Source: Hormiphora californensis | Taxonomy: Eukaryota > Animalia > Ctenophora | Length of the DNA: 64,000 nucleotides | Direction of reading: 5' to 3' | Assembly (NCBI GenBank): GCA_020137815.1 | Contig: CM035351.1 | Coordinates: 2,728,001 to 2,792,000, forward strand | Shown here: positions 1 through 64,000 of the stretch, piece by piece | Position numbering within the stretch: position 1 is the stretch's first letter | Layout: every line of letters begins with the position of its first letter | Notes under the pieces: model-generated | What the model was told of the DNA's origin: nothing | What the model saw: the letters and a program-made list of their open reading frames with translations, nothing else | Databases searched by the model: none | Translations under genes and position numbers: made by a program

Positions 1-160
1 AGTGTACTTGATCCACTCTAATATTCGTTGATTTGATTCTCAGCGAGGAAAGTTACTGATATAGACAATGAGAGAATGAAAGAGATAGAGATAAGGATAG
101 GGAGAGCCGAGAGGGAGAGAGAGAGTGGGAGGGAGAGTCCCCGCCTCACACCAATTATTG

Positions 161-251
161 TTTACCTGTTAACACATCTCGGCCATTAATCATTGTGACT
201 ACTATTATAGTAGTCACAATGATTAATGGCCGAGATGTGTTAACAGGTAAA
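161..251. repeat. Perfect palindrome, 45-bp arms, 1-nt spacer
   Basis: 161-205 (tttacctgtt...gactactat) is the exact reverse complement of 207-251. Confidence 0.95.
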
Positions 252-1250
252 TTACCTGTTATTACCATGAAGTTAATTTAAATCCAAGATGATTTCAACC
301 ATCTGTCTATAAAAACCAAGTGAAATTTATTGCAAAGTTCGCGCCGAATACTTTTTTTTTCAATTTGAGTTTCTTGTGAGTTTCCCAATTCTCATACTGT
401 TTGTACTTTTTTCAGTTTTTATACTCTTCATCTTATTTTTTTCTTATCAGTTGACCATTTTCATTGTATTGAAAATAAAGGATTAAAATCCAAAGATTCA
501 CTCCAGTTCGTGACAGAAAGAACGCCGGTCATGACTGTTATGAGATGCATGTACACGTGTTGAATGACGTAAGGTATGCACGTGCCATTATGTCTTAATG
601 CACGTGCTGATCTTATAGACCTGCACATTTGGTTGCTTTGCCTCCTCGATATTTTCCTTTTTTATGCTGCTTCCCACTATAAGGCTCAATAATTTTACCT
701 TTTCTAATCACAACCTCGTATTATCATTTTTATGTTGCTGGGAATTTATTCTATACATTTGTACACGTGATAATCTGTTGGCACGTGAGGACGCGAGAGG
801 ACGTTAATAAACATCCAACAGAAAGGTATCTTTGCCTTTATTGGTAAAATGAGATGTGAACCTCTATGTGAGACATGAGGCTGAATAGATTGATACAATA
901 CAATTGCTTTTTGATTGATGAACAAATGAGAAACCCCCTCTAATAAAGAAATGAGTGAGTTTTCTTAGAAACAAGTGGGATTGTGAAGCAATCAATAGTG
1001 AGACTTTGGGATACAATCTTGTATATGGAAAAGCATTTTCGATTAATGAAAACTTGGCCACGTTTCGGAATCGATTAATAACTTTTCTTACAGAGCGACT
1101 TACAAAAAGTACGAGGTTACTTTTCCTCTCATTTTACTAATGTGTCCTAAGATGTTCCTCTATGCGCTAGCAGATCCTATATAATATTCTCTTTTCGACG
1201 CAGACTGAAATTGCAGGTACCACGCCGGGCGTGGCACGCCCACCCTTCTG

Positions 1251-1306
1251 CAGCGTACTGAGAGCACATTAGTGAAATTTTTCATTAATGTGCCCTCAGT
1301 ACGCTG
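1251..1306. repeat. Imperfect inverted repeat, 27-bp arms
   Basis: cagcgtactgagagcacattagtgaaa / tttcattaatgtgccctcagtacgctg, 2 mismatches. Confidence 0.85.
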
Positions 1307-2280
1307 AAAAATTTTTTGTGCAATTTCCCATTCCTAACGATACGACGAACACGGCTTTTGGTTGGTGAGTTCTTCCATTTAAAAACTACTTATAGAGAAG
1401 CAATTGAGCCCTCAGCGCTTCAAGTCCTTGCGCTATATTGGTGTGTCAATATGGCGTGTCTAGCAGAGCACAATGTGTGACATGCGTGGTGGTGGTGGTG
1501 GTACAGATAGGTTATAGCGTGCCAAACTCTGCCCGTTAGGGCAGAACGACATTGCAACCTCGTCATAGCGTCTGTCATCGTGTTGTGGTCAGTTGATATC
1601 ATTGCATTCATGTTGTCAGTCAGTCATTGTACTTGCAAGACACTTACGCAGCCCCCACGGTTAAAGGTCGGTTGCACTCTTCGCATCTCCGCCCCGTGAG
1701 GACATTGCAGTTATCTTGCGAATAAGCAAAAAGACAAATTAGGGGGCACATTTTCAAGCTTGGGTGGCTGTGCAGGTAGGCCTGTTTGTTTGTTTGTTAC
1801 GACGACGGTCCGTCGAGTGGACACTTCTCAAGCTTGGGTCTGGGGTAGTCTGTCTATAGTAGCTCTAATTAAATTATTGATTGGTAAGGTTTACTCCGGA
1901 ATCATTATCACAATAGATGAACAGACAATACAGACAGATGAACTTACAGCTTTTTGATGTATGATTATTGATTGGTACCGTGATGTTGTTGGTGATCAGA
2001 TGAGAGGTGTACCATTTCCACTTCCAGTAGAGATCAAGATGAACAAAAACGATCAAATACAAATAAGAGGTGGGACAGATTGTAGCGTCCCTAGAATGTG
2101 TACGATGTTCTATAGGACAAGTCGGGTGGGACAGATAAGAACAATTGAGAGTTGTTACACGCGATAAGCGACTTAGTGCACCAAAACACAAGGATTGTCC
2201 CTGTACTGGCGTGTTTCACAAAGTCCTCTACTTAGGCGGTGGGGTGGGGCGGAGGGGGTGGGTGGAGGGTAGTTCAACAC

Positions 2281-3435
2281 AGAAAAGACGACCAGACAGT
2301 GTACCATACCCGGAGCAAGGCTGTGTACAACCAATCCCGTTCTAGAAGAGACAAGACCATGTACAACACACGAACAAAGAAGTGGACAAACTGTCCGACC
2401 TAGACAAGTGTCTAGACAGTATACAATACACGAAACACGAAAGTAAAACCTATCCCGGTGAAACAAGGCAGAGAACTGACGACGAAACATACACCAAACT
2501 GCAAAATAGTGATCGAACAGATTCCAGGACACGCATCTCATGGGAAGAGTTTCTTCCGCCGCAAAGTTATACAAGCTAGAGAATGAGTAGGAGGAAGCGT
2601 GCGCGGCTCAGACTCTGAGTCTGAGCGGCAGTGAACTTTGAAATAACTCGCCACTGAAAGGGGGTGTTGCTATGTAGACGGAAGTGTTCTGATTTAGCAA
2701 TTTATGGGGAGAATGAAGAGATTGCGGGAGTAAGTTCAGAAAAGACGACCAGACAGTGTACCATACCCGGAGCAAGGCTGTGTACAACCAATCCCGTTCT
2801 AGAAGAGACAAGACCATGTACAACACACGGAACAAAGAAGTGTACAACCTGTCCGACCCAGACAGTGTCTAGACAGTATACAATACACGAAACACAGAAA
2901 TGTACAACCTATCCCGGTGAAACAAGGCAGAGAACTGACGACGAAACATACACCAAACTGCAAAATAGTGATCTGAACAGATTCCAGGACACTGCATCTC
3001 ATGGGAAGAGTTCTCTCCGCCGCAAAGTTATACAAGCTAGAGAATGAGTAGGAGGAAGCGTGCGCGGCTCAAACTCTGAGTCTGAGCGGCAGTGAACTTT
3101 GAAATAACTCGCCACTGAAAGGGGGTGTTGCTATGTAGACGGAAGTGTTCTGATTTAGCAATTTATGGGGAGAATGAAGAGATTGCGGGAGTAAGTTCAG
3201 AAAAGACGACCAGACAGTGTACCATACCCGGAGCAAGGCTGTGTACAACCAATCCCGTTCTAGAAGAGACAAGACCATGTACAACACACGGAACAAAGAA
3301 GTGTACAACCTGTCCCGACCTAGACAAGTGTCTAGACAGTATACAATACACGAAACACAGAAATGTACAACCTATCCCGGTGAAACAAGGCAGAGAACTG
3401 ACGACGAAACATACACCAAACTGCAAAATAGTGAT
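2281..3435. repeat. Tandem repeat, ~460-bp unit, ~2.5 copies
   Basis: agaaaagacgaccagacagtgtacc recurs at 2281, 2738 and 3199. Identical short ORFs at 2608 and 3069. Internal tgtacaac sub-repeats. Confidence 0.95.
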
Positions 3436-5516
3436 CTCTCTCTCTGTTGGTAGCGAGTGATGATGTTGGTTTGTTACCATCATCGTTTGGTGAGGAAACG
3501 CCATTTGGGAATCTCCTACGCTTCTCTTGGACTTTTGAAGAAGCGTAGGTAGTAGCGAGGCACTGGTTAGTGTAGTTTCTCCTGTTGGGCTATGGAAACA
3601 CCCCTTGAGTTTATCTCGACTCGGCGTGGGAATTTTGCCGAGAGTCGGTGGGAGCTAGGCTCCCGGTTTGAGTAGTCCTGAGGACTACTGTTAGGCCAGT
3701 TGAGATTTTGACCGCCTCAGCCTGGACTTTCTGCGATGGGCGGTTTGTAGCTGCGCTACGGTATGGACGGTATGTAACCAGACTACTTTGGCCCAATGCA
3801 CTACTTGGGGGCTGGTGACATGCCCGGCCGAGGGTATCTCTAGTAGAGAGAGATGAGTCATGAGCGGATTAGAGAAAGGAAGAGAGAAAACACACCATCC
3901 AAGGAGGGCAGCTGTTGCCTTGGAGTGGTATGTGAGATGCTCCAGGCAGTTTCCTGAGCTTCATGGTTTACCCCGGGGTATGCCGGGTCACCCTTGAAGA
4001 TTCCCTGCCTGGTTTGTAGGACACTATTGCTATCTAGAATGATAGACATTAGCCGCGGCCTGCATCTCAAATGCGTGGGAAGGAATCTCACCCTCCAGGC
4101 AAAACACGTATAACTGCGTTTCTGGCGGCACTTTTGGGGGGAAGGGGAATGTCAACCTTTGCGCTTGCCAGCGCAGTGATTCCCCAGCTGTCAGGATCTA
4201 TATCAGTTTTCTGCAGGAAAGTCCAAACCTCCTACTTCTAATAAAGTTGTGTTGGAAGAATGGAAGCCAATTTGTTTCATACTGTGTGGTTATCGTGGTC
4301 GGCCATTACTAGTTATAGATGAAAATCTGATAGTAGGAAATAGCTTTATAACATAGCCAAAAAAACCACTGTTTCTATTTTCACGTGTATGTACACGTGG
4401 GCCGGGGTCCGTGTGTAGACTGGGTGTTCACAACTGTGACGTCACGTGATTTCCTGGTAATTACCGGCACTCAAATGTTGGACTTCGTTTAGCCGCGCTG
4501 CGTGGGGCTAGTGTAGGGTGACTGCGTCACCAAATGTTGGACGTGACTTCCTAGCCTGAAGGAGTACGACACTTCTTCTCACGAAGAAGTCTAATTGGTT
4601 TCTACTTTTAAGACCACCTGGACCACAGCTATGAAGCGAGCAAAGGGAGATAGAGCTCGTTAGATAAGAAAGTCTGGGAAAACGGATCTCAATATGCCAT
4701 AGATCATCAGAGGAGGAGAGATAGGGACTGGAAGCTCGCGGTTTTTATATAAAATAGCGGTTTGTTATCGCCGTCTACTGTCGACCGTAGAGTCTAAGTT
4801 CGAGAGGGAGAGTCTTACTGGTATGAATGGGAAGCATCTACTATCATATTGGAGAGGATATTGGAGAGGATGATGGATCTAGTGAACAATTAGTGAAGTC
4901 TACTATCGTTTCCTTGTTCTTCGTGATCTTCTTTATCTTGATTCCTCTAGCTGTCGTTTCATTGAGGGAAATTGAGGAAGATATCATTCTACTTACTTAG
5001 GCGCATCTGGTTTGATATACATTTCAATGTTGGGAAGTTTTGAATTGGGAAGTTTTGAGTTGAGTTGTGTCACATTAATGTGAAATAAATAATGAAATTT
5101 GTTAGCGGTTTTGAAAAAATAGAATAAGAGTTCATGAATCGTGGTACGGTAGCAGGAAAAGGTGTAAGTGGGCCACCTTTCCCGCCGACTAATTTCCATT
5201 AGTTTTTAGCTTAATAGAATAGACAACAACAGTTACGGGGGCTTGATGGGGTGACCAAGTTAAGAATTAGAATTTAGATCAATCAACTCTGTACTCCGGC
5301 ACCCCGTGAATGTAGTACATTCGGAATTTTTTCATACTCACTAGCAACTATATAACACATAAATCAGCTGAACATATATTTATATTCTCTCACACGACGC
5401 TACTTCTTAGCTTTCTGCTTTAGTGTGTTTCCATTCCTCTGCCCCTTACAGCTTACTGCTGCTCCTGTCTCGTATCTATAGCGACGGCCGGAGCTGTGAT
5501 CCCTTGAAACCACTGG

Positions 5517-5586
5517 TAAACAACCAATCAGAACTCGTTATTTAGGTCACGTGACTGGTTATCAGCCAATCAGGGACCAGTATTTC
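5517..5586. mobile_element. TIR-less internal fragment of the 109-bp MITE, flanked by 23-bp direct repeats, in the GPCR 3' end
   Basis: Near-identical to the reverse complement of the interior of 48794-48902. ctgtgatcccttgaaaccactgg occurs at 5494-5516 and 5587-5609. Confidence 0.9.
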
Positions 5587-6487
5587 CTGTGATCCCTTGA
5601 AACCACTGGGTTGTGTGTTCCCTGAAGCTCCTAATGGATATCCAATAAATCAGGGGGTTACTAGTGAAACTGATATACAGAGCGGAACAAGCAAACCTAG
5701 AGAAGTAAATTGCCGACCACCTCTGTACAGAAATCTTAGCCCTGTGAACCATAACCACTCCATAGGGCAGGAAGGAAGTGAGATAGGTAGCAGAAACGAG
5801 GATTAATACAGCAATTCCATGTCTGTTGAACCTCTGCTGGTTTCTCATCTTCAGAAGGAACACTAGGAGGAACACTGTTCCACCCGCCATAATGAACATC
5901 GGGAGGATGAGGAAGAGAAAACCGGATATCTTGGGAAATAGAAGGGATCTGGCATCGTCATCAAAGTACCCTTGGCAGCTGTAATAGGTGACCCGGAATT
6001 CGTGTTTCCTTCCAAAAAGATAGGCTGGTATCACCTGGAAGAGGGGTATTATCCACATGACTATACAGAGCCGCTTCCCAGTAACAGCACTGCGTCTTCT
6101 TCCTCTAAGGGGGTTCAGGAGGAGGGTAATTTTGGAGATATTCAGGGCACAGATTGACATAATCTCACTCATACCCAGGTAGATGGTGACAAAATTCGAT
6201 AAATCGCACACCCCACTTCCTAACACCCACTCTCCTGCTATAACTGAGCTGAGGTTAATCAAAATAATGGCCACCATCGCCAAATCAACGAGGGCAATAT
6301 TCCGAATTAGAAACACTGAGATCTGGTCGAGGGTGATGGAGTTGTGGTGGATCGAGGAGTGGAGGACGAAGCTGTTTCCTAGCAGGGAAAAGAGGGAAAT
6401 AGTGGACATCCACATTCCCAGGAATCCACGTTCCACAGGGGATGCGGGGATGTGATAGTAGAAGGATGCTGAAACGTTACTCTCCAT
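5570..6487 (-). CDS. Class A (rhodopsin-like) GPCR, intronless
   Basis: Seven hydrophobic segments; GN (TM1), NIALVD (TM2), WVLG-C (ECL1/TM3), SKI at the DRY position, SFLP (TM6), NPLIY (TM7). Confidence 0.9.
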   Translation of the reverse strand: MESNVSASFYYHIPASPVERGFLGMWMSTISLFSLLGNSFVLHSSIHHNSITLDQISVFLIRNIALVDLAMVAIILINLSSVIAGEWVLGSGVCDLSNFVTIYLGMSEIMSICALNISKITLLLNPLRGRRRSAVTGKRLCIVMWIIPLFQVIPAYLFGRKHEFRVTYYSCQGYFDDDARSLLFPKISGFLFLILPMFIMAGGTVFLLVFLLKMRNQQRFNRHGIAVLILVSATYLTSFLPYGVVMVHRAKISVQRWSAIYFSRFACSALYISFTSNPLIYWISIRSFREHTTQWFQGITGNTGP

Positions 6488-6542
6488 AGCTTTACTGTTA
6501 GAATTTAAAAGTTATTGATGGAAAACAACCGATAGGAGGAAT

Positions 6543-6586
6543 TTACAAAGTAATACAAGATTTAATAATCTTGTATTACTTTGTAA
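6543..6586. repeat. Perfect hairpin, 20-bp arms, 4-nt loop
   Basis: ttacaaagtaatacaagatt-taat-aatcttgtattactttgtaa. Confidence 0.9.
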
Positions 6587-6845
6587 TCAGCTCCAGAATC
6601 TTGATCCTGTCGATCGCTTTACCAGAAATCCCTTTATAAGAAAAGATAGGAGGAATATGTAGATGAGAAAAATTGCCACAGTTGGTAATTCTTCACGACA
6701 AACTTATGGTGCAACGATATATCTAAATTCTGCGTCATGAGAAGGGTATAAGAGATATAAGAGGTTTGTGGTTTAATGTGACAACAAAATGGGAGCTGTG
6801 GCAAATTAAAAGAAGATTGAGATGACATGTTGTTCTCCGAGTCAA

Positions 6846-6847
<2 letters not shown>

Positions 6848-6904
<57 letters not shown>

Positions 6905-6915
6905 CTCTCTATCTC
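6848..6915. repeat. (CT)n microsatellite
   Basis: Direct reading. Confidence 0.95.
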
Positions 6916-7073
6916 GCTTGGAAGGGGCACGTGGGATGGTTGAGATCTTGTCAGAAACTAGCAAGCATTTAAAGAGTCGTTTAATAACCGTGAAAACAAC
7001 ACTGGGAGCTGTTTGAGATGACATGTTGTTCTCCGAGTCTACCAGCAAGTATTTAAGGAGTCTTTTAAAGAGT

Positions 7074-7481
7074 CTGACAAGATACCTAAAACTTTTCGTC
7101 TATCGTTTTTTTTCTTCGATTTATCATTGATTCGTCTAGAAAAAAAATCGAAAAAGGGGGTCTACCGATATTGTCAGCACACTCACTGCGTCTCGCAAAT
7201 CAAAATGCACGTGTCCGGTTACTCATATAAGATAACGACTTGATCTTGGTTCCGTAGGATTTCCTTTCCAACGCTAACAAGACGATTTCTGTATCTCATT
7301 ATGAACCGGAGATATGACTGCATCAATTGTCAAATTGCACCACTTATTTATCAGTAGATCCCCTATTTCGCATATATTTCTAGACGACAAAAAATGCTTA
7401 AAAAATGCTTAAAATTAATAATAAATCGAAAAAAAGATATAGACGAAAATGTTTATCTTATCAACCTTTAAAACTTGTCAG
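7074..7481. mobile_element. Degenerate inverted-repeat (MITE-like) element between the divergent GPCRs
   Basis: ttttcgtctat...ttcgatttat...cgtctaga (~7092-7140) mirrored by tctagacg...ataaatcgaa...atagacgaaaa (~7379-7450). Confidence 0.5.
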
Positions 7482-7886
7482 AAGCTAGCAAATATAAGGA
7501 GTAGTTTCAAAACTGCTAACAATTATTTGTTAATGTGACACACCTCAATTGAAAACTTCCCTTGGCGAGACATGTTCGAGACTTGACATGTTCTGTCATA
7601 CTTGACATGTTCTGTCAGACTAAAAACCGCGAAAAAACGGTCATAGTGTCTGTTCATGGGGGTCAGTTCTCACTCCTCAAGCACTCGTTGATACAAATAG
7701 TAAAAGCGCTTAGATCCACACCCTTTTGTGCATTGTCATAACTTCTTCATATCGCATCCAATCAAAAATGTCTTTCATCAGATCTACAAAAAACTTGGGG
7801 GTTACCTTTTGATTCGATGCAAAGAATTGCTTGCCGCTCAGTTTGTTTTTATGTGTCAGCGACTTGAAAAAAAGTTCATTGTTTAG

Positions 7887-8957
7887 ATGGATAATGATCC
7901 CTTGGACTACTTTGATTGGGTCCGGTCTAACATTCCCACCCAAGCACCCCCTGATTACCCGCTGAGAATCAAGATAGGAGAGACAGTGCTAACAGTCCTA
8001 GCTCTTTTCACATGTATCGTAGGTCTACCCACTGCCACTCTTCAGGGTTACTTCCTATTGCGTGTTGCCAAGGAGTGGACTCTCAGCTTCTGTATTTACC
8101 GTGCAATATGGCTCACGGACTTCTTGATCATTTTGTGGAACATCCCTGTCGCAACAATTTACGCGAGGGGCCGACAAACAGAACACCCGGCCTTTATTCT
8201 AAGTAATGGTCTAGGTTGTACCCTGTGGACAATCGGATGGAGATCGCTAGTTCAGGTATCTGTATTTAATATTGCGGTCCTTAGTATCACTCGCACCTAC
8301 TCCCTGGTTCGACCATTCTCCCAGCCACCCAGAGTTCGAGTTGTCATGGCAACCATTGTGGTGTACAGTGTGCTGGTCCTAGCACAGTCCATCATCCATC
8401 TCTGTTTCGTGACCACATATATGTGGTACCAATGGGAGATTGCGGAGTGTAGGGAGTCCACCATTGACAACTGGTACTATGGAGTTTACTTGACCGCAAC
8501 TGTGATTATCCAATTTATTGTGCCCATGGTAGTGGTGTCCGTGAGTTGCGGGGTAACCATAGCAACCTTGTGGTCCAATAGAGCGGCATCAACCTCCAGA
8601 GATATGATTCGAAATCAAGCTACAACCACCATCCTAGTTCTAACTGGGATTTACATTTTCTTTAACGCACCTGGGGTTCTCTACACGGTTGTGGCAATAG
8701 TAAAAAACTACGCATTACCACCCAATTCCCAGATTTTGGCACCATTTTTCGGTATTTTTCATGGTCCAACAGATGGTTGGTTCCGGTACTACCATCTGGC
8801 AAACTACAGCTTTAACCATAGCGTGGTGTTAAATTCCATGGCTAACATTATAATGTGGATCTGTAGGTCTCGTCCAATGAAGCTTTGGATTGTTAGCTCT
8901 GGTAGAATGCTGACTGGCACCGTTCGCGTTAACCCCATCGCACCGCCAGCCAGGTAG
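7887..8957 (+). CDS. Class A GPCR, intronless, 356 aa
   Basis: Seven TM pattern; CTLW at the TM3 start, LSITRT at the DRY position, FIVP (TM5), FFNAP (TM6), degenerate TM7 LNSMANIIMW. Confidence 0.88.
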   Translation: MDNDPLDYFDWVRSNIPTQAPPDYPLRIKIGETVLTVLALFTCIVGLPTATLQGYFLLRVAKEWTLSFCIYRAIWLTDFLIILWNIPVATIYARGRQTEHPAFILSNGLGCTLWTIGWRSLVQVSVFNIAVLSITRTYSLVRPFSQPPRVRVVMATIVVYSVLVLAQSIIHLCFVTTYMWYQWEIAECRESTIDNWYYGVYLTATVIIQFIVPMVVVSVSCGVTIATLWSNRAASTSRDMIRNQATTTILVLTGIYIFFNAPGVLYTVVAIVKNYALPPNSQILAPFFGIFHGPTDGWFRYYHLANYSFNHSVVLNSMANIIMWICRSRPMKLWIVSSGRMLTGTVRVNPIAPPAR

Positions 8958-9162
8958 AGTGAGGAGGAGGATAACACAAACCTGTAGCAGCAACATGTCC
9001 TATATATGCTGTGTATAGAGTGTAACTATAGACACAGCTCTATAATATTCTCCGCCACTTACTTAACAACCTCTATAAGGACACTCTGGTGAACAATGGT
9101 CGGAACTTGAATTGTGCGAGACTCTCGAGAGGTGTCAGCTCCCCCTCCTCCAGGCACAACTA

Positions 9163-10932
9163 TTTAGGTGCCGGCAGGCACCTCCGACCCGAAGAAAACA
9201 GAAAAAACGAAAAAAAAAAATTTTTGCCCCTGCACCAAATCCAAAAAGTGACGGCCCTATATAGCAAAAAGATAGAAGATTTCGGGGGGGGGGGGGGGGG
9301 GGGGCAAATTTCAGGCGACGATTGCGGCCACATCGTTTGAGATACGACCTGAAATTTTGTAGGCATGTCTTAGTAGTATAACTACGTGTCATAACGTGGC
9401 CGGATTTTTGATTTTTTAATTAATTAATTAATTATAAGCTATCAAAATTTGCCCCTGCACATTGCCCCTGTACATTTTGATTTTTTGCCTGCACGCGTGC
9501 CCCTGCACACGGTTTATTTCGTTCTGCTTGAAATATTGACTTGAAACTTTGTAGGAATGTTCTTCAATCATAAAAAATGATATTCGAAAAGTGGGAGTAT
9601 TGAAAATTAATTAATTAATTAGTTATAGGCATGCAAAAATGGACTTTTTTAGGGCCCCCTGCACTTTTTTTGAAAATGTACAGGGGCAAATACCCCTGCA
9701 CATTTTTTGCAATTTTGATTCAAACTGTGGCCAAACCGTTTGTTTTTTCGAAATGAAACTGTTATGCAGTTCTAGTAGTATAACTACGAGTCATAAAAAG
9801 GGGATTTCTTATTTTTAATTTAACTAATTAATTATAAGTAATTAAAATTTTGCCCTGCACCATCTTTCCCCTGCACCGCTGATTTCGACCCCCTGCACAT
9901 TTCCTGAAACAGGCAACTAAAAATGGTATATTTTCTGTTCTGCTATAAATAACGACCTAAAATTTTGTAGTAATGTAGTTCATGCATATAGAAATGACAA
10001 AAAGTGGGAATAGTCAAAATTAATTATCCAATTAATTATAAGCAATTAAAATTTGCCCCTGCACATTTTGCCCCTGTACATTTGCGGCAAATGTTGCCCC
10101 TGCAATTTTCGGTAAATTTGATATTCGAACTGTGGCCACACCGTTTGATATTTCGAAATGAGACTTTGCTGCATGTCTAGTGGTATAACTACGAGTCATA
10201 AAAGAGCCGGATTTCTGATTTTTTAATTAATTAATTAATTATAAGTAATTAAAACTTTTGCCCCTGCACAATTTTGTTTGCCCCTGCACAATTTTTGCAA
10301 CTTTGATATTCAAACTGTGGCACACCGTTTGAAATTTCGAAATGAAACTTTGTATGTATGTTTCTAGTAGTATAAATACGAGTCATACGGAGCCGGATTT
10401 TTGATTTTCTAATTAATTAATTAATAATAATCAATTAAAACTTTTGCCCCTGCACAGTTTTGGCAAATTTGATATTCAAACTTTGAGCCTTTGTGAAAGT
10501 TTCTACAGATGCTGGCGATAGACTCGATAGAGTTCGATTAATTTACCATGACAACGGAGTTGGTTACCATAGTAACCAGGGAATTCGTTGTAAAATAGTC
10601 CTTTCTTGCTATAAACTCGGCATTTAGATCAAATTTGAGCACCTCAAAAAAATAAGAGCATTAACTTAATTAATGATTAATTAACGTGGTGAGATACAAA
10701 ATTGATTTTATTCTACTCGCACTAAGCAAGGGCATTTCACAGTTTGGTGCCGTATTTTTGTCTCTATTTTTAAAGGATTTTGGGATAAGACTGAAAGTAT
10801 GGGATCATTGAGAAGTAGTGAAGATTTAAAATATGTTAGCAACTTGCCGGTTCGACAAACTAAACCCCTATAATTCCAACTTCGGGTCGGACGAGGGGAA
10901 TCTTGCCTTTTGCGATCATATTATACTATGTT
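9163..10932. mobile_element. Non-autonomous element with subterminal inverted repeats and an internal ~200-bp tandem array (Helentron/HINE-like); ends approximate
   Basis: Hairpin ggtgcc-ggca-ggcacc (9167-9182) next to tccgacccgaag (9183-9194), whose reverse complement is at 10880-10891. Repeated gcccctgcac, ttaattaatt and tagtagtataactacg motifs at 9371, 9773, 10178 and 10365. Confidence 0.65.
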
Positions 10933-13816
10933 TATATTACGAAATTTCATCACCCGGCGGAGACGCGAGCGTGGATTCTCTTTTTGCAAGGCAACCCCAG
11001 ATATATTTCCATTAACACTTGTTGAGTTACTCAACAAAGTAACACTAGTCTTCCTCTGTAGCGGACACTACCACGTCCCGCGAGAAGTTGTTGTTGTTGT
11101 TACAATCGAGAAACGGGTGAGCCTGAGAATCGGAAGATATAAAGGACCGCCAGATGAATCATAAAATCCAGAAAGCTGTTGAAATCCTCATATGCAATAT
11201 GGAATTTGAGCTGTTTTGATGTTTTAGATCGTGAAATTAATACCCGGTGTCTGTATGGCGGTGCCCCATTTGATTCTGAGCGCGAGACAGTGCGCTCAGA
11301 TGGGGTCGCGGCGCCAGACAGCCCGGTGTCGTAGTTTTATCTGTGGGATTACGGATCTTCAACACTGACCTGATTATGATCATCACGATCAGTATGCGTA
11401 TGGCCTAAACTCCCAGATAAAGACCCCAGCTTTCCACCTCGAAAACGGGTTTGCACATTACAAATTCAATGAAATTGTGTGCTTTCACCACACATGAGAC
11501 ATCACACGCAACGTAATCAGTACACAAACTGCGCGGGGCGATTTTCGAGGGGTAAAAACCTGGGTTTCTTTTCAGTCGGGGATACGTAATCCCACGTGTT
11601 ATGCTGGTACCATTATACTTTGCTGAAAAAAATTTTAAATCGATATTTTCCTGTCTTTATTGTACTAAAATAGGGTTGGCGTGCTAGAGAATGCAATTCG
11701 GCCGAAAGGGGCCCGTTACCGGTTGCTCTCTCTCTCTCTCTCTCTCTCGTGCCTCTCTAATTAATGTGATTTCATGATGTGCTGCGTGAATTCATAACTT
11801 GCTGCTTGCTCAATAAATAGTTTTAGTGTGACATGCGTGTAACCATTACTAATATATTGTGTCACTTCCATTAATATACCATTTCCATTTCCATACCATG
11901 AGAGCTTTTGCCTTGCCTGTTTCATCGCACCCCGCACAAATATAAAGGGCGGTTTGAACATAGTACATACCATGAGAGCTTAATATTCTGAATCTTATGA
12001 GCTCCGGCAAGAACATATTGTTTGTTCTCGGAAAATGTCTAAATAATAGAATGTAGGCAATTACATATTGCTGTATTATACGTACTATTGAGTTGACACT
12101 TGATAATTCCGTTAATCGGTTGACCGTTTACTGAACCTCTTATTGTGGCAATGTTGTATACACGCTCTAAATTTCCCACTGTTTCCCACGTGTTCCTAGG
12201 TACGTGATCACACGTGTTGGATCTTATCCACAACCACAACAGCTGCAGCCTGTATTTGATAAACAACAAGTATAGCTATCTAGCCTATAAAGATATTGAG
12301 CACTGTTGTGGAAGGATGTCTACCCTTACTTATGTACATAGTATAGTCTTTAAGTGTAATCTTAATCACTGAGATTGAGAGATTTTCACGAGTTGCAGCA
12401 ACGAATCTCTAAAGGTAGCCCCATCAGCTGTGAGCTGGGCACACCTTGAGTTCGGAGAGAGTAATTATATGCCACAGATTGGAATTGCTTGAGCTATTGT
12501 ATAATGTGTGATAGAGAGAGAGAGAACTTGTAGTCACTTGAGCTGCATGGTCAAAGGTTCTCTCGCTAATTCTACTGTAAGTACACACCGTAACAAACCT
12601 TACACAATTTTTATCACGTAGAGTTGAAGTAGAACAGACGAAGTAGAACAAAAAGACGCAAACAAAGATGATTTACATATTAAGTTTGGCATCAGTATTT
12701 TAGTTCTTTTTTATCTAGATGCACTTTTTTTCATTAACAAGAATAATTGCGATATGACATGATGTTATATCGCCTGGTTTCCCCGCCAAGCATATAATGA
12801 TCTGGCATGTTCCAGTTGCCCAGTTGCCACACCTGCTTCTAATTGGGCACTGACATGATACGTGAGCCGGTATCTGTCAATTTATTTGATTTAGTACCAT
12901 TATATCGTTGTCTATTTTGTTAGTGAGCCGGTATAGCTGATAGCTTGTCTGATTAGACTCCATTGATAGAGCTATGTGATATCCTAGGAACAATAATAGT
13001 CGCGGTTCCGATCACAACACGTTCAAAAATGCAGAACAATGTTCACTACACAATTACGTAGGACGCGAGAACAAATCTATGAATTCTACTGTAACATAAA
13101 AGAGCCGTGCATGTGCGCGCGAGTTTCCGCTGTGTTCAATCTGTAAATGTTAGCATTCCGCACTGGATAGTTGCCAGCAGCAACTAAGGAGGTTACGTTA
13201 CAGGACAAAAAAAGCGTGACACATCACTAGTATGTAAAATTGTTGAATTCTAAACCCCTATGCCTTTTTACAAAAGGCATTCACCGGGTGGGGAAAAAAT
13301 CTCTAAATCCTTCTAGTCTTCATGATAAATGACAAAATGCGACAGTTCGAATCTTCATATAAATCTGGTATAAGCGCACTTCCCTGTCGGTAGATTTTGT
13401 CATTTTGTCATAGCTCTGACGTCCGACTTTTTGAATTCGCTCTCGGACCTCAGTTCTTTTTTACGATCCTCTATAATTATGTCTCGCTAGTCATCTTTAC
13501 ATATCTACGTCTGTGCCTATATGAGATTGTGATTTGAAATATGAATGCAATGATTTCAAGATTTCGTCTCTGATGATATGAAGATATTTGATTTGCTTTC
13601 CCTATAGCCTTTGTTCTATTCTGGGCATATCCCCCCTCGGCTGCATGCCCCCGCGTCCTTACACCTTGTTCTGTGCCTGTAATATTGGACAGCTATAGCT
13701 GCACTGTTGGATGAACATTGTTCATCCAATATAGGCCTTCAGTTCACACGTTATATGTGGCATCTTCCAATATCATCTTGTTAACCCGGAGCAATATAAA
13801 CTTCGCATATTACAAC

Positions 13817-13824
13817 CCTCTCTT

Positions 13825-13892
<68 letters not shown>

Positions 13893-13911
13893 CTCGCTCT
13901 CTCTCTCTCTC

Positions 13912-13985
<74 letters not shown>

Positions 13986-14020
13986 CCTATCTCTCCCTCT
14001 CTCTCCCTATCTCTCCCTCT
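13817..14020. repeat. (CT)n microsatellite
   Basis: Direct reading. Confidence 0.95.
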
Positions 14021-14257
14021 TTATTCTCACTATAACTATTATACTTCTCTTGAACATAGAAAGAACTCCCCTGGTATAACGATAGTAAAACACATACTGA
14101 AGTTAATGAGATGTGGATAGTTCCGCAAGAATTCGACGTTCGACATTACAATAGTATTATTTAATTTCCGTTTCTAGATATTATATTCTCTTTATCACTG
14201 TCCCATTGTAATGTACTAATTAACTAAATGTTCTTCTCTCCTGAAACTTGTGTATCA

Positions 14258-15184
14258 TTAGATTGCGTTTAGTGGAAGAACATTATCACGATATGCTTCC
14301 TCTCCCCCCAATAACTTTGCGCCGGGATTGTACCGACAGATAATAACAATCCTCTTCTTTCCGTCTTTGTTGAGCCCAAAAGCGTGGGCGCATCCGACCT
14401 GCATTGTTGATCGCCAGGCCACCTGAGCGAAGTGCCCGTAATAGTGAGGGTATAGCCCCGGTTCATCCCACCGGTAATACCTCACCTCCTCATACCATCT
14501 GTGAACAGCATGGTTGTAATACCACGCTGTATCGTGACCCTTCTTGAACAGAGTTGAGAAGATATTCTCACCCTGACCGCCCCTCTGGTAACTATGTTCC
14601 ACTCCGCCCCGGTTGCCTAGGTAACGTGCATATTTCCATGCATCCCTCGCCAGGCCACTACTCCAACAGAGCCTCCCTGTGTTTTGGTGCTTCATTCGAA
14701 GAGCGTTATGGGCAAGGAGAATGGAGGAGGCAAGTGGTCCAGTACTGAGTTGACACCCCAGTGGGCTGTGAGGGGGTGTCGGGGGTGGTTGAGCGGTGGG
14801 TAGGCCTGAGTTAGACTTGCAGATTCCCGCCATGAGAGTAGAGCAAGGTGCCTCCCATACCTTCCCTGATCTAACCGGGTACAACCCATAACACCGGTCC
14901 TCTTGGTCCTTTAGAAGCCAAATCGGACGGTCTACCTCTCGAAGTGCAAGCTGTGTCTCAGCCTCGTTAATTTCTCTGGAGAGGAGATCTCCTCCGAGGT
15001 CCAGGCAATTCATCTTGGCTTCATCATAATCAGTGTGCTGATCAGATATGATGTGGTAGCAGTATCCATTAATTCGCACCGAACTCGAGCATCTCTCACA
15101 GGGAGGACAATCAGTTTCTAATTCTTGATCTCCTCTAGCAGTAGGGGTCAGCAGTAGGAATGCAGCAAGGAGGAGGAGCAGCAT
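14258..15184 (-). CDS. Secreted C-type lectin + CAP (SCP/PR-1) domain protein, intronless, ~308 aa
   Basis: Signal peptide MLLLLLAAFLLLTPTARG at the ATG at 15184. CTLD-like CYH...EAKMNC...LGGDL...IWL...PC...GIC. CAP motifs HNALR, GENI, WYEE, GHFAQVAW, VGCA, ICRYNPG. Confidence 0.9.
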   Translation of the reverse strand: MLLLLLAAFLLLTPTARGDQELETDCPPCERCSSSVRINGYCYHIISDQHTDYDEAKMNCLDLGGDLLSREINEAETQLALREVDRPIWLLKDQEDRCYGLYPVRSGKVWEAPCSTLMAGICKSNSGLPTAQPPPTPPHSPLGCQLSTGPLASSILLAHNALRMKHQNTGRLCWSSGLARDAWKYARYLGNRGGVEHSYQRGGQGENIFSTLFKKGHDTAWYYNHAVHRWYEEVRYYRWDEPGLYPHYYGHFAQVAWRSTMQVGCAHAFGLNKDGKKRIVIICRYNPGAKLLGGEEAYRDNVLPLNAI

Positions 15185-16058
15185 AGCGCAGGTGGCTGAG
15201 AGCTTAAAATGTGTCGGTAAGAGAAATAGATAGAGCCCTTCACCTCGCACCTCCCGTAAAGGTCTCCAGATGCTGTAGGGAGCACTAACTGACACCCTAA
15301 CTTGTATAGTATGAAGGGGACCGGAATTGAGTTATTGCGAAGTTACGAGGAGGATGTTTATTGAAACTATTTCCGTTCCCTAATAAATTAGCACCTCTCA
15401 TGTATTGATATTTTAGGGGCCATGACAATAAACCGCATACAAGACATGGTCATGCTTCCTATGCTACCACTAAGTACCAACCAAAGATTCCTAATTCAGT
15501 TAAAATTACACGTCTCCTGTTGGTGATATTACACTCCTTTACTACTGCTACCTTTAGAAACAGCATACTGTTTTGTGGTTCCGCAACTAGTTCTAAGGAA
15601 TATTATTTGGGGCATGTTGTTTCTCCCTCTCATCTAGAAAGAGATATAGTTCATCTGTTTTTAGATGGGGCCTCATCTCTCTCTAGGCATTATTAATGAG
15701 CATTTATACGAATGGGGACCTGTTTCTAAGAACTGGGCACCACCTTCAGAACTAGTTAAAGATGCTTCGCTGTGTGGAACCATTAATACATTTCTCGGAA
15801 CGTCGACCGCTTATATATTCAATACTGAGTACCAAGTCAAGCAGCAATAATTCGCCCCAACATACGCGTTCAGTTAATTTTCACTTCAGTCTTCACCAAC
15901 CTTTATATGTTATAAGCCCTCCTTCTCATCTTTGTATCAACGACAGCTTGTTCTTTTTATTTTTATCATTTGTCTAATCGGCTCCCTTTCAAGCTAAACA
16001 ATCTGCAGCTATATACCAGTGTTTAACTGTACTTATTAAATTCCCAACACTAGCTAAC

Positions 16059-18118
16059 ATGTCAGCTAACTCCTCCAACTCCTCTTCCTCATCTTCCTCA
16101 TACATGGGGTTCTACACCCGGGAGGGAGACATTCCAGTTGGCATCATCTACCTATTGTTCAGTGTCATCGGCATCATTATCAATGGTAAGATATCATTAT
16201 TCGATACTCAGTCATGAGTTGAGAGAGATAAACACGTACTAATGTGATAGTCGATAGATAGTTAGCGTCAATACTTAACAATTGACAGGTCATGACAACT
16301 GTCACACGGAAGCACAAGTATTTAATGTTATACACATAATATATGATTGTTAATTAATTATAATTAATTATAATTACTGCAGGCTCAGTGATAATCCAGG
16401 CTCTGAATGCGAGGAAATCCTTGAAGCTACTGCCCTTTCTCATTTGTGCCCTGTACCTGGCTCTTAACGACCTGGTAATATTCGTAAACACACACACACA
16501 CACACACACACATTGGGCAAGCTCAATTTAGCTATTGCCCGGCTGGGTATAATAGGCTCATATTATTCCTCAATTCACCGGTCCCTGCACTCTGCAGTTG
16601 AAGTCACAGCGGAGATGTTATTATATGTGTTGAACATGATTGGTTGGGGATAAAGAACTTATAACATTGAGTGTACTTTAATACTGTCATAACCTCCCAG
16701 GTGTTATGTGTGGCAGGGGCATTACCTTACGCCATACTAATTCTGCTAAACCGACCTCTCAATACATCTCTGTTTCTCTGCAAGATAGCGGGATTTGTGA
16801 ACAGTATGGCGGACAAGGCTGCTTGGTTCAACATAACAAGGTATAAAATATTATCGAATAAAAATATTAATCGAGTAGAAGTGTTAAGCTAGTAGAGACT
16901 AACATCTCTAAGCCTTAGAGGTTTTAACGCATAACTCAAAGGGTTAAACGCTTAAATATATGCATAGTGCACTAGAAAAAATAGTGCGCTAGAAAAAAAT
17001 AGTTCATTAGAAAATATCGTTAAGCCGGCAGTCAATCATGATTGGCTGTCGTATGGACGAAATTTTCTGACTTTTCCTGAAAATATTCTCTATATAACTT
17101 CCTCACATGCTAACGTATTAAGCTAGTAGAGATATTAAGCTAGTAGAGACCAAAATCTCTAGGCGTCAAAGGGTTAAACGCTTAATTCAAAGAGTTAAAC
17201 GCTTAACTATGGATAGTGATTGGCTGAACGATATTTTTCCTGGAAATTTACCCCATATAACTTTCACGTGCTATAAACGTTTAATCAGAATAACCCAAAA
17301 TTAGTATAAACGTTGTGAGCCTGATCCCTAACCAGCTAAAATTAATACCATTATTTTCTAACCACCTATATTTTCAGCATTATGATATTTCGGTGTGCAT
17401 CTCTGCTGTTTCCTATCCAATGCCGGAACATTACAAACCGGCCCTTCTTCGTGACTCTATCCGTGATAACCTCCATCACAACATCCATCGCAGCCCTACC
17501 GTTCTTCCCTGTACCAGTTCATTGACAGCCAATTCAAATACAGATACAACCCCAACCTGGGTGAGTGCAGCTACCAGATCAGCACGGACTACTCCTATCT
17601 CATTATCCTGGTGGATATCATCTACTGGGGACCCTTCCTCCTCTGCATCATCAGCTCAATCGTCTTCTACATTGGCATGAACATCCACACTGCCCGGATA
17701 CAGAGTGGGAACAAGAAGACGGATGTCTGCTTTCAAGACTCTGATACTCACTGCCTTCTTCATCACGTGCTACCTACCCCGACAGTTGGAGAGTCTCGGG
17801 TTTTACCTGATGGGCAAGAATCTCCTTCTCACCTGGGTCTGGTTCGAAAAGAACATAGGTTTCACTGCCCTGGTCTACATACACACCGTCTGCACCTTCT
17901 TGATCCCACTAGTCAGGGCCGCCTTCACCCCTCTAGTCCTACGACTACCCGAGTTCATTAACATGTCCGATAAAAGAAGAGGGAAGAGGAGAAGCACGAT
18001 TAAAGATAGGGTCTCGGTGTTTGCTAGGACGAGCGAGCTACTAAGATCTCAAGGTCTCGGCAAAGTAGCGGAACGACAGAAATCAACGCTGAGCAACATT
18101 GGCGTTTGCTCAGTCTAG
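16059..18118 (+). CDS. Class A GPCR, 4 exons (16059-16185, 16383-16474, 16701-16840, 17378-18118), two apparent +1 frameshifts
   Basis: GT-AG, phase-consistent exons; N-glycosylation sequons at the N-terminus, LALND (TM2), LCKIAGF (TM3), FRC at the DRY position, CYLP (TM6). Extra base near 17508 and near 17716. Confidence 0.82.
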
Positions 18119-18602
18119 ACTACCCCTAAAATTGACAATTATGACTTAATAAGTCGTGGTCGCGACATAACCTTGGGAACGCTTCAAATACCTGAGACAG
18201 TTACATTAATCACAAAATAAAGATAACAATTTGACAAATTTGGGTATGATATGATTGTCAATAGATTTGTATACTGAATTGTCACACATGGTATTAGCAC
18301 TCTCGTTCGTCAAGAAGCTTCGCTTTAGAGATGGCGGTGGGGCTTGAGGTGAAGGCACCCGCTCGGGTACAGGGGCAGTTGGAATCCAGCTCAATACAAC
18401 TCTCCTTGTTAGCACAGATCCTCCCAACGACCACACACAACCTGCAAAAACAGAGATAATTATATTGTGTTGTTTTAGGAAATGTACCTACCTCTTTCAC
18501 TCATTCTCTCCTACCCCGTTCCCGGTAATTGAGAGAGTACACTGCTTCTCGCTATACGTGTTCCAAAAAAGCCATTCCTAGCCCCATTATAGTACCTTCA
18601 TC

Positions 18603-19118
18603 TTAGGTTGCATCTGGAACGTTAACTTTCCTTGTGTTGTACACATAGGTTACACCTCCTCGACTGTTCTTTATGATCAGTTTCCCCTTCCTCCTTCCTG
18701 ATCCCCTCTCGCTGATCTCCTCGAGACCCTCCCAGTTGCTATCATCCTCCATCCCGCTCTCATCCCGCTCCTCCAGCATCATACCACCGTACGACCACTG
18801 GTTCCACGGGGCTCGGTTCCCTGTGAGAAAACATGTGGTTTGGTTTCGACTGTTATAAAAGTACCTCGCACTGCGCCCCGAAGAATGTGGTAAAGCTCTT
18901 TCAACATAGAACATAGTGGAAAGATTATTTTTTAAAAAGAGCCATTTTAACTTCCTACCCAGAGCTATGGCATCTAGAACAAGAAAAACACTCGCCAGCA
19001 CGAGGACACTCCTGCAATGATATGTTGTTAATTGTGTAGCTGCTTTTTAATTGAAAATATTGAATAGTTGTTGATGTTTAAAATTTGTTTTACATGTTTA
19101 CCTTACGATTCCGAACAT
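18603..19118 (-). CDS. Small secreted precursor, neuropeptide/prepropeptide-like (exons 19118-19102, 19011-18959, 18820-18603); 3' end uncertain
   Basis: Spliced product MFGIVRSVLVLASVFLVLDAIALG-NRAPWNQWSYGG-MMLEERDESGMEDDSNWEGLEEISER-GSGRRKGKLIIKNSRGG... with canonical splice sites. A possible Cys-rich exon lies at ~18441-18294. Confidence 0.7.
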
Positions 19119-19875
19119 GATGGTTTAAATCTGTTTGACGTGTCTGCTATACTTCCTGACTGAAGGGTGATGGAAGTAATCGCTGCCCGGAATACTCCGG
19201 ATGATGATGATGATGATGTATATATTGTGGGTTAGATAAACAACAAGCGTTAGACGAACAAAACAGCGGCCTATTTTTACACACTTGTTGTGTTATATCA
19301 CACACACAATTAACTTGCTGCGTGCCTTGATTTCAACTTGCTTTAAGTTTAAAAGTAGAAAAAATTGTTAAAGCATTGAAGCAATATGTAGTACCATGCC
19401 ATATAATAGTAAAGCTTGAACTGCGATACTAAGCCAAGATCAGAACCTTGTGAAATAAAACGTGGCTCTTATGATCATCCGCTAATAATTGTAACTATCC
19501 TCTGCGACCTCCTCATGGAGACCATGTTCTGTAACTGAGATTGCGACCTCTAAATACTCCTCCCTGATTAGACTAACCATAGGATGACACGTGCCCCAAT
19601 CATTGACTGCAATATAGCACACCTGCACTCGATCTGTAAGACGGAGCAGCTGTAAGGAAAGTTATCGTTCCTTTGTAGTAAAAAGATATAGAGAGAGAAA
19701 CCGCCCTTATTATTGATCATTGATCCTATTTTCTACAACTGTTTGAGACAGCGAACTCTGTATCATAAGTCGCCATCATTTTCTCTCTTTCTCCCTCTCT
19801 ATACTGTCTCTATCTCTCTTTTTGTCAAGTTCGATTGACAAGTTATATCATTATCTGACAGGAAGGTGAGGAATA

Positions 19876-20796
19876 ATGACCAACAGAAGAAATGCATTAA
19901 ACAGCAGGACGGTGCAGGGAGGCAGCAGATTCTCCTCCCGGGGCACTACAGCCAGCATGTTCGATTTGGAGTCACCTGACACCTCATCTCCAACCACAAC
20001 TCCCTCTCCGTTCAGTTATAAGCCCCAAACCAGGTCATCCCTTATCTTGGGCTCCCTGGAAGATAAAATGTTAGTCAAGACTCGTGTTAGAGACTTTCAG
20101 GGCGATAGATCGAATGAGGCTGCTCACCATGCCTTGGCTGACTACCATCGCCGTAGGATAGGTACATCACCGACCTTTGGAACGTACACATCGGACCCCC
20201 TGAAAAGGTGGCCAATGTCACCCCGAGTAAGAGTAACACCTGTAAAACCGGGCAGACCGCCAGAATCCAAGATAAAACATTATAAAACATGCAACTGGTA
20301 CCGATGGGCAGGATTTGATTTGCTCAGATCTCAATTCACCAGTGAGCCCAATTTAGAGACGTTTGTAAAGCAGGGTTTCCTGGATCTACGCTGGCACTCT
20401 GAGACTTGTATTCAATACAAGTTGTGTAAAGAGAGAGTGTCATCGAAATTCCCAACTCTCTCAACTCCACCACGAACGCCAACAGTTGTACTCCGCCAAC
20501 GCAAGGGAAGATCACTGAAAGAACTTCTACGAAATACTATTGACCCATCGTTGGTAAGTAGCAGTACTGCATTATCCCCGCCCGCTCGTCCTAAGAGTGT
20601 TCACAGCAAGTCTTACTCAAACCTCATAGCGTTTAAATCCCCCCGGATCTCGCGGAAAAAGAAGGACCGTCCACAGTCTACACTTGGGATCGATAAGAAG
20701 GCCCGTCCGCAATCAACTTTAGATATTAGTGATAACGATACCAGAAATAAACGGACTTCTAGTGTTGCCAATTTGTTAAGATTTTTACGTGATTAG
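19876..20796 (+). CDS. Orphan 306-aa basic, Ser/Pro/Arg-rich protein
   Basis: Long ATG-initiated ORF in AT-rich surroundings with an acceptor-like site just upstream. Duplicated RPQSTL motif. No family recognised. Confidence 0.65.
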   Translation: MTNRRNALNSRTVQGGSRFSSRGTTASMFDLESPDTSSPTTTPSPFSYKPQTRSSLILGSLEDKMLVKTRVRDFQGDRSNEAAHHALADYHRRRIGTSPTFGTYTSDPLKRWPMSPRVRVTPVKPGRPPESKIKHYKTCNWYRWAGFDLLRSQFTSEPNLETFVKQGFLDLRWHSETCIQYKLCKERVSSKFPTLSTPPRTPTVVLRQRKGRSLKELLRNTIDPSLVSSSTALSPPARPKSVHSKSYSNLIAFKSPRISRKKKDRPQSTLGIDKKARPQSTLDISDNDTRNKRTSSVANLLRFLRD

Positions 20797-23700
20797 GTTT
20801 TCTAAAATACTTTCTAAAATGTGTCGTGTTTAGATTCTCACCCCATCCATACACATAGTGAAATGAAGATAGTCAGCATCCTCCTGGTCCACTAGATCAC
20901 ACAAACCATATAAATTACAACCAATCATCCAATTTAGGCTTTGCAGAAACATTGTTTTTTTCGGAAACTAAAATATAATAGATTTGGTGTAAAGACATAA
21001 AAAGAAATGATTGAAATAAAACAGATGGAATCGCATTTCGGTAAGTAATCGTGATAATTTTAATAACATCAATAACTCTCAGTCCTTCCAAGTAGAAACT
21101 AAATCTCTGTAATCGGTTTCTGAAGCTGCTTCATTTTCTTCGTTGGTATTCCGTCTGGGCCTTTGAAGGTAGGCAACAAACAGGAGCATCGACCAAACGA
21201 GAGCCAAAGGAAATGCAATTCCCATATTTTTCACTGAATAGAAGGATATCGATTTAGATCTCGACTATACAAAATATGAATTTTGTTAACACTTTCTAGC
21301 TAACTTACCTATACTTTGAATAGGAATACAATTGTAAACCAAGCCGGTGCAGTTCTTCATTTTGGACAAGGAACAAGCAGACAGTCAATTGATACACGCA
21401 CACACGATGAAATTCAATAGTCTTACAGCACAGCTAGTACCCGTAATATCTGATAGTGTACTGCAGTTGCTGTTGGACTTGTGCATTATGTGTAACATAT
21501 TCAGAAACACCCGTTTAATATGTGTCGACTTGGTTTTCTACAGTATTCCGATAAGCGAATTTCGCTTTTTAACTGAAGTGTGAACTGCTTGTCACCTTTA
21601 TTCCGCGGTACTGGGCCTCATCAAAAAGTGTCATAATTACTTCATACAAAACACATCATGAGCGAAACATACCGACATGTGTGTCTTTCAAAGACTATCT
21701 AATAACTTGTGATTCATGCGGTTTGATTATGTGGTCATTACAGCTGCTTTTTAATTTTAATATGCCAAAATGTCAGGAAAGATTTCTCCACCCTGTGCAT
21801 TGTGATTCAACACCCTAATGGTTGCCTTGTTTGACCCTGTTACAACAACCCTTTCAGTAGTTCCTCATCCATTGTCTACATGTCCTACAATAATATAAGA
21901 TTCTTCTCCCACGTTATATACTGACAATGGAAATATGGATCGCCGCGGCACTCCGTAAATAGGAGCGGAAGTGGACAGTGCATGCTGACACATGGCTATC
22001 TATATATTTCCAAATTTCTTTGTTGTGCGTGTGTGTGACTTTGTGTCAAGTGGCCGTAATTGACGACCATGCCGCTCATCGAGCTTGGATTCGGAAAAAG
22101 CGGTTGAATTTTGACAGGCAGCTTCCGCGGATATCATCTTATTGACTTCCATATTTATTTTCAGACTGCATACTAATCATGTATATTATCTCTATTATTA
22201 CAGATTATTCTCTATCTCTATACCTCTTCCTCTCTCTTTCTCTCATCTCTTTCTCTCTCCCCTCTTTCTTTCTCTTATCTCTCTCCCTTTTCTTCTTTTT
22301 GATGACAGGAACTCTCGATTCCTGTCGATTGTTCATCTCTCTCTCTGTAATAAGATTTACGACGAGAAGCTCTCTTTATAAGCCACTCTCTTTTTTCTGC
22401 CACTATCTTAGTCTCTCAAAATCATATCCTCTCATCTCACAATCTCATCCACTGGCATTCTCTCTCACTCTCTTCCTTCCATGTCTCTCTCTCTCCCTTA
22501 ATTACTCTCCGTGTCGAATTTGATTAATCAGCTCTTTTTACTCGCAGCATGCTCAGATTGTGTGTGTGCGTGTGTGTAAGCTAAAACTGCACTATAACCA
22601 CCATATGTACTATCTTTCCATCTTTTCCTTACTTGCATCTCATCCTCATGATCTTCCTAGTCTCATTTATATCGCTCTGTTCTCATTTGCATCTTTCTCT
22701 CCCTAATCTCTCCCTATCTTTCTCTATCTCTCCAATCTTGATTTCTTTGGAAGTTGATTATCTACTGACGTAGACTGGAACATCTAACTCCTGCCGGCAT
22801 TATGACGAACACAATTTAAACTTTTTTTAATTTTGACCTAAGATTTTTTTTAATTTTTAGGAATTTGCTTTCTCCTTAATTTGGAATGTCTATCTGTCTC
22901 TTTCAATCCTCCGAAAATACATGTCTTTATGGTTTTTCACAGACCCCCATCAGTCTCTCTCCTTTCATCTCGGTCTATGAAATTCTATTTTTTAGACTGC
23001 ATAATATGCACTCTGCTAATAAGCTTTTTCCGCTAACCGCTTGAAAGTAGAAATAAAATTGAGGACTCCCCGGTATAGTATCCGTTCACATAATTAGACG
23101 CTCTATAATAGGACTTCATTTGAGGCTAAACATCCCTCTGGAGTAATTATAACCGAATTCCAACACGCCCGCCCTGTCAGGCGTGTCAGAAAACTCTCCA
23201 TTGTCACTTGCCACCCTCACATAGTGTATCTACAGTACTGCTACAGTGTTTTGTATGCGTACTGTGTAGTTTTTCTACATACTGTCTCTTCTCTGTTGCC
23301 CTTTCACGCTTTTCTCTTTTTTTCTGTAAATAGTGTGCATTATTCAATATTCGGAAGTTCCGCTTAGTTTTTATTAATTTTTGGTAAAGATAAACATAAA
23401 CATCCTGATTAAATAATACGCTACATAATCTAAATATCGCATGTTAGTATCAACTCTACCATCTATATTTGTCCAACTGTGAACTTCACTGCATGTTTCT
23501 CTTCCATTATGGTGCCAACAAAACTCAAAAATGTCGTACGTATATATTTACTCTCTCTCTCTGTGTTTGCAGTTAACATATGTTGGACATGAACTGCACC
23601 ATTGGAGCATTCTGCTTCTACTGCATGAACATGTGCACTATTAACACGCCTGTAGAAGAGTGTGTATACAGTACACCGTTTCGCGAAATTGCTTAATCTA

Positions 23701-24017
23701 CTTTGTAGCCATGCACAAGGTAATCCTCCTCCTCGGCTGTCCCCCCCCCCCCCCCGTGTCCTCTGAAGCTTCATGTATTCCTTCCTCTCCAAACATGTGT
23801 AGCTATATATTGCACCGCGTACCAGGTCCCACACACACCACCTTGCCACAATTTTGTCAATAATTTCGTTCAATTAAAAAAAGAGGGATTTGTGTATATA
23901 TACTGCCGTGAGGGCTAAAAATAGAAATAATGCCTGATAGATGTCGTTGTGTTGTGTTATAGTGTTGCAGTTGCCTTGGTCGTAGAGGTGAGGAGAGATG
24001 AGAGGAGGTGCTGTCTC

Positions 24018-27000
24018 ATGCGCCCATTTCTCTTCATCCTGATCCTTCTGTCCGTAGGTACAGTTACCTTAGTTACCTAGTTACCTTAGTAACCAACATA
24101 GGTACAGTACAAACTAAATTATATAATCTGATGCATATGATTTTATAGTTATCTCTGCACAACTCTACCGTTCGATTTCTGAGTTTCATCTCCATTATAA
24201 CACACAGGGTGTTCCCCGTTGAGCAAACGACTGGACTGTTCGGGTGTAGAGAGTGTCTTTGATAGAGTTAAAGACAGCCTCCGATCATCCCCTATGTACC
24301 AAACCTTCAGAGGTATATAATCATCATGACCAGCCATTTAGAAATATATTTCAAGTTGTCATTATTCATCACAGCACACCTAACCTTATACTGATTGATG
24401 TTTGATAAAATCTAATTAAAACTGTTTCAACATACCAAAATTAACGGTTTAACAGTAAAATAATTGGCACATATATAGTAACTTTACAAAATACCTTCAC
24501 AGATAACAACGGGGGTATTTGTTATCGAGACAGCAACACGACAAAGTTTGTCCCTACGTGTTGTTCATTTGACCGAGAGATGGCCCTAGCCCTCACCTCT
24601 TCTACCCTCTTCAGAACGTGCGTTTTAAATTGACGGCTTGCTAATTAACCCTCATAATATTTTATCCTTTGATCTAAATTTGCACTTATTATGCCGGCTC
24701 TAATTATGTCTAATATTCTAAAACATTCAGGTACCTTTTCACGGACACGCTGCAGGATTACAAGTACGCCCTCGAGAATCTCAAAGAGCTGTACCTCGAA
24801 CGGCTTCATGATCTTCTAGGTGACAAAATAGGTAAGCTAATAAAGTACATATTTGTAAGTAGATAACATCTGACTGACCAGAAGGCAGAAGCAATCGAGT
24901 CTTCATGAAGAAGAGGGGTAGATATGGTTCCTCAAGCGTATTGCCATATTACAAAAGCTTAGTTTTAGCGGACCTATTATGTAAGTTACACTGTAGCCTC
25001 TCTCTCCGGTATCAGGGGAGTTCGTCAGGGCCCGGTTACAGAAAACAGGCTACGCAGGATTGAGAAGCAGCTACAGGGACACAATGAGGGAGCAGTTACG
25101 ATTGCTGCTCGAGGAGAAGGAACAGCAGAAATTTGACGGCGCAAGAGTGCCTCTCATTTCAGGTACAATCCCCCCCCCCCCCCCGTGTTCAACAAGCAAT
25201 CGACATAATCGTGTTGCAATTTACTAGGGGATTGTGCTTCCCAGCAATTCCCTACAATCCGAGTATATTGCAATACCTGCGTACAGTGATCCACATACAA
25301 CACGTTCTACACCACATGTACCAACCCAAAAAACAATCTTTATAACTCTACCTCTTTCTTCAGATAGATGTCTTCAGACTGCAGAAAACTATATTGACAA
25401 GTTTAAAAGGAAACTCGAGGTCTACTTGACAGACTTGTTAGCTCTTGAAAACGGCGTTTCACTTGCCGGAAAACTGTTAGATTCCCTTCAAGTATGTATC
25501 CTCCGTCCAGGATTGATTTAACCAATTTATATTTTAAATTAGGTAAAATGTAAATCTCAGTAATTGTTGGGATGGGCGAAGCAAGAAAAATAGTCAGGCA
25601 TGCAGCTTATTAAACGTACTATCCCTTTGCTTAGCTAGATTGTGTTTCGTGCGCCCCGCTCGCGAAACACAAATGTAAAGAAGGGTTAGAACATAACAAC
25701 TATCCCTCCAGTTCCAGAAAGTATCCCCAAAGTGTGTGGACGCTGTGGCCCGGTCCTCAGTCATGACGATAGGGTGCAGTCAGTGTCACATGGAGACTGC
25801 CAAGTTCAAAGCTTGCAGATCACTGTGTGTCAATGTCGTTAACGGGTGTATGAAACCCCTTTTAGATTTTCTGGTAAGTTTTGGAATAACTTTGAATTGG
25901 TGCAACAGCATTTTTGCAGTTGATGCCGCCTGTTTCATGTCTGTTTCCAGATATTGACAGCCATTTTCCTAAACCGTGTATTTTCACACCTGTACGTCTG
26001 GATCAATGTTTTAGTACTGCACACGCACTGACACTTCTATGGCTTCACTACATGCAGCTTGTATTTTATATTTTCAGCCTACCTGGTTTACCTGGCAAGA
26101 AATTATGGATCACTTAGATTTCGAATTCTCCTTAAAACAAAAAGAGTTAACCGATGAGAACGTGAGGAAACAGCTCATGGATAGCTTTATATTGGATTAC
26201 AAGAATCTTCAGATGAACTGTTACGTGGACAGGAATCGATCCCTCAGCTATGATGAAGATCGAGCGCCCAGAAAATATTCTAGGGTAAGGAGGAGAATTA
26301 GCTACTGTAATTATGCTTACATTAGAAGATACCCCGAACAGCTAATATTCTCTTATCAAATATATACACACGCAGCGTGGAATAAAATAAACGTATAACC
26401 ATTATCAAATTGAGCTGTCAAACACACGTACAAACAAACAAACAACACACGTACATACATACTTTAGGTGCCTTGTTCGTACATACTTGTTCGACCCTCT
26501 CCATGCCCCACGTAACATAACAACAACACTTATTAGGTGTCGGAGATGGGTGATCCGGCGACCCCTAAATACAAAGACATGTTCCGGGGTATGTTCAACG
26601 ATCTCCAGGACCACTTTTGCAGCGGCCTAGATTTCTCTAGTGAGGATGATGTAGGGCCATGCTTCAATGGATCCCATGTTGCCCCCTACCTTCATAATCC
26701 AACTAGCTTTACAGAGGTGAGGGTCTTATTATCATGGTTATATTTAATTAGTTTCTAATTAATAATTAACAAATAATTATCATGTACACTCCCATTGCAG
26801 TTAAGTCAGATGGGGAACCCTGAAGTATCAGATAGTAGCTACCTTCACCATACCGCGAGAGATGTCCAGCAGCGGATAGACGCTTTTAATTCTAAATTTA
26901 TCTACCGAATTGGTACGTTTCCAATTAGACACACGTGTGTACTGTGCCTTTAGTTATAGTAGTGCAGATACACATGGTATTTAGCTTACCGCATGTCAAC

Positions 27001-27408
27001 CAAATTTACTGTCTACTGATACACATCAAGTGCAGCGACACGTGAGATACGTTTGTCAGAAAAACTTTGTCTCGACCCACACATATTACCAAGTCCCCCT
27101 AATCCTGATCCTAGAAAACTAAAAGTTATCTTTGCCAATATTCAGGGGTTGGTTGTCTAACCTAGACCCATTACCGCCCCATAACTTCCCTTTCTATAAC
27201 AGGTGAGGAAGAATCATCGACGGAGGTGCCAAGAAGACCAAACCCGGGAGATTTCACAACGGAGGAACCCCGGGGAAACTTCTCAACGGGAGGAGCACCA
27301 TCCGATCAGAATAAATGTATGACAACCCAGATCTCCTTCGCTCTCCTTCTCTTTCTCCTGTCACCGACTATTATAGTGAACCATGTGTACTGGGACACGT
27401 GGGTCTAA
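24018..27408 (+). CDS. Glypican-family protein, ~11 exons
   Basis: Signal peptide MRPFLFILILLSVG; ICY...PTCC; CSQC...ACRSLCVNVVNGC; CFNG (CWNG motif); NPEV; hydrophobic GPI-signal-like tail. Phase near 24970-25010 is unresolved. Confidence 0.85.
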
Positions 27409-28648
27409 TCGCCGCTCTGGAAGCATTCTATGAACATCACCTCTATTGTTGGGAAACGGCAGTTCAATACATTTGGTTAATTAATTAGGACTTTTTTCAT
27501 TTAATTATTGTTTATCCTACAAATCGGACTCGGTTGTATGATACTTTAGTTTGTTTGTTCGAGTGGGTTCTCAAAATCTCAGACACTCAAATATAAATTG
27601 CAACGTGACAGAGGTGGCTCGTGAGGGAATAATTATGTTTTTGTTAATTTAAGAGTGTTTTAAATATAATATATATTCTGTTACTCAGGTTTAATATATA
27701 TAATGACCCCGCTACCCGCCATGAGCTGCGTGCGGTGCGTGTGCATGTGCACAACAGGAGCTCGTTCCACTGTGTAAACATTTCAGACTTTAGAGATACG
27801 GCTTTTCCTTGTTTTTCCAACCACATCACAATCATGTGAGGGGGGGTCATGTTGGACGGGAGAAGGACGGAGAAGGATGTTGGGAGAGAAAGAAAAAAGG
27901 GCTGAGAGAGAGTGAGATAGAGAAAATAACATAGGGCTGAAGGAGAAAGAGAAAGGAGAGGATAGTGTGTGTGTGAGAGAGAGAGAGAGAGAGTGTGTCA
28001 GATAGAGAGAGAGGGGGATAGTCAGTGAGATATAAGAAACCGACACATGGGGGTCGGGAGCAAGTGGTGCGTGTCACGCGACGTATGGCGAAACAGAGTG
28101 AGAGGAAATTGACACGCAGCAGCTCTGTTCTGCATCCGGTCCTAGTCATGTCAAGGGGCAATGTTTATCTAACGACTAGTTTTACACTTGCGTGCGTGTG
28201 AGACCAGTGCCATGACGGTGTGGTCGAGCCTTTAATTGTGATGTACCGCACAACACAATGATTGTTAATTTTAGTGGCAACAACTAACAATAATAGTCTC
28301 AACAAGTTGTATTTGTTTGTCTGTTTTAGTATTCTGGAAGCTATTGAGGGCGGCTACCTACTACTATCGGGGCACTGTATTAGTGGAGGGACGACATGTG
28401 TTACACTGTACCCTTTGTTCCTCACGCAAAGTGCCGCACATCGTCCTCCAAAAACTCTCTCTCACCTTTTTCTCGCTGCTTGAAAATCTAATAGAGCTGT
28501 TGAGCTACTAGTGCAGCAGGAGGTGCTGCTGCACGCAGTATATATTTCTATGGGTGCGTTCGCCAGGAAAACCCAATTTAAACCTTCCTCCAGCTTTTGC
28601 TGCTCCTTCTTCTGCGTGTTCAGTACCTTCCCTAGGAAGCACACGCAC

Positions 28649-28650
<2 letters not shown>

Positions 28651-28739
<89 letters not shown>
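28651..28739. repeat. (GA)n microsatellite
   Basis: Direct reading. Confidence 0.95.
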
Positions 28740-28742
<3 letters not shown>

Positions 28743-29034
28743 CATGTGTGAGATCGGTCAGCTCCCCTAATTTTTCATTAGCCCAACCCAACCAAACACC
28801 GTACTGCTGCAGCTGTATTGCCCTAGCCAACAGTTGCATTCGTAGAGTATTATGTGGCCTAAATATTCTTCACCTTTCTTAATTCGACCTATCAACTGCA
28901 GTAGACTATAGCCTTTCTGACACATCTCTTACATATTCTTGTTTTTGATAAGCTTGCTCGTTTTCCCCCGATTTTAACAAAAGTTTCTTACTGTTATAGA
29001 GTTTGTATTCGCGGATGGTGTAACTGCTTCCGTG

Positions 29035-32000
29035 ATGCATTTCTCGGTGGTGTTAGGGGTGCTCCTTTTAGGGGCATTCAGCCAGGATTTAAAAAGGTAC
29101 ATATAGTATAGGGGCATTCAGCCAGGTATCCTGAGGTACACAATATACTGCGACACCGCGTTGTATTGTGGTTTGTTGGGTGCTAAAATGTCGTATAGAA
29201 TCATAGAAAATGTCCGAAGTTGTATAGCCAAGTGGACTGGGGCTAAGTTAATGCAGACTTAAACTGTTATTTATCCCTGCAGGCAACACGGATTAGACGG
29301 CAGTGTCAAGTTCGTGGTATCGTCAGAGTCGATCGCAAGTAAGTCTTACCAGTCACGCTTGCATAACTATGACACATTCAACTCTCACTAAATCTGACCT
29401 CGGTATAGATTCATTTGATATTTAACTTTGAATTCCTTTACAGATTGCCGATATATTTTGTATCTTGAACCCAAGACTTATGAAGAAGCTGCAGAGACCT
29501 GTGCTAAGCTCCAAGATCGGGACTCACCCACAGGGCGGGGGCAGATCGCAGTTGCTGATAGCAAAACTAAGAACTCCGATCTCACGGGGCTCTTACAGCA
29601 TGCTTTCGGATATAAACTAAAGGTAGGTTCAATGAGATAAACAAAGACATATACACAAAGACACAGAAACTTACAACTGACAAAGAGAGACGGTAACGGA
29701 CAACTGCGACCCATTCCTATACGACAAACCTGGGACAAACCTATTACTGATTACGGAGATACGGACAAACGACAACGACAACGACACCCATTTTATATCG
29801 GTCCCTACATAGTCTTCTTCCCTTTTTGTTTAGAAAATCGACGGATCCGGATCTGGGGATCGCCAAAAGTATAAGCCTGACCGCCGGGTAAAAACCTCAC
29901 CCAACCTCATGATCACAAATAATTATACCCGCATGAAGAAATTATTTTCATATTGTTTGCATGGTTTTGAATGAGAGAGTCTTTGTTTCACAGTGTGCAG
30001 GTTTCATCCAATATATATTATGTGTGTTTTGCATGCGGCCCTCGCATGGTAGCTACACATCCGCTGTGCATGACACAGGAAGCTACTGCACTTTTCAGGC
30101 ATCACAATTTATCCCCCCTCTCCATCCAGGTCTCTTATGCCCGTAAAACTGACTGGGTATGGCTCGGCCAGACCCTGAAGGACGGTGCCTGGAGGGATCA
30201 CAGTGGGCAGGAAGTCAGGTATTCAAGCTGGGAGCCTGGTCAACCTGATAGTAGGAGTAGCAATGGGAAGTACCAGACCTCAATCAGGCTAGGAAAACAT
30301 GGACAGTGGGATGATACTTTTGATGATAAAAAACATCCGTTCATCTGTACTCACACAGGTTTGATAAGAGTTTGATTAGAGACAACTAATTGCAATTGGA
30401 ATGCTAAAGAGTAAAGTGTATTTTCGTTATACTTCGGACATGTTTCATCCTCTAACTTCACTCCCCCTCTCTCCCAGAGCATTTCATCTACTCTGACACT
30501 AAGGTCACCTGGAGTGAAGCCATCAACTACTGTGACTTTGGAGGCATGACCCTGGCCCATGATTTGAATCCCAGCGAGAACGTCGCCATTGTAAAACTAG
30601 CCCGAGAGAAGTCTCCGCTTGATGATCTGGGTGTTGCCCATCCCTACCTAAACAGGAACTGGGCCTGGATCGGTGCCAGTGATAACTATACTGAGGGAGC
30701 GTGGAGGTGGACAAAGGGCAGCAAGATCTACTACAATAACTGGGAGAAATCACAGCCAGACAACTACGAACAAGGTATGACTTAGGCTTTTTAGCTTTCA
30801 TGAAATCATCCCTTTATCCTTCTATAGCCTATATATTGTCTATTGAAGTGCATTGTATTATACAAGTAAAGTGAACCCCTGGCATTAACCACCTTTTCTT
30901 TTTAGATTATATCAGGGCATTAACCACCTTTTCTTCTTAGATTATATCAGGGGATTAACCACCTTTTCTTCTTAGATTATATCAGGGGAGTGAATACCAC
31001 TGGACAGCATTTTGCTTCCATCAGCAAGCTGACCGGTGGCTGGGACGATAGCTTCGGAACCCGAAGTGTAAGTGAATCCACAAGTATCTATCATCTTGAT
31101 CTGACGTTGTTTAGTTTGACCCTTCACTCCAAAGGATACAAACTATCACAGTTCAGAAGTTCTAACAATTCCCCTATTACATCACTACATCAGCGAGAGT
31201 ACGTGTGTATGTGTGAGGAGAATGCTTTCGTTATGCCCGAGATTGAAGAGGAGATGCAGGATATGCTCGAGAACCACACCGCCATCTGGGAGGAAAAGAA
31301 ACAGGCCATGGCCAATTCTGCCTCGGATAAAAGTGAAAACCTTCCCCCACCGGAGTGTGCTGGTAAGTGAAAGAAATAGGAAATTTACCCTTTGAAAGTG
31401 AACAACCAATTATTAACACGCTTTTTCCACAGTGACCAAGTACTTTGCATTTGCGGATAAGGTGACGTGGGCTGATGCTAAATCGAGGTGTGAGGCGAGG
31501 CAGATGACTCTCGCCAAGATCAGCTCCCTGAGAGACAACTTTGATGCTACTCAAGCTGTCAACAAGTTTCGCTCCGGTTACTATGAGCGGCATGACCCAA
31601 TACTTACAGTGATGGGAACTGGGTGAGTGGTTTAGTTTGTGCAAGTCTGTAATCGGGCTGACCATTGGTCAGGAATTGCTCCGCCAGAGTGCCAGACAAG
31701 ACAGCTCGTTTAACTCATCTCTATATTTTATCAGTTCTGGATTGGACTGACCGACATTCAAAAGGAGGGCAAATTCAAATGGACGGATGGTAGCGATGTG
31801 GACTATGCCAACTGGGGAATCAACCAGCCGGACAACCTTCGAGTCTCTGACTACAGTTCCCGTGGTCAGCACTTTGTAGCGGTCCACAAGCTCCTCCGGT
31901 ACTGGGACGATAGTGACGGCCAGAAGAAGCTGGCCTTCCTCTGTGAGTGTCCTGGGTGGGAGTCAGAGGAAGATATGGAACCCACTGGAACACCCGAGAC

Positions 32001-32742
32001 CCCCGAGGATGGAGTACGGTCAGCTGCTGTTCAGGCTGCTCCCCAGGCCAAGGGAAAACGGTTCATTTACTACCCAGTTGCATCTTCTTTCTGGAAGGCC
32101 CAGAGTAGGTGTGTAAACTCGGGAGACAATCTGGCGTGCCCATCTAATGCCCGGCAAAACGAATTTATCGCTAATCTCATTCGGGGAAACACTTGGCTTG
32201 GTGTACTTGACTTCATGGAGGGTCAGTGGAAGTGTTCTAGTTCGGAGGAGTTAACTTACACCAACTGGGGCCTCAACCAACCCGACAACAAGGTATTTGA
32301 GTCATGTGACGGTCTATCTATGAGTTCAACAGTTTTATCTCTCTCCATAACTCCAAACGGTTTAAGGAGGGACATCGAACGTCTAAACATAATTAATTAC
32401 CTCTAATCACAGGATGGTATGTACGGTAGGAAGGATGCCGACTTTGCAGTAATGAGACACAAGATTGGGTCAGATGAACATGGTGCCTGGTTTGATCAGG
32501 GATCCATGACCAACCTCGATGATTATAGCTTCGATTTTGTATGCGAGTCAGGTACATATAACCAACTTGATCTACCGAACCGTCATAATAAAATGTGGTG
32601 TAGCAACAATCCTAAACTAATTCCGACGGAGAGTTCTTTGTTTCATTTAGATGATCATTTCTTATCTGACTCAATTTTTGTTTCAGAGTGTATGGTAGGA
32701 GAAGAGGGATGTATTCCTAACGACCCCTCTAAAGCGGAGTAA
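29035..32742 (+). CDS. Secreted protein with four tandem C-type lectin domains (11 exons); either a short isoform or the 5' part of the giant gene
   Basis: Signal peptide MHFSVVLGVLLLGAFSQ; WLG/WIG motifs; QPD in all four domains; WDD in three, WFD in the fourth. Exon phases are consistent. Confidence 0.9.
30881..30986 (+). repeat. 35-bp tandem triplication of a 3' splice site
   Basis: ggcattaaccaccttttctt(t/c)ttagattatatcag x3. Confidence 0.9.
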
Positions 32743-33208
32743 GTGTTCCCATGACAACGAACTATCACCATGACGACGAACTGTCACCATGACGACGAAC
32801 AGATGACAACACTGACAAACAAACAAACAGACACTGAAACAAAGACAGTTATTTTAGGACATGACGGGGTGTGAATGGGAATTTTTAGCACTTACTAAAC
32901 TCTTTATGTTTTTTGTATTTTCTAACCGATGTAAATATATTATCAACTTGCCAACAGTTGACAAGCGTGTGTGACATTTGTAAACAATAACAAAATGACT
33001 CTAACAAGACGCATAAAACTACCGAACTTATGGTAACAAGGCTGATCGAGTGACCTCATTCCACGGACGGATTACTGAATCTCTCAACTGACAACTTGAT
33101 CGAGTCTATTTCTAGAAACAACCAAACCTACCACATTTAGCAACAACCATACAGTATTACACCATCAAAACAACAACAGATAGCCTAATAACTTGCCACG
33201 TTACGCAG

Positions 33209-36200
33209 GAGGTTTGAGGGAGTAACAGGACTAAGGGGACCGGGGTACACCACCTACCTGAGTTACCTAGCGGGAGGTGGACGGCGGGTGGTCCGACGGG
33301 ACTTGGATAACGGGCAGGACCTGAGGGAGAGTCCCATTGGTGAGGGTGCCAGGGTTGTGGCAGCAGACAGCAGGTCTGTCTACCTTCACAGTGGACAACA
33401 CTGTCATCAGAAAACCCATCGCACGAGCAGGTAAGTGTAAAAGCAGCTGAGGTGTACTCACTGAATAGCTTTGGTAAAGTCTGACCAAATGGCCATCGCA
33501 TTATATGCCTTATTAGGTTACTCGGAGCGATTATATACAGTACCGGACGCTAAGGCCGTCACTGTGTGTCCAAAGACACGAATGATGTTTTACGTTTCCC
33601 GGGAGGGGAAGCTGAATCGAATGACTCTAGCGGAGAAAAACGAAGAAACCATCTTCACCGATATCTCTGATGCTGATAAGATCATCCTTGATTCCTGGAA
33701 AGGGTAGGAATACATCCTATTTTTGGGGTAGCTAATGCGTACCAATTCTCATACCCTACCGGAGTATTAGACGTTATAGTCCAACCTTGAACTTATCATA
33801 ATCCAGTGATCTCTCTCTTTTCTTGGTTTGGTAACGTCTCTTTATATTTTAGTCGAGTGATATGGAGTTACGGTAAGGGAGCCAACAGGAAATTAGCGTA
33901 TGGCAATGTTGACGGTAGCCCTGTTGCCGAAGACAAGCCCTTCTACTCATACAGTGTGGGAGAATTCACTTCGTGGTGCTATGACCCCATCCGACGAGTC
34001 ATCTACTTCTACTCTGTACGTACAAAAGTTAACGAGGGGTTTGGTGCGGTGGCGAAATGCGGAGCGTTGGTGGTGTTAGCGTTTGGTCTGACAACATTTT
34101 ATTCGTTGTTCATCATTTTGTGAATTTAGCATGTAATCTTTAATTGCATTTTAGCCGAGCCGAGGACAAGTACTGAGCATCAATGCGTTCACTGCTGCAA
34201 GTGATCCTCAGCCTCGCGAAGTCATGGCTCTAGCGGCTGCTGATAAACCCGTCTCGCTCTTTTACAACAAAGGTACGGTGATAAAATCAGATGAACAACA
34301 AGTTTATTGGCCTCCCAGTAACTAATCCTGGATAAGTTAACCACCGGAGTAGATTCTCCCCTCTTCATAGTAACAGCCTCGTAACCTCTGAATGTATATT
34401 CTAGGTCGCCTGTACTACACTAAAGAAGGCTCCCTCCGATACCGAGTCCTCTCATCTGGTGTGGACTCCTTCCTCCTTGCCGATAAGGACATCTCAGATG
34501 TATCTGTGGTCCAGGGTTCCAGGCCATTCGCCCGAGAACCCCGGGAGTACATGGTGGTGGGAACACGAGATGGCATGACTGCCGCACCCCTCCTTGCTCC
34601 CTCTCAACAGACCCTGGCACTACCTGCAAAGGGGCGATGGCACCAGGTGGATGCTCGACAAGGATTTGTCTACTACGAACGGGGAAATGCCATCTACAGG
34701 AGGTCTCTGAACGAAAAGGCCGGAGAAGAGACGAGAATTGTTGGCTCGAACAGTATCGGTGATTTCTATCTGGATACTGCCTCGCAGAAAATCTATATCT
34801 TGGATAATGAGCTACAGGAGATCTATAGGTTCAACTTGAATAACCAGGAGGCAGGACTTATCAAGGTTTACACTGGACTTAGACCTCCACGACGCATGAC
34901 TGTCAATGATAGGTGAGTACATTACCCGTCCACATATGATGATATCTCCTTCCGGCTTCCATCAAGGTGGTCAAAGGGAAAAACAATGATTTAATTGTTT
35001 TGTTAAACTGTTTTTGTTGGTAGGTTTGTATACTGGACGGAGGGAAGTGGCAAGAAAGCAAGGCTGATGTTGGGTGATATGGAAAATAAAAACTACAAGA
35101 TCCTTGTTTCTTCCCCACTCATTGATGAACCTGAGCTCCTTGCGTTCTCCGAAACCGACGGATATCTATATTTCACTGACAAGGCTAATGAGAAAACTGT
35201 AAAACGAGTCAAACCTTCGAACGGTGAGTGGGTCCAAAAGAACATGGGGTGTGGCTGATAAATTAAACCTGAATTCAAAATTTTAAGTGGTCAAAGACTA
35301 ATAAATTAACTAATCTGGATTCACAATTACAGGCTTGTTGAGAACTGTTGAAAATACATCTGCCAAGGTTGTGAGTTTGGTTGCCAGGGGTGATGCCGTC
35401 TACTGGACTCTCGAGAATGGGGAAGTTTACAAATATGATCCCATCCTAAGGGAGAGTGTTCTTTTCAGGTAAAATCTTACACCCTTCATACCCGGGTACT
35501 TTTTATAAGTACATAATGGTCAAATATCAGTCAGTGTAGGTGAAAGTTCCAGGGCCAGATAGAATTGAATCCCTTGTTATAACGTTTAATTAAAACAATC
35601 CTCCTCTAGAGAGTTTGAGGAGCCCCCGATGGGACTGGAGGTATACCAATCCACCAATCCTCCCCGACCTGCCCCCATGGTCCTGCTGAATGACTTCACT
35701 ACTGTAACAGCCATGGATGTATCCAACCCCTCCCGAACCTTGCCCGTGGGTGGTTCCATGGTCCAGAAAGCTGTGGTATACCCCTCAAGAAACCCTTCAC
35801 TTTACTTTATTAAGGGAAACAGACTGTTCCGAAGGCAATTGTGTAAGTAGAAATTGGGTGATATTGTAATATCACAATTCGTTTCATTTTTTTCGGTTAG
35901 GTTTATTTCAGTTTATTACAGTAAGGTATAAACAAAACATTGTTTTCCTCAGATTCCCCACTGGACCCACCTACTCAAGTTTCTGATCTTCATGTTATTG
36001 ACATTGCTCTCATCGGGGACAAACTCTACCTGTTGACTGCTCGTGAGGTCTCTCAGATGGATCCTAGGACAGGAGTTGTGAAAGTTCTTTACAGCCAGAT
36101 CAACCGTCCTGGATTCCTTGCTGTTAACCCATTCAATAAGTAAGTTACCATGGTTACCAATCCAGTATACCATAGTAAACCATAGTTACCGATACAACTA

Positions 36201-39200
36201 GTTTTGTTTCCACTGTCTCACCCAACACTAACCCGCCTACTAGGAACATTTACTGGACTGAGGACGGGACGAGGATGTACAAGGGCGACCCTGACAAGAG
36301 CACCAAGTCCCAAGTTGCCAGCTACAGCGGCACCCCCGGTCCCATGGCCTTCTGCCGGATGTCCAAGCGGCTCTACTTTGTTGATGGAATGGTTGTGAAG
36401 TACCTAATGGATGGTGATGTCCAAGAGACAAGTCTACAGACTGATAAGATGTCCATCACCTCTCTGAAGGTGGTTCCAAACTACCTTCTATACACACTCA
36501 AGGGCGAGACAATGATCAGACAGTTCAACCCAAGGACGGGTCAGCGGTCTCTCTTCATGATGGAGACTCCCGCACAGGTGGCAGCAGTTTACCCCATCAA
36601 ACAGGCCCCTGAAGGTAAAAGTTTGATGTTCTCCATGATATTTTTATTTTGTCATTATCTAACTAACAAGGCCTGAATATATATTGCCGCTGGAGACACT
36701 GATAGTTCGAAGAAGCCAATATATCTAACACTCTATTATATCCCTGTTCAGCCCGTGAAAGAGTTGTATACTCGCTCTATCCTGACGGAGCGGTGATTGA
36801 GACTGACCAGAGTACGGGACGAAGTGAGACGATCCCACTGACGAGAGAGCCCGTCCAGGCTGCCTGTGATGGATCCAGAGCGGGGTATCCTCTTCCTGGC
36901 CACACCCACGGGTATCCGCCGATACGAAAACATACAGCAAGGTGAGAGGAGCCCTGCACTGGGTAAACAAACATGCATTCAATAGATCATCATGTTAGTG
37001 ATAGCCAAAGAAACAAAACAATGGTTAAATAGATCAGGATTTATAGATACTATTTAGATCTGGATCTTTGCTTTTTGAAGGAGCAGAAAAATAATATATG
37101 ATGTTTCATACAAATTCATTCCATACCCTTCTTCCTTTCAGGTGCCCGGGGACAACGAATTTCCACTGTTGGAACAGTCGGAGGGCTCGCTCTACGCTTC
37201 AACCGTCTCTACTACACTGACACCTATGGGGGCACGGTCAATGTCATGAACTACGCTGGTAACGATCATCGAGTCCTGGCTGACTCCCTGGAGGCACCTG
37301 GAGCAGTTGCTGTCAGCAGTGGGGGCATTTACTTCATCCACTCTTCCTATCCCCGACAAATCAGCAGGGTAACAGGATCAGATAACGAGGTGGTTGATGT
37401 GGTCTCAACAGAGAGTGATCCTCTGACCCTCCTGGTGCAACCCTACTCTGAAGATGTGTACTACACGGATAACGAGAATACTCAGATTAAACGCCTGCCC
37501 AGTGGTTCTGATGTGCCGGAGGTAGTCTTTACACAGAACGAGGGAGTGGCAGGATTAACCCTGGGACCCAGGAACACCCTTGTGTTTGGTAGCGGCAAGA
37601 ATGGTCCAGTGCGGAGTTACAGTGGTATCTCTAAACAGGTGTTCTCCCTTCCCCAGCAACACCCCAGAACATGGCCTCTTGCTGCTGGATACAGGCCAAA
37701 CAACCGTAAGTTGTTTTGAAAAACACTTTTTTTTCATGTTTTGAAAAACACTTTACTTGGCCTGCCAATAAGAATGGGTGATTATATGGTCTTATTTTAA
37801 ATAAGAATATATATAGCATGGCCTTATTCCTCAAAAGCAATACAAATAATAATTTCATACACAACTTATTACTATACGTCATCCTTTATCCCACAGGTCA
37901 GACCCAGTTCTACATGTTCCAAGATGGAGATGATATCGTGAAACAGGCTATCGCTGCTCCCTACCTAACCCAGAGGATCTCCCGACCAAACACCGCCATG
38001 ATACGCATGGATTCCCTCAGTGGAACCCTTTACAGACTGGACTCCTCCCGAACCACCATCCTTGCAGAACCAGCCGAGTTGGACGGCGAATCATCCGTTG
38101 CCCTGGTTGAGGTTAGAGCTGCAGGAGGGATCACTGATTTCCAGGTTGATGGATGGAACGGTAGGATCTACTGGATCGATTCGAGCACCAACCAAATCCA
38201 TTTCAAATCTCTGGGAGGAACAAACTCCGCCTCAGTCCTCTACCGGGGTCTCAGATCACCAAACAAAATGGCCCTGGCCCTCGACACACGTCAGGTGTTT
38301 TGGTCAGGGGGCGACCAGATCTTCCAGGGTGCTCTCGATGAAAAGTTGTACGTGACCCTGCCTGAGAAACTGACCGGTACACCTACCTCCATGGAATATG
38401 ACCCTGTGAGCCAGCGGTTGTTCCTGGTGTTGCCACGAGATGGGGCTACCGGTAGTAAGGTGATAGCGGTTGATGTAGCGAACAAGGAACAGACTGAGAT
38501 CTTTGTTCATCCCCATGCTATTACCGACTTTGCACCCCTGACAAGGAGCACCTTCCTGTTCTCGGATAAGGAGGTCAGTGCAGACACGTGTTAACTGTTT
38601 GTACTGTATTTGTTGTAGGGTGAAAACTCACTATTTGGACTCGGTGTTAGTACAATCTTTCTCTAAACTTAACCAGAAGCAACCTGATTCTAAACATTTA
38701 TTACAGGGCGTCAAGTCGCTGAACGTTGAAACTGGAGAAGTCTTCCTCAAGAGGTCTGGCATTGCTCCTACCGGGTTCGCACGATATCTACCCAACCAGA
38801 ATAGACGAAACGGTAATATTAGTCACTCGACTAGTTACAGCGCCTTTAAATTGATGTCACCAGCAGCATCTCTTAACAAATCAAAATATTAAAACCCCTT
38901 CTTTCTGTTCAGACAAGTTCCCAACGTATGTTGTCTACACCCTCCCTGAGGAAGTGGTTATCCAGAACACTGCCAACAAACTTGATAGGACCATCATGTC
39001 CAGGGACGGGGTGTCTCTTGTCTCCCCCGACCCCATCACAAAGACTCTGTACTACATCAAGAGAACGAACGGCATCAACGCCATTCATAGAGATCAGGAC
39101 GGTACGTCTGTAGTTTCTGAAAAGATCTCATCTGTGATATTATTGTATGTAATGTATAACGCATTATTTATCCCAATTTTAGATAAGCCTCAAGCTCTCG

Positions 39201-42200
39201 TTCGCTCGAGTTGACGAAAGGACAAGCGGGCTAAGTTATGATCCTGTGTATGGTCGAGTCTACTGGAGCTGAGCCAAATAAGAGGCAGAGTATTCTGTAC
39301 ACAGACAGGAACTGCACAAAAACTCAACACACTCTACAAGGGACGAGACCAAGCCCGGAATCTTGTTACTTGTCGAAAATCAGGGTATGATAATCACCAT
39401 TTTCAATGGGCAATGGCCAATTGTAGCCTCATAAAGCAAATAAATTAATCATAAAACGAATATATGATTGTTCCTCAAATAAAATTCCCCTCAGGAAACT
39501 GTACTGGATAGAGGATGACAACATGTTGATGGAAGGCACCCCTGAGGGCAAGGACCCCACCATTCTCGCCCAGCTTCCCTTCCAAGTCAGCAGGAAGAAC
39601 CCCCTTATCCTAACCCCTCAGGGCATCCTCGTGGTAGATTCGGGCAACACCAAGGTCTACAGAATCTCCATGGACGGTACTGTTACTCCCCTTTCTCTTG
39701 AGGATAAGAACATAGAAGATCTGAAGGTGCTAGATGGAACCTACTACTACCTCTCCAGAGATCAGGAGAATCAGGATAGGAAACCTTCTTTGAAGATGTA
39801 CCAGGTAAAGCCTTTAGCCTTGATCGAGGCTGTTCCAGCCCCGTAAGAGGCTAAGATAAACGGATGTAACAATGTAACACAAGCGGCTTCTAGAGGTCAA
39901 GTCTTGCTAAAGTGCAGTGGTACCTCTGTTAATATAACAGTCCCGTGTCGGTTCCTCCACTAACAGCCAATAACACAATTCCCCCTAACCAGGCACCCAA
40001 CCAAAGACTAGAAATGCAGCGGTTACCCAGTGATGTAACCCGGGTTACCATGCTACGTGGCGGTCCAGCCCTACAGGCCCGGCCAGAGGAAGAGACCCTC
40101 AGTCTCATGGCCACCCCTCAGGGTATTATCCTGTTCGATGGAGAGAGGGAACGACAACGAATCTCTCGACCTGGCGTCCAGGGGTGAGTCAACGATAAAT
40201 AACTTGTAGGTAGCTTTTGGTATAACTGACAGTGAGTCAGAGACGTACGATGTAATCTTTTAACTTGAACTAAAAATCTTCGCTAGGTTGGTGATGCTAC
40301 CTCGGAAGCTTTACTATCTCTCACCTGACCGAGTATCCCTGATCTCTGAGCCCAGCTACGTAGGTCCTTCCGGCCGTCTAGTAGAGGCTGGATCACCTGT
40401 CACTGTAGCTAAGGTCCCCTCTCCAACGATCCATATCAGCCTACACAGTGGAACCATCTACCGACACCGTATTCTGGGTGGACAACACAGGGAGAGTGGA
40501 ACGACTCAGTCCCAGCGGGGACAGGACCGTTCTGGCGGAGGCTGGACCAGGTATAACCAGTCTGGCAGTTGTGGACGGCAGGCTCTACTGGAGGACCGGA
40601 ACTGTTCTGGCTAGCGTCCCTGTTGAAGGAGGGAGCGAGGTTGAGAGGCAGCCCATGAGACAAGGTTGATGGTGGTGCCCAGCCGGTGTTGTTATGGCCC
40701 ACTGAGACAAACCAACTGATGGGGGTTGATAAGGATGGTAACAAGTGGGAGCTGACTGATGTCCCTGTTCAGCGAGTCTGGAGACAGGGACCTAACCTTG
40801 TCTACTTTACCACCCCATGAAAACACTGTAAGTTGTATAAATCTTTCTTCATGTAACCTAGTTTCCTAAGCTACAGTTTTTGCTATTTTAATTGTCGGCA
40901 CGATATGTCTTACCACTTTCCTCGCTCAATAAAAGATCAGCATGATGCCTGACAACCCTCATCTCTACCAGGTTATGAGGATAGACCTTACCCAGAGGAG
41001 ACTCCCAGTTGCCCTGGTACAGGCTCGACAACCAATCCAAGGGTTCCAGACTACCAGTCAGTTGCGACCTGAGAGGAAGGCTCCTGGATTGGTGTACATG
41101 GTGCAACCCGGGAGGGTGGCCACTGTGCCCCTGAAGGACCCAACTAGGACACCTGGTATGTTGTTACCTAGAACCGAAAATACTGTAATTAGTTGAGGTG
41201 TAAAGTCAAAACTGTAAAAAATCGGTTAAGAGGCACTGTTTACATGATAAAAACTTTACAATTGATCAATTCCCCTCTTCCTTCCAATTCAGAATACATG
41301 GACAGACCAGATGGTCGGAACTTTGTGGTTGATCCCCGAACCAACATGGTCTACTACTTCGCTCGGGCTCCCAGTGGCACCGGATTCCGACTCAGACAGG
41401 AACCCATCAACCCGGGTACCCCTGACAGATCCATCCCCCTGGGGGTGAATGTAGCAGACCCGAGTGGGCTGGTGTACCAAGATGCAACACTCTACTGGAC
41501 AGATGCACAGGAGGGAACCCTGAACAGTCTTTACCTTGGTCCCGGAGAGAAACCCAAAGTGTTGTTGGTGGACAGGGTCGTACCGAGAGATCTTACTCTC
41601 AGCGGTAAGTTAGGATTGAAAATATACCTCTTGGTGTACTATTCCGGTTGATATACATAGTGTAGAAGTGTAACCCTGATCGTGTTCAATTCTTTACGTT
41701 GGTGCATGGTTTTTCTCATTCCTTACTTGAATTTATCATCATTCCTGCAGACGGTAAAATAATTTGGGCTGAGAGTGAGGGACCATACTTCTCCCTGTTT
41801 GAGCTTCAGGGCGGCAGAAATGCAGCCCGACTAACCGGCTACCCCGAGATCCGACCTACTAAAGTGTTTGGCACTGATCCCGAAGGCATGATTTACGTTG
41901 GACAGGGACCCCGACTTGTCCGGGTCCGTCCTGGACAGAAGAAAGAGACAGTCCTGTCGGAGACGGAGCCGATTGAGGCAATCAATGTGCTACCCAGTCG
42001 GGTCTTCTACAGTACCCCAACACGGCTTATGATGTACACTCCCCGCACCGGACAGAGCATGGAACTGAGGCCTACCAGCAGACCAATCAGCACCATGTAC
42101 CCCTACAATATCCGTGAGTGAAAAGAAAAAAATCAAATTCTCAATTTTCAAACGTGGTATCAAGAAATGAAGTCAATGATTTCGCTCCAATGAAGTAATA

Positions 42201-45200
42201 ACTATTTTGTTTCCCACCTGTAAAGCTGAAGACAAAGAGACACTGCCTGATGGAGATGGGTATGAGGGAGAAGGACAGAGCAGGAGTGCCCAGTACAAAC
42301 CGGGTGAGAGGGCTCCTGAGCGGCTTCGACCAAGCAGATATCTTGTTTTCCCCGAAGGTAAAATATTTTAGACAAATCCGTAGGAAATTGGAGGAAACCG
42401 TGTTCAAGCTGTTTCCCTTGTCTAGTTCAAACTTAAAACCCTAAAAGTATGACCAATACAATTCACACATCTTCAGGTGGAAGAATTACTCGTTTGGATA
42501 TGTATGCCCCAGAAAATGAGAAGGTTTCCATTCCCCGGCCGGGTATTTCTTCATTCACTGTGGAACCCCAGAGCCTGATGATGTACTATACACGGGGAAA
42601 TGATGTTCTCAGAGAACCCGTTTCCTTCACCCCGGAGTCAAGTAAGTATTTTGAAGTTTCTTTGAACTTTGAAATTCTTTTTAGTCTTCCCCGTACTAAC
42701 AATTGTCACTCTCTGTACACACTATGTGAGATGTATGTGTGAGATATTAAACCAAGTTTTACACTTCAGAACCCCTCACCATTGCGACTCTACCTCGGCG
42801 AGCTACCAGTGTGGCAGCCAGCCCTGACGGCACCCTCTATCTGGCAGACCAATCCACCATCTACAAACTGAGCCCCGGTTCAGCCCCCTCGCCCCTCCTC
42901 ACAGACCTGGACAACCCTAGGAAACTACACTATGTGCCAGGTGCACTTGTCTGGATGGAAGGAGAGAGGCTGAGGAGGATGCCCCTGGATACCCTCGCTC
43001 CCGAGGAACTCCAAACACTTCCCGCCCGAATTGGAAACATGGCCCTGACCTCGCCTGACTTCGTCTTTTATACCAGTGAAGAGGGACTTGGATCCCCCTC
43101 ACAGCCCCTGGATGGAGCTAGGGGAGCCGAGAGGGTCGAACCCACCTCACCCCTTGCCACAACCCCAAGATCTGTTGTGTACGCGAGCGATGGAGTCCTG
43201 TACGAGTGGACTCCTCAGACACAGAAACTGGTCAGAATCATGGACTTCCCTTACTCAACATCCGGCCTCCAAGTTGTGCCATTCGGTAAGGAATATATAT
43301 GATAATTTGCCTGTTTCGCTGTAGTACGAGGTCTTCCCTAGACATCGTCTTCACCATCAACTTATCGCCCACATGCCCCCATAAATGTTGTCTAACCTCT
43401 CCTCTCAGATCCAGTACGAAGGTCAGCTCAGCCATGTTCCATGGCTGCTACTCTCTATGGAGGAGTATCTCGATCCACCCCGAGATGTGACCCAGGTGGC
43501 CGGTTCAAGCCCCGTCAGTGCCTCGGTGGCAATGATGAATGTGAATGTGTGAATGGAATGGGAGAGGTTGTCCAGGGAGACACCAAAAACTGCCCTGGTG
43601 AGTTACATCAATTCAATTCAATTCAATTCAATTCAATTCAATTCAATTCAATTCAATTCAATTCAATTCAATTCAATTCAATTCAATTCAATTCAATTCA
43701 AATCAAATCAATTCAATTCAATTCAATTCAATTCAATTCAATTCAATTCAATTCAATTCAAACACCGCTCGGTGGCGGGGCACCTGCTTTCGATGATTAG
43801 TATCATGATCTGAGGTTTATAAGTTATTTGCCCCTGAATCAGAAGAATGGCCTTGCTTCCCATCACCACTTAATTTCGTTTCAGAGCTACCGGAAGCCCT
43901 AAATAGGACGGTCTACATGGTTGGTGTAACTGGAAACACTCTAATCCGGGAGGCCCTGCCTGATCCTACCGACAGGACAGAGACAGATCTTGGTTTTACT
44001 CCGAATGACGTCATCGTGGATTCCCCCACCCGGATGATATACCTAGTCGGACCGAATAGGAGGGCCCTCTACAGGATGCCCCTGGCATTCGACCACCCCG
44101 AAGTTAAGGAGCTAGGACCTCAGCAGTTCGCTGGCGGACTCCCCCGAATGGGTCCAGTGGCAGTCAGTGGACCTGACAGGCTTGTGTTCTACGTTGACCC
44201 AGCTAGGAGGACCCTGAACATGTTCACTATTGATAAGCCGGATGAAAGGAAGGAGCTGAGGAGCGGATTCGATCCTGAATACATGACCATCATTGACAAG
44301 TATGTAGTTCATTCTGAATACATGACCATCATTGACAAGTATGTAGTTCATTCTGAATACATGACCATCATTGACAAGTATGTAGTTCATCCTGAATACA
44401 TGACCATCATTGACAAGTATGTAGTTCATCCTGAATACATGACCATCATTGACAAGTATACAAGGGACAGGAATCGAACATTCCTGAGTAGAGAAATCAA
44501 TAAATCATTATCATAATATCATCATTCCTTTTCAGCCCTCCCTAATTTTAACACCATAATCTTTACAGTAAGTTGATCTACACGAGTGGTCGGGCTCTCT
44601 ACTCTCTCCCTCTTGAGGATCCCTCTGGGACACCCCGAATGATGGCCTCCCTGCCTGGCACACCTAACAGGGTCACCTGGGATCCAATCAGAAGGCAGTA
44701 CGTCATCGGAACACCCGTGGGTGTTTACACTCTGGCTCCTGGTGAAAACCAACAACCCGAAAGGTTAGTATACATTAGCACTATGCACATTCAGACACAA
44801 TTAAATTACTACGACAGTATACAGGCTTATACGGGTCGGGACCCGATAAAATTCTCGTTTTAACTTCCTATTTCTCTCTCTCACCAGGCTGCTAGAACAG
44901 CCAGTACAGGACGCTCAGTATGGTGGATCTAGGATACTCCTCCGCCGACCTGGTTCCTCATCCCCTCCCCAGATTCTAAATCTCCTCACAGGGGAACAGA
45001 AAGATGTACCCCGGCATGGTCTCGCCCTCCTGGACACCACCTCTCCCTCCCGACGAGATGGGGTCTGTGGAATGATAGCGGAGGCTTCCAATTCCCCGGC
45101 GTACATCGAGGAAATGGGCGGTAGCACCTGGATGCTTGGTCGTCACATTCCCAAGTGTGACAGAGAGGGTAACTTTATGCCCCGACAGTGCCAGGAGGCG

Positions 45201-48200
45201 GTGTGTCTGTGTGTGGAGAAGGATGGACGACCCATTCCTGGTACCGATCACCCCGTGGGCACCTACAGAGAATGTGCGGAGCCACCCAAGGGTGCAACCA
45301 CCCGACCTGCCCTCAGACCAGGAACTAGGTACCTCGTTTCAGCTACCGGAGATGTTCTCTCACGGGTACCCGTGCAGAGGAAGCGAGGTGGCATGCCTGA
45401 GAGGGAGGAAATAAGACGGGGAGGTCTTGAAAACCTGATCACAACTCCGACTACAATTTACTACACCATTGGGGATGAGATCTTTAGCGAACCACTTAAC
45501 TTTGTTCCCAGCCGTCAGAGGGAGTTAAAACCCATCGCAAAAGCACTTGGAGATATTGGAGGGTTGGCGTGGGAACCTACAACACGTACCCTTTATTACA
45601 CCGTCCCTGAGCGGGGCACTATTGAAGCTCTGGACCCCATGTCTGCTGATGGGCTTCCTCGGTCCGTTGCCTCTCAGCGACCTGCTCCTAGAGCCATAAT
45701 GGTGACTCCAACCCGGCAGTTGGTGTGGCAGGAGGATGGCAAGATGGTAGCGGGTCAGTTGGGTGAGCCAACGGAGGTAAACAACCCCCGGGAAGTTACC
45801 ATGGCAACACCTGCACAGAAACTAGTTTGGTTGCCTAAAACTGGAGTGGTCTTCATGGACAAGGTAGGAACTTCTTGTTTTTATTGTTATTTCATGTCCT
45901 TCACTTTACAACGACTCCACCCTACCGACCCCTTCACATGCAGGAGGGTATGGTAAAGAGCATGGACCTGACGACTGGTAGATCCCGATCTGTCCTTCCC
46001 ATGAGAGTCCTGGATGTTGCCCCTAACAACGGGATGCTGTACTACGTTCCCCAGACAACCCCGGCCACCGTCATGGTACTCAATGGAACTGAACAGAAAC
46101 CTGCCCGGAAAATGGACATGCCAATTAGGACACTCGCCATCTCGAAAACTGGTACATTAGCACATGCACCTACTGCATTCTTGTAGTAATGACATGGTTA
46201 CCATGGTAACCTAGATTCCTGTCAAGAAGGAATATTAATCCATCAAAATTACACCTGCTAGGTGATAGTGAGAGTGCTGCAGAGGACCGCTATGTACAGT
46301 ATGTGGCTGGTACAGAGGTATTCAGAGAGAAACCTGGTACTGACATCTCCACATCCATCGACAGGTTATATTGCCAAAATTGTTACCATAACAATAGCAT
46401 AATATTTAACTGATAAATTTTTCCCGAATCGCAAAATCTAAGCGAGAAAATTTTTCGCTGAGAAGATGCCACACGACTCAAATACTACGACACACAATGA
46501 TACCTGAAATAATCGCAGGCCTGGCGTAGAGCACATGATAATGGTTCCCAAGTACAACTACCTGATCTACACCCAGTCCCGATCTCGTATCGTCCGGGAA
46601 CAAATCGGTGTCCCGCCACCTGTTACTGTTCTTAACAATCTCGTAAGTCATGTCCCGCCCCCTGTTACTGTTCTTAACAATCTCGTAAGTCATTTATGGG
46701 ATATATGCAGATGTCAGACATCGCACTGACACATGATGATTGTCTGTAATTGTCAGAATTCACACCCCGTCATTAATTCAGGGTAAGGTAGCGGCGTTAG
46801 CGTACGAACCAAAGGAGCAGATCGTGTTCTATCTGGACACGGACCGTGCTGAGATTGGCCGGGTTAACCTCAAGGACAATGAAAAGAGCACCCTCTTTGA
46901 GAACCTGGAGAACCCTGGAACAGTGCTGACCTTTGACCCCGCCAGCCAGAGTGTGTTCTGGGTAGAGGGACGAGGTGAAACTGCCAAACTGAGGGCTGGA
47001 AGATGGGACGGTGGGGGCAAACCCATTACAATGGCAAAGTCTCCCGCTGTGAACGGATTGGAGAAGACAATTGCGTACAATCCATACAACAAGAAAGTGT
47101 ACTACCTCAGGGAAAGGAAGGTTCGTACATTTTGGACATATTTGGACATATTAGACATATACATTCCATTTCATTTATTATTCCAATTATCTTATTGTAC
47201 TCATTCACCAATACTTCCACCTCAGGTCACTGAAGTTGACACACGAACGGGAGCCACCCGACCAATCACCGACGGATCCGATCCGGTCAATTCCATTGCC
47301 ATCGGTCCAACTGGCTCCGTCTACATCGGCCAGACAGATAGGAACGTCTACCTGATCAACCCCAAGACCCTGGCACGAGAATTCGTCATGACAACCAGTC
47401 AGATGCCCGAGAGAATGTCTATCGAGGGCAAGCGCTCACCCTTCAGAAAGACCACCTTGGAGAAGCTTGCACCGGAGAAGAATCCTCTTGAGGACGACGG
47501 GCAGAAGAAACCGGAACCCAAACAGTTCCTGCTGTATGCCACCCCTAATGGTGTGGTTAGGGAGCCACTGGGCAGGCCAGAGGAGGCAAAGTTGGTCAGT
47601 AGAACTCAACCTACCATCATGCTGGACAAGAATACCATCCTGTATCCGAGGAGTGAGAAACAATTAGTACTGGAAAATGTGGAAACTGGAACTGCCTCTG
47701 TTCTTATCAGGTATAACTCATATCTTCCAATGATTTTCCATTGAGATATTTTGATTTATTACGTTCTAACAGCTGATTTTCGAAGGACCTATACGTAACC
47801 ATCCTTCCACCTTCCAATTAGCACACGAGAACCGGTTAAATCCCTCGCATACAACCCTGAGAAGAGGGATGTGTATGTCCTGACCAATAACGGTAATGTC
47901 AACTCAATCTCCCTCGCCTCACCCTCGGAGGTGCCTCTGTTCAGGAACCTCGACTCCCCCGACAAGATGTCCTTCAGTCCTAAACAGCGGTTAGTAATAT
48001 CATGGAATAAATGAGCATAATATTTTAAAAGCCATGTTTCAACTTCTCTAATTCCACCCGCCTCTTCAGAGCCCTGGTATGGACAGAGAGGCCTAACGGG
48101 CAAGTGGTGGTCAAGAAGGGTGACCCTCTGACTAGGAGTGTTGAGGAGATTGCCCGACAGCCTGCAGTCCGAGAAAGTGACAAGAATCTCCAACTCTTGC

Positions 48201-51200
48201 CAACCAATGGCCGGCTAATCTTCCTCCGGTCAGGTGATATCTACAGGATGGATGCAAATGGTGTGACCCGGCCCATCACACAGAGAGGTGACGTGGCTGC
48301 ATTCTCTCCTGATGGAGATAAGATCACCCTGGCAACCAGGGAGGGCCAGCTGATCTCCATGGACCCCAGTAATGGAGAGGAGAAGGAGCTGGGAAGGATG
48401 GGTGAAATCCCTACTTCTCTGTTTGTTCTTCCTCCTCCTAGGCCTGAGTATGTCTACCTTGAATCGGATGGAAACCTTATTCAGGTATGACTTTTTAAGT
48501 ACCCAGATTCACTACACATGAGCTCAGTCCTGCTATATCCCAGTTATAACTCTGTATAATACCTTCTGTCTGACTTGTTCAAACTGTCAGGTCCGGCCTC
48601 CGGCTTCTTTGCGAATGAAAAGAGACTTATTAACAATACAATCTTCAGGTACCCCGAAGCCAGCCTGATGATCGTAAGACGGTTGAAAGGGAAGGAGCAA
48701 CCATGTTCACGGTGGATCCTGTTCGAAAGTTCCTGTACTACTCTGATGGGCAACGAATTATCCGTGAACCTCTCAGTTATCCTGGTTAGTTACCAGGAAC
48801 CGACCGAATCAGGAAATACTGGTCCCTGATTGGCTTATAACCAGTCACGTGACCTAAATAACGACTTCTGATTGGTTGTTTACTTGTTTCGGTCGGTTCC
48901 TGTTAGTTACGACTTACGAATAGTTACCTAGTTAGTTACCATTAGTTACCATCCACGAACTAACAGCCCATCGGTAAATACGAAATATTGGTCGTGTTAT
49001 GGTGTATCCTGAATTTGTTCCATCTCCAGATGCTATCGCGAACTAATCCCATTGGAAAGCATATAAAATACCTAGGGATCATATAATTGTTTTACACGTG
49101 TTTTTTTCCCTCCCCCAGACCAGAAGAAGACCATGTTGGAGGGATCAGGTACTGTGACATCAATCAAAGTGGATCCTAGCACAGGAGACCTGTACTACAC
49201 CACTCCCAACTCCATCGGTAGTGCCACTCAGAACAAAGTACTCTTCTCTACCCTCGATAACCCTCGAAACTTCCAAATTCAGGGCAGGTATGTAAACACA
49301 ATCATCGTGTGGTTGTCTGAAATTTATCTGAGGAAGTTTTGTTTTCTCCTTCTTAATGGACGGTTTCTTATTTTATGTATCACAACGCTAGAATCAACAT
49401 AATACACCCCCCCCCCCTGTTTTCAGGACCATCACGTTCACGGACGGTTCGGGTAAGAACATCGCCGTGAAATCCGCTGACAAGGACAGTAGAACGGAGC
49501 CTGAATCTGTTGTTGAGTACCCGAGTGTCCAAGATACAGACAAGAGCGTGATGTTCAGTCCCCAAACCCGGAAATACTACTTCCTCCGTGGAAGCAGTCT
49601 GCTGGAGTTTGATCCCCGAACCAAGAAGGAGAAGGTGATGAGGTCTCCTGTTATTGGAGCCGCCATGGATCGCCAGGGCAACCTTGTCTTCATCACCTCT
49701 ACCAGGGTGGTTTACAGGATGTCACCTCGGACTGGGGATGTGGAGAGAATCATGAAGTCTCCCATTTATGCCACCACCTTTGTGGGACTGGACTTGCCCA
49801 CTATGGAGCTACCCGCTGAGCCCACTGAGGGAGAGGAGGATGAGGAACAAGGTACAGAGGATATTGGACGAGATGATGATGAGGGACCCGAGGAAATGGA
49901 TAAACCTGATCCCGTTCCTGATCCTGATCAGATCACTGATATCCCTGAAGAGAGGAGGAGGCTGATGTACTACCTGTCTGGAGATAGTGTTGTCATGGTT
50001 ACACCGGAGGGCCGAGAAGCCCCAAAGAGGATCATGGGCGCTACTTTCCCCGTTCTGAGTTCCGATCAGGCTACACTATACTACATTTACAACCGAAACT
50101 ATATCATGAAGCAGCCCATCGGTCCTACTGGCCAGATAACTGATCAACCTTCCTACCTTTACAAGTCACCAACCCCCCTTACATCTCTATCAAGGACCCC
50201 ACGAAAGGGATCCTTGGTCTTTACCACCGAGGATGGTCAGGTGATCTCCCTGGACCCCATCACGAAGGAACAAACTCCCCTGCTCTCCAGACGAAATGTG
50301 CCCACTCTTGCGAGGTTATCACCCGAGGGAGTTCTAACTTGGGTCGAGGATGGAACTAGGGTATACCAACAAACCCCCACATCCCCTGAACCAAGCCAGG
50401 TTGCCATGGCACCCGAGGGAATTACCAGTGTCGCCCCCACACCCAGACGAGTTTTCTACGTTACTGGAGATCAACAGATCAAATCGGTGGATCCCCGAAA
50501 CCCCTCTGAAGTGAAGGACCACCCAACTACACATCCGGTTGAGAGTATTCTACCCACACCTAACGGTATTGTTTATGCCGCTAAGGAGCGACTGGTTCTC
50601 CTGCCACCACGAGGTCGAGAGATCATCTTCCGAAGATTCGAGAAACCCATCACTAGCATCATTCCCAGCCAAGCAGTGATGCAGAGACCGGAGAGGAGAC
50701 GGGTGGTGTATTATACCACTGGAGGTAGGCTTATTAAGCAGGTAGAGGGCAAGGAACCGGAGGATATTTCCAGGAAGACTGCCTCTCTTTACACACCCAG
50801 CACGGTGGATCCTGATACAGTGTTCTATACTGTAATGAACAGGAATGTTGTTAAGGAGGACATACCGAGTGAAGAGAAGAAAACCGTCTTGACAGGTCAG
50901 TACCCTTTTTTAAACCTCATAGATAGAGTTGGAGTATCTGAATTTCTAGAGTAAACTTACGAACTAGCATTTGTTCAACAGCTCTAACCGTCCCTCTCAA
51001 TTATTACAGGTGCTGGCAATATCCAGTCCCTCGTACTGAGCCCTGACTCCAGGAAACTGTACTACACAGACTCTGTACTTGGAGAGATTGGAGTTGTAGA
51101 TGTAACAGAGCGAGAACCGGAGAAGACTGTTCTTTACACCAGGACTAGCCCATCCCAGATCAGCCTTACCCCTCAAGGGTCAGTTAGATGTTTTGTACTT

Positions 51201-54200
51201 ACCCCTCAAGGGTCAGTTAGATGTTTAGTACTTAGCCCGATAGTAAAACAAAAACTGACCGTCTTAAACACCCAAACTAAGATTAGGTTAAATTGCGATT
51301 TGCGTTAGATTGAAATTTTTTCACTATCAGTCTCTATAGAATGAGGGCATGCTAATACAGACTCCACAGGAAACTACTATGGATAGAAGGAAGTGGACGA
51401 GAACGATCTTTGGTCAGTGGATCACCAAATCGTGATCCAGTCACTAAGATCCTCAGCTACCCTGCCATAAGGGGAACTGAAAGCTCTGTCATGTATCTTC
51501 CATCGACCAAGCGATACTACATTGTCAGGTAATAGAATGTTGTAACCAATCTATGTTATCAGTCCAAATTCTGCGTAGAAGAATAATTTTTAATAATTCG
51601 TATTTTCAGGGATTCCCAATTATTGGAAGTTGATCCGGAAACCCAAGAAACTAACGTCATAGCTCCTGAAAACGTCGCCGCTGCTAAGACAGTCGGGCAA
51701 AGATACATTGCCTACGCTACAGACAGTGAGATTATCTTACGAGATATCAAAACGGGATCAGAGAGGGTCATTTCTACCACCAGGTTCCCAGCAGAAAGTA
51801 TCAGTCTGATAGACTTACCAGAGGCCATCGAGAGTGAGAAAGAAATGGGACCAGATGACATGGGCGAAGATGGGGATGAAAGGAAGCCTCAATTCCGATA
51901 CATAGTTTCCAAATCTGGAGAAGTTGTCAGGGTGGATATGTCTGGAAACCGAGAAACCATCTCTGTACCTAGGGGAGGTAGTTTGCCTGTGGTTGATCCT
52001 ACAGACGATACCCTGTACTACGTTCTAGTCGGAAGGAACATAATGAAGGTTCAGCCATCCATCGACGGACAACAGGCCCTCGTCATGCGAGAAGGAAGTC
52101 AAATCAACGCCATAAAGATCCATCCTAAGACTAGGCGACTGTACTACAGTGACCAAGGTCGTGGCGTTGTTGGTTATGTCAACCTAGACACTTTGGAAAG
52201 CACCATTATCTACGAAGGACTGAGCAACCCTACTATCGTGTCTGTTGATCCTAAAGCAATGGTCGTGAAAGAGAGCGATTCCCTTGGCCAAGAAACCGTC
52301 AGCACTATTTCCACGAATGAAGATCAGCCAAGGAAAGAATCTGCACCGACTGAACTTGTTGGAGCAGACGAGGCAGCGACCACCCGACCCGGAGAGTTTG
52401 TCTACTTGAAGGATGGAATGCTCTACTCTTTTGTTCAAGGAAGGCGACCTCAATTGATCTCAAGAGATGTTACAAGCTTCATTGTTCGTCGAGGAAAGAT
52501 CATCTACGCAAAGAGACCATCCTACTCGTCTACAACTGAGATCGTGATGTATCAGCCGTCCACAGGAGAGACAAGGGTTGTTCAAGAAACGGAGGAAGAG
52601 GTTGCCGACATGACCACCTTCGTTATTGCCGACCCAACCGAAGATTCCATGGACAAGGAAGACGATATGGACAGAGAAGACGATATGGACAAGGGAGACG
52701 ATATGGACAGGGAAGACGATATGGATAAGGAAAACAGTTCCACAATGCCCCAGTATCGCTATATCGTTACCGGAAATGGAGAAGTTGTCAGGGTGGATAT
52801 GTCTGGAAACCGAGAAACCATCTCTGTACCTAGGGGAGGTAGTTTGCCTGTGGTTGATCCTACAGACGATACCCTGTACTACGTTCTTGTCGGAAGGAAC
52901 ATAATGAAGGTTCAACCATCCATCGATGGACGGCAGGGTCTTGTTATGCGAGGAGGTCGTCAAATTAATGCTTTAAAGATCCATCCCAAGACTAGGCGAC
53001 TGTACTACAGTGACCAAGGTCGTGGCGTTGTTGGTTATGTCAACCTAGACACTTTGGAAAGCACCATTATCTACGAAGGACTGAGCAACCCAACTATCGT
53101 GTCTGTTGATCCTAAAGCAATGGTCGTGAAAGAGAGCGATTCTCGCGGCCAAGAGACCGTTAGCACTATTTCCACGAATGAAGATCAGCCAAGGAAAGAA
53201 TCTGCACCGACTGAACTTGTTGGAGCGGACGAGGCAGCAACCACCCGACCCGGAGAGTTTGTCTACTTGAAGGATGGAATGCTCTACTCTGTAGTTCAAG
53301 GAAGACGACCTCAACTGATCTCCAGGGACGTTACCAGCTTCGTTGTTCGTCGAGGAGTCATCGTGTACGCAAAGAGACCATCTTACTCGTCTACAACTGA
53401 GATTGTGATGTATCAGCCGTCCACCGGAGAGACAAGGGTTGTTCAAGAAACGGAGGAAGACGTTGCCGACATGACCACCTTCGTTATTGCCGACCCAATC
53501 GAGGATTCCATGGACAAGGAAGATGATATGGATGAGAAAGACGGTATGGACAGAGAAGAAGATATGGACAGGGAAGACCCTATGGACAAGGGAGACGACA
53601 CAGACAAGGGAGACGATATGGATAGGGAAGACGATATGGACAAGGAAGACGATATGGACAAGGAAGACAGTTCCACAATGCCCCAGTATCGCTATATCGT
53701 TACCGGAAATGGAGAAGTTGTCAGGGTGGATAAGTCTGGAAACCGAGAAACCATCTCTGTACCTATGGGAGGAAGTTTGCCTGTGGTTGATCCCACAGAC
53801 GATACCCTGTACTACGTTCTTGTCGGAAGGAACATTATGAAGGTTCAGCCATCCATCGATGGAAGGCAGGGTCTTGTTATGCGAGGAGGACGTCAAATCA
53901 ACGCCATAAAGATTCATCCCAAGACTAGGCGACTGTACTACAGTGACCAAGGTCGGGGCGTTGTTGGTTATGTCAACCTAGACACTTTGGAAAGCACCGA
54001 TTATCTACGAAGGACTGAGCAACCCAACTATCGTATCTGTTGATCCTAAAGCAATGGTCGTGAAAGAGAGCGATTCACAGGGCCAAGAAACCGTCAGCAC
54101 TATCTCCACGAATGAAGATCAGCCAAGAAAAGAATCTGCACCGACTGAACTTGTTGGAGCCGACGAGGCAGCGACCACCCGACCCGGAGAGTTTGTCTAC

Positions 54201-57200
54201 TTGAAGGATGGAATGCTCTACTCTGTTGTTCAGGGAAGGCGACCTCAATTGATCTCAAGAGATGTTACCAGCTTCGTTGTTCGTCGAGGAGTTATCGTGT
54301 ACGCAAAGAGACCATCTTACTCGTCTACAACTGAGATTGTGATGTATCAGCCGTCCACAGGAGAGACAAGGGTTGTTCAAGAAACGGAGGATGAGGTTGC
54401 CGACATGACCACCTTCGTTATTACCGACCCAATCGAGGATTCCATGGACAAGGAAGATGATATGGATGAGAAAGACGGTATGGACAGAGAAGAAGATATG
54501 GACAGGGAAGACCCTATGGACAAGGGAGACGATATGGATAGGGGAGACGATATGGACAAGGAAGACGATATGGACAAGGAAGAAAACATGGACAGGGAAG
54601 ACGATATGGACAAGGAAGACAGTTCCAAATTGCCCCAGTATCGCTATATCGTTACCCAGAATGGTGAAGTTGTCAGGGTGGATATGTATGGAAACCGAGA
54701 AACCATCTCTGTACCGAGGGGAGGAAGTTTGCCTGTGGTTGATCCTACAGACGATACCCTGTACTACGTTCTTGTCGGAAGGAACATAATGAAGGTTCAA
54801 CCATCCATCGATGGACGGCAGGGTCTTGTTATGCGAGGAGGACGTCAAATTAACGCCATAAAGATCCATTCCAAGACTAGGACACTGTACTACAGTGACC
54901 AAGGTCGTGGCGTCGTTGGTTATGTCAACCTAGACACTTTGGAAAGCACCGTTATCTACGAAGGACTGAGCAACCCAACTATCGTATCTGTTGATCCTAA
55001 AGCAATGGTCGTGAAAGAGAGCGATTCTCGAGGCCAAGAGACCGTCAGCACTATTTCCACGAATGAAGATCGGCCAAGGAAAGAATCTGCACCGACTGAA
55101 CTTGTTGGAGCGGACGAGGCAGCTACCACCCGACCCGGAGAGTTTGTCTACTTGAAGGATGGAATGCTTTACTCTGTTGTTCAGGGGAGACGCCCTCAAT
55201 TGATCTCCAGAGATGTTACCAGCTTCGTTGTTCGTCGAGGAGTTATCGTGTTCGCAAAGAGACCATCTTACTCGTCCACGACTGAGATTGTGATGTATCA
55301 GCCGTCCACAGGAGAGACAAGGGTTGTTCAAGAAACGGAGGAAGAGGTTGCCGACATGACCACCTTCGTTATTACTGACCCAACCGACGATTTCATGGAT
55401 AAGGAAGATGATACGGATAAGGGAGAAGATATGGACAAGGAAGACGATATGGACAAGGGAGACGACACGGATAAAGAAGACGATACGGACAGGGTAGACG
55501 ATATGGACAGAGAAGACGATACGGACAAAGAAGACGATATGGACAAGGGAGACGATATGGACAAGGAAGACGATATGGATAAGGACGACAGTTCCACAAT
55601 GCCCCAGTATCGCTATATCGTTACCCAGAATGGTGAAGTTGTCAGGGTGGATATGTATGGAAACCGAGAAACCATTTCTGTACCGAGGGGAGGAAGTTTG
55701 CCTGTGGTTGATCCTACAGACGATACCCTGTACTACGTTCTTGTCGGAAGGAACATAATGAAGGTTCAACCATCCGTCGATGGAAGGCAGGGTCTCGTAA
55801 TGCGAGGAGGACGTCAAATCAACGCCATAAAGATCCATCCCAAGACTAGGCGATTGTACTACAGTGACCAAGGTCGTGGCGTTGTTGGTTATGTCAACCT
55901 AGACACTTTGGAAAGCACCATTATCTACGAAGGACTGAGCAACCCAACTATCGTATCTGTTGATCCTAAAGCAATGGTCGTGAAAGAGAGCGATTCCCGT
56001 GGCCAAGAGACCGTCAGCACTATTTCCACTAGTGAAGATCAGCCAAGAAAAGAATCTGCACCGACTGAACTTGTTGGAGCGGACGAGGCAGCGACCACCC
56101 GACCCGGAGAGTTTGTCTACTTGAAGGATGGAATGCTCTACTCTGTTGTTCAGGGGAGACGACCTCAATTGATCTCCAGAGATGTTATTAGCTTCATTGT
56201 TCGTCGAGGAGTCATCTTGTACGCAAAGAGACCATCCTACTCGTCTACAACTGAGATCGTGATGTATCAGCCGTCCACCGGAGAGACGAGGGTTGTCCAA
56301 GAAACGGAGGAAGAGGTTGCTGACATGACCACATTTGTTATTATCGACCCAATCGAGGATTCCATGGACAAGGAAGACGATATGGACAAGGAATACGAGA
56401 TTGACAATGAAAACGATATGGACAATGGAGACGATATGGACAAGGAAGATGATATGGACAGGGAAGACGATATGGACAAAGGAGACGATACGGACAGGGA
56501 AGATGATTTTGATATTCCCGATGATACCGAGGCTCAAAAGTTCCAAGGATTTGGACGATACATTATCTTTTCCAAGGGAGGTTCCCTGGTTATCCGTGAT
56601 ACTGTTACTATGGCAACGGAAACATTCTCTCGTGTTGGAGCTAAAAGTTACGTGTATGATCCCTCTGAAGATACCTTCTACTTCCTCACCACGGCTGCAT
56701 TAGTGAAGGAGCCGCGGGGCGGAGAACTTGAATATGTATACCGCGGTATGTCACGTGATTTGATCCACGACAAGACCACCGATTCACTCTACTTTGCTTC
56801 AATGTACACCGGTGGAGTTTTGAGATACGATATCAAGACTGGGGAAATTGAGAAAACTTTCTCTGGGGTTGTCCAGAATCTGAATCTTTATGCCCCTGGA
56901 TCACTTCTCTGGTCTCAAGGTCGAGGTGAAGCTACTCAACTGTCCACAAGTAGCGGTGATACCTTGATTGAAGATGGTCTAGATGGAACTGAGAAAGCCT
57001 TCGTGTACCTTCCTTCCAAGAAGGTTGTTCTCTACCTGAAACCAATTGGAGATCTCATCAAGTACGAGGACGGTGAGAGAGAGACCTTTAAACAGGGTGT
57101 CCAAGCTGTCACAACCAGAGGAGACCGAATTCTGATCCTTTACACTGACGGCTCTTTGTATAGTGTCGATGTGGGATCAGGTGAAGAAACCCGGCAGCCA

Positions 57201-60200
57201 GTAACCCTTGAGGAAGGTGTAGACGATATTTCGGGATTGGGAGCCATTGGTGATGCCCCTGCCGTGGTCTTCTACATAGACAGGAACGGCTACTTCCAAA
57301 GGTCAGATAAGGAAGGTGCGTCCCGAGGAAGGCTTTACTACACAGCTACTTCACCCAATGGTGTGCTATACAGTGTCTCGGCGGATAAATCATCTGTCGT
57401 TAAGCAAGGCGTAGATCAGTATAATCCGGAATATGTCGTCACTGGACGTGGAGAGATCTCGGACATGGTTGTTCGGGGAGAGAATGATTGGGTATTCTAC
57501 TCTGACAAGAAGGAGGGAACCCTCTATGGGTTTAGGTTCCTTGACAACATAGTTGAGAGAGTCCTCTATCAAAATCTGGAGGAGCCATCTGTACTGGATG
57601 CTGATATTGTATCAAGGTGAGTAACTATTAATTTTTGATGTTTCTATTTATAGATTACGAACATAATTATTTAGAATTTTGGTATTCTTTTTGCAGCCGA
57701 TAACAGAATTAATTCTCAATATTTTACCAGGGAGTTGATTTGGATTCAGGGAGCGGAAAGAAAAGCTAAGGTTATGCTTGGATCTGTATTTGGGACCACC
57801 CATTACAGCCCAGTTGCTGCTTACCCAACTGTAACTGGTACCGAAACCAGTATCCTTCTTCATCCCATAATTGAAAGTGGATTTATTATACTCCGTAATG
57901 GTGAATTGATCGAGTATGACCCTGTAAACAGGAAAGAGATTTCTTTGGCCAAAAGAGTCACTGCTGTCTCCAAATCCAAGGATGGAAAGATTTACTTTGC
58001 TGATGAACAGGGCCAGGTAAGTTAAAGATAATCAAATAAATAAAGTCCATATTTTCAACTGTTCACCCCTCGTTTTGTGTGCGGATTTGTTTTGTGCGTC
58101 TATCGCAAGTTAATCTGTGCTTGCACGTCAAAGAGATCAATTTCACACGTGCAAGAGTTTGCGGGTGAAAAGTTGAATAAAAATTCATTAGAACTTCATG
58201 AGTACTATTGCCCTTGGCATGTCTTTTGAAATTTATAATGAAGTAAAAGAATTTTCCTTTCAGGTATTTGAACTCGACTTCAAGACTGGAACTCACCGAT
58301 TTGTGACTACCCTTCCTGCCGGCGTATCTGACTTCCAGCTCTTCTTCGCCAACGACGTAGAGGAAGGTTCAACGGAACTCATTGGAACTGATGAAGATTC
58401 TAATGATGAGGAAGATACAACAAACAAGGGAGATGATATGGACAAGGGAGACGATATGGACAAGGAAGATGATATGGACAAAGAAGACGATATGGACAGG
58501 GAAGACGATATGGACAAGGGAGACAGTTCTACAACACCCCAATACCGCTATATAGTTACCCAGAATGGAGAAGTTGTCAGGGTGGATAGATCTGGAAACC
58601 GAGAAACCATTTCTGTACCGAGGGGAGGAAGTTTACCTGTGGTTGATCCTACAGACGATACCTTGTACTACGTTCTAGTCGGAAGGAACATTATGAAGGT
58701 TCAGCCAGCCGTTGATGGAAGGCAGGGTCTCGTAATGCGAGGAGGACGTCAAATTAACGCCATAAAGATCCATTCCAAGACTAGGACACTGTACTACAGT
58801 GACCAAGGTCGTGGCGTCGTTGGTTATGTCAACCTAGACACTTTGGAAAGCACCATTATCTACGAGGGACTGAGCAACCCAACTATCGTATCTGTTGATC
58901 CTAAAGCAATGGTCGTGAAAGAGAGCGATTCTCGGGGACAAGAAACCGTCAGCACTATTTCCACGAATGAAGATCAGCCAAGGAAAGAATCTGCACCGAC
59001 TGAACTTGTTGGAGCGGACGAGGCAGCTACCACCCGACCCGGAGAGTTTGTCTACTTGAAGGATGGAATGCTCTACTCTGTAGTTCAGGGAAGGCGACCT
59101 CAATTGATCTCCAGGGATGTTACCAGCTTCGTTGTTCGTCGAGGAGTGATTGTGTACGCAAAGAGACCATCCTACTCATCTACAACTGAGATCGTAATGT
59201 ATCGGCCGTCCACAGGAGAGACAAGGGTTGTTCAAGAAACGGAGGAAGAGGTTGCTGACATGACGAGCTTTGTTATCACCGACCCAACCGAAGATTCCAT
59301 GGACAAAGAAGACGATATGGACAAGGGAGAAGATATGGACAAAGAAGACGATACGGACAAAGAAGACAATATGGACAAGGGAGACGATATGGAAAAAGAA
59401 GACGACACAGACAAAGAAGACGATACAGACAGGGAAGACGATATGAACCAGGGAGACAGTTCCAAAATGCCCCAGTATCGCTACATCGTTACCGGAAATG
59501 GAGAAGTTGTCAGGGTAGATAAATCTGGAAACCGAGAAACCATCTCTGTACCGAGGGGAGGAAGTTTACCTGTGGTTGATCCTACAGACGATACCCTGTA
59601 CTACGTTCTTGTCGGAAGGAACATTATGAAGGTTCAGCCATCTGTCGATGGACGGCAGGGTCTTGTTATGCGAGGAGGACGTCAAATCAATGCCATAAAG
59701 ATCCATCCTAAGACTAGGCGACTGTACTACAGTGACCAAGGTCGTGGCGTTGTTGGTTATGTCAACCTTGACACTTTGGAAAGCACAATTATCTACGAAG
59801 GACTGAGCAACCCTACTATCGTGTCTGTTGATCCTAACGCAATAGTCGTAAAAGAGAGCGATTCTCGGGGACAAGAAACCGTCAGCACTATTTCCACTAG
59901 TGAAGATCAGCCAAGAAAAGAATATGCACCGACTGAACTTGTTGGAGCGGACGAGGCAGCTACCACCCGACCCGGAGAGTTTGTCTACTTGAAGGATGGA
60001 ATGCTCTACTCTGTAGTTCAGGGAAGGCGACCTCAATTGATCTCCAGGGACGTTACCAGCTTCGTTGTTCGTCGAGGAGTGATTGTGTACGGAAAGAGAC
60101 CATCCTACTCGTCTACAACTGAGATCGTGATGTATCGGCCGTCCACAGGAGAGACAAGGGTTGTGCAAGAAACGGAGGAAGAGGTTGCTGACATGACCAC

Positions 60201-63200
60201 CTTCGTTATTACCGACCCAACCGAGGATTCCATGGACAAGGAAGACGAGATGGACAAGGGAGAAGACATGGACAAAGAAGACGATACGGACAAAGAAGAC
60301 AATATGGACAAGGGAGACGATATGGAAAAAGAAGACGACACAGACAAAGAAGACGATACAGACAGGGAAGACGATATGGACCAGGGAGACAGTTCCAAAA
60401 TGCCCCAGTATCGCTACATCGTTACCGGAAATGGAGAAGTTGTCAGGGTAGATAAGTCTGGAAACCGAGAAACCATCTCTGTACCGAGAGGAGGAAGTTT
60501 GCCAGTGGTTGATCCTACAGACGTACTAAACGTTCTTGTGGAAGGAACATTATGAAGGTTCAGCCATCCACAAGGACGGCAGGGTCTGTTATGCGAGGAG
60601 GACGTCAAATCAATGCCATAAAGATCCATCCAAGACTAGGCGACTGTACTACAGTGACCAAGGTCGTGGCGGGTTGGTTATGTCAACCTAGACACTTTGG
60701 AAAGCACCGTTATCTACGAAGGACTGAGCAACCCAACTATCGTATCTGTTGATCCTAAAGCAATGGTCGTAAAAGAGAGCGATTCCCGTGGCCAAGAAAC
60801 CGTCAGCACTATTTCCACGAATGAAGATCAACCAAGGAAGGAATCTGCACCGAATGAACTTGTTGGAGCTGACGAAGCAGCCACCACCCGACCCGGAGAG
60901 TTTGTTTATTTGAAAGATGGAATGCTCTACTCTGTAGTTCAGGGCAGACGACCTCAATTGATCTCTAGGGACGTTACCAGCTTCTTTGTTCGTCGAGGAG
61001 TCATCATGTACGCAAAGAGACCATCCTATTCGTCACAACTGAGATTGTGATGTATCAGCCGTCCAGGAGAGACGAGGGTTGTTCAAGAAAAGGAGGAAGA
61101 GGTTGTCGACATGACCACATTCGTTATTATCGACCCAACCGAGGATTCCATGGATAAGGAAGACGATATGGACAAGGGAGACGTATGGACAGGGGAGACG
61201 ATATGGACAGGGAAGACGATATGGATAGGGAAGACGATATGGACAAAGAAGACAGTTCCACAATGCCCCAGTATCGCTATATCGTTACCGGAAATGGAGA
61301 AGTTGTCAGGGTGGATAAGTCTGGAAACCGAGAAACCATCTCTGTACCTATGGAGGAAGTTGCCTGTGGTTGATCCTACAGACGATACACTGTACTACGT
61401 TCTAGTCGGAAGGAAATAATGAAGGTTCAGCCATCCATTGATGGACGGCAGGGTCTCGTAATGCGAGGAGGACGTCAAATCAACGCCATAAAGATCCATC
61501 CCAAGACTAGGCGACTGTACTACAGTGACCAAGGTCGTGGCGTCGTTGGTTAGTTCAACCTAGACATTTGGAAAGCACCATTATCTACGAAGGACTGAGC
61601 AATCCAACTATCGTGTCTGTTGATCCTAAAGCAATGGTCGTGAAAGAGAGCGATTCCCGTGGCCAAGAGACCGTCAGCACTATTTCCACGAATGAAGATC
61701 AGCCAAAGAAAGAATCTGCACCGACTGAACTTGTTGGAGCGGACGAGGCAGCGACCACCCGACCAGGAGAGTTTGTATACTTGAAGGATAGAATGCTCTA
61801 CTCTGTAGTTCAGGGAAGGCGACCTCAATTGATCTCTAGGGACGTTACCAGCTTCTTTGTTCGTCGAGGAGTCATCGTGTACGCAAAGAGACCATCCTAT
61901 TCTTCCACAACTGAGATTGTGATGTATCAGCCGTCCACCGGAGAGACGAGGGTTGTCCAAGAAACAGAGGAAGAGGTTGCCGACATGACCACCTTCGTTA
62001 TTATCGACCCAACCGAAGAGTCTATGGACAAGGAAGACGATATGGACAAGGGAGACGATATGGTAAAAGAAGAAGACACGGACAAAGAAGACGAAACGGA
62101 CAGGGAAGACAATATGGATAGGGAAGACGATATGGACAAGGAAGACAGTTCCACAATGCCCCAGTATCGCTATATCGTTACCGGAAATGGAGAAGTTGTC
62201 AGGGTGGATAAGTCTGGAAACCGAGAAACCATCTCTGTACCAAGGGGAGGAAGTTTGCCTGTGGTTGATCCTACAGACGATACACTGTACTACGTTCTAG
62301 TCGGAAGGAACATAATGAAGGTTCAGCCATCCATTGATGGACGGCAGGGTCTCGTAATGCGAGGAGGACGTCAAATCAACGCCATAAAGATCCATCCCAA
62401 GACTAGGCGACTGTACTACAGTGACCAAGGTCGTGGCGTCGTTGGTTATGTCAACCTAGACACTTTAGAAAGCACCATTATCTACGAAGGACTGAGCAAC
62501 CCAATTATCGTGTCTGTTGATCCTAAAGCAATGGTCGTAAAAGAGAGCGATTCCCGTGGCCAAGAAACCGTCAGCACTATTTCCACGAATGAAGATCAAC
62601 CAAGGAAGGAATCTGCACCGACTGAACTTGTTGGAGCTGACGAAGCAGCCACCACCCGACCCGGAGAGTTTGTTTATTTGAAAGATGGAATGCTCTACTC
62701 TGTAGTTCAGGGCAGACGACCTCAATTGATCTCTAGGGACGTTACCAGCTTCTTTGTTCGTCGAGGAGTCATCATGTACGCAAAGAGACCATCCTATTCG
62801 TCCACAACTGAGATTGTGATGTATCAGCCGTCCACCGGAGAGACGAGGGTTGTTCAAGAAACGGAGGAAGAGGTTGTCGACATGACCACATTCGTTATTA
62901 TCGACCCAACCGAGGATTCCATGGATAAGGAAGACGATATGGACAAGGGAGACGATATGGACAGGGGAGACGATATGGACAAGGGAAGACGATATGGATA
63001 GGGAAGACGATATGGACAAAGAAGACAGTTCCACAATGCCCCAGTATCGCTATATCGTTACCGGAAATGGAGAAGTTGTCAGGGTGGATAAGTCTGGAAA
63101 CCGAGAAACCATCTCTGTACCTATGGGAGGAAGTTTGCCTGTGGTTGATCCTACAGACGATACACTGTACTACGTTCTAGTCGGAAGGAACATAATGAAG

Positions 63201-64000
63201 GTTCAGCCATCCATTGATGGACGGCAGGGTCTCGTAATGCGAGGAGGACGTCAAATCAACGCCATAAAGATCCATCCCAAGACTAGGCGACTGTACTACA
63301 GTGACCAAGGTCGTGGCGTCGTTGGTTATGTCAACCTAGACACTTTGGAAAGCACCATTATCTACGAAGGACTGAGCAATCCAACTATCGTGTCTGTTGA
63401 TCCTAAAGCAATGGTCGTGAAAGAGAGCGATTCCCGTGGCCAAGAGACCGTCAGCACTATTTCCACGAATGAAGATCAGCCAAGGAAAGAATCTGCACCG
63501 ACTGAACTTGTTGGAGCGGACGAGGCAGCGACCACCCGACCCGGAGTCTTTATCTACTTGAAGGATGGAATGCTTTACTCTGTAATTCAGGGGAGACGAC
63601 CTCAATTGATCTCCAGGGACGTTACCAGCTTCGTTGTTCGTCGAGGAGTCATCGTGTACGCAAAGAGACCATCCTACTCGTCTACAACTGAGATCGTGAT
63701 GTATCAGCCGTCCACAGGAGAGACAAGGGTTGTGCAAGAAACGGTTGAAGATGTTGTCGATATGACCACCTTCGTTATTACCGACTCAACCGACGATTTC
63801 ATGGACAAGGAAGACGATATGGAAAAGGAAGACGATATGGAAAAGGAAGACGATATGGAAAAGGAAGACGATACTGATTTCCGTGGTGTTTCTCGATTTG
63901 AGTTTGTCATCGAATCTGGTGTTGTATACCGTATGCCACTTGGTCGGCCAGACCTGAAGGAAAGGCTTCCCATCCCGGGAACCTACCCTGTTTTCTCCAA
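33209..64000 (+). CDS. Giant multi-beta-propeller (YWTD/LDLR class B-like) protein with thyroglobulin type-1 domains and acidic repeats; 3'-partial; probably continuous with 29035-32738
   Basis: Dozens of GT-AG exons with LYWTD, IYWTE, LYYTD, IYWID, LYFTD and LYYSD blades and D-P-x-x-x-x-L/I-Y motifs. Giant exons 51610-57616 and 58264-end. Several 1-nt indels. Confidence 0.85.
43409..43597 (+). other. Exon encoding thyroglobulin type-1 domain 1 of the giant protein
   Basis: PCS...[14 protein letters not shown]...CECVNGMGE...NC, six Cys, phase 1-1 exon. Confidence 0.85.
43608..43760. repeat. (ATTCA)n intronic microsatellite
   Basis: Direct reading. Confidence 0.95.
44272..44459 (+). repeat. 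39-bp tandem repeat, ~5 copies, spanning an exon end and donor site
   Basis: at(c/t)ctgaatacatgaccatcattgacaagtatgtagttc. Confidence 0.95.
45063..45279 (+). other. Thyroglobulin type-1 domain 2 of the giant protein
   Basis: VC...[15 protein letters not shown]...[14 protein letters not shown]...EC. Confidence 0.88.
48794..48902. mobile_element. 109-bp MITE with 15-bp TIRs and an 8-bp TSD (hAT-like)
   Basis: caggaaccgaccgaa ... ttcggtcggttcctg; ttagttac at 48786-48793 and 48903-48910. Confidence 0.92.
51890..56510 (+). repeat. Coding tandem array 1: five ~0.86-0.97-kb units (propeller + acidic linker)
   Basis: Q(F/Y)RYIV unit starts at ~51890, 52751, 53683, 54636 and 55605. Confidence 0.92.
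58430..63876 (+). repeat. Coding tandem array 2: six units of the same repeat
   Basis: QYRYIV unit starts at ~58540, 59473, 60406, 61269, 62162 and 63042; 18-bp gacgatatggacaaggaa-type minisatellite linkers. Confidence 0.92.

Follow-up and report, generated by a model that had tools for sequence, protein, structure and literature searches.

In the 64,000-nucleotide stretch of Hormiphora californensis DNA analysed here (contig C2:2,728,001-2,792,000; below, the window), the part from 29035 to the end probably represents the 5' two-thirds of a single very large protein-coding gene, whose product would be a long, flexible, multivalent extracellular cross-linker or scaffold of the tentacle. We give this reading as a whole, a single giant gene for a secreted, tentacle-sited cross-linking scaffold, a probability of about 0.6.

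Gene model and domain order

The model runs on the + strand from the ATG at 29035 to a stop near 80,216 (window coordinates), ~16 kb beyond the window end, and comprises ~80 exons and ~11,900 aa, roughly 1.3 MDa. Inside the window ~8,690 aa are modelled and the frame is still open at 64000, in agreement with a preliminary description that had estimated more than 8,000 aa and an open end. The domains follow in the order signal peptide, four C-type lectin domains (CTLDs), propellers with two thyroglobulin type-1 (TY-1) domains and 11 near-identical units, and a C-terminal lectin part, the chain totalling about two dozen six-bladed YWTD-type propellers. Each element named at the outset (signal peptide, CTLDs, propellers, TY-1 domains, acidic repeats) was found where it had been placed:

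29035..29096, +: exon 1, start codon and signal-peptide-like MHFSVVLGVLLLGAFS/QDLK (splice 29096>29283 in X3 contig)
29283..29338, +: exon 2, linker from signal peptide to CTLD1 (joints 29096>29283, 29338>29444 in X3 contig)
29444..30358, + (exons 29444-29622, 30130-30358): CTLD1, motifs QPD and WDD (Pfam Lectin_C 29.8 bits)
30478..31362, + (exons 30478-30774, 30976-31067, 31194-31362): CTLD2 and acidic linker (Pfam Lectin_C 32.7 bits)
31433..32292, + (exons 31433-31622, 31735-32292): CTLD3 and N-terminal half of CTLD4 (Pfam Lectin_C 62.4 bits, two stretches)
32413..32738, +: C-terminal half of CTLD4 (32413-32551) and exon 11 (32687-32738); joints 32292>32413, 32551>32687 (X2, X3)
32739..33208, +: 470-nt intron from lectin part to propeller part (X3 contig 12)
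33209..51784, +: diverged, EGF-less six-bladed YWTD-type propellers, ~40 short exons (iterated profile, spliced contigs)
43409..43597, +: TY-1 domain 1 (Pfam PF00086, 31.5 bits, cut-off 20.6; Cys-rich window)
45141..45275, +: TY-1 domain 2, inside exon 44888-45863 (Pfam PF00086, 44.9 bits; Cys-rich window)
51884..56342, +: repeat array A, 5 near-identical units, each a 248-aa propeller and a (DDMDK)n acidic linker
56556..58016, +: one or two diverged propellers between the arrays (profile matches 56556-57170 and 57297-57599; 1.3 unit-equivalents)
58534..63779, +: repeat array B, 6 units
63880..64000, +: opening part of a further diverged propeller, the frame running off the window to ~80,216

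Thirteen GT-AG joints were recovered by aligning contigs from seawater metatranscriptome runs (X1-X4; X2 is oligo-dT) to the genome. A simple splice model gave one stop-free path spanning 29035-51700, most of its introns being 100-250 nt long, and a second from 63036 to the stop at 80216. For most exon limits at 35.5-51.6 kb, and for every one past 64 kb, this model is the only source; it evaded at least one frame break through the choice of a wrong donor.

The ATG at 29035 opens MHFSVVLGVLLLGAFSQDLK, in which the 13 residues of the h-region average 2.31 on the Kyte-Doolittle scale; this hydrophobic segment, together with the transcription and splicing of exon 1, bears out the signal peptide. 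Three open frames exceeded the Pfam cut-off for Lectin_C, 29971-30372, 30456-30782 and, with two matching stretches, 31714-32403, and a local profile map placed four lectin domains at 29.4-32.6 kb and none from 32.7 to 68.3 kb, both agreeing with the four CTLDs first described. CTLD1 has an optional 54-nt cassette exon at 29834-29887 (29622>30130 in X2, 29887>30130 in X1). The CTLD2 joint 30358>30478 was present in three runs and 31067>31194 in X4, while CTLD3 is formed by exon 31433-31622 and the start of exon 31735-32292, the joint 31622>31735 occurring in contigs. All four N-terminal CTLDs carry QPD, which in CTLD1 falls at the EPN/QPD site when CD23 and the mannose receptor are aligned with it. 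The designation "galactose-type" retains this motif as its sole basis; in place of WND the sequences have WDD or WFD, and the N-terminal CTLDs lack the inner (C2-C3 loop) disulfide.

The iterated repeat-unit profile detected propeller segments all along 33.5-51.8 kb. The stretch 33209-51784 holds from 9 (by profile coverage: 8.8 unit-equivalents, 4,056 aa) to 15 (by length) propellers, and contigs confirmed the splices 33703>33854, 34015>34155, 34272>34405 and 34912>35024; a 1,160-nt X1 contig crosses the second and third of these and has an unplaced end that corresponds to the exon at 35024. The model places a further intron (57617-57730) within the propellers between the arrays. Cys makes up 0.39% of the propeller part and is absent from a sampled stretch of the repeat array. 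Pfam scans and a Cys-rich scan of the coding frames detected no EGF or LDLa module, the sole Cys-rich stretches being the TY-1 domains, whose PF00086 scores at 43.4 and 45.1 kb lie above the cut-off. The propellers are thus nearly Cys-free and devoid of EGF and LDLa, as originally described.

Beyond the window, loci L003 and L004 carry the continuation: more propellers, two TY-1 and two TIL domains, ~11 lectin domains and a mucin-like stretch, (TTEKQPMA)13, followed by the stop near 80,216. Splicing across a 2.7-kb intron recreates the recurring post-lectin motif CE-x-CDMATE. The preliminary description had envisaged a glycan-binding tip; lectins do stand at the N-terminus, but with ~11 more downstream they cap both ends. 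It had also looked to the next window for a transmembrane or GPI end, and there the protein finishes with a lectin domain and then the stop. A hydrophobicity scan of the model up to ~80,216 revealed neither a transmembrane nor a GPI-like segment, and no hydrophobic 19-mer apart from the signal-peptide-like start. Given this, and given that the propeller part has no signal peptide of its own yet contains disulfide-rich extracellular modules, the product is predicted to be secreted and not anchored. The beads-on-a-string secreted protein proposed earlier is supported by the domain series, the signal-peptide-like start and the lack of an anchor.

Continuity of the gene and of its reading frame

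At the boundary between the lectin and propeller parts, X3 contig 12 joins exon 10 to exon 11 and continues with AGGTTTGA, equal to genome 33210-33217, just past the acceptor. The junction 32738>33209 is GT-AG, in frame, and removes a TAA stop, which at 32740-32742 is overlapped by the donor GA/GTAAGT. The support for this junction consists of 8-9 bases of one short contig and a gene prediction in another species. Since the contig joins exon 11 to the first propeller exon, and since the Mnemiopsis model ML056965a joins lectins, propellers and TY-1, the one-gene reading is probable; the in-frame splice of the lectin gene into the propeller region, as first proposed, is thus seen over those 8-9 bases.

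It is rather unlikely that at least two separate genes lie here, namely a secreted tetra-lectin ending at TAA 32740 and one or more propeller genes whose 5' ends are supplied by trans-splicing of a spliced leader at 33209 or farther on. Such trans-splicing is common in H. californensis, being found on at least 56% of Iso-Seq reads (PMC8527503), the joining evidence is just 8-9 bases long, and contig 8 of the oligo-dT run X2 runs past the exon 11 donor to 32808. Retention of this intron would yield a short tetra-lectin protein terminated by TAA 32740, and this form may be the main product. However, X1 RNA also reads through a donor at 33339-33361, so that unspliced RNA is present in the libraries, and the cis-splice does occur in X3 contig 12. 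The propeller part, as the preliminary description had noted, has no signal-peptide exon; no early Met was found either, the first in-frame Met lying inside a blade, yet its TY-1, TIL and lectin modules need the secretory pathway. Furthermore, the post-lectin connector encoded by exon 11, ECMVGEEGCIPNDPSKA, has the same motif that precedes further domains downstream, and ML056965a unites lectins and propellers in one model.

The other challenge to a single giant product concerns the arrays, in which 11 units of ~310 residues are separated by (DDMDK)n acidic linkers; the acidic repeats reported initially are seen in the DNA as 18/54-bp arrays. Intact units differ mostly by synonymous changes (dN 0.029, dS 0.23, dN/dS 0.12), and therefore, judging from these sequences, the likeness of the units is kept by selection on the protein, not by DNA homogenisation.

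The preliminary description is amended here as regards the reading frame: the reference frame is broken at several places, at 31567-31603, 54000, 60523-61570 and 62983, and probably also near 33398.

The arrays might be decaying, the product ending at the first break at ~54,040, roughly 5,500 aa in, with the rest a pseudogenised tail. The array A break is one extra base at 54000, units 8 and 9 of array B (60400-62010) contain at least 12 small indels, within 60523-61570, and another break lies at 62983. We nevertheless regard decay as improbable. With indels ignored, the frame-broken units give dN/dS values of 0.05-0.16, like the intact ones and without excess divergence, and downstream exons show long open frames and recognisable domains to 80.2 kb. 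In the CTLD3 exon, the only broken site covered by transcripts, a single surplus base stands in the reference at each of two places, 31567/31570 and 31603; the X2 and X3 contigs omit one base at both sites, X4 does so at the first and its contig ends before the second, and removal of both bases restores the phase. This break is a fault of the reference, the only one so demonstrated by transcripts. The assembly was built from PacBio CLR reads with short-read polish, and near-identical repeats may defeat the unique placement of short reads.

Relatives of the propellers

Structure prediction per segment, suggested by the preliminary description, yielded two AlphaFold2 models, both six-bladed: 49956-50666 (pLDDT 87.8; TM 0.76-0.78 to LRP6) and 54630-55373 in array A (pLDDT 85.5; best Foldseek matches ApoER2, LRP6 and LRP2). 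The best PDB matches of both were the YWTD propellers of LRP6, LRP2, ApoER2 and LDLR, and together with the profile they establish the propellers as YWTD-type. Pfam matches were weak (Ldl_recept_b, DUF5050, SGL), PF00058 reaching the cut-off in one open frame only. Among named proteins, phmmer matched an array unit best to one that is LRP2-like (E 3.5e-14). Run exhaustively against 1.84 billion proteins, HMMER returned just 47 matches, the named ones being LRP2-, LRP4- and LRP5-like, and the large matches scanned were all rich in Ldl_recept_b; 27 of the 30 nearest ESM Atlas clusters were PF00058. By sequence and predicted fold, the closest relatives are thus LRP propellers. Exon limits are unchanged in ENA fragments of 87%, 74% and 67% identity, and more distant fragments, such as P0009 with GDDMDK repeats, keep the plan of acidic linker plus propeller.

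The likeness to LRP2/megalin, LRP4, LRP5/6, LDLR and ApoER2 extends to the six-bladed fold (Foldseek TM 0.55-0.78) and the LYY/IYW-x-D blade motifs (best named matches E 3.5e-14 to 1e-6, 28-31% identity). In contrast to LRPs, the Hormiphora propellers have no following EGF, no LDLa, almost no Cys and no membrane anchor; one propeller abuts the next, or a disordered acidic linker lies between them. A role as an LRP-like receptor in endocytosis or signalling, to which this kinship in sequence and fold would point, is consequently very hard to credit, given the missing LDLa and EGF modules, the lack of a transmembrane segment anywhere and a C-terminus formed by a lectin domain and then a stop.

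Nidogen (entactin) is a secreted matrix protein that likewise pairs TY-1 domains with a YWTD propeller, and its structure 1npe was a Foldseek match. However, its ~1,250 aa contain a single propeller along with EGF repeats and NIDO/G2 domains, whereas Pfam and Cys-rich scans found no NIDO, G2 or EGF in the Hormiphora frames. Tandem CTLDs are shared with the mannose receptor family and the lecticans (aggrecan, versican), CTLD1 aligning best to mannose receptor, CD23, collectin and aggrecan, and in lecticans, too, a long central region of high charge accompanies the lectin domains. Unlike these, the Hormiphora protein lacks fibronectin-II, ricin-type, Ig and link domains and the C2-C3 disulfide of its N-terminal CTLDs, and its middle consists of folded propellers, not of a glycosaminoglycan-bearing region. 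Mucins, Drosophila Dumpy and SCO-spondin are giant secreted repeat proteins comparable in size class, secretion, beads-on-a-string build and, in the short repeat, mucin-like character, but the bead here is a YWTD propeller and not an EGF/DPY, vWD, TSR or PTS repeat.

Mnemiopsis counterparts and proposed function

The architecture, unrecognised in the preliminary description, has collinear counterparts in a published list of "tentacle candidates" of Mnemiopsis leidyi (Babonis et al. 2018; PMC6278862). ML056965a (3,179 aa; cluster T1) has the order three lectins, YWTD six-bladed propellers, TY-1 in the InterPro map, and ML056959a (3,504 aa), on the same scaffold, has propeller, lectin, TIL-like, lectin, a long disordered acidic stretch, propellers and ~11 lectins to the end (PMC6278862). 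The former is collinear with the N-terminal and the latter with the C-terminal Hormiphora part, and on domain order alone both are probably orthologues. The Mnemiopsis models are separate and fragmented, one with a retrotransposon RT inside, and were never described as one giant protein. Expression of the candidates rises during tentacle morphogenesis, and they are present in colloblast-less Haeckelia and absent from the Beroe transcriptome and genome (PMC6278862).

Since the probable orthologues are kept by tentacled ctenophores including Haeckelia, lost by Beroe and raised in tentacle morphogenesis, a tentacle site is suggested. The preliminary description had named colloblast glue, mucus or mesoglea, and statolith matrix as candidates, and a giant, secreted, lectin-rich, acidic protein with a mucin-like stretch would suit such roles. 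Beroe has mesoglea, mucus and statoliths, yet its transcriptome and genome lack the counterparts, which moreover belong to the "tentacle" and not the "colloblast" set and are kept in Haeckelia. That the protein belongs to the glue, to mesoglea or mucus at large, or to the statolith matrix is therefore improbable, an argument that depends on orthology and on the published orthogroup calls. ML056959a does have a BLAST match to a spider glue protein (PMC6278862), probably arising from low-complexity sequence. The preferred site of action would be the tentacle, in a matrix or in a secretion from glands that is not colloblast glue.

In such a scaffold, calcium-dependent lectin clusters at both ends would tether the molecule to galactose-type glycans, the propellers would present many protein-binding faces, and the acidic linkers would serve as hydrated, cation-binding spacers. 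New here are the continuation ~16 kb past the window to ~11,900 aa in total with no membrane anchor, the synonymous-biased divergence of the units and the frame breaks of the reference; the likely counterparts themselves were already listed, in pieces, among the genes lost by tentacle-less Beroe.

Transcribed lectin exons and their probable junction with the propellers

The gene starts on the plus strand at ATG 29035, which opens MHFSVVLGVLLLGAFSQDLK, a signal-peptide-like start. Contigs from four seawater metatranscriptome RNA libraries (X1–X4), 95–99+% identical to the window over 29001–35000, show that nearly all lectin exons are joined at canonical GT-AG sites.

Exon joints of the lectin part in X1–X4 contigs
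29096>29283, plus strand
29338>29444, plus strand
29622>30130, plus strand
30358>30478, plus strand
31067>31194, plus strand
31622>31735, plus strand
32292>32413, plus strand
32551>32687, plus strand

An in-frame 54-nt cassette exon (29834–29887) within the first lectin domain contributes KIDGSGSGDRQKYKPDRR; an X1 contig contains this exon, and an X2 contig lacks it. Over exon 1 (29043–29055), an X3 contig carries 12 letters, ACTTTGTGTTTG, that differ from the genomic sequence preceding 29055. A spliced leader is trans-spliced onto at least 56% of H. californensis Iso-Seq reads (PMC8527503), and was ruled out as the source of these letters, as they differ from the published leader. The 14-mer composed of ACTTTGTGTTTG and the next two letters (AG) is found once in the genome. 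A long GA/RE-type dinucleotide microsatellite lies at 28600–28750, about 300–400 bp 5′ of the start codon.

In agreement with the preliminary description, this part encodes four C-type lectin domains (CTLD1–4). The PF00059 matches score 29.8, 32.7 and 62.4 bits, the last comprising two stretches (cut-off 22.6), and a local profile resolves four domains at 29.4–32.6 kb. QPD occupies the EPN/QPD position in all four (EPGQPD, EKSQPD, GINQPD and GLNQPD), and aligns opposite EPT of CD23. The WND site reads WDD in CTLD1–3 and WFD in CTLD4. The C1 and C4 cysteines are present in CTLD1–4, and those of the C2–C3 disulfide are absent: EACV and WNDAFC of CD23 correspond to QTSI and WDDTFD in CTLD1, while CTLD2–4, by inspection, read WDDSFG, WDDSDG and WFDQGS, without cysteine. 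Given the altered WND site and the replaced inner disulfide, the label "galactose-type" is motif-based only for CTLD1–4, and Ca2+/galactose binding is putative. The lectin domains downstream of the window score 26–38 bits against PF00059, and several of them retain all four conserved cysteines.

The post-lectin connector, exon 11, ends in GCGGA followed by the donor GTAAGT, within which a TAA stop (32740–32742) is located. Contig 12 of X3 (151 nt) covers 32462–32547, then 32683–32739, and ends in the eight letters AGGTTTGA, which correspond to genome positions 33210–33217, just after the acceptor AG at 33207–33208. The resulting splice, 32738>33209, is GT-AG and in frame, and removes the stop. 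The octamer has one other plus-strand copy in the window, astride the exon-intron boundary of donor 30358; joining to it would mean going backwards along the gene, which makes it an implausible alternative. Contig 8 of X2, an oligo-dT library, passes through the donor to 32808, and may derive from unspliced RNA or from an isoform that ends as a short tetra-lectin; likewise, the X1 read-through at another candidate donor, 33339, may reflect unspliced RNA. The lectin gene probably splices in frame into the propeller part, as had been proposed, with the X3 contig bridging exon 11 to 33209. The propeller part has neither a signal peptide of its own nor an early Met, yet it contains thyroglobulin-1 (TY-1) and then TIL and lectin modules, all of which depend on the secretory pathway. 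Blade 1 of the opening propeller comes right at the start of exon 12, the first propeller exon, and is comparable to the repeat unit of the later arrays. When homologous proteins were searched with lectin exon 9 for a protein across the junction, genomic exon-sized fragments were the only matches.

The acceptor region at 33206–33212 is of the tandem NAGNAG type (CAG/GAG/). One X1 contig match begins exactly at 33212, preceded by five unplaced letters, which would be consistent with splicing at the second AG and a form one codon shorter.

Reading frame, length and downstream end

The reference frame is interrupted at several places.

Breaks in the reference frame
54000: one extra base
60523–61570: at least 12 small indels
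62983: one more indel
31567/31570 and 31603: two extra reference bases in the CTLD3 exon; X2 and X3 contigs omit one base at each place

An X4 contig also lacks the first CTLD3 extra base, and ends before the second place. Removal of both bases brings the exon back into phase with the one that follows. Exon 12 probably extends to its strongest donor, 33430, which differs in phase by one base from the strongest acceptor, 33517, and the other frame of 33399–33430 reads as a proper blade end, suggesting one further extra reference base near 33398. The assembly, comprising 110,691,255 bases in 45 contigs (PMC11184263, Table 2), was built from PacBio CLR reads and short-read data (PMC8527503). In our reading, the gene is not decaying and the frame breaks are assembly or haplotype faults; transcripts show this for the CTLD3 case only. 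As single-base indels lie in coding exons of the locus, automatic annotation will fragment or truncate the gene.

Plus-strand coding goes on into the 40 kb downstream of the window (loci L003 and L004).

Order of features downstream of the window
Propellers, plus strand
66.3 and 68.0 kb: TY-1 domains
Lectin domain
69.0–69.3 kb: two TIL domains
Two lectin domains
70378–73104 (L003:7378–10000, L004:1–104): 2.7-kb intron filled with tandem repeats
73.1–75.0 kb: acidic stretch and two propellers
About eight further lectin domains, several degenerate
~78.3–78.7 kb (L004:5300–5700): (TTEKQPMA)13, a Thr-rich mucin-like repeat
~80,216: stop, after ...ASYICEYSE

The splice over the 2.7-kb intron recreates the recurring post-lectin connector CE-x-CDMATE, and the (TTEKQPMA)13 repeat lies in a 917-aa exon between degenerate lectin domains. 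Minus-strand genes follow from ~81 kb onward.

An initial splice model, in which site thresholds were strict, missed known junctions, and a second was forced through the transcript-supported joints. The latter took donor 33339 over 33430, sidestepping the probable reference indel, and its exon limits and residue count are approximate. It totals ~11,900 aa, of which ~8,690 aa lie within the window, in line with the >8,000 aa estimated earlier. The joined model served local calculations of length, composition and hydrophobicity only, while single exons or open frames were the queries for searches and folding. The preliminary description had also looked to a transmembrane or GPI end; the model contains no hydrophobic 19-mer anywhere, and closes with a lectin domain and the stop at ~80,216.

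The propeller chain and its repeat arrays

A Pfam scan of every plus-strand open frame of at least 60 aa leaves the propeller region nearly blank. The open frame 35007–35255 alone reaches the PF00058 cut-off (21.9 vs 21 bits), and the remaining propeller exons show no match or sub-threshold SGL, DUF5050 and PQQ_2. Since most of the region was thus unexplained by Pfam, we turned to profile iteration and structure prediction. An exhaustive HMMER search of 1.84 billion representative proteins with the 248-aa unit at 54630–55373 gave 47 matches at E ≤ 1e-3, the named ones being LRP2-, LRP5- and LRP4-like proteins and a vitellogenin receptor. The large matches that were scanned are all rich in Ldl_recept_b. 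With phmmer, the unit matches LRP2-like proteins (E 3.5e-14, 9 stretches), and PF00058 is present in 27 of the 30 nearest ESM Atlas clusters.

The modelled units are predicted to adopt a six-bladed β-propeller fold. AlphaFold2 models of the repeat unit (pLDDT 85.5, pTM 0.72) and of a diverged unit contained in one exon at 49956–50666 (pLDDT 87.8, pTM 0.82) are both 23-strand propellers. The closest PDB structures are the YWTD propellers of ApoER2, LRP6, megalin (LRP2), LRP4, LDLR and nidogen, with TM scores of at most 0.78. The iterated profile detects propeller segments throughout 33.5–51.8 kb, in the stretch separating the two arrays, and past the end of the window; over 33.5–51.8 kb, its coverage amounts to 8.8 unit-equivalents, as compared to the ~15 that the length allows.

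The propellers were described earlier as lacking EGF and LDLa modules and as nearly Cys-free, and the Pfam and cysteine-window scans agree. No open frame of at least 60 aa matches EGF, and no Ldl_recept_a match occurs within the open frames of the window or of the downstream part. In the coding frames, no 45-aa window holds five or more cysteines except in the TY-1, TIL and lectin domains. The TY-1 domains (PF00086, cut-off 20.6 bits) at 43.4 and 45.1 kb score 31.5 and 44.9 bits; the downstream ones score 26.6 and 19.5 bits. The TY-1 cysteines follow the CWCV-like pattern C..G.F.P.QC......C.CV.

Three repeats of other kinds lie in this region: a (TCAAT)31 microsatellite in an intron (43608–43761), a 39-bp × 4.8 tandem repeat at 44272–44459, which would encode 13-residue copies if it were exonic, and a dispersed repeat of ~135–150 bp in an intron at 58040–58185. 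The dispersed repeat has 46 matches listed in the genome, including the window itself; its copies are ~74–78% identical, which makes a small mobile element of the non-autonomous kind its probable source.

The relationship to known YWTD proteins was weighed on domain content. In LDLR, LRP and nidogen, an EGF module is packed after each propeller, whereas here there is none. Nidogen combines NIDO and G2 domains, EGF repeats, TY-1 and one YWTD propeller; Pfam finds no NIDO, G2 or EGF match anywhere in the locus, which does not have the make-up of a nidogen. Nor does the protein have the build of an LRP-family member, with its LDLa repeats, transmembrane helix and cytoplasmic tail: it contains neither LDLa repeats nor a transmembrane helix, and ends in a lectin domain and a stop.

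The arrays comprise 11 units in two blocks of 5 and 6, each unit followed by a (DDMDK)n linker of 18/54-bp repeats, and the unit has no copy elsewhere in the genome. Protein identity among the 11 units is 92–96%, with dS ~0.23. The eight intact units have a dN of 0.029 and a dS of 0.23 (ratio 0.12); with indels ignored, the ratios of the three frame-broken units are the same. On these values, the copies are not freshly homogenised DNA; their silent sites have drifted, while the protein has stayed near-constant. The array therefore points to selection for sameness and not to concerted evolution, and provides a clean case for the study of repeat evolution.

Relatives, probable Mnemiopsis counterparts and a candidate tentacle role

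Among related single-exon protein fragments in ENA, P0001 is 87% identical, P0069/P0070 98% and 74%, and P0068 67%. P0068 has 489 aa, the same as the exon at 49427–50895, and two of these fragments share an exon limit as their end. More distant fragments (P0009, P0026, P0039 and others) retain the plan of acidic linker plus propeller, and P0009 has GDDMDK repeats.

Two Mnemiopsis leidyi models from one scaffold, ML056965a and ML056959a (Babonis et al. 2018, PMC6278862 supplement), are probable counterparts. ML056965a has three lectin domains at 401–739, YWTD six-bladed propellers to ~3004, broken up by a retrotransposon RT, and TY-1 at 3045–3092 (PMC6278862); in our model, TY-1 domains fall at ~2,750 and ~3,150 residues. 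ML056959a consists of propeller, lectin, TIL-like, lectin, a 217-residue disordered stretch, propellers and ~11 lectins to the end, and has weak BLAST matches to spider glue factor and fish lectin (PMC6278862). By the published InterPro coordinates, the two models are collinear with the N- and C-terminal parts of the gene, respectively; it is this domain order from which we infer orthology. The "Glypican" match of ML056965a was uninformative for synteny, as no glypican lies near the locus.

Both models belong to the "tentacle candidates", genes shared by at least 70% of the ctenophore taxa sampled, Haeckelia among them, and missing from the Beroe transcriptome and genome; expression of the ML056965a cluster peaks in tentacle morphogenesis (PMC6278862). 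If the orthology holds, the Beroe/Haeckelia pattern disfavours the roles suggested at the outset, in general mesoglea, statolith or colloblast glue.

Taken together, the gene is giant, spliced, transcribed and selectively constrained, and its product is an unanchored lectin-propeller protein, which its sequence features predict to be secreted. This protein would be a tentacle component outside colloblast glue in the strict sense, serving as a multivalent scaffold or cross-linker in the extracellular space; such a role fits the lectin clusters at both ends, the many propeller faces and the acidic spacers. A more specific proposal, to which we give roughly one chance in eight, is that of a molecular spring. 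The protein would then be a tentacle-specific extracellular filament of ~1.3 MDa, with ~25–30 rigid propeller beads separated by cation-sensitive, acidic, disordered linkers and anchored by the lectin clusters at its ends, allowing extreme and reversible extension of the tentacle matrix. Selection would keep the 11 central units near-identical, since regular packing, or a repeated partner, calls for beads that are uniform.

The literature on ctenophore matrix, lectin, LDL-receptor and nidogen proteins yielded no description of the lectin-propeller protein. The gene is perhaps among the largest of the 110-Mb genome, and its product has a so far undescribed build for a giant extracellular protein, in which a chain of YWTD propellers without the usual EGF and LDLa partners is capped by lectin clusters. 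If the orthology holds, part of the tentacle-specific gene set, named but so far uncharacterised, comes down to one concrete molecule, lost together with the tentacles in Beroe.
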